Below, one piece after another: positions 1 through 64,000 of a stretch of 64,000 nt of DNA. Numbering within the stretch: position 1 is the first letter of the stretch; every line of letters starts with the position of its first letter. The notes beneath the pieces are model-generated. The model saw only the letters and a list, made by a program, of their open reading frames with translations, was not told where the DNA came from and did no database searches. Origin of the DNA: Hormiphora californensis (Eukaryota > Animalia > Ctenophora); the NCBI GenBank assembly GCA_020137815.1, contig CM035360.1:1302001-1366000 (forward strand), in the 5' to 3' direction. Both the position numbers and the translations under genes were made by a program.

Positions 1-2
1 AT

Positions 3-1917
3 GATAATGATAATGATGATGATGATGATGATGACTTATCAGGCAGTATTCATGATGGGTCAAACTGGGTGGATTGGACGGGCTGGTGGGATGAGACAAA
101 CTGGTGGGATGATGATGTTTGGAACGATAACGACGACGACTGGGGCTGGGGTTCTGGAAAATGGGGTTCTGGGAAGTGGTGGAAAAAGAAGAAATGGCTG
201 AAGAACTGGAAGAAAAATAATTGGTGGGGCGGCGATAACTGGGGATCAGATGATTGGGGCACGTGGGACGGTGGATGGATGGACGGTGGATGGTGGGATG
301 CTGACTCTTGGTGGGATGGGAGCACAGATACAGATTGGATAACCGACCTGGATGACATCCTCTCCTTGCTTAATGGTGATGTTGATGATGGTGATCATGG
401 TGATGGTGATGATGGTGGTGATGTTGCTATAGCAACTGTTCCTCCAACAGTGCCTCCAAAACCTGTAACAACTGAACGTCTTGTAAAACCAGTGACACCA
501 TCGAAAAACCCACCAATAGTAGCTGGAAACTCTACAACCAATACGACGAGAACAAAACCTCCAAAACTCGCAGAAGATCCTACCATGGTCCCGGATAAAG
601 TGTATGTAATTCCAGTAACAGATGTTCCAGTGAACCCAGCATACCTCCAAGTAAATCCAACCCTGGTAGAAGAAGATGTCCACCACTTGGAGAGGTTGGA
701 TTTAACTGACCTAAAGGCACTGATGGAGACTCTCAGTTACGGGGAGGATGTTCTCGGTGATAGGGATTGGGTTTGTGACGTCATCAAGGACCCTGACGTC
801 ATGGGGAGCATTGATCTTCTATTGGATGGTGAGGAAGCTACTGAACCTACTGGCATTGAAACGGAAACTGGATCTGGACTTGACGAGGAGCCAACCGAGT
901 CTGGCATTGAAACCGCGGTAGTGACTGGATCTGGAATTGGTGGTGAGGCGATAGTAAATGGTACTGAAGTGGTAGTTAATGGTACCGGAACGAATGAGGA
1001 GGACGCAATCGAAACAGACTTTGTCATTGAGGAAGGGGAAGTAGGGAGTGGCGGTATAATAACCATGATGGTACCATATGTTGATGTAATTACTGACCCG
1101 GTAGTGGGAGCAACTGGAGAGGTTCCTGAAGAGGAATCTGGGGAGGTTCCTGAAGAGGAATCTGGGGAGGCATCTGCTGACCGTTATCCGATACTGATCA
1201 CTCAGATCCCGACTGCTTTGCAAGAAGAAGCTGTTACTGCAATTCCAGAAGAAGAAGGGATCCTGATCGTAGAACCAGGGATGTGGGAGTTAATGGGGTC
1301 GGTGGATGTTATGATTGTGGACGAAACCATGGCAACACCACCACCAGTGGAAAATGCAGTTTCATCAACGTTTTGGTACACAGAGCCGCGTGTTTTAGAG
1401 GTGGGTGTTCAGGATGATGAGATGGATTTCCCTGAACTGGAGGTGAGCGGAAACACGGACACCTTTGAGGAAGAAGAAGAAGAAATAAAGAAAGAGGAGG
1501 AAGAGGAATTATATGCTGGGACGTTCTTCGACAGGTTAGAAGAGAGGTTGGCCAACCCTGAACTAGGTGACCGAGCCCCAATTGCACTTCCAACTACACT
1601 GGAAGACCGAGATGAAGAAGTTAAAGAATACAAAGATAAACATGTTGGAAAGGAGGAAGATGTCGAGATAGAAAAGAAAGAGGAAATAAATGGGATGACA
1701 GATAAACTCGATAAAGTACGTCCAGCAGCTTCGAACGTAATTCGACCGGTCCCAGGGTTCGCTGGTTCGGGAGAATTAAACTTCAACTTGCTTTCCAGTG
1801 ACGCCAAAATCAGGGGCAAACGGTCCGCTATCTTCGCTCCGAAATCTGGATTTTCTGCCACAGGAATGCTATCTCGACGGGAGGAGTTGGGCCTGCGAGT
1901 CTACTTTTCCTTCCTGA
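3..1917 (+). CDS. 3' part of an acidic low-complexity protein: Asp/Trp/Gly-rich block, Pro/Thr-rich spacer and Glu-rich region. 5' end lies outside the window.
   Basis: Frame is open from position 3 (DNDNDDDDDDDLSGSIHDGSNWVDW...), so the GTG at 69 is not a true start. Probable phase-0 intron 1716-1863 (AAA|GTACGT ... TTTTCTGCCACAG|GAA) gives the C-terminus ECYLDGRSWACESTFPS with stop at 1915-1917. The unspliced frame would stop at 1949. Confidence 0.7.
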
Positions 1918-2009
1918 GATCATTTTGTAACCAGCGGGAGGAAGTGTGAGAGAAAATTACTCTGGACAGTGTGTAGTATCATTGATAGCTTACTAAAAAC
2001 ATTTTGAGC

Positions 2010-3045
2010 ACGTGATCGAAGATTTGTAGAGTTTTGTAGACATATTAATAAGTTTAAAAACTTTTTATTACCTGACAAAACTGTATAATTTGTTACCTCC
2101 TCGTTTCCTGTACCAGTACCAGTACCATCTCTAGCCAAAAACAGTCACCAAACATGACCATATAAGGAAAACCATTACAACCTTATAAGGAAATGCGGGT
2201 AACAGTCTTCAATGATCAGCTCTCACCGCCCTACAAGGTATAGGTATACACACTCCAGTCCCTGACCACTATACATCTAATTTCTAGTAGCTAATTGGCA
2301 ACCTAAGTAGGGGCGACTGATGAAGTGGTATCTGGCGCTGGTATGGTTTCTGGTTAAACATCTGGTGAGATATGTGAAGAGGTTTGTGATGAAGTATCCG
2401 AGGAAGTATCTGAAGCGGTTTATGAAGTGGTATCCGGTGAGGTATCTGAGGAAGGTCCTGAAAAGGTGTCTGAGGAAGTATGATCCGGTGAGATATCTAA
2501 CAACCGTTATACGATACCGATCACTCTCCCACCAGTAGCAGTATCACAATTCCAAAAGAAGAAGGTGCTACATCATTGTTCACAGTTCCAGAACAAGGAC
2601 TAGTGGTAGTAGACACAGCTGTGTATAATATGAGTATAATATGGGAGCTAGTGAAACTTAACAGGCGGAACTTAACAGTGGAAGACATGAGAACGTCCCG
2701 AACCATTTATCCTTAACCCCTCTCCTGTGAAAGAAGACTTTGTAGAATTTCGTAAATTTGTAGAATTTCAAAACTTTTTATCCGACAACTTAATCAAGAT
2801 GCTGTCTACTTTTGTTTAGAGTCCGTCACATACAAAGTGTTATTAATCTCCCCGTTTCCTGTACCATCTCTAGCCAACATCGGGACATGTCCATACATGG
2901 TAAACCACCACAACCAAATAAGGGAGTGCGGGTAAAAGTCTTCACTGCCAAGCTCTCAGCCGCTCTACAAGGTATAGATATACACACTCCAGTCCCTCAC
3001 TATACATGTGATTGCTAGTAGATCTAATTGGGCAACCTATAAGTT
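2010..3045 (+). repeat. Degenerate local duplications: 2010-2310 resembles 2730-3045, and 2305-2660 is a decayed copy of coding segment ~1095-1300
   Basis: Shared strings tttcctgtacca/tctctagccaa and ctacaaggtatag.tatacacactccagtccct occur in both copies. accgttatacgataccgatcactc (~2503) matches accgttatccgatactgatcactc (~1180). Confidence 0.7.
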
Positions 3046-3234
3046 TATAGGTTTTGCGAATCGGTTTGCCAAGTTGTTCAGATTTGTTAACTTGCTCCCG
3101 GAAACTTGCTTTTTGGTCATCAAAAACCCACATATCTGCGGAGCTGACTTGTTTGTTTGTTTGTTTGTTTGTGCTATGATTCGGAGCTGACTTGTTGCTA
3201 GTTCAAGTTCCATAACCTCACTTTCAGTTTGGTT

Positions 3235-3277
3235 GGTAACCATGGTAACCATGGTAACTACGGTAACCATGGTAACC
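3235..3277. promoter_or_regulatory. Tandem 9-bp GGTAACCAT array forming overlapping RFX X-box-like palindromes, ~95-135 bp upstream of the giant gene ATG
   Basis: ggtaaccatggtaaccatggtaactacggtaaccatggtaacc. GTAACCATGGTAAC fits the X-box consensus GTNRCC(N0-3)RGYAAC. Confidence 0.35.
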
Positions 3278-3369
3278 TCGCAATCAATTTGACACACAAT
3301 TAGTTTTAGTAAAATAAACAAGTTTTAATGTCTCACTGTTGGTGAAACTGCACCTCTCAAAAAACCAGA

Positions 3370-3380
3370 ATGTTCGCCAG
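3370..3380 (+). CDS. Coding exon 1 of the giant gene (M-F-A-R)
   Basis: ATG TTC GCC AG followed by the donor GTAATA. Phase matches the next exon. Confidence 0.7.
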
Positions 3381-3761
3381 GTAATAAGTTCAACAATCGT
3401 AGTTCGAAGTTATCAGAACAGAGAGAATAGATTAAACTCTCTCAATAGAAGAGTTTTTATCAGCTGTAATCATATATCATAATATAAAGTTGTAAATATT
3501 AGATAAACGCCTTAGTAAACATACAAAACTGCAGCATGTACTAACGATCTTCCCCCGGTCAGATCGATAATATTGCTAGTAGCGCTACAAGTCCTCCAAG
3601 TGCTGAATGCTAAGGACACTCCCATAGTTTTCCATGGTAAGAAATGAAGGAGAGAAACATATAATACAGATCAAGGGTGTTCATAACTTTTCTACTGTTG
3701 TACATTAGTTGAGAAAGATGGGGGAGAGTGAGAGAGAGAAAGTTAAGATAGTGAAAGTTAA

Positions 3762-3798
<37 letters not shown>

Positions 3799-6700
3799 GG
3801 AGAGAAATGCTAGAAAGAAGGATTACCCCAACCCCTGCTGACATAAAACTTACCCGTTGATTCAGGTGATCATCAGCTCCGGCAGCGATTAGAGTTTATC
3901 ACGAGTGAGCATGTTGTCGGAAGAACACAACCCTCAGCCTCAATTTCCACAACCCGCTCTGCAGTCATTGTTATTGATATGCCAAGAGCCGGATTTCCCA
4001 TCGCCATGGCTACCATAGATACCTACCAAAGGTTACAGGTTAGCGGTTTAACGACCGAGAGACGGACTATTATTGTTGGGAACAGTTACAGACTGCCCGG
4101 GTATGGGCTGATATTGATTGATTACAGGGTAATTAGCAGGGTAAATAGCAGAGTTAATTGGGTCGACAGGAGGGTGATTTTGAGTGTGGATCATGTGTCA
4201 AGCTCAGTCAGGGCTAAACGCACGCGTGAGGTGAGAGGGAGTAAACGGGAGAGTTGGGCCATTCGTATAGTCAGTTTGTCCGTTTCCCTGTCACCATCTC
4301 ACTTCTCACCTCACGCAACATCACCCTCACCCTCACCATTCCTCATTTCTCATTCAGGAATCCTCAAATATCCCTCCGTATCCCACAAAAAGGGAGTCGT
4401 CTGTGTGGACCAGGGCGCTATTCGACTCTCAGCCATGGTCCTGATTGACATGCCCCGGGCTGTTAGACCTGGAACGGTGATGGTCATGCCTGGGGTCCCG
4501 GGATGGGGTTCATTCCTGACCCGACACCGCGTCCTACCAACACTACCACCTGTGATGGGTGTGGGTGTACAAAACCAAGATGACAGGAAGATGATTCTGA
4601 TCTTTATCCCTCGATCTATCTCCCTGGGCAGGTCCTTTGCTGTGCCCCTTCAGTCCAGTGAGATCCATGGGGATCTGGGGGTAACTTCCCCACCCTTAAC
4701 TACGTTCAAACAAGGTGGATCATGGAAGCAGGGGTGTACTTTTCACAACTCTCCTCTCCTTGTTCCCGGGAAGGTGGAGCTAAAGAACCCGAAATCCAGG
4801 GTGACCAACAAACATCGTCTTACGAAGAGTTCTGATCGGCTGCAGAGAACGGGGTTAACAAGGGAACAAGAGACGATAGTGGCCACTACTAGAAGGAGGT
4901 CCTACACTCTCACCTCGAAACACGATGGTAAAGTTTTGAAGAGAACAAACCGACTCCTCAGAATGAGGACTAAACACCGGCTAAACTCAAAACAGAGGAA
5001 CCTGCGTAAGAGGTTCACCTACCTGGCCAGCAGACTCCGTCTGGTCCGGGCTTCTCTCATGATAATGGAGATTGAGAGAGAGGAGCTCGAGGGATGGGTT
5101 GAGAGCGAGACCGGTCACGAGATGGATGTCCATGGTGAGGTCGAGGAAGAAGGTCGATGGCTGGTCCCCACTTCTCAGAGACTGGACTATCCAACGTCTA
5201 AATCTACCCCGGAAGTCGTCACCAGAATCCACATGGGGAGGGTGGTACGAATTCCGTCCATCCCAAGCCGTACCCCTCCTGCGTTCGTTCGTGCTCACAT
5301 GTACCACACAGCTCGGGAGATCAAGAAAACATCCCTCTCATTTTCGCTGTGGAATCACCTTGCAGACACCCTAAGCATTATGTTGGAGGTCCCTGGACCA
5401 CAGCTGGGCGGAATCCAAGTGGGAACCTCACCCTGTACCCACTCTTTTAACCGGGTTACCATGACGACGGAGCAATCACCAGGGTCAACATCTTTAGTTC
5501 TTCAGCAAGGGGTTACTGGGAGGAGCACGGCTGGGATGTCTCTCCTGATGTCAACACCAGATGGGCCTGAGCAGTTCGTGGATCACCTTACACCACCCAT
5601 TATCTGCAAACAAGGCAGGAGGAAAGGGAGGGATATTGTGAGGATAAGGACCACAAAGCAGACGCCACATCCATGGTTCACAAGATCAGGATGTAGTTCT
5701 TGTTTTCACACCGTGGATGGGGAAAAGAGATCAGTTACCCTTCTGAGTGGAAAGAGGAGATGCCAGCCAGAGAGGAGACTCCAAAAACGGTCTGGTGGTG
5801 ATCATTATTGTATTGATTGGCTGGAGGGGAGCTATTATTGGGGTGTCAGTGAGGAGAACTTGATTGTTGTTTGGAACTATCAGTTTCCAACTAATTATTC
5901 CCCTGATTACTCCCCTAATAACTCCTCTCAGTCCAACCTAGAATCATGGTACTGGACACCCAGTTTAACTCGGTTCTTCACCTACTACACATTCCTCCAG
6001 ACACTCCAACCAATGTCGGCCCAGGTCCAACGTTTCAGGCTCCGATACCCGGGAATTGACCTTTCAATGCGTCTCTCAATCAAGTTCTGCTTTTGCTTCC
6101 CATCACGGACCCTCACCCTCAGTCTCCGATCAATGAACTACATCACTAACCTATCCGGCAGGATAGTTTCCGCTGGCTACACAATGAAAACACTTGTCAT
6201 TATCCAGTCTGTGCACTCCATTCTCCAACCAGCTGGTGGCTACAACCTGGTTCTACAGCAGCAACACCAAACAGGGTTACTCCAACTCCTCCAACCACCA
6301 CAACTAACTGGTTACATCAGAAGCACCGGATATTCTCTCACTCTAACCAGTGTTACTGGTTACAACACAGATCGCAGGTTGGTTGGGGGTGTGGTTGGGT
6401 TCACCACCACTCATCCACTGCCGGTGAGTATGTTCCTGGTGTATCAGCTCCAACCCTACACGGTAAAAGAGACTCTTATTGTGGTGAATCCTGGTGCTCA
6501 ATTGGAGGTGATTAGTTTCACAGCTAGCAATCTATTCCTCCCAGTCACACCTTATACGATGCGGTACAGAAGTCCAATCTACCGGTCGGTGCAAGTGTTT
6601 AGGTACACGAGTTCCTCAGATATTCATAAATACTACACTCCATTCGTTTTAGGTAGCAGTCTCAGGTTTGAGTTGGTGGCCAAGCCATACTATCGGTCAG

Positions 6701-9700
6701 GGGAACAACGACCAAGGACCTACACCATGTCCAGTGTGAAACTCTTCAAAGTGGTTAGAAAACAGTTGAGGAGTGACCCAGATGGGATATCAAAACATAA
6801 CATTCAGTACTTCTATAAGAGGATAATCGCAGAATTCTCCACCTTTCAGGTTGAACAAAAACATCATCAACCAAAATCCGTGGATAGATCACAACTAAAA
6901 CTTGGATTCAAGCCAAAACTGCTGAAACCCACAACAAGACGGGTTCTCGTGTTCCAAACACACCCCCACCTCATTTACCAAAAGATACCAGTACTATCAG
7001 TGGAAAGGTACAGCGTTTACAATGCTTACAACTACGGCACATCCGTACTACTCTCCCAGCCACATCCTGTGTTAACCTACAGAGAGGTAACGGAGTATGG
7101 GGTGACAATACACGTGTTTGGAGGGAGGAGCTACACTTCATCAAGTATCTCCTTCTATCGGTATTACCTGGGGTCCAGGAGACTCATCCAGGGATACATA
7201 GCGCGTCAGTTGCATCCCCGGATTTCTAAATTTTACTCCCACCTTGCTGCAGAGATGGTGATTGTTCACCACCCTGACAATGTAATTCGACCCGATGATA
7301 AGAGAGAAGGATCAAAGGTGGTGAGGAACCGGGTGAGCGGCTACGACAAGAAGCTGGTACCCATCACCCCGGTGAAATTTCGGACAAGGCAAAAGTTGGT
7401 GAAGGAGCATACTGTGAAGTTGCTGTTTAACTTGATAGGAGCACCAGAAAAACAGGGGGTAAAGTTTGTAATCCAAGATAAACCCTACTTCACCAGGACA
7501 TCCATGGTTCAACGAACTAAAGCTGTTGCGCAACCATCAGTAGGATTATCTCAAATGCTGATTCCTGTTCTGGCAGGCCATTCCAAGCTCAGCTACGTTG
7601 GAGAACATTGTGGGTTCGTAGTTAGCTCCCTACCACTCCAATTTACGGAAGAAACCCACGTGTTGGGTCTTCGTGAGGTGATCACAATGACTAAAACTCG
7701 CTCATGGCTGGCCCATTCTTTCAAATCTGTAGACACCAGTATCGAGAACCGTGGAAACATCGGACATCAAAGAACTCGTCTGGACAGGATCACCTGGCTT
7801 CAAACTGACACGAGGAAACGTGTGAAAGCAGTGGTGACTGGAAGAGTGAGTGACAGTACACGGATGACCATATCTACCAGCGATAAGAATGCTTACGTAA
7901 GGGTCCTAACCAGAAAGCAAACGAAGGCAGTAAAAAAGAATGGCTCCACAGTGGTGAAACTCATTAAAGTGCTCCTATATGAGACGAGAGAAACGGTCAC
8001 AAAACAAGACAAACACACTATCACCAGTCTTCGAAAGCGAACCGTGACAGTGTCCCAGCGATCAAGGAAGCTCAAACGGGTTATTTACACCCGTGACCAG
8101 ACTAGCAGGCAGATACAGATAGTTGTCAAAGCTGTGGTGCTGGGCGAAGTTGGGAAACGAGCAGGAATGACAGTCTTTAAAAGTTCAACTGACATTTTGA
8201 AAATTGTTTACCGAAGGCTATCAAGGGTTGAAAAGATTGACCGTTATGTGGGTGTTTCTCAAAAACTAGATAAAATTGTAGCGATTCTCCCCGACACGAC
8301 CGTCAAAATAACAAAACCATCCGGCACCATCCAATCTCGACAACACCAAACAAACCTCAAGACCTTCCACTGGAATCGGAGGTCATCACAACGAGATGTC
8401 CAGACATCAAAAAGAGTTGTCAGAATCTACCAGAAACGAGTAACGGGTTCAGTGGATGACACATTCCGAATGACAATGTCCTACAGCCTCATTTTTGTCA
8501 GCCAGAGTTACGAAACTGATAAGAATATAGTTGGTGTAAAGGTCAGGACAGCACCGGTGACAACTGACGTTAAAGTTGTTCATGAGAGAAAGATTGAGTC
8601 AAAGACTGAAACCCAGCCTAGGCATAAATTCGATTTCACGGTTAAACTCATATCCTTGAGACATCTGAAAGATATGAGGAAGAGGCTGCTACGGAATGCT
8701 AAAATACTTATCAAGTCTAAACTTTTAATGGGAGTTCTAGGTGGATTTGGAGAGAAAACTCATCATCTGGTATCGATCAACACTTTCAAAAACCACAAAA
8801 ACCAAAAAATAACCTGGCATGTCTTTGTAAACAGCCACAGACGGATACAAAGACGACTGAGAGCTAATTCAAGGCTTGATTTGTGGGCACTTCCAAGATT
8901 TGAAGCGAGTTCCAAAACCACAAAACCCCATGTGATGAAGGAGCTGATAATGCCCATGACTAACAAGGGTATGGTAGTCCATCAGGACAGAACTAGCCAG
9001 GTGACACAACTGACTCAGGTGAAAATCACTCAGCTGGTCATTTCGAAACTGTCTGGAACAACCCAATCCTTGGTCATGTTTGTAGTTTTGAATGACATAT
9101 CCGATAGAACAAAGACTCCTAAACGATTCATTGATTCCTTTCAGCGAATAAAAACTGTGCCCCTGCTGCACAAAATACAGAAAATATACGAGCGTGCGTT
9201 TCGGCAGCAATCTAATTCTGAGCCGAAGAAGGAAATCGAGTTCTTGTTCCGTAGACAACTGAGAAAACTTTCTGACAAGTACGCGTCAAGGTATTCAATT
9301 GAGAGGAAGATTCCGACAAAAACCGCTCTAATCAAAGGAAGTTTGGGCAAATTTACAAAAATAACTTTACTCAGAAAAGAATTTGTCGTAAAAACTAGAA
9401 AGGAAAACTTCCATATTGTCACAGCAAAGTACCTGATTGGAGTCACCAGGCACATCTCAACAACAAAAACTAAAACTAAATTGGGTTCCAGGGTGTTCCC
9501 GTTGGTGGTGGTACTAAAACATGAGGTGACAACCAATGCGGAACACCGTCTTGCTAGTCTCTGGAGCAGTGCCTTTGAGCTCAGTGTTGTGGGGAGTCGA
9601 AGAATTCCCATAGATCAATCAAAGAGGTTTAAACTAATTGCTAGGGCAGAGAGCCTGTTTAGCACGGAAGTGGGAAGATCTCAGCGTATGGTGACACATG

Positions 9701-12700
9701 GAAAAATGGGAAATGAACTCAAAGTTTTTACCAAGTTTTTATTCTCTGTCGGGATTAAGAAACCATATGCCAGACAGGTGACACAACTCAAAAAGCTATC
9801 TGGGAATACTTTTGAGGGCAAGGTGACCACTGAAAAGAAGAAGACCATCACAGTTATTGTCGTGAGGAAGCTCACTACACACACAGTAGCAAAGGAGAGA
9901 GCTCAATTTCACTGACAGAAAAACATCCACCAAGACCATCTCAAAGAAAGTGATTGCCAGGGAATTACTACGTGGAGCCAGTAAATCTGAAGTGATGACG
10001 TCTTTTTCCCAAGGAGTCAATACAGCAGACGAAGCTGAAACTGAGACAAGTCTGAAAGCTGCAGGTGTCAAGACTGTTCTTCCGACCAAGGTTGTTTTAA
10101 AGAAACTAGTGAAACTCGAGCTAATGGGTTCTAGTAAAACCGTTTCAGCCAAGAAAATCAAACATCTCCTGCTGGCTAGCATCAATTACAGAGCGGTGGA
10201 CCACAGTCGACTGGGATACCAAATTGAACAAAACACAGGAGTAAAAGTTACTCAAGTGACCAAGATGACTCTCCAGAAATCAGCCAAGTTTATCAACTTT
10301 GCCATCGCTGGCACCCGAGTGTCACACAAAGCTGATCGGGTTATAAAGTACCTAAACTCTGTGGCAGCGACCGATGAACTTGGAGCAGTTTATAAGAAAC
10401 ACCCGCTTGTGAGTGGCAAGGTTACACAGACTAGCCATACAATTAGCCAGTACAAACTGACTTTTCAGTTCTTCGCAAGGACAGGTGGTCCCGTGGAATT
10501 TTATCATAAGAAAAGAGTGGCGGACGCTGCAATTTCAACAGGAAAGAGTGTAATTATTGGCGGTAGACCTCAGTTGAAACCTTCATTCAAGACTCATCCA
10601 ATCTACATTTTCCAAGATTTTAGCCGTAACGCCGTTAGGAAGGTAGAAAGAAACAAATTCTCTCATGCCAGACTTATCAAAAGGACAACCGGAACCGGAA
10701 AAGCGAAAAAGGAAGTACTTGTTATTTTACTCAGCTTCACAACCACCGTCTTCAAGCGAACAATTCGAGTTTGGCGGCTAAACCATCGCTCACTCTTTTC
10801 ACATGGACGTGTTCGATCTCGTGGTGTTGCCCAGACTGCCATCTCCCAGGATAACAAAGTGGTCCAAGTGGTAAAAGCGGTGTTACGAGAAAAATTTGAC
10901 AACACGGCTCATTTTGTACCGGGTACATTCCAGGTTAAAGATGGCTATGTAACACACAAGTTTCGTGCGTTCAGCACCCATGACTTTTGCTACACCGGTA
11001 CGAAGAGTAAAGTGAAAAAGCTGATGATTGCCAAACTGACCGGTGGAACACAACACACAGATCATACCATCAAAAGAGCACACGATGTTAAAGTTACCCG
11101 TTTCCTCCTTGTTGACGGGGAATGGCACCAACGTATTGAGAAGAGACTCCGGATTGAAACTGGGAAGGTCAAGGTTGTAAAGGTCTCAATTCGGGTTCTT
11201 TTTGGAGAACATTCCATTATTTTCCGGTTTTCCCACGATTTGATCTCGGAAAAGCTAATACTTGTCAACAGGTACAAGTCTACAGGTCATCGACAAACGT
11301 TCAATGACAAGACCGCCCTACAAACACGGAAACTTGTGCGAAAGAAGATCGTGAAACTAGCACACAAGAATATTGGTGGGTCAAAATTCAAAACTTGGGG
11401 CAGACCTCTCAACTTGAAAGTAAAGAAAGATGGACTTTCACGGGAATTTAGGATGCTAGGAGTGGTCCATCGTGCCGGTAACTGGAGAATTCACCTCTTT
11501 TCTACCTTAAAACATCGCACTTTAGAGAAGATCAAATTCTGGGCTTTGCAAGGGTCCTTACTATCCGTGGTTGTTGACTACCCTCTGACATTTAGAGCGG
11601 ACCACCAAGTCAAGAAGCAGTACCAGCTACAGAGTCACAAAATTAAACATGGAACTAAGTATACTGGACTAAAAACTACGTTTGACGTCAACGGTGGGAG
11701 CGGTGATTATAAACTCCACCAGTTCGTCCTTCATACCACCCTCTCAATCGGCAAAGCTTACCAGGATGCTTCAAGCGGGGATAAGGAGATGAGGGTAGGA
11801 TGGGTTCATTTGTTTAGAGATCCTCAGCTAATGACAGGTTACTGGAGAAGGACCACAACTCGATTTGAGGTTGGTAACAATCTAAAGAAAGAGCCCCTGG
11901 AGGTATGGAGCCGTCAAAGAGTCGTATTGATTTCCGATCCATTATCAGTAACTTACACACGCCTAGTGATTCCCAAGGGGAGGGCAGAGTTTGTCGTACG
12001 AAGATCAAAGGTGCACGGTGAGCCGGTGAGGCTGATAAAACAATCTGCAAATACAGTTTCAACTGTATCAGGAATTAGAGCTCAATACCACCAAGATCCA
12101 CAGATTGGCTACCTCACAACCTACCATCCCCTACCGCTACTATCCACTAAATCTACCACTACTCATGTTTTCTCTATGGTACCATCAGAAACACTGCAAC
12201 CAAGGAAATCAACGGGCAGAAAATCATCAGCACAGTCCCTTTTCGGGGACTACAATTCCCTGACTTGCAGGAAGTACTCGGTACATCTACTCAAGGTTCA
12301 CTACTGCAATGCGGTTAAACTCTGCAACGAGAGGCCTGATGACGATGATACAGATACACGGGGGACAAAGGAGGAGTCATCTGATAAGCAGCAGGGGACT
12401 TCAGATTCGAAGAAATCTGATTCGAGGAAATCTGCAGGACAGGGTAAACAGAAAACAGATACCAGGGATTACGATACAATTTGTTCGTGGATCGATGACT
12501 TCAAGTCCCGATATCGTCTAATGAATCGTCTGTTTGAAGATGCAACTTTTATTGAACAGTTCAACTGCAATGAGGTTACACAAACGGTACCTGACTTCCA
12601 ATCCCCTTCTACCAATCCCCTACCAACTTGCTCTAAATCTGAAACCTTGAAGTACTTTAGAGGTCCTGAACTACCGAAAGAGTGTAGTAAGGTACTCCCG

Positions 12701-15700
12701 GTGTGTGCGGATAACGTAGCCCCGTCATCTGTAGTCGACTCACACGGTCACCCGCTTTGCCAGACCAAGAAGATCCTCTCAAAACTACCCATTTGTAGCA
12801 AAGCACAACTCAAAACAGATCGGGTGAAGAACTCTCATTTGACATGCCTGACAGAGGAGGAGAAACAGGAACTAAAACTGCCAACATGCCAGCCTAACCA
12901 GGCCTCCAAGAACAGTGTTGACGGTACTAAAGTGTGTCTTGGCCCAGACGGAAGGAGTCCCTCATCCTGTCTTTGGTTGGATCACCTCTATCACGCGGGA
13001 GAGGTCCACACTTCATGTGGACCAGTTCTACCCGTATGTAGCAGCAGTAGTAACACCAATGAGGAGACTATTGGGCATGTAGACTACCGGCCACCAAGGC
13101 TTCCCAGCCAGTGCGGTGGGTTTGTGTTACCGGTGTGTGGTGAGAATACATCACCATCCCAGGTTGTGGATAAAGACGGGAGAAAGCTTTGTCAGGTCAA
13201 GTCTGCGCTTTTGAAGTTGCCAACGTGCAAATCAGAACAGCTTCGATCTCGTAACAAAAACTCGGTTTTAACTTGTCTGACAGATGAAGAGAAGAAGGAG
13301 TTGAAGCTACCAGTCTGTAACAAAATCCAGTCCCCACTAGACAAGAAGGGTAATGCCATTTGTAGGAGCTATCGATACCAAGAAGACTCGGCCGGAAAAT
13401 CTTGCCTATGGTACGAGAGTCTATTTGAAACCCGTCTGAAAAGAAAGACTTGTCAAAAGAAGAGTACGCTATTGGAGCTTCCAATTTGTGGAAAGGAAAC
13501 TGGAGCATCACGTGTCAAAAACTCATCGTTTACGTGTCTAACCGCTGATGAGAAGACCCAAATAACCCTCCCTAACTGCACCAAGGACAAATCGGAGAAT
13601 GACAAATCTGGAAAGAGAGTTTGTCGGAAAACTAATGATACAAAAACCTGTCTCCGGTTTGAAGATGACGTAGATCATAAGCAACCGAAAAAGTGCAGAA
13701 AACCGGTAAAATCCTGCAAAGAAATCCAAGGTGAAGTAGACTGGTGGACGCTCCTGCTGAGGAAACAAAACCGTCGGCAAAATGTCCGAAATGATCTCCT
13801 CATTTCTGTGTTTGACTTTGTCTCCGATGACGAAAAGTCCTGCTTGAAGATTGAGCAAATGGATGAGCTTTTGGAGGAAGTGGAGAAAGTCTGTACACCA
13901 TTTGGACCGGAGTTGGTGATGTATGGTAAGGTGAAGGAGTACGAAGCAACCCATCCCATGAGCCCCAACGCGGTAACCTGGGGTTATGGTGAGGTCTCTA
14001 TCGGAACACGGACCGGCAAGTTTGATCTTCACTCATCTCAAGCAGTTATTTCAGATGCCAAAACAAGGAGATCTCGTGTGGTGAAGAAAGTTACCCAAGC
14101 AGCAGTGAGACCCCTAAAAGGTCAAGTGACTGGGAAGTTTCTTGTCATCGAGCGATACTTTGTATTGACTAAATTCAATCTGAAGTTTGTAAACAGGTAC
14201 AGTTGGGAGCTCCATCTCCTGAGGACATCATCAAAGTTCGCCTTTCCAGGGATTGTTACCTTCAAGAAACTGACCTGGCCATCCAAGTACAGGCATTTCG
14301 GAGGAGTGAAAATTAATGAAAATGTTAAACTTATGAGACAGCGGATACGGTACTGGAGAGCTGATAAACGGAAGACAAATGTTGTAAAAGTTGTTCAAGC
14401 TGTACTAACGGGAAGCACCAAGAATCTGGTGATATACCATTTTGGGGATAGTCTGGGAAACAAAAAACGAGTTCTGGACTACTGGATTTTCAAAGTAACA
14501 ACCTCAGAGATGCATGTTATACAGTCGATGGGAATAAATGACGCCTTATGGAGGGACAAGATCACAGAAACCAAACACAAATGGAGTGTCGGGCATTCAG
14601 TCAAGTATTCGGCACGCCGGATCGTTGGGAAATCTTCAACCGGACGGTGGATGGGATTTGTGAAGTTCGATGAACGGAAAATGAAAGGTGTTCTCAAAAA
14701 GCTATCTAAACACAAAGCAGTCAACATCAAGGTTGATATGGAGGCTTTTGTGGTTATTGGTTTCCAGAAGTCTGGGTCAGACGTCCACACCCGGAAACAC
14801 GCCGAGGCTTTCCAAGAACAGTTTGTAGGACAAACAAGTAAGCAGTCCTACAGAAAGGTTGTCCTGGCTTTATCTCACAATACCGATGAGAAAAAGTGGA
14901 ACAAGTTGACTGTTCTAACGAGGCGAAAGAAAGACTTTGTAATTCATCTGGCGAGGCTTTCCGACAGTAAAATCGATACCAAAACTACAAAACACGTTCA
15001 TCGAAAAGCTCATTTCAAGTTCATTATTCTCCGCAATATTGTCATTGTCCAGACTGCGACGCACAAGGTTGAATCCAAGTACCACAACAAACACTTGGCA
15101 GCAGTTGCTGGAAGCACCGGACTGGTTGACGGTATAGGTCGAGCTGTTACTATTACCCAACACCAACTTCAGACGAGCTCTGATTTCCAGATCCGATACA
15201 AAGTAAAATGCTTTTGTAGACGGAATAGCTTGAAAAAGGCTGAAATCTTTAAGAAGATGGTCCTGGGAGCTGCAGTCAGAAAAAGCTACAAGTCTTCCGG
15301 AAAGATCATTCGCATCAAAATTTCCACGGTGAAACGTGAGCAGAAGATGCAGCTTGGTATGAGGTCTAGAAATGTCTACGTTGCAGTAAAAAAGAGGTCA
15401 AATCAATGGGAAGTGGATGTTAATTTCATTGAAACCAAAATGGAAGTGTTCAAGAGCATTCAACTTGCAGTAACTCAAGGATCTAGAGAAGAACCACGTC
15501 ACAGAGTGAAAGGGTTGATATTCAGAGCTAAAAGGAGGAAACTGCGCCATGGAACGTCCTCATCTCTACTGATAGGCCCTAAAATCCGACAGAGAGTTCT
15601 CGTAACTACAAAGCAAGTTGGAGTCAAGATCTCAAAAAGTGCGGAGATCGATTCATTTGTTGTCACTACTGGTGCAAAGTCGTTGTCTCTGTCGAAAAAA

Positions 15701-18700
15701 GCAAGGGTTTTCATTTTGACGCTTGTAATCACGACTGAGACTGTCTTTAACAAGTTCGAGTTCAGGAAAGTCAGGATTGAGCTAAAAACAGGGCTCGCAA
15801 TAGAAAAAGGGAAGAAGTTCCTCATTACAGGGAGAGCGAGACATTCCCCACTACCACTTCACGGATCAAGGCGAGTGTACGTCGCTAAGCAACGCGTTTC
15901 GGCTGAATTAGAGGAGGTTGTAGCCGGAGCTACCTCAGCTCTAACAACGAAAACCATTAATTTCTTCCAAATCAAAACGGTGCATGATCGAGTCGTTTCG
16001 AAACACCTCACATTTGTAACCAGCAAGTTGTTCTCGGCTGGTGACCAGCGTATAAGAGTGGAACTCCACAAGATCGGTCACAAGAGGTTTTCTGACAAAC
16101 ATCGCGTCACTGACGACAAAAGGAAAGTAATTTATCTGTTTGACCACGCAACAACTAAAGTTGGGTATCACCAGCAGCGTGGAACCGGAAGGTCCATTCA
16201 AAACCGGTTCAAATTTGTTAGACACGACATTCTTGAGATCAGTGGAGCTGGTACTATGATTCAGTACGTCCTCCTTTACAAGGGATCTTTCCAGAAGCGA
16301 GACGGCGGTCTCCTTCTTTTCACTTTCCACTCCAAAGTTGGATATTTCATTGCTAAACACCGGGCAATTAAACTAAAATTGATCACACTGAAACTCTCCA
16401 GTGACGCAAAACAGGACAACACAATGAAACTCATTGCTGTTAACCGACCCAAAGCACTTCTCATAATCCAAGGTGGTCGGAGACATCGTGAAACTAAAAT
16501 CCGACAGCATGTCAGTAAGAAATTTACAAAAGTGTCAATAAAAGTGTCCGAGTCACGAGACATGGGACCATTTGCAGTTGGTAGTCGGATAAAGGACGAC
16601 TCAAAGAAAGTGTGGAAGCTCCAACAGGGCAAGGTCCACGATGCCATGTTTGTTGGACAAAAGATGAAGTTAACCCAACCTGACAGGAGTGTGAAACTGC
16701 GACATAAAACTTCTAAATCTCACACCATCAAGAAACATCTGGGAAGGAACGTGATATACAGAATGAAAATTGTCCACCAGTTGTCTCGACACGTTGCTAA
16801 GATACGGCTGCGTTCAAGGCAGGTTATCGTTACCATGGCAACGTTGGTACCGAGTGGAAGGTTCAAGGAAACATTCAGCTCAATTGAAGCTCTGTCTCTG
16901 AAGACGAGGTTCCATTTAAAGATTATTAGAGGAGTTGCTGTACTCGCTCAGTCCACTAGAACTGACGAAAAGAAGGTGAAAAGATCTAAGCTTGGACTGA
17001 AAATTAAGCGGTTGAGTTCTAGCAAAGGAAAGGAACACAAGTATACGCAAAACGGCAGGACTTTTGTTGAAAAGAGTAGTTTGTTGAGTTTCCTTTCTCG
17101 CCACAAATCTCAAACTGTGCCAAAAACGTTCAGGACCATGTTGATTCGAGATGCATTCTTTATAATCTCTCACCGCAGAAGAAGTCTGGTTACCTTTCAT
17201 CACGTTCACCGAGAATTCTTGGTTACCATGGTAACCACACGAGGCTATCTTAGCTCCCGACCATTGTTTTTCCAAGACTCTGCAAAGCGACTCAGTGGGT
17301 TGATTTTGACTGAAATCCGAGGAGCATACTCTTCATGGCAGCTGACAAAAGGAACAGGTCCGAATCTCCCGGCTACAGATCGATCTCTCACAGCCGCTCA
17401 TCAATTGAAGGTTCTGGCAGTGGTGAGAGTTGTTGGCGAGTCAAAGATGCGGAGTTATGATAGGGCTCTTACCACAATTCGTCATTATACGAAATCGCTT
17501 GTGGTAGCTAAGACTAAAGTGAAGCTATCCGGATCGAGCGAACTTTCAACTGAGTTGTCTGTCACGGCAACGCTTAAAGATGTGTCAACGAGAGCAGTAG
17601 GGAAACAACGAGGGCGAGCGGGAGATGTTTTATCCCAAATTACAACATCAAAAACCAGTAAAGTACCCCGGTCAAAGATTGTCAGTACTCGAGGGAAGAC
17701 TAAGGAACCGGCTGGATACAAATCACTCCGAATGAACTTGGTTATTAAAGTTATGGAAACTGAGATGATCTCAAGGTTGATAGACTCGAAACCAGCTTTA
17801 TCTTCAAGCACTCTGCTGGTGAAGTTTGAACTTGTGGCTGCTTACAAAGCTCTCAAAACATCAAAACAAAAGAGTTCCATAATCAAGGATCCCCTCAAGA
17901 GCATGACAGTGAAAACGTCTCTTGCAAGTGACAGCCACTTTATCTCCCAGCCGTGTCTAAAGTTCACCACTATTGTGCTTCATCGTGATGACTACAGTCC
18001 TGATACCATGCTCCAAACTGGCACCTCCTCCCTTCAACACAGAGAATAAAGAGTTCAGGGAGCTCAGTGAGAGGAGTTGTGGACGAGGAATGAGTCTCTA
18101 CCCAATAGTACCATTCTCTGATGACAGAGAATCGGAGGTTCTACCCCCTTGCAAGGAACCTGTTCCAGATGATGATGATGGTGAAGATGATGAGTGTGAA
18201 GATGGAGATGACGAGGAAGAAAAGTCTAAGAAGGCGGGTAAACCTCCTGCAAAGGGCGGTATGGGCGGATCTGGTATGAGCGGATCTGGTATGGGCGGAT
18301 CTGGAATGGGCGGTACTGTACCAGGAGGTATGGGTTCAAAATCAAAAACTCCACCGCCTCCAAAGAAGTGCAAGAAACGCCGACCCCATTCCCTACCGTC
18401 TCCACCGACCCCGCCGTGCAAACCAAAACCAAGATCTCTTCCACTATGTCTACCCTTCAAAACCCCGAAACTTCCACTTGAATGCGGTAGAATGTTGCCC
18501 GTTTGTACTAGGACTGATCCACCGAACGGAGTGGATGAGAACGGAAACAGAGTGTGCCAAACAAAAGACGGTCTTCTAAAGTTACCAATGTGTAAAGAGC
18601 ACCAAATAGGCTTGAGGAGACTGAAAAACTCAGCTCTCGCTTGTGTAATCCCAGAGGAAAAGGCTCAGCTGACACTCCCCGAGTGTAGGAAGGATCAGTC

Positions 18701-21700
18701 ACCCAGAGCGAAGAACGGGAAACAGGTGTGTTGGAGGGACAATGGATCCAGTAAATCGTGTCTTAGGTTGATCGATATGACATTAACTGAACCGGAGGCC
18801 CCTCCTGAGAACTGCGGACCGGTTCTCCCAACATGTATGGAGGGAATCGATCCTAAAAATGGAATGGATAATACCGGTGTCGTGGTGTGCCAAACAAAAT
18901 CCAAATTGAAGAAACTTCCAGTATGTAAGGAAAACCAAAAGGGTGCAAAGCGAATAAAGAATGGCTTCCTTACATGTCTCACTGGGCCTGAAAAGAACCA
19001 ACTGACCCTACCGGTTTGCAAGAAAGACCAGCACCCTGAAAACAAGACTGGAAAAGTTTGTCGGACACCCGAAGATGATGAGAAATCCTGTCTCTGGCAC
19101 CGAACCATATTCTCCATCCCAGAGTGCAGATTGCCTGACAAGGTCCAGAAACTCTTGGGACCATCTTACGTCCCATACTGTGAAGCTGGCGAGGTACCTT
19201 CCTGTAAAATACCGGGCGATCACATCTTCATGGGACCACAATTTAGTTTCCTCCCCGATTGTCCTGATAGAAGCATTCTTCCACCTCCACCTCCACCACC
19301 TCCCTGCAGACCGGCGGCTGCAATGCCTAACGCAAAGAACGAGAAACTACCCGTCTGCAAACCAACTTGTAGAGATGCAGCTGCCATGGTAACGCCGAAA
19401 AACAAAAGTCTGCCTGTTTATGAGAAGAAACTAAAATGTCGGGCTGTAACTGAGAAAGTTACAGACAAGAACAAGGAATGGCCAATCTGTGCTGTAAAGA
19501 AGGTCCACTGCCGACCTAGGAGATCATATCACCATGGTTACGAAGAAAAGCAACCGCCAATCCAACCAAAAGATACCGTTGTTGCAAAGATTAGGTCCTG
19601 TACCAAAGCAGAAGTTAAGCTAATCATCACAATGACAAAGGATAACGAGGAGAAACGGTGTCAGAAGGTCGAGTACGAGTGCCACCCTAAAACACCATAC
19701 AAACATCCTGAGCTATTTGCCGGTCTGGAGAAGGCATTCCACTATTGTCACAGATCAGATCGGTCTCATTACCAGGGATTGTTCCGGAGACGTTGCAGTA
19801 GAGGAATCATGGTAACCATGGATACGACTGATACACACATTGACAGTTTGGGTGATAGCGTTGCTGAAAAGAAGATGATGGCCCATATTGTGAGGATAAA
19901 GAGGCTCTACCAGGGGACTGGAAAAGTAACTGTGTCAAGATGGATTTCAGCCAGCACGAAAATGAAAACTCTCCAAAAACGAAAGCCAGTACTAAAACTA
20001 AACACCAAGTACCAAGCAGGCTTTAGTGTCGTTGAGGTTGTTCAGCTGGGCTCAACTAAACTAACTGGAATCAAAAAGGCAGTATCAGTAGACTTCCTCC
20101 TGATCAGTTCTGGAGACAAGGTTACCCCGATAGTCATGGCAACCGTGTCAGTCCAGAGAGATGAAACGACCAGAGGACACAATTTGAAGCTGGCAATGAC
20201 ATCACACCTCCGGAGATTGATTCGACATGACCAAATGACCAAGTATCTCATCAGTGAAAATGAATTCAAGTACGCTTTGAGCAGGGAGATCATCACCCTT
20301 GGAATATTATCAGACTTAGAGGAGAGTTTTGTGGTGACAACCAAAATCAAACACGATAGCTACCAAACCAGGGGTGTTCAAAGAGCGATAAGTGTTAGAA
20401 AGATTGGACCAGTTACAACGCTCAAGGTTACTAAATACCGTGAGATTAAATTTGCCACTGGGACTAGAAGACGAGATGAGGTGAAACAGAAGAGTGTCAC
20501 TTTGCTAGTTTCAGTGAGTTCATACAGCTTGGATTTCCGAGGGTTTAGAAAGTTTGCAAAGCAAGACACTACCATCAAGATTATTTCAACTGATCCGGAA
20601 CCGAAACTGACATCAGAACCTTTGCATCCCTTCCTTTTGGATCAATCCCACGGCCTCCAAGAATTAGGATCCACCAAGCAACAACGAGTAACAGTTTCCT
20701 ATCACGGCGTCTCAACCTGTGGATACATCCTTCACGATCAGGCGGACTTCCTGGTCGTCCGGTACCAGTTTCTAAATGAACCGCAGTACGTTGTGGGTGG
20801 TCTGGGTGAGGAGGGACTGCACTTCACAACAGAGTCCAGAGAACGGAGAACATATGTGACGAGAGTGCAGAATGTTGCTCACCTCTCCTGTTGGAACCCC
20901 TTGTTTGTGGGACTGAAAGCGGGTTCAGTGGCACCTTGTAGCTACAGTCCAGACGACCCCTACCACCCATCACATTGAGCTCACAATAATCCACCACTCA
21001 TCGCTCACTCTAACGCCCATTATTCGTGTTCACCCTCATCTCAAGCCTTCTCACGGCATCCTTCACCGTTCACATCGAGTTGAGGTGTCGGTGTCATCTG
21101 ACACCCTCCCTGAGTTCCCCCAGCCGGGTCAAGTTGCAATCCTGTCTGTCCGTCCCAGAAGTGTTGTTCTGAGGTCTGTTCGTGTGTACCGTTCACCGTA
21201 TTCGGTGTTCCGGGTAAAAAATATTGCTCGCGGGGAGTTGAAACCAGATCAGGTAGAGTTAAATGGACATACGGTAAGTGTTTTCGCTCGAATGAAAATG
21301 ACTTGTGATGTGATCAGACCGGGTTCACAAACATTCTTCCTAATTAGAGGACAAGAAAGGAGATTTGATCGATGAGTACAGGTCTAAGTCCGAGGGGCCA
21401 GGTCCCTCTGACCTCTACCACGTCAAACAATTCCTCTTTTTGAAACAGACTCGCATCAGAGTGCACACTATCGCTCCAGTAATCTCCTGTCAAAGAGTCT
21501 TCCCCTTCCAGAAAGACCTGCTACACTCCAAAGCTCGAACATCTGCCGAGTCTATCGTGAAAGTCGGCCGAGTTGAATCCTCAAAATCAGCGGAAATTGA
21601 CAGCTTCGTTGTTGAAACGAAAGCGAAAGATTCGTCGCTCAAAGTTGTCGTCTACATCCGCGATCAATCCTGGGTAAAAAGATACACCGGAGCATCATCA

Positions 21701-24700
21701 AAGATTCATCCCCAGGTTATGAAACTCCATCTCCAGGCAACCTTTACCAAGACTCACAAGATCAAGTACCTTTATCTTAGGCAAAGATACATAACACCGA
21801 TTATGGCCGTTGAAAAGACTCAATCTTTAAAACGGTTATCGTCTGGCAAAGCACTTTTGAGACTTCGAGGAAGGATCAGCAAAGAGGAGGCAGAATTCAA
21901 CACAGTGGTTTAAATTTGATATCTTCGGGTCACTTGAAAGTACTCTTGTTCTCCGTCATTCCTCAAGAGGCTCAGCTAGAAAACGACGGATTTGTTTCTG
22001 GGAAATTCACAATCGTAAAACCTGACGATAAGAGCATTCAAATTCTTGGACACTCTTTTGGAAGGAATCACAAAGTGAAGTCCTTTGTCTACTTCACGGC
22101 GAAATTACACAAAATCAGAGCACTTGAGCGTCATATTGTAAGAAAAATCGATGCTCACACCAAATCCATTGAGAAACCAAGACCGTGGCTAACTGGTCGT
22201 TGGAAGGTGAATCGAATCTTATAGATTTACCTCCACCATGTCCCAAAAAGAGGGAAAGATTTTAGTATTTGTCAATGGGGCAATGAGACGCACTTTTACG
22301 ACTAAAGGTGGCCTAAAGCTTGGAAAACTGGTCAGAAAAACCATCGATTCGCTATCATCGAAAGAGTCTAGTTCCCACACTCTATCCTTGAAGTCATCCC
22401 TCGATACATTCTCCTGGATAGATAAATCTTGGGTAAGGTATAATGTGGGAGAAGCAATTAAAACCTCCTACAAACGTTCCAAAGTTGATACGACAATAAA
22501 AACTAAGGAAGCTGCGGAGTCGGACATCTTTGTGACTGAAGGAAGTATCAAAGACAATGGTCGAGACATGTTCAGACTGCTGCGGAGAAACATTTTTACG
22601 ACAGTGAACCACAAGGGAGTCTCAAAACTTTTCAAAGTGGACTTCATCAACAAAGGATTAGCCTCAAAAACATCCAAGAGTCATAAGATGAAACACATCA
22701 ACGCAATAGTAAACGTTCTCTTCAAGGATCTTCACCAGAAACACCACTTTGTTTTCAGACGACTCTCTGTTGCCATGGGGATTACAGTTACTAAAGCTCA
22801 GCTCGCAGGGATGACTTCTAAACGAGGCATACTCCAGGTTACCGATACGATAACTCACAGCGAGAGGGTGATAACAAAACACAGTCAGCTAGTCGAGGTT
22901 ATCCAATGGAGAGCTTCTGGAAATGTTAACTTCGACAAACTTGTTCGGCAAAAAGTAACGAAAACATCGTCCGAAAAGGAAAACAAGAAGATGATAACAT
23001 ACTTTGGAGAGCAGAATCTAAGAGCAAAACCAGAGACCCTGGACAAATTTGGAAAGGCAATCACAGGTGGAAAGACCATTCATCGTCAAAAGTATCTCCT
23101 CGAGTTTGCATTTTGGGTGTTTTCAGAGCGAAGCGGATCTTTCACTCAACTGACCCAGTCAACTGGAGCGTTCCATGTGCAGAGGGTGCACTCAAAAGAC
23201 TTTATAGCACTTCGTGGAGCTTTCTTTTACAGAGGCGCAGCCCGGAAAACTCAAGTTTCGCTAGAAGTTAGTCTTGTGCTAGTAGGGTATAGTATACAAC
23301 TTGATACATACCCCTACGATCTTCCCACGACTTTTATCACGCGTAAACCAGGCCATACAGTTGAAAGTATCCGAATGCGATTGATGACTAAGTTTAGTCT
23401 CAAAGATAAGGGTCTAATAGCGTTCTTCGAGCACCGAGGTAAAATGACCTACAACCAACATAGGATAGTTTACAAGTTGCTACAAAGCAAGAGGGAACAG
23501 GACAGCTTTGTTGTCACTACAAAGATTTTCGACGAAAGTTCCAAAATGTTTGGAAAACAACGTGGAAGAGCCGGCTGGGAAATGCTGGTAGGAACGAAAA
23601 TTGTTCCCAAGAAGCTCGGGCCACACAAGATTGTAGGATTCCGAACTAAAACTTTATCGCCTCCGGGACACAAGTTCGTTTTCAAGCACATTGTAGACGT
23701 TACTCCAAACATTATCTTGGACAGAACGATTGCCGTGAAACCAGACGCAAAAACCAGCTCGAAGTTTTGGTCTCCAAATCCAATCCCATCTCTGGGGGAA
23801 ACAAAACCGACGCTTATTTTTGGATCAACTGGACTGGTACCTAGGGACGTCTACCGGATAAAAACTGGCACTGAAATTATCCTGAGTGGAAAATCAAGGG
23901 CATGCAAGGCTATAAGATTTGACCAGAAAGCCCCATTGACCATCCCACCGTGGAGAAACATCGGGTGCAAAGGTCCGAGACAAGTAATGGTAACTCAGAA
24001 GAGCGTAGCGAGATCAAGTAAGCTGTGCCGATGTCTGAGGCGACCAAAAAGTGAAGACTCGCCAGCAGATGAGGCGGTTTTCTCAGTTTTACCAGAGTTG
24101 AGTTGTTCAAGTTTGGATTCCCAACTAGACATGAAATGTCGAGAGCTCCCATGCACACCACCCTGTGCAAAAGGTTGTGACACGTGCACCCGCGGGTACT
24201 GTAATGTTAATGGGTGCTATCAGAAGTTGTGTAGCTCACAGTCGGTGAGAGATGGGACGTGTGATGACTCAAAATGTAATGAGAAACTTGTCGTGCAGGG
24301 AAAATGTAAAAATTTGTCACCTAGTGAGACCTGCGTGAGTAGGATGTGCTCAGCAGATAACAACACCTGCTACAAAAGAATAAGAATGAAGTGTGCCAGA
24401 CCTGATAGCAGCGGAAAATGTAACCAGGACAAACCGTGCTCTGCAATTGAAATCTATGCAGGTAAATGTGTATCTGTCGAATGTAACAAACTTCCAGACG
24501 GTTGTCTGAACTCCAAAGTGAAAGGATACGAAAGCTGGAACACGCCAGTCCCGAGTGAAAGATGCAGAGGTTCCACGGAGGAAGAGTTTTGTGCCAGAGA
24601 CGGCAGTTCCAAGTCATGTAACCGTGGTTACTGCACGAATGCTGCGTGTTACCAGCGAATCTGCTCCCAGAACGAACTAGACAACGGAGATTGCAATGAC

Positions 24701-27700
24701 GAAACTTGTAACGAAGATCTTGCGAGGGAAGGGAAATGCAGGAAACTCTCAGTGCACCAATGTTCCAGTATCCCCAATGTGTAAGGGAGGTAGATGCTAC
24801 AAGAGGGTAAAATGTGGCAGCAACAATAAGACGTGTAGCCAAAAGAAAACTTGTTCCAAGTGTTGAGATAGCTAACGGTAACTGTGTCATAATACCATGT
24901 AGTGAGATGGAAACTACACGGCCGTCTGACACTAAATCTTGTCAGGATCAACCCTACTCGTGAGATCATCACATGCCCGAAGGACAAGTTAGTTCTCTGT
25001 ACCGGTGAGGGGTCTTCTACAACCAAAACTTGCTTACGAGGCTCGTGTAATAGGGACGGCTGCTACCAGCGTACTTTATAGGAACAAGGATGATGATGGG
25101 GAGGATTCCTCTGCGTGTAATGATACACTGGTGAAACAAGGAAAGTGTATCAGACTACCATGTAGTGATGTTCCCGTGTCTGAAATGTGCCAGGATAACA
25201 GCTGCTACAAGAGGATCAAGTGCTCAAACCCGGACAAAAATGGAAGCTGTGAACAAACGAAACCTTGCTCTACCGTAGAGGTAAAAACAGGGGCTTGTAA
25301 AGTTGTGGAATGCTCATCCATTATTTTCTCTACCTCTTCGAAAACAAAGTCTTGTAAGAATGTAAAAACTCCTAGCAACCCATGCGGCCTTTCGGAAGAG
25401 TCCACTTTGGAAGACATCTCAAGCTGCAGGACCTACGACTTATACAACTGTCGTCTACAGGTCCTTATTGTCATTAGATTCCTTGGTTTGGATGAGGGTG
25501 CTGCTACCATACAAGCTGCCAAGACAATCACCCACATCGGAGTGGTGGAATCAAAATGGTTCCTCTCAGCAGGTACAAAAGTTAGCGTTGGAGTCGTACG
25601 ACAACGAGGGGCCGGCGAGAAAGTTGTCACAAGAAAAAAGATCATCGGAGATTCAAATCATCGTTTGCAGTTCCAAGTTGTACAGGTGACCGTCTTGGAT
25701 GGGTCTGACCTGAGAGCCACCAAACCTTCAGTCTCTGTTCAACAGATGATAGTTGTGTCAAAAGGAAAAACGTTGAAGATTACCATTCAAAAAGTGACGA
25801 TTACGACATCAATAAAGACTGGAGGCCATACGATTTACCTGAGACTCTCCTCAAAGCTCTCAAGGACGAAAAGTTACCATGGCTACCTCATTTCCAAACT
25901 GGCTGAAATGGAATCCAAGCACTCTATGTCCAGAAAGGTTATCAAGTTGGGGAAATTCACAAACGAACGAGATTCCTTCGTCGTGACTTCCTTCGCAAAG
26001 GACGAAAGCATCAAAGTTTATGAACGACAATTCTTGGTAAGTTTTACAAGGACTTATCAACAAAGACAAGTAAAGACCACCGAACCAAAACCCATCGTCT
26101 TTAGTACAGCACAGAAAGTAAAGGATTCTGTGTCAGTGAAACAGACTGGTGGGATTCTCCTCTCAAAAACACAGCCGATCCACTTAATTCGACGCCGGGT
26201 GTGGTCGATCGCTGATACCGAAACCAAAGCTCTTTCAATATCAGGCAACGTCCTTAAATCAACCGATAATATGTTGCGAATGTCAATCCAAGACTCTACG
26301 GAACACTACGCAGACAAAATCAAAACTCGCTCTAGTGCTCGGGTATCAAAGATATACGATGTACAAGGTCCATGGCTGTGACGTTGAAGTGGCAACAACT
26401 TCCTCCGATTACCTTGTCATGGATTACCGAGTATTGGAACAGCCCTGACTTTGTCCTCGCTCCCTAGGGGATTTGGATACTTTTACACCAAGGAAAACGT
26501 CCAAGAACGACGACTTCACATTGTGAGATTTGATAAAATCGCAGTGATGTCATCGATATGCCGTCGTCCGCTTCTCCGTCGGGTTGACTGGGAAATGTTC
26601 GAATCGGTAGATGTGACGGGTAAAACACACACTATGACTTATGTTGTCCAGCATCGTGAAATGGCGAGGACCACAATAAGATTCCTAATTCTTCCTGCCC
26701 GGAAATCGTGGACTCAAGCAGTGGTTAGCAGACATAGGATTGTAATTGATCCTTTGCCGAGGGTTGGATCGAAGCTTTTCCTACCCGCAACCACAGCTGC
26801 TTTGACCCCCGGACCTGTCAAATCTTACCTTAACTTTGCAAGTGTTCGAAGGGGATTAAAACCTCTGGTAATAGAAAGGAGGATAGGCCGTGGAGGATTT
26901 ATTGTGGAAGTCAAGGAGAATGAAGGGCATAAGATAGGAGTTTTCGCTGGAATGAAAATGACTTGTGATGTCATCAGACCGGGTTCACATACATTCTTCC
27001 TAATCGAAGACAAGAAAGGTGATTTGATCGATGAGTACAGGTCTAAGTCCGAGGGGCCAGGTCCCTCTGACCTCTACCACGTCAAGCAATTCCTCTTTTT
27101 GAAGCAGACTCGTATCAAAGTTCACACTATCGCTCCAGTAATCTCCTGCCAGAGAGTCTTCCCCTTCCAGAAAGACCTGCTACACTCGAAAGCTCGAACA
27201 TCTGTCGAATCTATCGTCAAAGTTGGTCGAGTTGAATCATCAAAATCAGCCGAAATTGACAGTTTTGTTATTGAAACTAAAATCAAAGATAGTTCGATTA
27301 AAGTTAAAACGGTTATCGGGGATGGAAGTTGGATGAAGAAATACGAAGCAACAAAAGGGGTTCTAAAAGAGCAAAAGCTTCAGCTATTATTCCTTTCAAA
27401 ACATTTCAAAGCTCACAAAATGAAGATCTTTGACAGTGGCCTTTGGAGAAGTGATGTGAGATCTGTTAGACACCTCAAACTTCATCTAAAATTCCATCGC
27501 CTAGCAACGCTAAAGCAAATCAAAGCTCAAAGAAAAAGAATTACTTTTTTGAAAACATCCCACCAAGGTGGGTACATTGTTGCAAGCTTCGGAGAGGTTG
27601 CCTTAGGGTACCAACTTAACGGATTCCTGCGGGGTCGCTCCTTAAAGATATGGACCATTAGGAGCGATGAAACTATTGCCAAGAACAAGATTGTGGTTGT

Positions 27701-30700
27701 CACGGTTACCAAGCACCGTTTTTCAGTGGTTCACAAAATGAAGCAATACGCCCGCTTCTACAGCCTCGCTAACAAGACGATCTTCCGCAAAAGACAAGTT
27801 CCTGGTCTGGCTGATGCTACAGCCCAAGGGGTTGTCATAGCGAGACCAGTTTTGAAGGATGATTTCAGGAGAACAGGAATATACCGTATTTCGAGTAAAT
27901 TCCATCACGAGATCAACCAAATCAAAGTATTCATTAGTGCCATGTCCAGCCGGGAAATAATAACACTTGCCCTTTCCAAAATGGGTATTTTAGTGAGAAA
28001 GAAAGTTGAGAAACTTGGCTCAAAAGAGTCCACCTCTCACTCATGGAAATCATTCGCGAGCATCTTCACCAAGAGCTGGATCGATACAACAAAGATTCGA
28101 TTATTGTTGGAACACGATGCTCGAACAAAGACCTCCAAGACTAAAGTTGATAACCGGGTCAAAATTTCAAAGGCTCTTGAGTGGGACATGTTCGTTGTTG
28201 AGGGGAGTATAAAAGATAACGGGAGGGATATGTACAAACTTCTGAGGCGAATCATTGTCTTGGACCTCAACAAACGGGAAGCGGTGGTTAAATTCGTTCA
28301 CGTTGACTTCATCAACAAAGGATTAACCTCAAAAACATCCAAGAGCCACAAGATGAAACACATCAACGCAATAGTGAACGTTCTCTTCAAGGATCTTCAC
28401 CAGAAGCACCTTCTTGCAGCCACCACTCTTCTAAAGCCTGGGATCCTCAAAATAAAACCATTCGAGCTACGAACCGTGACAGCTCTTTACCGGGGAATGT
28501 TCTGGATAAACCTGAGTGGAGTGAATTCCAAACGAACTCACGTGCCATTCACATTCCTTACAGCCGGATCACGGGGTTACTCATTAACAGCTGGTAAGGT
28601 ACAACCCGTCGTCAAAGCTAAGGTCACAAAGTCGTTCTCAAAGTTGGAGGCTGGGAATCAGCTCGTGTTAACGGGATCCCAGATGCTCAGAGCTCAGGTC
28701 TCTTTAGAAGAAAAGTTCTTGATAATCGCCAGGGATGGTCGAACTATATCCCTCCAAAAATACTATCTCGAATATCCGTTCTTTGTGTTTTCAAACCGAC
28801 TGGTTCACTTTACTCGGTTTGTTAGCACAACCAAAACATTTAGTGTAACCCGGGTGAGTGCCAAAGACTGGCTATCGGTTCATCATGCTTTCTTCCATAA
28901 GAGCACAGGACGAAAAACTCAGTTAACGATGGAAATTGTCCTTGTGGAGCAGTGGTATGAGAAAATTCATGGCACTTACCCCTACAAACTGCCATCCACT
29001 GATAGAAAGATGTCCAAAGGACACGGTTTTAAGACCTTCAGAAGTCGACTTATGACTCACTCTAGTCTTGTCGACCAAGGTCTAATAGCGTTCTTCGAGC
29101 ACCGGGGTGAAATGACCTACAACCAACATAGGATAGTTTACAAGTTGCTTCAAAGCAAGAAAGAACAGGACAGCTTTGTTGTTACCACAAAGATTTTCGA
29201 TGAAAGTTCCAAAATGTTTGGAAAACAACGTGGAAGAGCCGGGTGGGAAATGCTAGGGATTACAATGACTACTCTCAGGAAGATTGGCCCACACAAGATG
29301 TCTGGGTTCAGAGCTAAAACAGGATCTCCACCAAACTACAGACGTGTTTTTAAACACATCGTAGACGTAACACCAAACATCAGAGTGAAGAGAGTCACAT
29401 TGGTTGCCATGGATACCAAACTGATTGTAAAACCTTGGAGTATTGATCCTATTCCAGGCCTTGGAAAAACAGCCACAGTTTCAGTGAGCAATAACATCTC
29501 AGTACAACCAAGACAAGTGGTAAGAGTGAAAACAGGAGTGGACGTTGCTAAGGACGGATATACCGGATCATGTACGAAACTCAGAATCATCAGATCGGGT
29601 AGTGAAGATAAACCACCTTATCCCATTTGGAAATCAACTGGGTGTGCAAAACAACTCCAACTCACATCGTCAAGTAAAGATGCATCACCACAACGTGGCA
29701 CTTTGCCAGGAACCCCCAAATGGACTGTTCTCATACCACCATCGGAATCTTGCTCATCATTAGATAAATTCGGAGGAAGGAAGTGTAGAGATGTCGCTTG
29801 TGAGAGGCCCTGTAGTGATCATGGGGAATCGTGTGGGAAATGTAAGCGAGGATTCTGTACAACACAAGGATGCTTCCAAATGGTGTGTGACGAAACATCG
29901 ATAGCCAAAGGAACTTGTGATGACTCAAAATGTAATGAGAAACTTGTTAGCGAGGGAAAATGTAAAAAGTTGTTTTGTAGTGGAACATGTGTGAGTGCGA
30001 TGTGCTCAGCTAATAACAACACCTGCTACAAAAGAGTCAAGTGTGCCAGACCTGATAGCAAGGGAAACTGTAGCCAGGACAAACCATGCTCAACAGTAGA
30101 GATGGCAGACGGACGGTGCCACCCGGTACCCTGTAGTTGTTTAAATTCAACTGCATGCAAGAGTTGGGTAGCACCCTCATGTGAGCACCATCATTCAGTC
30201 GATTTCTGCACAAGAAATGGACTACAAAGATCTTGTAATCGAGGACACTGCACAAACACGGGATGCTATCAGCGGCTTTGCAATGAGACACAGATCAAAA
30301 CAGGGAATTGTGACGACCAGGCTTGTAACGAAACCTTCGTTACGGAAGGCAAATGTAGAAAACTCCCATGCAGTGACATCCCAGTTTCACCTTCATGCCT
30401 CAATAACAGGTGTTATCAGAGAGTCATGTGCGGAAAGGCAACGTGTGATCAATCTAGGACATGTTCCGCAACTGAGATTGCATCGGGAAGGTGTAAAGAA
30501 ATACCTTGCACTAAATCCAAGACACCATCTAAATACGGATTCTGCAAAGGAGTCACACTTGCCCGAGTGTCCTGCGAGCATTCACTTCTTTGTAAAGATT
30601 ATGGAGAACCGAAAATTTGTCTTGAAGGGTTTTGTAACGAGTCTGGTTGTTATCGGAAGCTCTGTACAACAACTGAGAGGAATACTAGACGATGCTCACA

Positions 30701-33700
30701 CCAGGAGTGCAATGATACACTGGTGAAACAAGGAAAGTGCATCAGACTACCATGTAGTGATATTCCTGTGTCTGAAATGTGCCAGGATAACAGCTGTTAC
30801 CAGAGGGTAAAATGCTCAAACCCGGACAAAAATGGAAGTTGTGAACAAGCGAAACCTTGTACTAAATCTGAAATTAAGAACAAGGGATGTAAGGTTGTTG
30901 ATTGTGATTCTATTTCAGGATCACTGTCTTCAAAAACCAAAGCCTGTGAAGGTGTCTCGTACCCTAAAAATCCATGTAGTACCTCCCTGGACACCTGCCA
31001 GGAACCGGATCAGTACACTTGCAAGTTGAACATTGTCATCCTGATCCGCTTCCTCAAACTATCCAAAGAAACCGCTAAAATTCAGCCGGAGAAGATACTA
31101 AAATATACTGGGACAGTTACAGTAAACACTTCAATCACTCCCAAAGGCTGGTATGTATCAGGTGCCCAAGGACATCGACTAGGTTCGGTTAAACCTGCTG
31201 TCAAGATAGTTCTGAGAGGTTCCACTAAACAACGAAGCCTAATGGCAGTCTCCCAAACAGTGATGTTTGATGGTAGGGGTCTGGTAGCTGTGAAGAGAGC
31301 GGTTTCACTGAGCAAAGTGTATGGCACGACTGGAGGACAGATGGTAAAACTCGTCCAAATTCCTATTACCAACTCCGGATCCAAGACGAGAGGTGGCCAC
31401 AGTGTTTCATTGCAACAGGCATTGGTGATACAGTCCCTATTCTACATTGGCAACAAGAAAAGATTGACATTATCAAAACCAGAAACCAAGGTGTCATCTT
31501 CTATCCGGGTCATCAGACTATCAACTAAAACCAGTGAAAAGGATTCATTTGTTGTGACCGCTACTGCGAAAGACCATACTGTAAAAGTGTATGAGCGTCA
31601 GTTTCTGAAAGTCTTTACACAGACATTCCAGAAACGCACAACCAAACTGGTAAAGTCGCGTGTGATCAAGTTAACGACAGAGCAAAGAGTTAAAAGAGGA
31701 CCAAACTTCAAGCAAACAGTAAGTCTGAAACCTGTCCAAACATCCCAACTGAGCAGCCATAACCGCAGGTCGAATGTCAAAATGGATGTGAAAGTCGCAG
31801 TGGTATACCATCGTGGTACTGTCACCCAAAGCACTGAGGGATCCGATAAGTTTACACTATCAGAATCATCTGAACTGTTTGTTGGAAAAGTGTGGCCGGC
31901 AACCCAAGCTGTAGGAATCAAAAACTTTGATCCAAGGACCCCAAAATGTGCGTTCCATGTCACCCGACCTGCGTCAAAGTTCATGATTATGGAGTATGAA
32001 TTCGTTGCTCAGCCCCTGTTTGTTATCGAGCAGCAAGAAGGTTGTACAAGAGGTACACGAGGATTCTGCGACAGGACTGGCTGCTATCAGATGATTTGTG
32101 AAGAAAAGTCAGCTAAAGACGCGTCTTGTGATGACTCAAAATGTAATGAGAAACTTGTCGACGAGGGAAAATGTAAAAAGTTGTCTTGTAGAGGGACATG
32201 TGTGAGTCCGATGTGCTCGGCAGATAACAACACCTGCTACAAAAGAGTCAAGTGTTCTGAGCTCCAAAAAGGTGAAATTTGTGACCAAACGAAGCCCTGC
32301 TCAGCCACTGAGATCTCTGATGGGAGCTGTGTGTTAGCTGACTTTACATCTCTCAAGGAAATTTGTCTCAACAACGTGGTCACTAGCTGCAAAAACTGGG
32401 CCCCTCCAAAGACATGTGGCCCAGACTTCTTTTACACAAAAGAGTTTGTGAGGGAGCACACTGTACACATTGACCGATTTGACTACTTCTCCCGTAGTGC
32501 CCAGCTCTCATCAACGTGTAAACGAGATGCGGTTACAATCCTACCCGTGCACTGGTTATTGCAAGGATATGTGGAGGTAACTCTTCAGACTCACTACTTG
32601 AAGAAGTCTGTTGTTTACACAACAAATAAACTAATTGTTCCTCGTCCAATAATCAGTCCAAATCGAGAACCGTCTCACACCGTTATGGTCTCTCGACATA
32701 GAGTTTCCCTCACTGTAGGAGTGAAAAGCAGACCTGTGTATACTGACCCAATCTCGAGTGCGGTTCTAGGTAAAGGTCCGTCTAAAGTATACCTTCAAGC
32801 AGTGCACCTGTTAAAGAATCTAAATGCAGTGATAAAGGTTCAACAAATTACCCGAGCAAGCATTATGCTCAATGGTATAAAATCTGAAAGACATGAGTTC
32901 AAGGCATTTGTCAGAATGGAAATGACTTGTGATGTCATCAGACCGGGTTCACAAACATTCTTCCTAATCGAAGACAAGAAAGGTGATTTGATCGATGAGT
33001 ACAGGTCTAAGTCCGAGGGGCCAGGTCCCTCTGACCTCTACCACGTCAAACAATTCCTCTTTTTGAAGCAGACTCGCATCAGAGTTCGAACTATCGCTCC
33101 AGTAATCTCCTGCCAGAAAGTCTTCCCTTTCCAGAAAGACCTGCATCAATTTAAACAACAAACATCCGTCAAGTCTATCGTGAAAGTCGGTCGAGTTGAA
33201 TCATCAAAATCAGCCGAAATTGACAGCTTTCTCGTGGAGACAAAAGCAAAGGATAGTTCTATTAAAGTGGTTACTTACCTTCGGGATGAGTTGTGGCAAC
33301 AAAAGTTTCTCCTCCAGACGTCGAAACTAAAAACTGAAGTTCTGACCCTGTTACTACTGACAAAGGCATCTAAAAGTCACAAGATGAACATTCTTGACAG
33401 TGGACTTTGGAGAAATAATCTTCGATTTACGGGCCATCTCCGGCATCTACGAAAATTTCAAAGACGTTCCTCCTCAAAATCTGTGATGAGACTTCGTTCG
33501 AGGATTGTGATTACAGAGACAAAGGACAGGGCTTGGTATACCATCGGTACGACCGGTGATATAGCGACAGGAGTCCATCACCGAGTTCTAAGCACCAGCC
33601 AAGGGTTAGTAAGAGGACTTACAGCAGAGGGTAAAATTCAGAAGTTGGTCACCAAAGCTGTCACTGAACTTCATCACGGCTTTATAAAGGTTCATAAGTT

Positions 33701-36700
33701 CCAAGTATCTGTTTCTTATTTCAGCAAGACAGAGAAGTTAACCCACACCCGAAGACCGTCCATTCGTCGGGTTGATATAAAGGCTGTTGTTGTTAATTCT
33801 CCTCGACCGGAGTTGATCGGGAAATTCCAAAGATCTGACATCTTTTTAACACATTCGTCGATGAAACACGGTCTTGGTCGAATCCTTGTCTACCGAAATG
33901 GGGCTATGCTTCTGGAAATATTTACTGGAAATGAAGGTAAAGTCGAGAAGATACTTCGCAAAAACATTGCAAAAGGGTCGTCAAAAGAAACAACCTCTCA
34001 CTCAATCAGAATTTCTGCCAGAATTAAAACAGAGTCCTGGTTCGATCACTCAAAGGCCAGATACCTGATAGGCGGTCCTATCCAAGCCTCGACAAAATGG
34101 ATAAAAGTCGACATAAAGATTCGGAAATCAAGTGCTGCGGAGTTGGACATCTTTGTCACTGAAGGAAGTATCAAAGATAATGGTCGAGACATGTTCAGAC
34201 TTCTGAGAAGAAACATCTTTACGACAGTGAACCACAAGGGAGTCTCAAAAATTTTCAAAGTGGACTTCATCAACAAAGGATTAGCCTCAAAAACATCCAA
34301 GAGTCACAAGATGAAACACATCAACGCAATAGTAAATGTTCTCTTCAAGGATCTTCACCAGAAACACCACCACGTGACTGGAACCAAAAGAAGACCAAAG
34401 GTGAGCAAGATTATACCTTTTGAAATAACAGAATTTTCACCTCTCCAATGGGGTAGATTCACTGTTGTTGCTAGGGGACAGGACATCACAAGACATCTCA
34501 TCCCCATAACAACGTTGGTGGCAATTGACCGTGGACTGACGGTTTCCTCCTTGAAAATGTTCAAACTGAAGATTGCAGTAATCACTGAGGTTGATCGAAA
34601 TATTGAAGATGAAAAGAAAGTCACGCTCCTAGGCGAACAAGAACTTCTTACCAAGGTGATGTTTAAAATCCAAATGAGGCACACAGAACCTCAATCTAGT
34701 TCGGTTGCTTTGAGGCACTACTATCTCCAATATGCATTCTTCACCTTCTCGATTCGGAATGGTAAGATTGAGCTCCTAACAATGACCACAAAAACTTTCG
34801 CTGTTAGAAGGGTGTCTGCACTTGAGTTTGTATCCTTATACGATCCCTTATACTATAAGACCAGAGCAAGGAAAACTCAAACTACACTGATGAACACTCT
34901 AGTCATGCAATGGTACGAAAAAAAGACTGGAACATATCCTTACCGTCTTCCGGGAACGCATCACAAACTTCAACCGAGACATACCATCAAAACTAGTAGA
35001 GGAAGGCTGATGTTACATAGCTCTAATGAGGACCTTGGTTTGGTATCTTACTTCGAGCACCGAGGTGAAATGACCTACAACCAACATAGGATAGTTTACA
35101 AGTTGCTTCAAAGCAAGAGGGAACAGGACAGCTTTGTTGTCACTACAAAGATTTTCGACGAAAGTTCCAAAATGTTTGGAAAACAACGCGGGAGAGCCGA
35201 ACGAGAAATACTGACCGCTTCCTTGGTGAAATTCACAAAACTTGTTCCATACAAGATAACTGGTCATCGGGACGACATGAAAGATCCTCCTGGTCTGAAG
35301 TACCACTTCAAACACATAGTGGATGTCACTCCAACGTACATCAGAGAAACCTGGAAGCCAGCACCATCAGACACAAAAATTACGCTCAAAGAATGGTCGA
35401 TAGACCCCATTCCCGGGATTTCCAGATCAGAGAATCTTGTGACACGACCCAGAATGGCCATTATTCCTAAGAAATCTTGGCCTGTTAAGACAGTCGTTTT
35501 GGGAGGACACCCACAATCAATGTGTCAAGCACTGCAGCTCCAGACTGATAGGATACCAAGTCTACCATGGAAAACGAGCCGGTGCAGAGGAGAGTTCCAG
35601 GAGATAACTCAACCTGATGGTCCACCTGTCCTGTACAGAGTATGTTCATGTGCCAGGGAAGGAAAACAAGGAGAGCTAATCATGATCCCGAAATCAGATA
35701 CCTGTAACATGATCCCAGGGGTGCAATGTGAGCCAGTAAACTGTGATAGAATGTGCTTACATTCGTGTATGACCAACTGCTCGGAAAGGTGTGGAGGTCA
35801 GCGGTGCGGCAAACCCGGTTTACCCAAATGCAGTAGGGAAACAGAACAGTGTCTAGAACAATGTAAGGTGAGATGCGACCCTAATCTTAAGTGTCAACCA
35901 CCATCAAGACTGTGTTCTCAGCCCGAACAAAAGGCGGGAAAGTGCAAGAAGGGAGACATGTTCCCCTGTTCACCAACAGAAGTGAAATCTGGGAAGTGTG
36001 GGAAACCACCACCCTCGTGCGTAGAATGCTTTGTCCGAAAATGTGACAGTGCAACAGCAGCAGAGTCATGCAAACAAAATACACGGTGTACGGAGGACGA
36101 ACAAGAGGATGGTTTGTGTAAGCCAGGATTCTGTACCATCGACAGAGTCCCTGAAACTTGTGAAGATAGGTGTAGCCGATTAAAATGTGCGTCAGCAAAA
36201 TGTGCAAGCTCAAAATCAAAGTGCCTGAGCCTATGTAGGGCACAGACAGGTTTTGACTGTCGAGAGAATAGATGTGTATCACCGACCCGACGATGCTCTA
36301 ATAAAGAACGAAAATCCGCAGCATGCAAAGGTGGAATAATTGATTGTACCAAACGGGAAATCGAAACTGGGACCTGCGGTAAACTTCCCAACACTTGTCA
36401 GTTTTGCAAGACTCGCAATTGTACGAAATCGGAAGTTTCAGCAGGTCTGTGTACAACTAAGGACAACAAGATCCGGTGTACCAAAGCAGAAATTGTCTCA
36501 GGGAAATGTAAAGATACGCTGTGTAATGTTGAAAAGTGTACAAAATGTACCAAAAACGATCCCAACACTGGAACTTGTCTTGAAAGGACACCAGTTCCCT
36601 GTGAACCCAGAACGCCATGCATTCTACACCGCGAGTTTGGTTGTCTGTCTGAAGCCCACCAGCTGTCCTGTCAAGCACAAGTCCTTATTGTCGTCCGGCA

Positions 36701-39700
36701 TCTCCATCTTGCCAAGTTGGGGGACTCTGTTGAGCAGGAAACCAGTATGAAACTCCTGGCGGTAAACTCTCCTAACAAGCTGGAACGATCAGGTGGAATA
36801 AAGGCTATTCTTGGAAAAAGGTCTGATTTGATCGGACAACTAGTCCAGAAACATCAAGTCTACTTAAATGGGAAATCAGTGAAAAGTGGCGAGTTGTTTG
36901 TAGGCTCATCCCTCGCAGTCCAACCTGCTGGTCTGGTTGCCCTGAAGAAAGGAATGGCAAGACTGGTTTCATACTCAGTTACCAATTCTGAGACAAGACT
37001 CATGGTGATGAGTTACATCGAATCAACGGCTGACAAGAAACTAGACGGGCATAAAATCAACTACCAATTCCTATCGATGGTTAGCCTTGTAAGGGGTGTC
37101 TCGGTCGTGTCAAGAAGAATTGATGGGTCTTCGTCAACCAAACACTCTAAATTGAGGATAGTTATCAAACTGGCTCTATTTACAAGGGACGAGGGTGAGT
37201 TTTCCCTAGCTACCACCGCAAAGGACGAGTCGATCAAAGTGTATCAAAGACAGTTCATAGTTGCCATGGAGACCATGTATACTGGAACCCAACAAAAACT
37301 GTCCAAGCCAAGACTGATTGAATTCTCAACGGATGGTATACGACGAGACTCCGCCAAAATGAAGCTGTTTGGAAGTGTTTCATCACAAAAGTCATCGGTT
37401 CTTAGTCATAGGACTGTTCACGGAGTAACACCAATTGAAGTCAAGGGAATGACACTTTTCAGAGAGCATCGATTCACAATAACAACGAAGGCAGTCTCTA
37501 TGACGACCCCGGTGAAAACCGGCATTTTGGAAACTCATGTCCTTGGAAAGACTCTCCACTCCCATGCTGTGAAGTTGTACGACCCGCAAGGACCTGAATG
37601 TCAGTTGGATCTCCACCCGGGTGGAACAGAATTCCTAGTTATCCACTACAAATACCTCACGCAACCAGAATTCACGGTTGCCCGGCAACACGGTTTCTTC
37701 TACACACGAGAACATTATGAAACCCGTGAAGTTCACATTTCAAGGTTGGATCAGGTGTCTCAAGTTGAGACGCGATGCAGACAGCCAGTTATAAAAAAGG
37801 TCATCTGGTGGCTAGATGGTGGCATTGAAGTTACCGCTCAGACCCACAAGATGAGTCAATTAGTTCACTTCACACCGGGCTATGTCCTGACATTACGGTT
37901 GGTGTATGGCCCTACCAGGAAACCATCACATTCCGTTATTTTCAGTCGACATAGGATCCATCTTGCCCTATCTGCATCGACAACAGCATCTTTCCCTCAA
38001 CCAGCCGGGGTTGTTGGGACAGCAGAAGGAAATAGGAAGGTATTCCTAAGATCAGGTAGTATTGTTAGAGGCCCCTCTTCTGATGCTAGGGTTGTAAAGT
38101 TGGGTAAAGGGCGTGTCATCCTGTCGAGTGACAAAGCAGATGGGCATAAAGTGAACGCTTTCGCTCAAATGAAAATGACTTGTGATGTGATCAGACCGGG
38201 TTCACAAACATTCTTCCTAATCGAAGACAAGAAAGGTGATTTGATCGATGAGTACAGGTCTAAGTCCGAGGGGCCAGGTCCCTCTGACCTCTACCACGTC
38301 AAACAATTCCTCTTTTTGAAACAGACTCGTATCAAAGTTCGCACTATCGCTCCAGTAATCTCCTGCCAGAGAGTCTTCCCCTTCCAGAAAGATCTACTCT
38401 CCTCAGAAAAACAAACATCTGTCGAACCTATCATTAAAGTTGGTCGAGTTGAATCATCAAAATCAGCCGAAATCGACAGTTTTGTGGTCGAAACAAAAAT
38501 CAAGGATGATTCTCGGAAAGTGTTGAGGATATTCGCCCTTGGCATACTTCACGGTTTCATTGGAGGGGGGACGAGCACACTGAAAAAGCAAGTCCTTGTT
38601 TTGAAAGTATCAGCTTCCCGGGAATATACCCATAAAATGAAGCGGCTGTCGGAAGGACTATGGAAGTCATCAACACATGCCTTAGCCGGTCAAACCAGAT
38701 ATCATGGGAGAGCTAGAAAAAGTCGCGGGTTGGTGAAAGTGTTTGTTAAACCACAAGTGAACAGTTTGAAAGGAACCCTTGTTATTACCATGACAACAGA
38801 TTTATCCTTGGATGCCCCTTCCCGAGTTGACCGAAAATACTTGACTGCCATTGCTAACCACCACTCGTTTGAGGCAACGAGCAGAAAGACTACTCAACTT
38901 GTTGTTACCGTGATTTCCAAATTAAATCACGCAACCAGTGGACATAGCTTCAAACAGACAGCCAGTTTTGTAGCAGAATCAGAAAAACTAACTGTGTTAT
39001 CGGAGAACGAAGGCATGGAAATGCAGGTCAAGGCTCTACCAAAGAGGGTTGAAAGACCGATTTTGAACTTAAGATCTCAGTTCACCATGCTGCTGACTCA
39101 TTGGAGTTCTGTTGGAAACGAGCCAGCTCAAGTGCTGAGGCTAAAAACGAGTCGACATGTCTCTATTGCCGGTGGTGGAACTGTTCGTGTGACAAAATCT
39201 ACTCGAATCAAGGCACCCAGTGGTTCCTCTCGCGAGCTTTCATCGCATACCCAAACGTACTCCGCAAGTCTGTTTAGCTTTTCCTCACACTCCTCCAAAT
39301 CCAGACTCTACGCTGAGGCAAACCAAAGAACTGGTACATCTGTAAAAGTGGTGTCTCTCAAAATAAAGTCACAATCAACAAAAGAAAGAGATTCTTTTGT
39401 CGTTGAGTGGGCTATCAAGGATGACAGTCACAAGCGGTACAAGTTGTTAGTTGGAAACGTTCTCGGAGTTCGGCACATCAGACTAACCTCTAAACTTCTC
39501 AAGCTTCCCTTTGTGACATCCAAATACAGGGGAAAGAGGGAGGAACAGCACAGAGCAAAGTACATCTTTAGTGCGAATGACGATCAGTACAAGCTATTGG
39601 GACTTAAATCACATGCCCAAATGACCACTATGATCGGAGCACAACCAATAAAGAGAAGACCATACGAGATAAGAGAGTTCAATGCAGTAGGGGTTGGAAT

Positions 39701-42700
39701 GTTTGGGGCACATGGAAGGTTACACTCCATACTCGATATACACTGGAGAGTCCTTACCATCGCCCTGACAGGCAGTGGTATGAGGTCTAGTAAAGTAAAA
39801 GAGAGAAGGATAAGGAGGGTGGAGTCTGTTGTTGGTGTTAATCACTCACTACCTGTGGCTCATACTATCAAGTACACCTGGGACCACACACTCCAAACTC
39901 ACTCTACGGACCACTGGGTACAACGTAGAGTTCCAAGCGGGGGAAGTGAAATGTTTGACAGTAGAGAACATCATGATCTCGCTTTCTTTGTGTTCACGGA
40001 AAGGAAGGTCTGGTTCACGGCATTTGTTGACAATTACCGGGAGATCCGGGTGATACGACTTGAAATGAAGGAGTACATTTCACGGGATCAGGTGGAGGGG
40101 GTGAGACTGATATACAGACTACCCGCCATTAGACGCCACGCTGAGGCGATCAACCGAGACCTAGTGATGAGCGGATACGATAAGCGATCTGGTGTTTTAA
40201 CACCACTTCCTACGACTCAACGGAAGAAATCAAATGGACACTCACTCTCAATGAGAGGGAATGTCGTCACAGTAACCCACCCCAGCCTGAGGCAAAAATT
40301 CAGAAGGATGGCTGAGGTAAAACTAGACACAAAGTTCTCAAAGTCCATCATTATTCACAAGTTGAGCCAGGAGATAGCTGATGAACCCATGTGGGTGAGT
40401 GTGAATTCTGCCAAGATAACGTCAAAACGACCTTATGAACGGCAGAGGATCCTCCTTCTCTACAAGGTCAACAGGGTAACAAACCTGAGGATTATCAGAG
40501 TAGTGAGAACAGAAGCAGAACCAAGGCACAAGGTCCGCGAGGGTCCAAAGATAAAGCTCTCATATCGATACACTACAAACTTCGAGGCGAGTGGTGTGAG
40601 GTTGATAAGCCGGGACTCCGGAAGAGATCTGAAATCTGTCGTGAAAGCCGTCCTTTATGCCGCTTCAGAAGTTGAAGAGGTAAATCTGATCAAACGACTT
40701 CTCATCGCTAAAGCAGTAATTGGAATTGACGTAACAATCGTTATGAGACTCAAGACAAGTGCCCAAAAGACACCCACCGATATAGTTTCTAGCAGTAAAG
40801 CTCAGAAAGTGGTTCTAAAAATTGGAGCATTTGAAAAGAATATTGTCAAGGAACACACGATCAAATTTAATGTGGGGACATCACAGGAACATCAAATGAT
40901 GATCACGTTTAGGATGTCACATGGACGGGATACCAGAACAAATACCCATCTAGATGCTAGGTCAAGGGTGGTCCTAGTTGGCAAGGAGTTGTTCACAAAG
41001 AGGGTGGTTCTCACACAGTCTAAACTTTGGAAAGAGAGATATGCCGGTCTCTGGAGATTTGGGGGAATGACAACTCAAACCACGGCAAACGGTAACGAGA
41101 AGCTATCCAAGTTTGTACTCTGGAAAATTGAAATAACTAAAACAAAGAGGTCCAACGGCCACAACTTGAACCTATTCCTTTCTCTGAAACTGAGGAAAAC
41201 AAGTCACCATGCCTCACTCCTACGAGCATTCTCTACTTCTATCGACACCAAAACCTCTGCAAAACACAAGGAAATCAAGATCACCTCCGGTGTTGAACAC
41301 CAAAGCGAGCTCTCAGTTACATCTTCAATGAACGATGTCTCCATTAAAATGGAAGTGGAAACGAAGGGCCGAGCGGTTTTGATCGGGATAAAAAGTAGTG
41401 TAGAAACTGTTGTCAAGGTTACAGTTGCTACGATGAGTACCCGAGTCAAACAGTCATCAGGCCATGTGGTGAAGTTGGTTGGTACACTGAGTTCCGGTGC
41501 TGCGACTAAAGTTCTGGGAGAGGGTCGTTGGATAACCGCAGCTGGAGATCTATCTGCTAAAGCAATCTCCCACAATGTTTCCATCCACCAGGGTATCCTA
41601 GCAACGAGACAGCTGGCAATCGCCCAAACCCGAGAACTCCATCTCAAGAGGGTTGTTGGATGGAAGGGAGCCAGGGTGCAGGGGTTGGTTGACGCTGTCT
41701 GCTTCACAGCCTACCATACCACTCCCAGAAGGAAGCAGATGAGGGAGAGGAGGAGGTTGAGTTATTTGGGCAGTGCCTTCTTCTACACCACTGTAGAACA
41801 CCAGCAGCTCTACAACTATAACTACCACAAAATACCTCTCATGTGGGAGAAGAAGAGAGAACTGGCACAACACGAGTATTTCTTCCTGGTGAAGGAAGAT
41901 AAAATGGTTGAGTACGAGTATGTGTTGTCAGTGGAACACCGTTGTTCTGGACTCACTGTTAGCATTGTGGAAGTGGAGTTCTTTGTTACCGAGGAAACGG
42001 CTACCGTTGGTTACCATGGTTACAACATGCGACATGTTGTTGCCAGGCAGCCTGGTGTAAAGATTCTAAAGGGCAGCATGGTAAACTCAGGACTGGAACC
42101 TTCCAAAGAGTTCAAGGCTATCTTGATCAGGAAGACTATTGTTCCCTCCGTTGCCATGGTAAAGAGATTGCTCCGCTCACAAGGTTCAACACAGATCACA
42201 CCGATACAGCCAGTTCCAATCAAGGTACTTGTGGTACTGGGCAACAAGTTTCAGAGAGCGGTTGTCAAACTCAAACGGCACCCACAGATAACATTTACCC
42301 CTTCCACTTCGGAACACAACCGTGCAACGCTGATTCTAACATCTGATCTGAGGACAACAGAGGGACTTCTCGGTCACCATAGCAACATAGTCTCCAGAAC
42401 TCCAAGACGGACTGTTTCAACCACAAAAGTGGACCATCGAATCACAGCTTTGAAGACAGAAAACGTCGACCAATTATCAGTCACCACCACGATCAAAGAT
42501 TCCACAATTAAAGTTTTGGTACTCGTCACAACAGTCCTTGGGCCTTCCGACGGTAACATTGGACATGTGCGGTTAAAAAGTTTTGATATCCATGATTTCC
42601 CAGTCATTGGAAAAAATATCAACGGACACAAGATTGTGATTATTTCCAGTGGTCTTTGGCGCTCTAACTTCGTCTCGTACGGCGTTACCAAGGGAACGGT

Positions 42701-45700
42701 CACTGCTAATGATTCAGAACGATCCCATATCAAGGCTGTAACGAGACATGTGATAAGAACAGTAATTACCAAGGCTGCACAACAGTTCCTCGCACTACCA
42801 GTGAGAACTCTCGCAGTTGTTCGAATTTGTTGGGTTGCCCAGACAACTGTCACTGGAAACAGAGAGCAAGAGTCAAGTTATCGGCCGAGGAAGTTGGTTG
42901 AACCAATGATCAGGATGACAAGAGATAAGAAATTCGGTCCGGTTACAATGAAGGTGATCAGTGAACACCAGGAATTGGTTTTAAAAACCGGGAATCGGAA
43001 AATCACAGATGAAGAGGAAAAGACGATGGTGGTCAAGATTGTCATAGTTAGACACGCCGTTCTGAAGGGCAACAAAGGTACTAACATGAGCTTTACGTAT
43101 AGGCAAAGGGTCTCACATAGCAACAGAAGTGTGATAAGGGTTAAAACCTCGCTCGCTGTGGTAGGCGAAATAGTAGGTTATCGGCTCTTGAAGCACTCCA
43201 GTTATACGTGGCCTAAGTTTGGGCAAACCTCTAAAGAGGGAAACATTCACACCGTTTCTTATACCGGCTCAAGAGTGGCATTTGTTTCCATGGCAACATC
43301 TGGAAGGCTCCACGTGCCACTAAGACAACAGGCCACTGCAGTAGCTCGGAAGGTGGACAATCGAGTCAAAATATCGAACTCAGCTGAAAGGGATATGTTT
43401 GTGGTGACAACTAAAATGAAGACAAGCACCAGAAAGCCCTTCCGCCTGTTTGATATCACTCTAAGAGGAAGGAGCTACTTGGCGACCAATGGAAAACTGT
43501 CCCTTTGGAAGATGGAGATACACCGCCTCGCTGACAGGATTATCATAAGAAACGAAGCGAAGAGGGTTATCGATATTCAAACAATCTTCAATGCTTTTGG
43601 GTACACCAGAATGCGGTACAGCGTAGCAAAACTACGGGTAAAAACGAAACCACTAAGGAAGATCCGACCATTTGTAGAATCAGCCAAGAGTTTGAAATCA
43701 GGCTCTTTAGTAGTACTTGGCAAAGGAATAATCAAGGAACGTGGCCCCGGAGTTACCATTGCATCAATTTGGAATCAAACTAACTTGGTCAGTTACCATG
43801 GTGATATCTAAGGAGCATTCTAGACGGAAGATCACAGTTACCAAAGACAAGATCACCGTACCAGCGAGCGTGAAGTACTTTGCCAGTCACCATCATACCA
43901 GGGTACAAATTGGCCTGCCAGTTGCTATAGAAACAAAACCCCAACACCGAACTCTTTCTTCAATGGAGGGAAAGTACCATGGTCTTCCATACCACATCTT
44001 CTCCACCCGGCCTGTATCTGTGATTCAGCACGTGGAGATAACACGGCGGATGAGAGCCCACTTCCTCACCTCAAAACAGTACGCTAGTGGCAGTGAGAGG
44101 AAGGGAATGAAGCGGTTCTTCTACCGTGAACACCCCCGACTGAGGGTAGTTGCGGAGTGGGAGGGAATCCTAACTCCAGTCATGAAATGGGAAATGTCGC
44201 GGGGAAAAATCCATGCTCTACCGACAACTGGTCGAGATTTACAGCCTGGACACACGGTAACATTGGAACGGAAGAGGATTGTCTACTATCTGGTGAGAAC
44301 ACTTCAACACTCAAAAACGCTGGGATCTGCACAAAATGAAACAAAGTTCACTCAGTTTAGAGTTGTGTTTAAACTCGTCATCAAGACTAGAGATCAACCT
44401 GCTATGGGATTCGTGACGTCCATCAAAGATGACTCCAAATCCATCTTTAGATTACAGATGTGGAGGGCCTGGAGTACAGAAGTTGTGGAAGGAAAGTATG
44501 CTACAAAGCTCGTTCCGAGGACCAACCCAAAACCGCGGTCAAAGAGGTCAGACAGCCACAAGCTGACAGCATTTGTGGAGTTGCGAGACAACTCTGCTAC
44601 AGAATTAGGACGCCGAACAGCCACATCCTTCCCTACACTCAGTACAAAACACCGTGTAACCCCAGTTCTTTATGCCGCATCAGAAAGATCAGATGCAACA
44701 TCTACAGTTGCCTACCCGCAGCCGGACACCCGAGTTGACACGGATCCTCACCATCACATGGCAACGAAGCATTTCCATGTGGCGGTTCTGCGGGGAGAGA
44801 TGCAGATCTGTGGAATGTACCAAAGAGTCTCAGTGAGTCGGTGGGTCAAACTATCCAACACTCCGGGAAGACATGATGGAGAACTCAGGACGCATCACCT
44901 TAAAAAGACAGCCCGACAAGCGGGTGACTTGGAGAAAGTGTATATTTGTGCAGATATGAAGAGGGCGACATTGAAAAGAGTTCAATTCAAACTTGCCGAG
45001 CCCGATTTCAAAACAATTTCTGGACCTCAGATGACTCTGGTATTGGTAACTGTGATAAAGATGCGGAAATATCTTGCGATGAAACATCTCGGTGACACGC
45101 ACAGCCTTGTATCTGGTAAAACAGTACAAGTATTGAGAAGAACAATTAAAAATCCAACCAGCAAGGGGACAGTGAGTTTGTCGGTGACAACTTTAGCAGC
45201 TCACCAAATGAGAAAAGTTAACAAAATATTACGAACTGTTTCAAGGGGATACGCATACCACAAAACACATGTCAGCTGGAGGAAAGAAACACGTCCTTTC
45301 ATGGATAAAGAAGACGGAAAGGTGCTAGAAAAGCATACCATCAAATCTTTTGTCTCCGCGGAGGTTTCTATCAATAAACCTGGGCTTCATCTCGTCCTCA
45401 CATCACCTGTAACACTGAAGACCAAATCTGGTATAATGGATCGAGCTCACATTCAACTTACAACTTCCATGGAGATGGTATCGGAGGTGACAGTACAACT
45501 GAGAATGAGAGACGACAGTCCCAAAGTTTCAGGATTCTCCCGCCTCTCCGTAACGAAGAGATCTTACTGTCTGGTTGGAGTGGACCCAACTGAAATAGGT
45601 AGATGGGAAATGAGACTCCGAGATGATATAAACGATGCACCCAAGATAGGCTTTGTGATGGAGCTTAAATCTGTCATAGAAGTACAAAGATACCGTCTCC

Positions 45701-48700
45701 ACCTTTACCGAGAGGTTACCATGGACACCGAATTCCATGTTCGTGTTCTCCCAAAGATCAAGTACACCTTTGTTGCTGACACGCAAATATACCGTGGAAG
45801 TGACAGTTTTACTGAGATGATAACATACAGAGACACAAGACATACCCTCTCTATTGAGACCGTCGGAGCTCGCATATGTAGCATCTCCTTCATAAAACTT
45901 GTCAAGGGTCGTGGAGAGAAAGTCGCTCCTTCATCAACAAGCTGTGAATTCAAAGCACTTGTCAAGAAGCTGGTTTACATTGTCGGTAACGGTAACATCC
46001 AGGTCACTGGGAAAGCTCCTAAAATTACCTTAATAACCAAACTTAGCTTCGCTCTGTCACGTCTGGGAGCCACTCGACTATCTATTGACCACCACATTTT
46101 ACGGGTAACAGGTCAAGGTATTCAACCCCGACGAATTCCACCTCTAATAACCCTGACATTCCACGAACAAGGTCCATCTTCAATTGTCGAGAGCGGTAAC
46201 CGGAAACGGCTACCAGTCAAACTAAAGATCTCCTTAGCACAGACTCGCGGGTATACTGTACAAATACCAACCGTAACAGTTGTACGGCGTCTCCCGCTAG
46301 TACCAAGTTCACGTGAAGCAGAGGGACACACAAGACCTTCCTCAAAGATACTTCTCACAAGAAACAGCGTGGCATCGCTAGTTTTGAGGAAAACTCGGCC
46401 TAACGAAATCAAGACTGCGGTTACCACTCGGTTTGTTAAGTACGATATCTCTCAGATATCCGCCGATCTGACTGCATCTCTAAGCATAACTACCAGTGCA
46501 AAAGATGAGTCAATCAAGGTTCGAAGGATTCAAAAAGTCAACATATCGAGGGCAACTCGTGCTACTACTCAAGGAAAGACCAATAAAAGAATAATGACCA
46601 TTATCGTAAAAACAAGCAAAGAAAAGGGCCATGGAATAATTATTCAAGACCCAAAGTTTTCTAATTCCCTTCACCACACATTCTCCATCAGCCATCGCCA
46701 GTTACCCCGGCAGCACTACACTCGGATTCATATTGTACAACTAATAAGGATGAGAGTGACTGACAGAAAGAGTGCACCAACTCCCAGATCCTCTGTCACC
46801 TCTTCAAATCTGCTCCAGGTGAGACACGGCAAGAAAGTGTTTACAGGGGTTACCGTTATTGTATGCCATCGAAAACCAAAATGTCACCCTCCTGGGTTAC
46901 CAAGACAACGCGGTGAAGGGTTACCAAGGCAACGCGGTGAAGGAAATAGTGGTGAAAATACAGATGATAAAAGATATGAAGGTGATGATAATAGTCTTCC
47001 AGATTGTGGGCCCGAAGCTAAACGTAGCTGTGATAAAAGACACGATCCTGACTGTGACCAGGGTGGCGAGTTGGAATTGGAAGAATCAAGACCACCACAC
47101 GGACAAAAATCCCATCACGATCCCAGACACAGTAATGTAGGACCAGGCTGCACGGCATCATCGGCTCAAGCTATCATCTTCCATTGGCGTCCTACCAACA
47201 TCAAATCAGTGACAACTGGGCATACCCTCCGGTACATTGGGGGACAACACGATGACATGGACAAAACTGGGACATCCATGAAGAGCTTTTCACCTGACAA
47301 AACGGTCAAGTTGTCAGTTCGTCCGGGTATCCCCACTCCTCCAATTAAGTTGAGTGATGTGGGATTGGTACCCATGGTAACCACCATCACAACTCACGTT
47401 GAACCGAGGATCCTTGTAGGAAATCTGAAACTCACCGTAGTTGACAAGGTTAGATTTACTGATAGACAGACTCGTGTCAGGATTGTGGCCAGGGGATACC
47501 TGGTATTGTCATCAACTGAAAATCCAGGACCAAAACATACCGTTATCATTGAGGTTATTCGACAGATGTTCCGTGTTGGAATTGGAAAAGACTCCCTTCA
47601 ACTACCAACTAAGCTAACTTCAGCTGTTATTGCCCATCCTCAAATCACAAGATACCAGGGCATGCTCGCTGCATCCCTTGTTGTCATGACAACGGCAAAG
47701 GATACAAAGTACGTGGTTAAAACTGCTTACAGATGGGACTACAACTGAGCAGAAACACCTGGTGAGAAGGTTAGTGATGAGGAAACGTGTTCTCTCCTTG
47801 AAGATAGCCGTGAAAGTTCAGGTACCAGAGCTGTACTTTGCTGAACCGGAAATCATTTCTTCCGTTAAAACTCGTCATTATGGACTGAGTGTTGCCATGG
47901 AGACGAACATGCTTCGATTCGATCTACTGACAAAGACCAACAAACCATTCCTTATTGGTAGGACTAAGAAGAACGAAATGGTACCTTACATTGTTTCAAA
48001 TACCGAGCTGAAGACTTTCCGACATAAGAAGTTCACCGGTGCCCGAGGACGACACGCTCTGCTACTAACTGTGAGCCTTCAGACTAAGAAGGTTTCACAT
48101 CGAGAGATCGGAAGAGTGAAGGGAATTGGCACCGACCACAAATGGAAACCTACTGCCGTGATAGTGTCAAAAGCTGATGTGATTCAAGGGCACGATACTT
48201 CTTCCCCAACGGATGCTCTCTCGACTAAAGCATTGGCGAGCTTCACCCCTAAGCACCTTTCTTCTAATCACAAGTGGTACCAGGGTATGGAGGTTTATCA
48301 CGAGGTTTATCACGAGGTAACCCCTCAAGTAAAACGGACCTCGTACCACGACATAGGGATGAGAGTTCTTGGCACCAAAGAAGGCACCAGAAAATGGGAG
48401 TTACCTGTATTTGTAGCTTCGTCCGCAAAGAAGCTCAGGCACACTGTCCAGCTAACTGCTGGAGTCAGATCAAAGGTTGAATCAGTAAGAAAAGCTCGGG
48501 TTCTCCAACTGACCAGTGTGAATCTCAGAGCTAAGATTAAGAAACATGATCCAAGGATAAAACTGCAGTCCGTGACAGAAAGAGATTCCTTCGTTGTAAG
48601 AACAAGGGCAAAGGATGACTCTTACAAGGTCACTACGTACATTACAACGCTGTTCTTGTACGAGCCAAACGTCAAAACAACCGAAAAGCGAACGGCAAAG

Positions 48701-51700
48701 ATCCTGAACTTCAGACAGTCTGTCACTTCAAAGCCAGAGCATGAGATGAGCTACAGCTATGGAGCGTCACAATCCATTAGTTCTGTTGTGCACGTGAAAC
48801 ATAGCAGGTTTGTACACACTGTGTACCTAAAACTCGGCATCATCCCCCGGATACGATTCCAGGCAGGACGGGTTTCTGGAAAGATAACAACACGGTTTAC
48901 CATTGCAGACGAGTCTGTCAAAGAGGGACTCATTGTTCACGGGAAATTCATATCTATCTCCCTTCAATACCCACTACTCGCAGGTTCACAAATAAAGAAG
49001 GTCCGGCGAATCTACCCTGTAATGAGCCAAGGATCCTCTCTTCAGCCGTTCGGTTACACTCTCACGATTCTCAAACCCCACAAACGCCGGCCAACTTTCA
49101 CCAGTGACCGAAGTGAGATTCCTCGGTAAATACAAACACCCGGAAACCAAATACAAGAGGCTACTTCAACCTCAAGAGTGAGGTCACCCAGGAGCTTTAC
49201 TGCAGTGAGGAAGGTCAAATACCGATATGAGGAGTTGAGGAGTTTGAAGTACCGACAGGACCAGGTTGATGCTAATGATCTCTCAATCAGAGAGGGCTAC
49301 ACCAACTTTGGTCTGTACGTCGAGGAAACATTTGATGATGTGGAGGAACGTCCAAGACCATTGGCCACAGTTGAAAGGATTGAAATTGAGATGATTGCCA
49401 TTTCCGCTCCCACCGTGCGGACCCATCCTAGAGTTTGAGGGACAATGGTTTCACAGAACTACCAAGTACAAGTTCGGTGGCCACAAGTTCATCCAGACAG
49501 AGGTTATGTTAAATCCTGGGGGGTGGTGGTAAACCCACTGCCTGGATAGAATCAGATGCAGTTAAGATTGGGGTGTTTGGGTCCCATGAGATACAATACA
49601 TTGGGGAGGAGAAGGCAACAACGAGCGTCATCATCCAACCATCCACCGCCAATACCCGGGATACACCCAAGGAGATCATTTCAGTTGCAAAGAATAAGCG
49701 AGTATTCGTGGTCCGTCAGCACACCTCCTTCAGAACGTTCTACTTTGATCTCAACACGGATAAACGCCCACGTGAGCACGTGATAAAGGGAGTTTTCTCG
49801 GAGCAGAGCAATCACCTTGACTACCATCTCCTCCAGTGTCGGGTCTACAAAGATCGGGTCAGGTTACGGTCAGGTGGAAGGAAACGGAAATTGAATAGGA
49901 TTGAGGGATTAAACACTCGCCAGAAGAGAGCTTGGAAGATTAGGTGCTCAAAAGCAGAACTTGCGAAGCGAGAAGTCCTCTCATTCGGTGTCCTGACACA
50001 ACCAGATCAGAGAATGGAGCTGATAATTTCCTCGGAAAATGGCTTCAATCCCCGATCAGAAACCGTATCCCAGTTGATTATCAATAATCCGCACTGGATC
50101 GTGTACACGACAACCCGCCACGATCACATGATTGACCGAAACCAAGATATTTCAAAGGTAAAGTTTGTGCTTGGAGGAAACTATCGGAGGGACCATGAGC
50201 AGAAAACTACTTCCTCATATGTTTATGGGAGCACGGAAGAGAGGAAGAGTGCCGAGTCGTACACCTTATCAGGACCGTTCAAGGTTCACTTTGAATCCAA
50301 GGGAAATCTGCATTCGGTACACTATCGGAATCTGCAAAAGACGACAGTGGAGTACAGGCTCGCAACGGAAAAGGAGCAGAAATCTGTTGAGGGGAAGTGG
50401 GGAGTCAGTACACTTTGAGTAAAGGAGCACAGAGTGCAGGGGAGTCATACAGTTTAGGACTTGGGAGAGAGTGGCGGGAAAGAATCAGAATCTTACACTC
50501 TCAAAACCGGCAGTGTCAGTGAACAATCTCAAGGACACTCGGTGAAGGGAGGAGAATCATTCAGTCTTCAACTGGACCAAGACAACCAGTACAATGAACA
50601 GTACACACTGCAAACGGAAGGCCAGGAAAAGAAGATTATCAAAGGCGAATCTTACACTCTGCAGCTGAATCAACAAGACCAAACCGCCAAACGGTTTTCT
50701 ATCTCCGCAGAAGATGGCAAGAAATATCAGTTGCAAACGGAAGGCCAGGAAAAGAAGATTATCAAAGGCGAATCTTACACTCTGCAGCTGAATCAACAAG
50801 ACGAAACCGCCAAACGGTTTTCTATCTCCGCAGAAGATGGCAAGAAATATCAGTTGCAAACGGAAGGCAAGGAGAAGACGATTATCAAAGGCGAATCTTA
50901 CACTCTCCAACTCGAGAAAGGAGGCTTTTCAAAGGAAGAATATTCAGTTGGTTACAAAACTGGTGGTAAAGCTGGAGTGGAACATAAATCGACAGAGTCG
51001 TACTCGCTTCAATACGATCAGGGTGATCAAAAGGTAGAGCAGTATTCGGTTGAGTATAAGACTGCTCAGTCTGCTAAGAAAACAGAAAAGAAGGAAGAAT
51101 CGTACTCTTTACAGATCGATCAAAGCGATGAAAAGGTTGACCAATATTCCGTTGAGTACAGGAAAGAGGGAGTGGAAGGACGTACACGATCAGAGAAATC
51201 CGCCGCAGCTACAACGAAGATGAAAGGGGTAAAGAAGAGCAAAGAATCCTACAGTTTGCAGTGGGATGAAGATAACAAGGAATCAGAGGAATACACATTC
51301 CAATACGATAGCACCAAACAAGAAGGGAAGACAGTCGTCCAAAAAGAATCATCAAGTGTTGTTAAAAAAGAACCATCCAGCGGTGTTAAAAAAGAAGAAA
51401 AGAAGGGAGTCACCAGAGAAGAATCTTACAGTCTTAAACTTGATGAAGCAAACGAACAGTCCGAGGAATACTCCGTCCTGGGACCAGAGAAAATTGACGA
51501 AAAGAAGACAGAAAAGGAGACAGAAAAGGAGACAGAAAGTAAGACAGAAAAGACCAAATCTGAATCCTACGATCTCCAACTGGACGAATACACGGAGGAA
51601 AAGGAAGATTACTCACTCGGATCACAGGGATCAGTTCACTTCAACAAATCGAGCACGACAGTAACCAAACATGCCCGAGCAGTAGGCGGTGGAGAGAGAA

Positions 51701-51876
51701 GGATTGTCGAGAAGGGTACTCACACCCGGAGGGGTCTCTCGAGGAGGGAGGTATCGAGGAGGGTTGTCGAGGAACACCATCATGAACTTAGAGGGACGGA
51801 GGGGATACAGAGGACCGGGGCACGGGTTACAGGCAGGAATATGATGCACATCCGACACCGAAAACTCGAATCATAA
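3370..51876 (+). CDS. Giant secreted repetitive protein (~16,000 aa) of unknown family. Exons 3370-3380, 3563-3636 and 3866-51876, the last broken by single-base insertions.
   Basis: ATGTTCGCCAG|GTAATA (phase 2) joins an acceptor at 3562 preceded by TACTAAC and a pyrimidine tract. Exon 2 ends CATG|GTAAGA (phase 1) and joins TTCAG|GT at 3865/3866, in frame with ORF 3979-9915. Fourteen abutting or overlapping + strand ORFs share composition and repeats up to the stop at 51876. AATAAA at 52291. Confidence 0.8.
3563..3636 (+). CDS. Coding exon 2 of the giant gene, carrying the signal peptide core (SIILLVALQVLQVLNAKDTPIVFH)
   Basis: Branch point TACTAAC at 3539-3545, acceptor CAG at 3560-3562, donor GTAAGA at 3637. 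Hydrophobic h-region and L-N-A cleavage motif. Confidence 0.8.
3721..3806. repeat. (GA)n-rich microsatellite in intron 2 of the giant gene
   Basis: gagagagaga runs at 3770-3796 and flanks. Confidence 0.9.
3866..9915 (+). CDS. Giant gene segment 1: basic K/R/T/V/S-rich N-terminal region with a Tyr/Trp-rich subregion
   Basis: Frame open from 3847 to 9915 (about 2000 codons). Confidence 0.8.
9950..18049 (+). CDS. Giant gene segment 2: basic domains plus Cys-rich type A (LPxC) modules
   Basis: 2699-codon ORF, +1 frame offset from segment 1. Confidence 0.8.
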   Translation: MIARELLRGASKSEVMTSFSQGVNTADEAETETSLKAAGVKTVLPTKVVLKKLVKLELMGSSKTVSAKKIKHLLLASINYRAVDHSRLGYQIEQNTGVKVTQVTKMTLQKSAKFINFAIAGTRVSHKADRVIKYLNSVAATDELGAVYKKHPLVSGKVTQTSHTISQYKLTFQFFARTGGPVEFYHKKRVADAAISTGKSVIIGGRPQLKPSFKTHPIYIFQDFSRNAVRKVERNKFSHARLIKRTTGTGKAKKEVLVILLSFTTTVFKRTIRVWRLNHRSLFSHGRVRSRGVAQTAISQDNKVVQVVKAVLREKFDNTAHFVPGTFQVKDGYVTHKFRAFSTHDFCYTGTKSKVKKLMIAKLTGGTQHTDHTIKRAHDVKVTRFLLVDGEWHQRIEKRLRIETGKVKVVKVSIRVLFGEHSIIFRFSHDLISEKLILVNRYKSTGHRQTFNDKTALQTRKLVRKKIVKLAHKNIGGSKFKTWGRPLNLKVKKDGLSREFRMLGVVHRAGNWRIHLFSTLKHRTLEKIKFWALQGSLLSVVVDYPLTFRADHQVKKQYQLQSHKIKHGTKYTGLKTTFDVNGGSGDYKLHQFVLHTTLSIGKAYQDASSGDKEMRVGWVHLFRDPQLMTGYWRRTTTRFEVGNNLKKEPLEVWSRQRVVLISDPLSVTYTRLVIPKGRAEFVVRRSKVHGEPVRLIKQSANTVSTVSGIRAQYHQDPQIGYLTTYHPLPLLSTKSTTTHVFSMVPSETLQPRKSTGRKSSAQSLFGDYNSLTCRKYSVHLLKVHYCNAVKLCNERPDDDDTDTRGTKEESSDKQQGTSDSKKSDSRKSAGQGKQKTDTRDYDTICSWIDDFKSRYRLMNRLFEDATFIEQFNCNEVTQTVPDFQSPSTNPLPTCSKSETLKYFRGPELPKECSKVLPVCADNVAPSSVVDSHGHPLCQTKKILSKLPICSKAQLKTDRVKNSHLTCLTEEEKQELKLPTCQPNQASKNSVDGTKVCLGPDGRSPSSCLWLDHLYHAGEVHTSCGPVLPVCSSSSNTNEETIGHVDYRPPRLPSQCGGFVLPVCGENTSPSQVVDKDGRKLCQVKSALLKLPTCKSEQLRSRNKNSVLTCLTDEEKKELKLPVCNKIQSPLDKKGNAICRSYRYQEDSAGKSCLWYESLFETRLKRKTCQKKSTLLELPICGKETGASRVKNSSFTCLTADEKTQITLPNCTKDKSENDKSGKRVCRKTNDTKTCLRFEDDVDHKQPKKCRKPVKSCKEIQGEVDWWTLLLRKQNRRQNVRNDLLISVFDFVSDDEKSCLKIEQMDELLEEVEKVCTPFGPELVMYGKVKEYEATHPMSPNAVTWGYGEVSIGTRTGKFDLHSSQAVISDAKTRRSRVVKKVTQAAVRPLKGQVTGKFLVIERYFVLTKFNLKFVNRYSWELHLLRTSSKFAFPGIVTFKKLTWPSKYRHFGGVKINENVKLMRQRIRYWRADKRKTNVVKVVQAVLTGSTKNLVIYHFGDSLGNKKRVLDYWIFKVTTSEMHVIQSMGINDALWRDKITETKHKWSVGHSVKYSARRIVGKSSTGRWMGFVKFDERKMKGVLKKLSKHKAVNIKVDMEAFVVIGFQKSGSDVHTRKHAEAFQEQFVGQTSKQSYRKVVLALSHNTDEKKWNKLTVLTRRKKDFVIHLARLSDSKIDTKTTKHVHRKAHFKFIILRNIVIVQTATHKVESKYHNKHLAAVAGSTGLVDGIGRAVTITQHQLQTSSDFQIRYKVKCFCRRNSLKKAEIFKKMVLGAAVRKSYKSSGKIIRIKISTVKREQKMQLGMRSRNVYVAVKKRSNQWEVDVNFIETKMEVFKSIQLAVTQGSREEPRHRVKGLIFRAKRRKLRHGTSSSLLIGPKIRQRVLVTTKQVGVKISKSAEIDSFVVTTGAKSLSLSKKARVFILTLVITTETVFNKFEFRKVRIELKTGLAIEKGKKFLITGRARHSPLPLHGSRRVYVAKQRVSAELEEVVAGATSALTTKTINFFQIKTVHDRVVSKHLTFVTSKLFSAGDQRIRVELHKIGHKRFSDKHRVTDDKRKVIYLFDHATTKVGYHQQRGTGRSIQNRFKFVRHDILEISGAGTMIQYVLLYKGSFQKRDGGLLLFTFHSKVGYFIAKHRAIKLKLITLKLSSDAKQDNTMKLIAVNRPKALLIIQGGRRHRETKIRQHVSKKFTKVSIKVSESRDMGPFAVGSRIKDDSKKVWKLQQGKVHDAMFVGQKMKLTQPDRSVKLRHKTSKSHTIKKHLGRNVIYRMKIVHQLSRHVAKIRLRSRQVIVTMATLVPSGRFKETFSSIEALSLKTRFHLKIIRGVAVLAQSTRTDEKKVKRSKLGLKIKRLSSSKGKEHKYTQNGRTFVEKSSLLSFLSRHKSQTVPKTFRTMLIRDAFFIISHRRRSLVTFHHVHREFLVTMVTTRGYLSSRPLFFQDSAKRLSGLILTEIRGAYSSWQLTKGTGPNLPATDRSLTAAHQLKVLAVVRVVGESKMRSYDRALTTIRHYTKSLVVAKTKVKLSGSSELSTELSVTATLKDVSTRAVGKQRGRAGDVLSQITTSKTSKVPRSKIVSTRGKTKEPAGYKSLRMNLVIKVMETEMISRLIDSKPALSSSTLLVKFELVAAYKALKTSKQKSSIIKDPLKSMTVKTSLASDSHFISQPCLKFTTIVLHRDDYSPDTMLQTGTSSLQHRE
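12680..13660 (+). repeat. Cys-rich type A modules, first cluster (~100-aa unit)
   Basis: Recurrent LPVC...CQTK..L.KLP.C...Q.....KNS.LTCLT.EEK..L.LP.C......G..VC......SCLW at ~12680, ~13110 and (partial) ~13440. Confidence 0.85.
17973..20978 (+). CDS. Giant gene segment 3: acidic/GGMGGS/poly-Pro hinge, Cys-rich type A modules and basic domain
   Basis: 1001-codon ORF overlapping segment 2 in the +1 frame. Same type A modules at 18480-19100. Confidence 0.8.
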   Translation: MCFIVMTTVLIPCSKLAPPPFNTENKEFRELSERSCGRGMSLYPIVPFSDDRESEVLPPCKEPVPDDDDGEDDECEDGDDEEEKSKKAGKPPAKGGMGGSGMSGSGMGGSGMGGTVPGGMGSKSKTPPPPKKCKKRRPHSLPSPPTPPCKPKPRSLPLCLPFKTPKLPLECGRMLPVCTRTDPPNGVDENGNRVCQTKDGLLKLPMCKEHQIGLRRLKNSALACVIPEEKAQLTLPECRKDQSPRAKNGKQVCWRDNGSSKSCLRLIDMTLTEPEAPPENCGPVLPTCMEGIDPKNGMDNTGVVVCQTKSKLKKLPVCKENQKGAKRIKNGFLTCLTGPEKNQLTLPVCKKDQHPENKTGKVCRTPEDDEKSCLWHRTIFSIPECRLPDKVQKLLGPSYVPYCEAGEVPSCKIPGDHIFMGPQFSFLPDCPDRSILPPPPPPPPCRPAAAMPNAKNEKLPVCKPTCRDAAAMVTPKNKSLPVYEKKLKCRAVTEKVTDKNKEWPICAVKKVHCRPRRSYHHGYEEKQPPIQPKDTVVAKIRSCTKAEVKLIITMTKDNEEKRCQKVEYECHPKTPYKHPELFAGLEKAFHYCHRSDRSHYQGLFRRRCSRGIMVTMDTTDTHIDSLGDSVAEKKMMAHIVRIKRLYQGTGKVTVSRWISASTKMKTLQKRKPVLKLNTKYQAGFSVVEVVQLGSTKLTGIKKAVSVDFLLISSGDKVTPIVMATVSVQRDETTRGHNLKLAMTSHLRRLIRHDQMTKYLISENEFKYALSREIITLGILSDLEESFVVTTKIKHDSYQTRGVQRAISVRKIGPVTTLKVTKYREIKFATGTRRRDEVKQKSVTLLVSVSSYSLDFRGFRKFAKQDTTIKIISTDPEPKLTSEPLHPFLLDQSHGLQELGSTKQQRVTVSYHGVSTCGYILHDQADFLVVRYQFLNEPQYVVGGLGEEGLHFTTESRERRTYVTRVQNVAHLSCWNPLFVGLKAGSVAPCSYSPDDPYHPSH
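20940..26465 (+). CDS. Giant gene, heavily frameshifted first super-repeat unit (ORFs 21085, 21365, 21916, 22238, 25005)
   Basis: Fragments align piecewise with the intact units inside ORF 26451-43811 once single extra bases are removed. Confidence 0.75.
21292..38480 (+). repeat. Four ~5.3-6.0 kb coding super-repeat units, anchored by near-identical blocks starting at 21292, 26952, 32916 and 38169
   Basis: Block MxMTCDVIRPGSxTFFLIEDKKGDLIDEYRSKSEGPGPSDLYHVKQFLFLKQTRI.V.TIAPVISCQ.VFPFQKDL occurs 4 times. DFINKGL.SKTSKSHKMKHINAIVNVLFKDLHQKH occurs at ~22640, ~28305, ~34263. FEHRG.MTYNQHRIVYKLLQSK.EQDSFVVTTKIFDESSKMFGKQRGRA occurs at ~23426, ~29094, ~35052. Confidence 0.95.
26451..43811 (+). 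CDS. Giant gene, longest intact segment (5786 codons): super-repeat units with Cys-rich type B modules
   Basis: 17.4 kb without a stop codon. Internal repeats are visible in the translation. Confidence 0.9.
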   Translation: MSSLPRGFGYFYTKENVQERRLHIVRFDKIAVMSSICRRPLLRRVDWEMFESVDVTGKTHTMTYVVQHREMARTTIRFLILPARKSWTQAVVSRHRIVIDPLPRVGSKLFLPATTAALTPGPVKSYLNFASVRRGLKPLVIERRIGRGGFIVEVKENEGHKIGVFAGMKMTCDVIRPGSHTFFLIEDKKGDLIDEYRSKSEGPGPSDLYHVKQFLFLKQTRIKVHTIAPVISCQRVFPFQKDLLHSKARTSVESIVKVGRVESSKSAEIDSFVIETKIKDSSIKVKTVIGDGSWMKKYEATKGVLKEQKLQLLFLSKHFKAHKMKIFDSGLWRSDVRSVRHLKLHLKFHRLATLKQIKAQRKRITFLKTSHQGGYIVASFGEVALGYQLNGFLRGRSLKIWTIRSDETIAKNKIVVVTVTKHRFSVVHKMKQYARFYSLANKTIFRKRQVPGLADATAQGVVIARPVLKDDFRRTGIYRISSKFHHEINQIKVFISAMSSREIITLALSKMGILVRKKVEKLGSKESTSHSWKSFASIFTKSWIDTTKIRLLLEHDARTKTSKTKVDNRVKISKALEWDMFVVEGSIKDNGRDMYKLLRRIIVLDLNKREAVVKFVHVDFINKGLTSKTSKSHKMKHINAIVNVLFKDLHQKHLLAATTLLKPGILKIKPFELRTVTALYRGMFWINLSGVNSKRTHVPFTFLTAGSRGYSLTAGKVQPVVKAKVTKSFSKLEAGNQLVLTGSQMLRAQVSLEEKFLIIARDGRTISLQKYYLEYPFFVFSNRLVHFTRFVSTTKTFSVTRVSAKDWLSVHHAFFHKSTGRKTQLTMEIVLVEQWYEKIHGTYPYKLPSTDRKMSKGHGFKTFRSRLMTHSSLVDQGLIAFFEHRGEMTYNQHRIVYKLLQSKKEQDSFVVTTKIFDESSKMFGKQRGRAGWEMLGITMTTLRKIGPHKMSGFRAKTGSPPNYRRVFKHIVDVTPNIRVKRVTLVAMDTKLIVKPWSIDPIPGLGKTATVSVSNNISVQPRQVVRVKTGVDVAKDGYTGSCTKLRIIRSGSEDKPPYPIWKSTGCAKQLQLTSSSKDASPQRGTLPGTPKWTVLIPPSESCSSLDKFGGRKCRDVACERPCSDHGESCGKCKRGFCTTQGCFQMVCDETSIAKGTCDDSKCNEKLVSEGKCKKLFCSGTCVSAMCSANNNTCYKRVKCARPDSKGNCSQDKPCSTVEMADGRCHPVPCSCLNSTACKSWVAPSCEHHHSVDFCTRNGLQRSCNRGHCTNTGCYQRLCNETQIKTGNCDDQACNETFVTEGKCRKLPCSDIPVSPSCLNNRCYQRVMCGKATCDQSRTCSATEIASGRCKEIPCTKSKTPSKYGFCKGVTLARVSCEHSLLCKDYGEPKICLEGFCNESGCYRKLCTTTERNTRRCSHQECNDTLVKQGKCIRLPCSDIPVSEMCQDNSCYQRVKCSNPDKNGSCEQAKPCTKSEIKNKGCKVVDCDSISGSLSSKTKACEGVSYPKNPCSTSLDTCQEPDQYTCKLNIVILIRFLKLSKETAKIQPEKILKYTGTVTVNTSITPKGWYVSGAQGHRLGSVKPAVKIVLRGSTKQRSLMAVSQTVMFDGRGLVAVKRAVSLSKVYGTTGGQMVKLVQIPITNSGSKTRGGHSVSLQQALVIQSLFYIGNKKRLTLSKPETKVSSSIRVIRLSTKTSEKDSFVVTATAKDHTVKVYERQFLKVFTQTFQKRTTKLVKSRVIKLTTEQRVKRGPNFKQTVSLKPVQTSQLSSHNRRSNVKMDVKVAVVYHRGTVTQSTEGSDKFTLSESSELFVGKVWPATQAVGIKNFDPRTPKCAFHVTRPASKFMIMEYEFVAQPLFVIEQQEGCTRGTRGFCDRTGCYQMICEEKSAKDASCDDSKCNEKLVDEGKCKKLSCRGTCVSPMCSADNNTCYKRVKCSELQKGEICDQTKPCSATEISDGSCVLADFTSLKEICLNNVVTSCKNWAPPKTCGPDFFYTKEFVREHTVHIDRFDYFSRSAQLSSTCKRDAVTILPVHWLLQGYVEVTLQTHYLKKSVVYTTNKLIVPRPIISPNREPSHTVMVSRHRVSLTVGVKSRPVYTDPISSAVLGKGPSKVYLQAVHLLKNLNAVIKVQQITRASIMLNGIKSERHEFKAFVRMEMTCDVIRPGSQTFFLIEDKKGDLIDEYRSKSEGPGPSDLYHVKQFLFLKQTRIRVRTIAPVISCQKVFPFQKDLHQFKQQTSVKSIVKVGRVESSKSAEIDSFLVETKAKDSSIKVVTYLRDELWQQKFLLQTSKLKTEVLTLLLLTKASKSHKMNILDSGLWRNNLRFTGHLRHLRKFQRRSSSKSVMRLRSRIVITETKDRAWYTIGTTGDIATGVHHRVLSTSQGLVRGLTAEGKIQKLVTKAVTELHHGFIKVHKFQVSVSYFSKTEKLTHTRRPSIRRVDIKAVVVNSPRPELIGKFQRSDIFLTHSSMKHGLGRILVYRNGAMLLEIFTGNEGKVEKILRKNIAKGSSKETTSHSIRISARIKTESWFDHSKARYLIGGPIQASTKWIKVDIKIRKSSAAELDIFVTEGSIKDNGRDMFRLLRRNIFTTVNHKGVSKIFKVDFINKGLASKTSKSHKMKHINAIVNVLFKDLHQKHHHVTGTKRRPKVSKIIPFEITEFSPLQWGRFTVVARGQDITRHLIPITTLVAIDRGLTVSSLKMFKLKIAVITEVDRNIEDEKKVTLLGEQELLTKVMFKIQMRHTEPQSSSVALRHYYLQYAFFTFSIRNGKIELLTMTTKTFAVRRVSALEFVSLYDPLYYKTRARKTQTTLMNTLVMQWYEKKTGTYPYRLPGTHHKLQPRHTIKTSRGRLMLHSSNEDLGLVSYFEHRGEMTYNQHRIVYKLLQSKREQDSFVVTTKIFDESSKMFGKQRGRAEREILTASLVKFTKLVPYKITGHRDDMKDPPGLKYHFKHIVDVTPTYIRETWKPAPSDTKITLKEWSIDPIPGISRSENLVTRPRMAIIPKKSWPVKTVVLGGHPQSMCQALQLQTDRIPSLPWKTSRCRGEFQEITQPDGPPVLYRVCSCAREGKQGELIMIPKSDTCNMIPGVQCEPVNCDRMCLHSCMTNCSERCGGQRCGKPGLPKCSRETEQCLEQCKVRCDPNLKCQPPSRLCSQPEQKAGKCKKGDMFPCSPTEVKSGKCGKPPPSCVECFVRKCDSATAAESCKQNTRCTEDEQEDGLCKPGFCTIDRVPETCEDRCSRLKCASAKCASSKSKCLSLCRAQTGFDCRENRCVSPTRRCSNKERKSAACKGGIIDCTKREIETGTCGKLPNTCQFCKTRNCTKSEVSAGLCTTKDNKIRCTKAEIVSGKCKDTLCNVEKCTKCTKNDPNTGTCLERTPVPCEPRTPCILHREFGCLSEAHQLSCQAQVLIVVRHLHLAKLGDSVEQETSMKLLAVNSPNKLERSGGIKAILGKRSDLIGQLVQKHQVYLNGKSVKSGELFVGSSLAVQPAGLVALKKGMARLVSYSVTNSETRLMVMSYIESTADKKLDGHKINYQFLSMVSLVRGVSVVSRRIDGSSSTKHSKLRIVIKLALFTRDEGEFSLATTAKDESIKVYQRQFIVAMETMYTGTQQKLSKPRLIEFSTDGIRRDSAKMKLFGSVSSQKSSVLSHRTVHGVTPIEVKGMTLFREHRFTITTKAVSMTTPVKTGILETHVLGKTLHSHAVKLYDPQGPECQLDLHPGGTEFLVIHYKYLTQPEFTVARQHGFFYTREHYETREVHISRLDQVSQVETRCRQPVIKKVIWWLDGGIEVTAQTHKMSQLVHFTPGYVLTLRLVYGPTRKPSHSVIFSRHRIHLALSASTTASFPQPAGVVGTAEGNRKVFLRSGSIVRGPSSDARVVKLGKGRVILSSDKADGHKVNAFAQMKMTCDVIRPGSQTFFLIEDKKGDLIDEYRSKSEGPGPSDLYHVKQFLFLKQTRIKVRTIAPVISCQRVFPFQKDLLSSEKQTSVEPIIKVGRVESSKSAEIDSFVVETKIKDDSRKVLRIFALGILHGFIGGGTSTLKKQVLVLKVSASREYTHKMKRLSEGLWKSSTHALAGQTRYHGRARKSRGLVKVFVKPQVNSLKGTLVITMTTDLSLDAPSRVDRKYLTAIANHHSFEATSRKTTQLVVTVISKLNHATSGHSFKQTASFVAESEKLTVLSENEGMEMQVKALPKRVERPILNLRSQFTMLLTHWSSVGNEPAQVLRLKTSRHVSIAGGGTVRVTKSTRIKAPSGSSRELSSHTQTYSASLFSFSSHSSKSRLYAEANQRTGTSVKVVSLKIKSQSTKERDSFVVEWAIKDDSHKRYKLLVGNVLGVRHIRLTSKLLKLPFVTSKYRGKREEQHRAKYIFSANDDQYKLLGLKSHAQMTTMIGAQPIKRRPYEIREFNAVGVGMFGAHGRLHSILDIHWRVLTIALTGSGMRSSKVKERRIRRVESVVGVNHSLPVAHTIKYTWDHTLQTHSTDHWVQRRVPSGGSEMFDSREHHDLAFFVFTERKVWFTAFVDNYREIRVIRLEMKEYISRDQVEGVRLIYRLPAIRRHAEAINRDLVMSGYDKRSGVLTPLPTTQRKKSNGHSLSMRGNVVTVTHPSLRQKFRRMAEVKLDTKFSKSIIIHKLSQEIADEPMWVSVNSAKITSKRPYERQRILLLYKVNRVTNLRIIRVVRTEAEPRHKVREGPKIKLSYRYTTNFEASGVRLISRDSGRDLKSVVKAVLYAASEVEEVNLIKRLLIAKAVIGIDVTIVMRLKTSAQKTPTDIVSSSKAQKVVLKIGAFEKNIVKEHTIKFNVGTSQEHQMMITFRMSHGRDTRTNTHLDARSRVVLVGKELFTKRVVLTQSKLWKERYAGLWRFGGMTTQTTANGNEKLSKFVLWKIEITKTKRSNGHNLNLFLSLKLRKTSHHASLLRAFSTSIDTKTSAKHKEIKITSGVEHQSELSVTSSMNDVSIKMEVETKGRAVLIGIKSSVETVVKVTVATMSTRVKQSSGHVVKLVGTLSSGAATKVLGEGRWITAAGDLSAKAISHNVSIHQGILATRQLAIAQTRELHLKRVVGWKGARVQGLVDAVCFTAYHTTPRRKQMRERRRLSYLGSAFFYTTVEHQQLYNYNYHKIPLMWEKKRELAQHEYFFLVKEDKMVEYEYVLSVEHRCSGLTVSIVEVEFFVTEETATVGYHGYNMRHVVARQPGVKILKGSMVNSGLEPSKEFKAILIRKTIVPSVAMVKRLLRSQGSTQITPIQPVPIKVLVVLGNKFQRAVVKLKRHPQITFTPSTSEHNRATLILTSDLRTTEGLLGHHSNIVSRTPRRTVSTTKVDHRITALKTENVDQLSVTTTIKDSTIKVLVLVTTVLGPSDGNIGHVRLKSFDIHDFPVIGKNINGHKIVIISSGLWRSNFVSYGVTKGTVTANDSERSHIKAVTRHVIRTVITKAAQQFLALPVRTLAVVRICWVAQTTVTGNREQESSYRPRKLVEPMIRMTRDKKFGPVTMKVISEHQELVLKTGNRKITDEEEKTMVVKIVIVRHAVLKGNKGTNMSFTYRQRVSHSNRSVIRVKTSLAVVGEIVGYRLLKHSSYTWPKFGQTSKEGNIHTVSYTGSRVAFVSMATSGRLHVPLRQQATAVARKVDNRVKISNSAERDMFVVTTKMKTSTRKPFRLFDITLRGRSYLATNGKLSLWKMEIHRLADRIIIRNEAKRVIDIQTIFNAFGYTRMRYSVAKLRVKTKPLRKIRPFVESAKSLKSGSLVVLGKGIIKERGPGVTIASIWNQTNLVSYHGDI
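43741..50418 (+). CDS. Giant gene distal basic segments (ORFs 43741, 47762, 49178, 49573)
   Basis: Same composition and the recurring S/D-F/L-V/S-V-T-T-x-K-D-x-S motif (e.g. ERDSFVVRTRAKDDSYKV at ~48580). Confidence 0.75.
50250..51876 (+). CDS. Giant gene C-terminal E/K/S-rich tail with repeated ESY(T/S)L and EQY/EEY motifs
   Basis: Removing three extra bases at 50390-50465 yields SGESYTLSKGAQSAGESYSLGLGESGGKESESYTL, continuous with ORF 50461-51876. Confidence 0.8.
50611..50910 (+). repeat. 123-bp (41-aa) near-perfect coding tandem repeat, ~2.4 copies
   Basis: caaacggaaggc starts at 50611, 50734 and 50857. Confidence 0.95.
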
Positions 51877-52290
51877 ACCATGCATTTCATTGTTATGTTC
51901 TAACCCTCCTTTACGGGAAATAGGGTCGAGCAAGGCAAGTATTTCATTAAATCTGACACCAAAATATCGAACCATAAACCACACATTTCATCAAATTCAC
52001 ATATTTCACATCCTGTGTTGCAAGCCACAATATTCATGTCATGAAACCTCATTGTTCACTAGCTGTAGCTGTATTGTCAATTTGTCCGTTTGGGTTAGGA
52101 AAGTTTTATTGGGGTATGCTGTGATTATTTGTTAATGAGATCTGAGCAAGAATTAAAGGTATGCTGAGATTATTATTGATTTATGAACTGTATTATCTTT
52201 ATGAATATCGAATATTATGTAAACTTTTAATTTAGTATGTATTGTGATTCTTAAAATCGTAAATCAAAGTGTTTTCCTATCAACAGTGTA

Positions 52291-52296
52291 AATAAA
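52291..52296 (+). terminator. Candidate polyadenylation signal of the giant gene
   Basis: AATAAA ~415 nt after the stop, at the end of an AT-rich 3' region. Confidence 0.5.
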
Positions 52297-53138
52297 AACT
52301 CGGCTGGTAGATCAGCTCACTTTTGAGAATCTGGAAGGATGCGGTAAGTAAAACATTTGCTCCAAGGACCGAATGGGAAGCCCCAATTGGATCAAAAGAG
52401 CCACTTTCTTTTTTGAGAATTATATGGAACGTGGTAAGTAACACGGTACATTAAGTAACACAGTACATGATCAAATCCTCACTCCCCCTCCACCTCAGAC
52501 ATGCACGCTGCAAGGGGTCGAGGGTCTGATGGTCGAACGAGTCACTTTCAGTATAAATATATAAACGTCAAAAAATCAAATTTTGACCATTTTCCAGTCG
52601 TTTTAGAGATTTTTCTTCACCGGCAATCGATTCTACGTGCAAAAAACGGTCAGGTACAACCTTTTTTACCAGAAAAGGACTATAAATCTGCACACAGCAT
52701 GGTTTTTAAGCCGTTTTTACAGTCAAAATGACCCATTTTAAAATCCATGTAGAGAAAAAACTTTTCATAAAAGTGGGGTGTTTTTTTTCCATGGATCCAC
52801 TCCAAATACCTATCTGAAGACCTTAGTAAGGTCTGCATATGGTACATTTTTCATCCGAGGTTAAACTTTGTTCAGGCACGCCGTGTATGCTATGAAAAGG
52901 TATAATTTCGACATGTATATTGCATATATATGCATTATATATAATGTTTTGGTTGCCTGGGCCCTGGAAGGCGAGGGGTGTTACCACAAGTGTGCTGCAT
53001 GTTTCGTCATAACAGGGGGAGTCATGGGGTACAAGTGTAATATCTCACTATTCCTACACATTCCTCATAGCTTGTTGACTCATGTTTTGTATATCATCTT
53101 GCTCGGGACAGCAGCATGTTTCGGTTTTTCCAAACTAA

Positions 53139-57958
<4,820 letters not shown>

Positions 57959-58583
57959 GATTGTATGAATTGTAGTGTGAAATAATGTAAATTTAGAGTT
58001 AAAAAGCCATGAAGGTTTTTATATGACACAGTCAAAATCAATTAATCTCTTCAGCTCATATCAAACACTGTGATTGTTGTTTTCGTGATGACTCGGCCCG
58101 GGCCATACAACATTTCCGGTTTCATAGTTTGATAGCAGAATAGCCACAAGGCCCAATGCCCCAAGCACCAAAGGGCCTATGAAGAGAACCAAGAGGCTAA
58201 GAAATTGAAGTCGAAAACTCCTTTTTTTACCCATCTCAAGCTCTTAAGCCCACCCCCACTTCAACCCGTCTTAAGCCCGTCTGACTACGTTCCAAGCCTG
58301 CCTTGGATCTAGACGACGGCGGAACGACTCCCAGAGACAGGAGACAAACAATTTTAAAAAACGACGACGCGACTTCCAGATAATAACGTTTGCCGAGCAA
58401 TTTTTAAATTTTGAGTCCGCGTGGGGAGCCAAAATTAACGTAGCGCGCGGGAAAATGATGTATAAATGGCTATTTCATGAGCGCGTTGGAGTTTTTAGAA
58501 CGCGCGTCCGGGCCGGACATTTGATTTTCAGAAAAAGTTTCTCCAAAAAAAAACTCCACCTCCCATCGCAATGTGTGATTTTA

Positions 58584-59292
58584 CTTCAACAGAGAACTAT
58601 CCAAATCAGAGTTCACAGACGCGATGTGCCTCCGGTATGGCTTTGAAATCAACGGCCAGTTCTCTGAATGTGTATGTGGAAAACAGAATGGAGCAGACCA
58701 TGCCCTGAGCTGTAGCACTGGCGGGTATACTATCCTGCGGCACAACGAGATTAGAGATACCCTTGCAGATATTATTACCCATGCAGGATACAAGGGTGTT
58801 GAAATTGAGAAAGTGTTGCAGCCAGTTAACCCAGATGACTACCCCCGGAGTGTCAATACAGCACCTGATGCTCGCAGTGACGTGTATGCTATTGGGTTAT
58901 GGAGAGGACTACAGGGGGCCCACGTGGACGTTGCAGTTTTTCATCCCACTGCACCCAGTTACAGAGGAAAAGACCCAAAATCTCTGTATAAAATGAATGA
59001 AAGTCGGAAGAAGCGTGATTACCAACAACGAATCAGAGAGTCGGAGAGAGGGGCTTTCACCCCGTTCGTGATGGCTACCTCCGGTGGTGCCGGACCTGAG
59101 GCTGAAAGACTAATCAAAAAGCTAGCATCACGCATCTCAACTAAACACAAGGACAAATACGCTGAGGTGATTAATTTCTTGAGAACGCGGATACGGTTCT
59201 GTCTCCTCAGAAGTACCTTGGTCTCACTGAGGGGCACGAGGAAGAAGTTCACGACTCCACTTCCCATTGCAATGTGTGATTTTAATGACTGA
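58584..59292 (+). mobile_element. 5'-truncated non-LTR retrotransposon ORF end (zinc knuckle plus restriction-like endonuclease, CRE-clade-like)
   Basis: LSKSEFTDAMCLRYG...CVCG......HALSCSTGGY...RHNEIRD...RSDV...VDV....PTAPSY...E..KK..Y...FTPFV.ATSG..G.EA. No RT domain present, no introns. Confidence 0.75.
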
Positions 59293-59746
59293 CTTTTTAT
59301 TTGTAATATTTATTGTTTATTTGAGTGAGTGATTTTAAGATTTATTTATTACTAACCCCAACACCGGGGGCAAATGATCGAACCCAATGTGAATGAGACT
59401 CACCGCGATTAACTCTTCATACGGTTACCCCCTTTCTCTCTTCGGCAGCTTCTCTTTGGCTGCTGGAAAGTGATGCCAATCGGTGTTGGGGTTAGTGAAT
59501 TTTCAAAAAAGATTTTACTGACTGACTTTTTATTTGTAATATTTATTATTTATTTGAGTGAGTGATTTTAAGATTTATTTATTTATTACTAACCCCAACA
59601 CCGGGGGCAAATGATCGAACCCAATGTGAATGAGACTCATCGCGATTAACTCTTCATACGGTTACCCCCTTTCTCTCTTCGGCAGCTTCTCTTCGGCTGT
59701 CGGAAAGTGATGCCAATCGGTGTTGGGGTTAGTGAATTTCCAAAAA
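59278..59746 (+). repeat. Tandem duplication (~233 bp x2) of the retroelement 3' tail, each copy with a 16-bp inverted repeat and an internal hairpin
   Basis: 59278-59510 matches 59511-59746. actaaccccaacaccg ... cggtgttggggttagt occurs in each copy. Confidence 0.9.
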
Positions 59747-60264
59747 ATTTCTGGGTTCTGGGCCCAAAGTTGAAAATTTCTGTCTCATCGGTGAGGGCCA
59801 GGGGCGGCTCTCCCATGCGGACGATGCGGACGCGGACGCATTTTTACTTTGGATCACGGAGAGAAAAAGAAAAAATTCAAGGAAAAGGGTCAATTTTTCT
59901 CAAAATTTGATGTTTCAAATGAGATTTTTAGTGAAATCCGCACGCCACAGAGGTTTTTTTGCCGTCGCAATATTTTTGATCGGCGCGCTACGTCAAAATA
60001 GCCAATGCGGACCATCCGCATTGGGTATTTCGACGGAAGATCTTGTAATCTTGTAATTTCTATTCGACATAACTTCGCCAAAACTTAATATTTTTCAATG
60101 CGATTTTTTCCTGCTTTCTTATTTATCAATTCTTCACACATTCAACGCAGAATATACTCGATCAGCTTGATGGAACAGTTTGATAATTGCGTTTTAGGGT
60201 CTAAAACTGTCTCAAATTGCCAAAATTGCAGCAACATTGCAGAAATACAATTTCTCTGGAGTAG

Positions 60265-60371
60265 GTTACAAATCGAAACACGAGTGTTTTCAAGGAACCG
60301 GAACTGACGATCTAGCTCACGCTAGTGAAACATTTGTATTCCTTGAAAACACTCGTGTTTCGATTTGTGAC
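60265..60371. repeat. Perfect 30-bp inverted repeat with a 41-nt spacer just upstream of PTEN
   Basis: acaaatcgaaacacgagtgttttcaaggaa (60268-60297) and ttccttgaaaacactcgtgtttcgatttgt (60339-60368). Confidence 0.85.
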
Positions 60372-60445
60372 ATTAGATTTGTCTTTCTGATGTACAGTCT
60401 TGTACAGACCTCTAACTCTTTAACTCTCTAACTAGTGGTGCAGCC

Positions 60446-62917
60446 ATGACAAGTGTTATAAAGGAGCTGGTCTCAAAAAAGAAGCGACGGTTTGTTGCCG
60501 ATGGATACAATTTAGATTTGGCGTACATCAAGCCCAATATTGTTGCAATGGGTTTTCCAGCAAATAATGTGGAAGCCTGGTATAGGAATAACATCGAGGA
60601 CGTTTTCAAGTTAGTGTGACTTTGTGTTAGTGTGACTTTGTGATAGTGTGACTTTGTGTTAGTGTGACTTTGTGTTAGTGTGACTTTGTGTTAGTGTGAC
60701 TTTGTGTTAGCGTGACTTTGTGTTAGTGTGACTTTGTGATAGCGTGACTTTGTGTTAGTGTGACTTTGTGTTAGTGTGACTTTGTGATAGTGTGACTTTG
60801 TGTTAGTGTGACTTTGTGATAGTGTGAATTTGTGATAGTGTGACTTTGTGTTAGTGTGACTTAGTGTTAGTGTGACTTTGTGTTAGTGTGACTTTGTGAT
60901 AGTGTGTTACTGTTACTGTGACACCAGTTCGTCTCGTCGGATGTTTACAGGGTAGCAATCGAATCTCTGCTGTAAAAGTGATATGATTTATTAGAACACC
61001 CCCTCCCCCCTCCCCCCTAGAAACTTAATACTGAATATTTCTCCTATTATCCCTATTCCCTATCCTCATACTGAATCCATCTAAGCTTCTGACTTTTGGA
61101 TTTCGCTTTCTAAAATCCTCTGATTTCAGGTTCTTTGAAGAGAAACACTCTGGTCATTACAAGATCTATAACCTGTAAGTAGACTTTGAATAAAGAACAG
61201 AAACCGACCGACACAAGTAAACAACCAATCAGAGCTCCTTATTTAGATCACGTGACTGGTTATCAGCCAATCAGGGACCAGTATTTACTGATTCGGTCGG
61301 TTCCTGACAAAGAACAATGATCAGTTGATTGTTTCATATGCTTGTCAGAATATTGAAATTTAGAAGATTACTCTCTGACGTTAAGTTGATTGTTGTTAGG
61401 TGTATGTTGTGATAGTGTGACTTTGTGTTAGTGTGACTTTGTGTTAGTGTGACTTTGTCTTAGTGTGACTTTGTGATAGTGTGACTTTGTGATAGTGTGA
61501 CTTTGTGTTAGTGTGACTTTGTGTTAGTGTAACTTTGTGTTAGTGTGACTTTGTGTCAGTGTGACTTTATGTTAGTGTGACTTTGTGATAGTGTGACTTT
61601 GTGTTAGTGTGACTTTGTGTTAGTGTGACTTTGTGATAGTGTGACTTTGTGTTAGTGTGACTTTGTGATAGTGTGACTTTGTGTTAGTGTGACTTTGTGA
61701 TAGTGTGACTTGTGTAGTGTGACTTTGTGTTAGTGTGAACTTTGTGATAGTGTGTTACTGTTACGTGACACCAGGTCGTTCTAGTCGGAGTTTCAGAGGT
61801 AGCAATCGAATCTCTGCTGTTAAAATGATAGATTTTATGACATTGACTATCCATCCCCCCTTTCCCCTAGAAACTTAACACTGAATATTTCTCCTATTAT
61901 CCCTATTCCCTATCCGAATCCAGAAGCTTCTGACTTTTGGATTTCGCTTTCTAAAATCCTCTGATTTCAGATTCTTTGAAGAGAAACACTCTGGGTCATT
62001 ACAAGATCTATAACCTGTAAGTAGACTTTGAATAAGAACAGAAACCGACCGACACAAGTAAACAACCAATCAGAGCTCCTTATTTAGATCACGTGACTGG
62101 TTATCAGCCAATCAGGGACCAGTATTTACTGATTCGGTCGGTTCCTGACAAAGAACAATGATCAGTTGATTGTTTCATATGCTTGTCAGAATATTGAAAT
62201 TTAAAAAGAATACTCATCATGACGTCATAAAGTTGATCCTGCATCATAGTTAGGTAATAAAACATGCACGTCCCACGCCCTAAATGAAATGAGCTTTATT
62301 TTTCAGTCAAACTATTCTTCAGACAATTCAAAATTGTATCTTCGATACCCTGGTGTTCCATATATCTTACCACACCCTATAAGTTGTCCCCTTGTTACCT
62401 AATTCCCTCACTTCCTTACTTCCACACCCCCGTTTTAACCTTTTCCCCTCACTTCTCACAGGTGCAAGGAACGACAACGAAACTACGACAACAAGCGCTT
62501 CCCAAAGGTTGCCCATTTTCCCTTTGAAGACCACAACGCTCCTCCATTTCCCCTTATAAAACCGTTTTGTGAGGACGTGGCAGAATTCCTCGCGGAGGAT
62601 GAACAAAATGTGGCCGTTATTCATTGTAAAGCAGGAAAGGTAAGAGATAACATCTGTTAACATCTGTTAACTTAACAGCTCACAGAGTACAGACCCGCCC
62701 AAATAGCCCAAAATTCTGTCTTGGAAAGATCATTATTACAATATATTTGATATTTTGTACATTGTTCTATTCTCAGAGCTGAATTTTTAACGCTCTCACC
62801 CTCCCTCAGGGTAGGACAGGTGTGATGATTGTATCATATTTATTACACGAGGGCATCTATGAGCAAGTTTGTCCTGCGCTACAATTTTACGGGGAAGCAC
62901 GGACCTTTGATACTAAG
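60446..62917 (+). CDS. PTEN: PTEN phosphoinositide 3-phosphatase, first four coding exons (60446-60609, 61130-61174, 62462-62639, 62810-62917). Gene continues beyond the window.
   Basis: [39 protein letters not shown]...YRNNIEDV / [15 protein letters not shown] / CKER...FPFEDHNAP...IKPFCEDV...IHCKAGK / GRTGVMI...FYGEART. This has the PTEN N-terminal PIP2-binding motif and the HCKAGKGR P-loop. GT-AG junctions are in phase. Confidence 0.95.
60610..60906. repeat. 16-bp minisatellite (GTTAGTGTGACTTTGT)n, ~18 copies
   Basis: Direct tandem units starting at the PTEN exon 1 donor. Confidence 0.95.
61198..61306. mobile_element. ~110-bp MITE-like interspersed repeat (TIR cagRaaccgaccga / tcggtcggttcctg)
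   Basis: Terminal inverted repeats with the internal motif cacgtgactggttatcagccaatcagggaccagtattt. Confidence 0.75.
61410..61755. repeat. Second array of the 16-bp minisatellite
   Basis: Same unit as 60610-60906. Confidence 0.95.
61971..62016 (+). pseudogene. Duplicate of PTEN coding exon 2 (46 nt, one extra G) within an ~840-bp tandem duplication
   Basis: ttctttgaagagaaacactctgggtcattacaagatctataacct|gtaagt versus 61130-61174. Flanks, MITE and satellite are also duplicated. Confidence 0.7.
62039..62147. mobile_element. Second copy of the ~110-bp MITE-like repeat
   Basis: Essentially identical to 61198-61306. Confidence 0.75.
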
Positions 62918-63068
62918 GTGATTGTTTAAAGTGAGAGAGAACATCACTGATTTTTATTAAACGCAGTCAGAATTTTTTTTGGTATCTAATCAGCTAATTC
63001 GAAGTGAAAAAAAAGTTTACTACGCAAATCCTAAACAATCTAAGCCATGTTTGTGAACTCTACTATTA

Positions 63069-63190
63069 GACTGACACCGACCAACTGACCGACCAACTGA
63101 CAGATTGACTGAACGACCAACTGACAGATTGACTGAACGACCAACTGACTGACAGATGATTTGGCTGACTGATAGATGATTTGGCTGATA
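63069..63190. repeat. Degenerate GACT/GACA-based simple repeat in a PTEN intron
   Basis: gaccaactgacagattgactgaac repeated, and gatgatttggctga twice. Confidence 0.75.
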
Positions 63191-63619
63191 ATATGGTAAA
63201 ATATATTCCTGACAGTCAATATATTTTGTAATAGACATACTGAATGTGCACACACTGTTATTTAGTAGTGAAGCTTGCTATTCGATCACATACTATCAAT
63301 CTCAAGTTGTTCATTGAGTAGTGTTAGAGGGGGGATGGAGATGAGGGGGATCGAAGAGAGGGAGACTAGTCACTAGGCAGTACTCAGTAGGCGAGACAGT
63401 CGACAGAAAAGGCAGGTTGGAGGGATGATGCAGTATGAGAGTGCGAGAAGGTAGATAAAGAGTTTATTATATACGATGAAAATTAAAACGAAAAAAACTT
63501 TGTTGGCAGAAAGTTCCTTATTTGGGCAATATATTCGTAGTAGTTGCCATCATTCTGTTTTTCTCTGTTCATATCCAAGTTTCCACTTGAGTACACTTAA
63601 CACTATAACCTTTTCTTGA

Positions 63620-63770
<151 letters not shown>

Positions 63771-64000
63771 TTATCTTCTATCTACCTGTCTCTCTCATTT
63801 TCACATATTATGCGTTTTGCTCTAATGAAGCGTTAATTACGCCGGAAAGACAGAGAGCGATACAGAGAGAGAAAAACATAGTGAGATAGAGAGCGTATAA
63901 GTTGAAATACAGACGCTTTATACAGCAATAAGACATAGTGCTTTTCTATTTACAATGCAATTGTGCCAAATTAAAACGAAAACAAAAATTCTGTAAATAA

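Follow-up and report, generated by a model that had tools for sequence, protein, structure and literature searches.

The flatworm adhesive proteins Mlig-ap2, Mlig-ap1 and Tmed-ap2 consist of 14,794, 5,407 and 7,228 amino acids, respectively. These giant proteins are secreted, contain core repeats of 220-330 amino acids and Cys-rich parts, are high in Lys/Arg, and carry vWD, TIL, TSP1, EGF, LDLa or C-lectin domains. One exon of Mile-ap2 measures 15 kb or more, and in short-read resources the proteins are broken into fragments (PMC6410801, PMC9229212). Barnacle cement consists of separate crustacean proteins of 19-100 kDa; CP-19 and CP-68 are dominated by S/T/G/A/V/K, and CP-19/CP-68, CP-52/CP-100 and CP-20 together present this bias, a β-sheet-forming bulk and a Cys-rich charged protein (PMC9999432). 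Giant exons are known from mucins, in which one very large coding exon, made of VNTR arrays, encodes a secreted or surface protein (up to 23,080 amino acids in human MUC12; PMC13345508). In ctenophores, the colloblast adhesive has been described as an unknown protein (10.1101/2020.06.27.175059), and the colloblast candidates of Mnemiopsis show enrichment in ctenophore-specific genes that encode signal peptides but none in low-complexity sequence (PMC6278862).

We analyzed a 64,000-nucleotide window of the Hormiphora californensis genome (contig CM035360.1, positions 1,302,001 to 1,366,000 of the forward strand), in which all positions below are counted from the first letter. The window contains a real giant gene. 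In a six-frame scan, the + strand between 3847 and 51876 was tiled by long, abutting or overlapping stop-free frames (2,022, 2,719, 1,005, 857, 5,807 and 1,338 codons, and smaller ones). The longest open frame in 3866-51876 had 5,807 codons compared with at most 185 in 20 shuffles, and a codon model followed a single coding path along the giant exon with frame changes that were mostly +1. The initial annotation had proposed that two in-phase micro-exons make a signal peptide; the start codon and the two GT-AG introns (3381-3562 and 3637-3865) were confirmed, and the spliced start, judged by eye, has ~20 hydrophobic, signal-peptide-like residues in frame with exon 3. The AATAAA at the 3' end comes after a trailer of lower GC. 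Read-through of 3866-51876, with X at each frame break, gave 15,991 positions and a sole stop at 51874, and the full product reaches ~16,020 residues once exons 1 and 2 are added; these values agree with the proposed ~16,000 residues and ~1.8 MDa. The genes adjoining the giant gene have ordinary short exons, as had also been noted. A 9-bp tandem repeat (4.9 copies, 3234-3277), which presumably resembles an RFX X-box palindrome, lies ~100 bp 5' of the start codon.

Features of the giant gene, with positions in the window
Feature	Position	Strand	Remarks
Exon 1, coding part	3370..3380	+	ATG at 3370, GT donor at 3381
Exon 2, remainder of signal-peptide-like N-terminus	3563..3636	+	Flanked by a CAG acceptor and a GTAAG donor; frame continues into exon 3
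Giant exon 3	3866..52296	+	Stop codon 51874-51876; AATAAA at 52291 suggests the 3' end
Basic N-terminal region of ~2,900 aa (pI 10.3-10.6), almost without repeats	3866..12600	+	Weak repeat of ~200 aa around 7900-9400
Cys-rich module A, 3 copies	12674..13676	+	
Block 0: basic modules D2-D3-D4	15110..17923	+	
Linker (acidic, Gly-Met-Ser and Pro) followed by two copies of Cys-rich module A	18100..19122	+	
Block 1: D1-D2-D3-D4	19791..23884	+	
Cys-rich module B, 3 copies	23975..25491	+	58 Cys in ~500 aa
Block 2: D1-D4	25440..29552	+	
Cys-rich module B, 3 copies	29655..31083	+	62 Cys
Block 3: D1, one module B, D2-D4	31011..35510	+	Module B at 32052-32415
Cys-rich block related to module B	35550..36756	+	C-x3-E-x3-G-x-C units, 53 Cys
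Blocks 4 and 5: D1-D4 twice	36663..44781	+	
Further single D modules	45063..48958	+	At ~45.1, 46.4 and 48.5 kb
Tail: short E-S-Y-x-L units, then Arg/His-rich end	50200..51876	+	123-bp tandem repeat, pI ~5.1

The expected ~48-kb coding stretch without introns was supported as one giant coding exon, but this exon as assembled is broken 22 times (13 breaks upstream and 9 in 32500-52450), and the single ORF depends on these breaks being assembly errors. DNA contigs from 4 of the 11 listed runs were compared with the assembly over 32500-52450 (~20 kb), the 5' 29 kb lying outside this read comparison. Among the 12 of 29 rows listed, the assembly carries single extra bases at 43768, 47735, 48385, 49121, 49201, 49421, 50396, 50407 and 50456 (+), and wherever a one-base difference occurs in these rows, the assembly is the longer of the two. 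Eight of these nine differences were found in both DNA studies, and 47735 was found in run X5 only. Seven of the nine breaks in this region were matched directly by a one-base difference in a contig (43768, 47735, 49121, 49201, 49421 and 50396, plus 50407 and 50456), and an eighth, at ~49513, is implied by a contig of 1,146 nt over a span of 1,148 nt with two gaps; the break at ~49165 is absent from the 12 of 29 rows listed. Two gene models of the ctenophore Pleurobrachia bachei were also informative: P0001, which aligns over 43254-46845 at 71-85% identity, reads through the break at 43768, and P0002 aligns over 48359-48757 at 84%. The extra base at 48385 matches no frame break, and P0002 runs straight across it; a compensating base change must therefore be hidden there. 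Farther upstream, paralogue alignments bridge 10 of the 13 breaks without an intron-sized gap, and the break at 21344 is a single extra base relative to all three paralogous copies. Most of the frame breaks examined are thus assembly insertions, and one uninterrupted ORF very probably spans the giant exon. The DNA contigs also contain in-frame 9-base insertions relative to the window at 50531 and 51058, indicating length variation in the tail.

We consider it quite improbable that the locus, instead of encoding one translated giant, is a pseudogene or broken allele, a row of two or three genes, or a set of internally spliced exons. Such a locus would account for the number of breaks, three of which (9909, 18010 and 26361) are backed as assembly errors by neither reads nor paralogues, and for run X4, in which the shorter form made up about half of the depth at six of nine sites and 0 of 59.6 at 47735. 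It would also be consistent with the 16 AATAAA hexamers within the coding stretch and with the presence of fragments only in P. bachei. However, the listed one-base differences all point to the assembly, the read-through has no internal stop, and there is no low-GC or non-coding gap, the lowest GC content of any 100 nt in the coding stretch being 0.30. The same module families occur on both sides of 18010, and the P. bachei draft is itself fragmented (39,072 contigs; PMC8527503). Internal splicing had been named as an observation that would weigh against a single exon. Splice donors of median strength number only three in the 48 kb. At the three unsupported breaks, candidate introns that would restore the frame scored 6-11 compared with ~20 for typical neighbouring introns, although the latter scores are inflated because the matrix was trained on those neighbours; no strong intron was therefore found at these breaks, by scores that were not cross-validated. 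Contig data cannot reveal splicing, and two seawater runs labeled 'RNA?' (X7 and X8), which may be DNA, touched, at low depth, 16 and 4 of the 30 bins and showed no spliced joint.

The product has a calculated mass of ~1.81 MDa, a pI of 10.0, 315 Cys residues and 2,730 K+R compared with 1,414 D+E. Its best 19-residue hydropathy value is only 1.75, in a segment that contains charged residues, and the protein thus has no membrane span, as initially stated. The description as 'mostly' K/R/H/T/S/V-rich was not borne out, since these six residues make up 46% of the chain; V+I+T account for 22%, S/T/G/A/V/K for 46%, S+T for 17% and Pro for 4%. An alternating polar/apolar pattern holds for the last ~1,400 residues (z of 4-5) but is faint elsewhere (z of ~1-2 in 8 of 10 blocks); at lag 2, the autocorrelation of hydropathy is near 0. 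The proposed acidic ending is likewise partly correct: the tail is mildly acidic (pI 5.1-5.2) but is followed by an Arg/His-rich end of ~70 amino acids. Tandem arrays occupy ~0.6 kb of the 48-kb exon (~1.3%), and 95% of 8-residue words occur once.

An iterated profile built on the motif D-S-F-V-V-x-T-x-x-K-D, with seeds taken from the giant protein itself, detected 26 copies of a D module between residues 3,894 and 14,932 (25 at E < 1e-3), and it gave no matches on a reversed control. The modules are ~305-430 amino acids long, with a spacing of 305, ~330 or ~424 residues, and fall into four classes arranged in the order D1-D2-D3-D4 in five full blocks, one block without D1, and singles. Comparison of the classes by hhalign gave probabilities of 80-98% for five of the six pairs and 25% for D2-D4, and most repeats are 11-55% identical to the reference copy. 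Between the blocks lie Cys-rich modules A (five copies) and B (seven copies and a related block). The initial annotation had thus correctly described a chain interrupted by Cys-rich modules but had missed the ~26 homologous modules that they interrupt. The ~300-residue D module is a candidate new fold.

Comparison of the blocks showed pN lower than pS in all 30 windows. Values of pS are mostly saturated (~0.7-0.9) but fall to 0.2-0.3 in patches of 160-380 bp, which have 78-96% DNA identity and lie near the conserved module motif (21263-21646, 26925-27305, 32914-33269 and 38140-38522, among others). These patches, which stand amid otherwise saturated blocks, are likely to reflect recent gene conversion. 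The module tree, in which 4 of 21 inner branches were starred, mostly groups copies by block position or class, and the chain may have grown by duplication of the four-module block, with patchy gene conversion later. Among the 40 SNPs listed of 185, 19 are synonymous compared with 11.3 expected (P = 0.008), and none creates a stop; constraint appears modest, since the other 21 of the 40 alter a residue.

When 1.84 billion representatives were searched with a profile of 24 modules, two matched, both of them P. bachei gene models (EukProt sb|3460725 and sb|3474277) that are 76-85% identical over the main alignments, which places the source animal close to P. bachei. They appear to be fragments of an orthologue, but they are unannotated pieces of 1,684 and 139 amino acids, and the start of P0001 is duplicated and its end is an unrelated repeat tail. 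No homologue beyond P. bachei was found among the 1.84 billion representatives, by word-based searches or in metagenomes. The word-based searches, with the 5,000-residue core, Cys-rich module A and the tail, are weak negatives limited by length, and the metagenome result comprises two scans. No Pfam family passed its cut-off in any of 15 pieces of the giant protein, and PDB sequence profile searches gave no match. The protein therefore lacks a recognized domain and appears lineage-specific, both as originally suggested, and these searches showed no clear full-length homology to a described family. The P. bachei model identifiers did not match in the supplement of PMC6278862, and a literature search, whose coverage excludes most subscription journals, found no description of the protein.

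Structure prediction for single units, which had been recommended, was carried out and matched no known fold, though only on models of low confidence: AlphaFold2 models of the modules reached pLDDT values of 44.7 and 30.6, and Foldseek on the latter returned nothing at E ≤ 0.001. Strands dominate the ordered parts, which show long-strand meanders and then helices; because both folds failed, the β-strand reading rests on composition and these low-confidence models. The modules could be degenerate TULIP/BPI-like or other β-groove domains of a giant lipid carrier, of a precursor for yolk or egg provisioning, or of a cationic defence array that binds LPS, but we regard this as rather unlikely. It is suggested by the long-strand meanders, by atlas features that placed one module with LmeA-bearing clusters (0.86), and by weak Foldseek rows that include P47 (E 0.09) and LPS-binding protein (E 0.36), both of which we take to be TULIP folds. 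However, the atlas score lies below 0.9 with 141 of 256 features shared, and a longer query gave LamG instead (0.78, also below 0.9). The Foldseek rows have an rmsd of ~30 on a model of pLDDT 31, and amphipathic periodicity is weak. No LBP/BPI, JHBP, LmeA or vitellogenin Pfam match was obtained for any of 24 modules at E ≤ 5, no PDB sequence matched, and hhalign to E. coli YceB, a weak single-sequence comparison, gave 0.08%. A LamG/pentraxin identity was not supported, with no Pfam match and an atlas value of 0.78 that disagrees with the 0.86 for LmeA. Membership among the large lipid transfer proteins such as vitellogenin or apoB was not supported either, with no N-terminal Vitellogenin_N domain and no Pfam match for 3847-9912 at E ≤ 0.1.

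The neighbouring sequence includes the end of an upstream ORF (3-1949, + strand), one long exon of at least 648 codons with a pI of 4.05, 23.5% D+E, a Trp/Asp/Gly-rich start and no Pfam match. This acidic orphan, opposite in charge to the basic giant, is a possible partner; it shows no similarity to the pre-tail part of the giant protein. A degenerate, stop-bearing copy of part of it lies at 2300-2620 (49% over 39 amino acids), and a stretch resembling its trailer is duplicated at 80% identity (2119-2305 and 2858-3039). Downstream on the + strand, a multi-exon gene at 53500-57900 contains the motif HCSAG twice and presumably encodes two tyrosine-phosphatase-like domains. A 237-codon ORF at 58579-59292 (+) without a Pfam match, followed by a 237-bp tandem pair, resembles, we assume, the C-terminal portion of a non-LTR retrotransposon (zinc finger/endonuclease). 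In the gene at 60450-62920 (+), which we take to be PTEN-like, a ~790-bp block with one exon is duplicated (92.7% identity, 28 gaps), possibly as an assembly artefact.

The initial annotation proposed an extracellular structural or adhesive material. Composition and architecture fit this proposal, and we infer the function from them: on balance, we lean towards a secreted, disulfide-linked, cationic material protein that is cohesive and glue- or matrix-like. The chain would enter the secretory pathway and be stored in granules, its basic charge perhaps balanced there by the acidic tail and by acidic partners. After release, the Val/Ile/Thr-rich modules may associate through β-strands, the Cys blocks may create cross-links or nodes stapled by disulfides, and the surplus of Lys/Arg may bind anionic surfaces; the 13 R-x-K/R-R sites might allow cutting after secretion. 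These sites, the modular build and the small disulfide-rich units would also suit a polyprotein whose cleavage releases cationic units that kill microbes, act as toxins or inhibit proteases, in defence or in the handling of prey; tentacle toxins have been proposed in ctenophores (PMC6278862). Such a polyprotein is nevertheless very doubtful: the dibasic sites are not repeated from one module boundary to the next, and searches for MACPF, aerolysin-type, Kazal, TIL and antistasin domains gave nothing above threshold.

A cohesive material protein finds its closest likeness in the flatworm adhesives. The giant protein shares with the ap2 type a putative signal peptide (judged by eye), giant size and long central repeats, and with the flatworm proteins more broadly the Cys-rich parts, the high Lys/Arg, the very long exon and the splitting into fragments in short-read resources. 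In contrast, its repeats are diverged and interleaved with Cys blocks, no sequence homology to these proteins was found, and none of the domains listed for them was detected; specifically, no vWD, TIL or TSP1 domain flanking the repeats was matched by Pfam. By analogy, the giant gene resembles the parts of barnacle cement joined in one chain, again with no homology found to those separate proteins. It has a giant exon in common with the mucins, but its chain is basic and its exon nearly free of the tandem arrays that mucin exons consist of, and the gel-forming mucin vWD/C8/TIL and cystine-knot domains were not found by Pfam. A mucin was accordingly rejected, as the exon is not a Pro/Thr/Ser-rich tandem repeat. 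We infer that the giant protein may work like flatworm glues or barnacle cements without being a member of either, since the defining domains were looked for and not found.

The giant gene fits the profile of the Mnemiopsis colloblast candidates in being apparently ctenophore-specific, predicted to be secreted and not of low complexity. Colloblasts are also present in lobate ctenophores, from which no homologue was recovered among the 1.84 billion representatives, a set that may or may not include lobate proteomes. Colloblast glue specifically is a tentative and unlikely assignment, with mucus, tentacle matrix or egg coat sharing the remainder. In its fullest form, which we advance only as a speculation, the protein would be a ctenophore prey-capture glue or cohesive scaffold of 1.8 MDa, built from ~26 copies of a new β-rich fold with disulfide nodes and possibly set by pairing with the adjacent acidic Trp/Asp-rich protein.

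Giant exons as such were already known; the novelty here is that a ctenophore has a 48-kb exon whose domains are old, diverged and unclassified, and a coding exon of this size that is not a tandem array is unusual whatever the tissue. In draft annotations, giant-exon genes of this kind are represented by unannotated fragments alone, which is a blind spot. The gene is a concrete candidate for ctenophore extracellular material, and, if the colloblast reading is true, the adhesive would be encoded by a high-complexity 48-kb exon that short-read gene models have shredded.

Follow-up and report, generated by a model that had tools for sequence, protein, structure and literature searches.

A motif-marked module of about 100 residues, probably in 26 copies, in a three-level tandem array of the ctenophore Hormiphora californensis

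The stretch of H. californensis DNA analysed here, termed the window (64,000 nucleotides; GenBank assembly GCA_020137815.1, contig CM035360.1, positions 1,302,001 to 1,366,000), contains a recurring protein motif which probably marks 26 copies of an undescribed module of ~100 residues, arranged as a three-level tandem array within one giant basic gene, with a secreted structural or adhesive product predicted. The three levels are the ~100-aa module, units of ~305-330 aa and a super-repeat of ~5.7 kb present in six copies (Table 1). From its sequence the gene product appears to be a very basic orphan protein of ~1.8 MDa, so far from Pleurobrachia-like ctenophores only.

In detail, the motif reads (E/D)-x-D-S-F-V-V-T-T-x-(I/A)-K-D-x-S-x-K. 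Across the 16,689 aa of the main + strand ORFs, a relaxed regular expression for it matches 19 times, compared with 0.76 +/- 0.93 (maximum 7) in 200 residue shuffles. A profile HMM seeded with these 19 sites recovered seven non-seed copies at 8.4-54 bits, the top match in reversed or locally shuffled control ORFs being 3.5 bits. Iterations 1-3 converge on 26 copies between 15359 and 48739, while a 27th match (22808-23185) that appeared in iteration 4 only was left out of the count. An earlier note on this DNA had listed 22 sites and proposed that the basic regions hold over 20 diverged copies of a single element. The recurrence is real, as all 22 sites, even the degenerate variants at 17552, 37197 and 48584, lie inside profile-supported copies, and the HMM count confirms the number of copies, with four beyond that list (B0, C4, C5 and the extra core of super-repeat 5).

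The element present in all copies is ~100 aa long, rather than the 310-330 aa previously proposed, and consists of a His, 51 aa, DSFVVTT, 46 aa and a basic/His site, with fixed spacing between these landmarks. The upstream landmark is a Gly-His ~51 aa before the motif, which had not been listed and which is a better landmark than the downstream His. Its column holds His in 21 of 26 rows of one alignment and 20 of 26 of another, and the distance from this His to the motif Phe is 50-53 aa in 20/26 copies (sd 0.8). From the Phe to a basic column, whose residue directly precedes His-Lys-Met-Lys, there are 43-47 aa in 22/26 copies (sd 0.9). The downstream His-x-(M/I/V)-Lys noted earlier is also present, with His in that column in 15 of the 26 copies, ~50 residues past the motif Asp and ~35 past the motif end. 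A basic cluster, Ser-Lys-Ser-His-Lys-Met-Lys, is conserved at the unit border. The fixed spacing, taken by itself, would imply a folded module.

The six-fold super-repeat of four units had not been noted earlier. The order within the super-repeat is units A, B and C, a Cys-rich spacer and unit D, the spacer being found in copies 1-3 and lacking in copy 4. BLASTP gives offsets of ~5660, 11623 and 16876 nt, with same-position units 25-76% identical; super-repeat 0 matches super-repeat 3 (15623-17722 with 33195-35300, E 5.5e-10) and super-repeat 1 matches super-repeat 2 (22220-24775 with 27882-30383, 46% identity over 862 aa). Units group by super-repeat position both by BLASTP and in a 26-core tree, on which the A/B/C/D labels need 7 changes versus 15.8 when shuffled (0/200 shuffles as low). 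The spacing of 920-980 nt reported earlier describes the steps from A to B and from B to C (915-984 nt) but not the other steps (1164-3348 nt), which are longer because Cys-rich spacers and extra sequence intervene. Units have a pI of ~10.4, 17-19% K+R, ~4% His, ~0.1-0.2% Cys, 5-6% Gly and 1.8-2.5% Pro, with the hydrophobic residues V, I, L, F, Y, W and M summing to 33-36%, and the Cys-rich spacers contain 13.8-14.2% Cys. The additional Cys-rich module in the D2-A3 interval has 88-92% nucleotide identity to 24260-24379 and 29914-30044, and the two copies of the second-type Cys-rich region match each other by BLASTP (12656-13447 with 18456-19142, 39% identity, E 7e-40).

Table 1. Features of the repeat array and its coding region (window coordinates).
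Feature	Position	Strand	Details
Giant coding region	3847-51873	+	~16,000 codons; holds all 26 cores
Cys-rich region, sparser, second type	12290-13720	+	second copy ~18050-19600
Super-repeat 0	15359-17710	+	A0 15359-15811, B0 16262-16720, C0 17219-17710; HMM 86-110 bits
Core D0	20001-20477	+	HMM 119 bits; BLASTP against D1 E 1.7e-14
Super-repeat 1	21362-26129	+	A1 21362-21730, B1 22217-22681, C1 23183-23659, D1 25647-26129; HMM
Cys-rich spacer, super-repeat 1	24026-25451	+	
Super-repeat 2	26991-31697	+	A2 26991-27404, B2 27864-28346, C2 28830-29324, D2 31221-31697; HMM
Cys-rich spacer, super-repeat 2	29751-31022	+	62 Cys in 424 aa
Extra Cys-rich module, D2-A3 interval	32043-32417	+	18 Cys in 125 aa
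Super-repeat 3	32949-37352	+	A3 32949-33377, B3 33819-34304, C3 34791-35285, D3 36870-37352; HMM
Cys-rich spacer, super-repeat 3	35643-36671	+	
Super-repeat 4	38202-41462	+	A4 38202-38621, B4 39072-39545, C4 40071-40544, D4 40983-41462; HMM
Super-repeat 5 with tail	42162-48739	+	A5 42162-42623, B5 43068-43553, C5 44077-44556, D5 46144-46626; HMM
Extra core, super-repeat 5	44857-45330	+	HMM
Last core, tail	48287-48739	+	HMM
Motif sites, first ten of 19	15650, 20322, 21599, 22523, 23501, 25971, 27258, 28185, 29169, 31542	+	regular expression
Motif sites, other nine	33222, 34146, 35127, 38475, 39390, 41307, 42471, 43392, 46477	+	regular expression
A-unit island	32905-33250	+	~340 nt, sharp edges; four A units, 89-93% pairwise nucleotide identity
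A-unit island, other copies	21265-21629, 26925-27304, 38159-38507	+	
B-unit island	34134-34370	+	95.8% to 22511-22747; 109-nt piece common with 28302-28410
C-unit island	35051-35199	+	94.6-97.3% to 23425-23573 and 29093-29241
Acidic C-terminal region	50458-51873	+	short 'ESYxLQ' repeats; pI 5.9; closes the reading frame

Similarity between units of different types was assessed with flank-only HMMs, from which the motif columns were removed and one unit-type pair was held out. The upstream-flank HMM placed 14/56 held-out copies above control and the downstream-flank HMM 2/56, so that, away from the motif, different unit types resemble each other only weakly. This weak cross-type similarity supports the proposal of one 310-330-aa domain in part only. 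That each such period is a single beta-rich domain, with the basic region made of more than 20 diverged copies, appears unlikely. Such a domain is consistent with the 305-331-aa period of 14 of the 25 successive core-to-core steps, with a 127-column in-register alignment of the B and C units (hhalign P 0.008) and with an identity to a Pleurobrachia bachei protein (see below) that is equally high between and within cores. However, the 150-175 aa between cores are similar only among same-position units, the bodies of different types not being significantly alike (B-body against C-body, hhalign P 0.039), and with three-sequence profiles the cross-type hhalign alignment covers just 18-48 columns around the motif. 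Iterated HMMs of the full cores and of the 102-aa module never grew past the cores and found no copy outside 15.3-48.8 kb. For the 312-aa unit AlphaFold2 produced no fold (11-row alignment, mean pLDDT 31), the 165-aa core reaching a mean pLDDT of 49 with a 26-row alignment. Hydrophobic autocorrelation showed no lag-2 or lag-3/4 periodicity, the missing lag-2 signal also weighing against the single-domain reading.

It is possible, if doubtful, that the ~310-aa unit comprises three modules of ~103 aa, each starting with a His-x-hydrophobic-Lys strand and only the third carrying DSFVVTT, in which case the elementary domain would be Ig/FN3-sized. The His-to-His distance within cores is ~100 aa, and 8/11 units have a His-x-hydrophobic site near the midpoint (0.42-0.58) of the interval bounded by the flanking His landmarks, although units of the same type share ancestry and these eight are not independent. 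Such sites fall inside this 16% window in 14/34 cases and recur every ~96-126 aa in copies 4-5. When the unit is cut in three, the parts align in register, starting at position 1 (P 0.038, 0.030 and 0.019; reversed controls 0.29-0.91) and the core aligns with the C-body over 110 columns (P 0.0015), but all of these P-values are weak and cuts set at His sites favour in-register alignment. In addition, six iterations of the 102-aa HMM yielded no extra modules above control, and Pfam gave no Ig, FN3 or cadherin match.

Units A, B and C of super-repeats 1-4 cannot be treated as independent copies, since they share motif-centred islands, 109-358 nt long and 88-98% identical in nucleotide sequence, beside which third codon positions are saturated; the flanks of the A-unit islands have ~35-45% identity. 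The islands are confined to same-type units of copies 1-4, with none across types. Third positions in the conserved block are 72-78% identical versus 84-90% at positions 1 and 2, and in the diverged parts ~0.25-0.35 versus 0.35-0.63 elsewhere in the codon. No RNA-structure signal was detected in the A-unit island (fold z -1.03; no Rfam match). Sharp edges and centring on the motif point to short-tract gene conversion. Conversion is also part of another reading, namely that the shared element is a linear motif of ~20-25 aa (a processing, cross-linking or docking site) set at intervals in unrelated basic filler and spread in this way. Although the islands fall exactly on the motif regions, cross-type similarity is confined mostly to the motif columns and the downstream flank does not pass when unit types are held out, this is quite unlikely given that landmark distances across ~100 aa stay constant to within one residue in units where the sequence between landmarks is saturated, that the upstream flank passes the same test in a quarter of cases, and that the islands do not extend beyond units of one type in copies 1-4. 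In the modular array favoured here, growth likely occurred by block duplication, and the motif regions were likely kept alike by selection together with short-tract gene conversion.

The sole relative found in searches of 1.84 billion representatives and of 5.8 billion clusters is an unnamed gene-model fragment of 1684 aa from P. bachei (sb|3460725|; EukProt EP00116_P000463; here P0002). It matches window positions 43744-46845 with 84.7% identity over 1036 aa and the preceding B5 unit with 76%, shares the cores, reaching 350 bits with the 26-core profile. The identity is even, at 0.81-0.86 in cores and 0.86-0.88 in the stretches between or beside them, which suggests that the inter-core parts are constrained. 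P0002 belongs to another species and represents less than a tenth of the giant gene. Its start is a duplicated stretch, and at its end an identical 16-aa repeat recurs to which tblastn detected no counterpart in the window. The earlier note could assign the module to no known family, and the family searches agree. Pfam gave no family in 14 stretches covering almost all of the main ORFs (ten at E<=0.01, three at E<=0.1 within the largest ORF, and P0002 as the 14th query) and nothing in three Cys-rich stretches scanned separately (E<=1), with only sub-threshold chance matches to DUF1344 (16 bits), Vps23_core (19 bits) and DUF3511 (17 bits). Searching PDB with a profile of the 26-core alignment returned 0 matches at E<=1, and the ESM Atlas yielded no usable match.

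In the window as assembled, the giant coding region appears as 15 stop-to-stop ORFs spread over three frames, with ~14 breaks of the frame; the longest of these ORFs is open over 5807 aa (26388-43808). The breaks are single extra bases which are absent from short-read contigs of other runs. All 19 of the single-base differences applied, which are the one-base rows among those listed for 17000-51873, with an alternative placement at 47735 left out and 31 more rows lying beyond the listing, are an extra base in the window, and removing them merges the ORFs into 9890-21372, 22211-43808, 43732-49529 and 49513-51873. Contigs of X5, an independent sample, lack all 19; in run X1 part of them are at half depth, and one haplotype may thus truly have frame breaks. 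P0002 is uninterrupted across the break at ~43740-43800. A decaying pseudogene or assembly artefact, with repeats of no present function, would fit the frame breaks, the half-depth bases and the low 'recognition' score in the ESM Atlas (1317). It is nevertheless extremely improbable in view of the X5 contigs and the long frames that return, the 5807-aa frame open in the window itself, the codon-position asymmetry, the 85% protein identity of the P. bachei fragment and the RNA-Seq-labelled contigs on the ORF. These contigs, from two seawater runs, map to many parts of 17.8-51.5 kb, with none on 52.0-58.0 kb, and give a hint of transcription. Three of them cross a frame break with one gap each; two gaps place the missing base (17993 and 47738), and the third lies near 22211-22221, with no listed row placing the base. 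Within the ORF they show no skipping joint, the only joints being three between opposite strands. None of the RNA runs from the organism itself contained the stretch, and run X10 shared almost no words with it.

Titin, obscurin and twitchin are megadalton proteins in which modules of ~100 aa form higher-order super-repeats. The ctenophore protein is similar in that its units are related by super-repeat position but differs in its Cys-rich spacers between modules and its extreme basicity, and Pfam detected no I-set, Ig, fn3 or kinase domain in the scanned stretches. An Ig/FN3 array thus had no support at the sequence level (no Pfam match; no PDB profile match at E<=1). The giant secretory silk proteins of the Balbiani rings of Chironomus are basic products of a giant exon with hierarchical tandem repeats, alternating Cys-bearing and Cys-poor segments, and repeats homogenised by conversion. 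The gene described here likewise has hierarchical tandem repeats that evolve in concert within a giant uninterrupted exon, with alternating Cys segments and a basic product, whereas Balbiani-ring repeat units are tens of residues long compared with ~310, and taxon and tissue differ.

In profilaggrin, basic and His-rich units of ~324 aa follow an S100 domain in tandem and are encoded by one large exon, and filaggrin is low-complexity and disordered. By analogy, the product could be a polyprotein cut at the basic unit borders into basic His-rich pieces of ~310 aa. Unit size (305-330 aa), pI, His content, the conserved border cluster and the resemblance to profilaggrin units would agree with such processing, but the units are not low-complexity, being 33-36% hydrophobic, neither S100 nor any other Pfam domain was found, and Cys-rich spacers break up the array, making it very unlikely. 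An S100-fused protein of the profilaggrin type was not supported (no EF-hand or S100 match in the scanned stretches; hydrophobic and Gly content as above), nor was a gel-forming mucin with CysD spacers (low Pro in the units; no VWD, TIL or mucin Pfam match there).

For the secreted modular protein that we favour, the Cys-rich spacers may form disulfide knots or cross-links and the product would act as an extracellular fibre, matrix or glue. A more specific role, in which a secretory cell type peculiar to ctenophores would carry the protein as its main structural or adhesive cargo, with colloblast glue or filament as the boldest candidate, triplets of the new ~100-aa module as building blocks and disulfide-knot spacers cross-linking on release, is decidedly unlikely at present. 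No signal peptide was seen, there being no hydrophobic stretch after the first ATG of the frame (3979), although the window may not contain the true N-terminus. At the other end of the protein, the acidic C-terminal region includes a 123-nt tandem copy which is 97.7% identical.

Along the forward strand of the window, very long stop-to-stop ORFs follow one another in three frames, and neighbouring ones abut or overlap in a pattern of frameshifts rather than of introns; beyond 52 kb the G+C content is lower and no long ORF is found. Short-read contigs from two DNA runs of different samples were compared with the window over 17.0-37.0 kb, and those of one run also over 44.0-64.0 kb. At the frame breaks, single bases of the window are missing from the contigs, the positions tabulated being among the differences listed, with 12 and 19 more beyond those. 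Every one-base difference among those listed in 17000-51873 is an insertion in the window, and none lies in a homopolymer. In silico deletion of the 19 extra bases (47738 being taken and its alternative 47735 left) merges the ORFs into the frames given in the table, and the junctions which remain are either outside the compared stretch or among the differences beyond those listed. Several of the extra bases stand at about half depth in sequencing run X1, so that one haplotype may truly carry them and its frame breaks be real. The breaks at 17993-26465 and 47735-50456 have the look of consensus errors or, alternatively, of a single haplotype carrying frameshifts.

The ORF running in from the window start encodes a very acidic protein (pI 4.05) with runs rich in Asp and Trp, a stretch rich in Pro and Thr, and the site Arg-Gly-Lys-Arg. 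It is without a Pfam match and may belong to the giant gene as an upstream exon or be a gene of its own. At its C-terminal end the giant frame also turns acidic, with short repeats around 'ESYxLQ', a region which includes a 123-nt tandem copy.

The earlier note had described 22 sites of a motif of the type (E/D)-x-D-S-F-V-V-T-T-K-x-K-D-x-S-x-K, interpreted as more than 20 diverged copies of one probably beta-rich domain of ~310-330 aa. The motif is real, as a relaxed pattern gives 19 sites, at the positions then reported, against 0.76 +/- 0.93 in 200 shuffles. An HMM built from these 19 seeds found seven additional copies (8.4-54 bits), the best score among reversed and locally shuffled ORFs being 3.5 bits, and iteration settled at 26 copies, hereafter cores. 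All 22 reported sites are among them and four copies are new, which upholds the estimate of more than 20. A match at 22808-23185 in the fourth iteration was treated as drift and left outside the 26, and an HMM of a 102-aa module gave no copies beyond these in six iterations.

When the ORF pieces are compared among themselves by BLASTP, the matches are offset by ~5660, 11623 and 16876 nt, indicating a super-repeat of ~5.7 kb. Each copy of it (numbered 0 to 5) consists of three units (A, B and C) followed by a spacer and a fourth unit (D), the units being ~305-330 aa long and the motif-to-motif distance 915-984 nt for A, B and C. In copies 1-3 the spacer is 340-475 aa long with ~14% Cys, copy 0 has a sparser Cys-rich type that is found again at 12.3-13.7 kb, and copies 4 and 5 are without a spacer. 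The sparser region of copy 0 also has Gly/Met/Ser low-complexity runs and a poly-Pro run. When the unit labels are placed on a maximum-likelihood tree of the 26 cores, 7 changes are enough to explain them, and shuffled labels require 15.8 (0 of 200 shuffles being as low); the C units form one group (support 78/85). Finer relations in this tree are unsafe, as many of its branches are very long.

The extent of what all copies share is considerably smaller than a unit. Units at the same position of the super-repeat are homologous over their whole length (BLASTP E 1e-8 to 0), whereas between three-sequence profiles of different unit types the alignment is restricted to 18-48 columns around the motif (P 3e-6, 2e-4 and 2e-3). 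A held-out test was also made in which the motif columns were removed and two unit types withheld, with 14 cores per test; HMMs of the upstream flank placed 1, 4, 3 and 6 of the 14 above controls, and those of the downstream flank 2, 0, 0 and 0. The 150-175-aa bodies between the cores have no significant likeness across unit types (P 0.039). The earlier interpretation is therefore partly supported: a shared motif element stands in 26 copies, but a single domain of 310-330 aa does not follow from bodies that are not significantly alike across types and flank tests that lie mostly at control level. Landmarks to either side of the motif nevertheless stay at a nearly constant distance from it. A His lies 50-53 residues before the motif Phe in 20 of the 26 copies (sd 0.8), and the basic residue before a downstream His-Lys-Met-Lys lies 43-47 residues past it in 22 (sd 0.9). 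As this spacing is kept without indels even though the sequence between the landmarks has diverged to 10-20% identity, the shared element would be a structured module of ~100 aa and not a bare linear motif.

A finer reading, with three modules of ~103 aa in each unit, is suggested by a further periodicity and is to be taken as a lead, not a result. In super-repeat copies 4-5, His-x-hydrophobic-Lys sites occur every ~96-126 aa. Of 11 units, 8 have such a site about halfway from one flanking landmark to the other, the thirds of a unit align in register (P 0.038, 0.030 and 0.019, against 0.29-0.91 for reversed controls), and core and C body align as well (P 0.0015). However, the cuts for the thirds were set at the His sites themselves, the units are related to one another and the module HMM gave no new copies. 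The alignment of core and C body was also the sole support for the body as a degenerate core, which was not adopted.

With regard to fold, AlphaFold2 gave a mean pLDDT of 31 for unit B of copy 3 (11 rows) and 49 for one core (26 rows), both models being of low confidence. The units are not low-complexity and are strongly basic (pI ~10.4, K+R 17-19%), with ~4% His, 33-36% hydrophobic residues and 1.8-2.5% Pro. Their hydrophobic autocorrelation is flat at lag 2, lending no support to beta strands, and negative at lag 4 (z -4.0), which speaks against amphipathic helices.

Paralogous copies are more alike at codon positions 1 and 2 than at position 3. Identity to the Pleurobrachia bachei protein discussed below is even, being 0.81-0.86 in the cores and 0.86-0.88 between or beside them, so that the bodies are as constrained as the cores. 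Third positions across the array are saturated (0.25-0.35 identity), and within this saturated array lie islands with sharp edges, 109-358 nt in length, whose nucleotide identity is 88-98%. An island of ~340 nt, common to the A units of copies 1-4, ends at the motif, and further islands are found at B and C motifs and within Cys-rich spacers. An RNA element in the A island was rejected, its fold z being -1.03 and Rfam giving no match. The simplest reading of the islands would be short-tract gene conversion limited to parts that selection keeps alike enough to pair. With such conversion, units A, B and C of super-repeats 1-4 cannot be counted as independent evidence for the motif. The locus would be a clear case in nature of conversion islands retained within an otherwise saturated tandem array.

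Features of the window (coordinates in nt)
Feature	Position	Strand	Remark
Acidic ORF	3-1946	+	Open at window start
Chain of very long ORFs	3847-51873	+	Three frames
Longest ORF	26388-43808	+	5807 aa
Single bases missing from contigs at frame breaks	17993, 20919, 21905, 21990, 24752, 24860, 24951, 25073, 26372, 26446, 26465, 47735/47738, 49121, 49161, 49201, 49421, 50396, 50407, 50456		Among the differences listed
ORFs after deletion of 19 bases	9890-21372, 22211-43808, 43732-49529, 49513-51873
Motif cores	15359-48739		26 copies
Gly/Met/Ser low-complexity runs and poly-Pro run of copy 0	18261-18330 and ~19260-19290	+
A island	21265-21629, 26925-27304, 32905-33268, 38159-38507	+	Nucleotide identity
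Acidic C-terminal end	50458-51873	+	'ESYxLQ' repeats
123-nt tandem copy	50609-50783 vs 50732-50906		97.7% identity
PF00102 ORF	54639-55055	+	E 7e-18
High-copy repeats	58008-62676
CAAACACAAAG loose ends	34324, 36207, 47939, 48381, 50458, 51520, 58706		Runs X7, X8

The gene is nearly absent from gene sets. Three A-B-C copies searched as a profile against 1.84 billion representative proteins gave one true relative (E 5e-25), a 1684-aa gene-model fragment of P. bachei which is unnamed (P0002; EukProt EP00116_Pleurobrachia_bachei_P000463); a second match, P0003, is false and due to low complexity. P0002 has 84.7% identity to window 43744-46845 over 1036 aa and is continuous across the frame break near 43.75 kb; this places the window in a ctenophore closely related to Pleurobrachia. 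It was again the only match of the 26-core profile among 5.8 billion clusters at longer lengths. Homologous-protein searches with residues 1-1750 of 32967-38219 (at near lengths) and with the Cys-rich and D region gave none, and in metagenome contigs one A-B-C copy as query gave 66 pattern matches, none of them confirmed. The giant ORF stretches have no match in Pfam, profile search of PDB sequences gave none and the ESM Atlas none that was usable, in agreement with the earlier note, which could assign the domain to no known family. P0002 itself opens with a duplicated stretch of ~190 aa (residues 1-383), and its end (~1396-1684) is a long series of identical 16-aa repeats that gave no tblastn match in the window; these terminal repeats look like assembly or gene-model artefacts of the P. 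bachei draft genome.

Ctenophores occupy a key position in early animal evolution, and much of what is special in their cell biology depends on genes without relatives elsewhere. The protein encoded here would rank among the largest of animals outside the titin group, and the locus represents a new module family within a known architecture, that of the giant hierarchical-repeat protein. It is possible, if clearly short of probable, that the product is a secreted or extracellular structural protein (fibre, matrix or glue). This reading draws on the megadalton modular array, on the alternation of basic units free of Cys with Cys-dense spacers of a type that makes disulfide knots, and on an overall resemblance to giant proteins of secretions and matrices. 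Against a secreted product, no signal peptide was seen in the window; the N-terminus may lie upstream, where the acidic ORF runs off the edge. A colloblast product is a candidate, as the boldest version of the structural reading. The colloblast adhesive is still termed unknown in the available portion of one study (bioRxiv 10.1101/2020.06.27.175059), and BLAST of colloblast candidates against known adhesives gave no strong homology according to excerpts of another (PMC6278862). The gene is not described in the accessible parts of the literature on colloblast adhesives and granule proteomes, P. bachei gene number and ctenophore giant genes. The locus is a concrete candidate for a ctenophore-specific material, and its importance for ctenophore biology would be high if the gene were tied to a cell type. 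Should its function be mundane, the value lies mainly in a corrected annotation and gene model and in a new, orphan domain family.

There is a hint, not proof, of transcription of the giant ORF. Two seawater runs carry the label metagenomic RNA-Seq, which is a guess and not established; their contigs (150-470 nt, 95-100% alike) match many parts of 17.8-51.5 kb. None lies on 52.0-58.0 kb, and elsewhere they cover only the high-copy repeats at 58.6-63.3 kb. Three of them cross frame breaks with one gap each; for two the missing base is listed (17993 and 47738), while none of the differences listed fixes the position of the third gap, near 22211-22221. No joints skipping sequence within the ORF were seen in the RNA-labelled contigs, the only joints there being three between opposite strands. 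None of the RNA runs recorded for the organism itself contained the stretch, and run X10 shares next to no words with it. In the seawater runs X7 and X8, contigs that end at unrelated places often have a short tail in common, CAAACACAAAG or its complement, which most likely comes from a library adapter or primer and not from biology.

Downstream of the giant gene, an exon-like ORF matches positions 127-221 of the 234 in the profile for the catalytic domain of protein-tyrosine phosphatases (PF00102) and probably belongs to a neighbouring gene. The stretch at 58008-62676 consists of high-copy repeats, probably transposable elements: the summed word depth of run X5 is 3,000-420,000 in four of its seven depth bins, against ~400-700 over the giant gene, 7095 of 8441 contigs fit two places, and the RNA-labelled runs also have contigs there.
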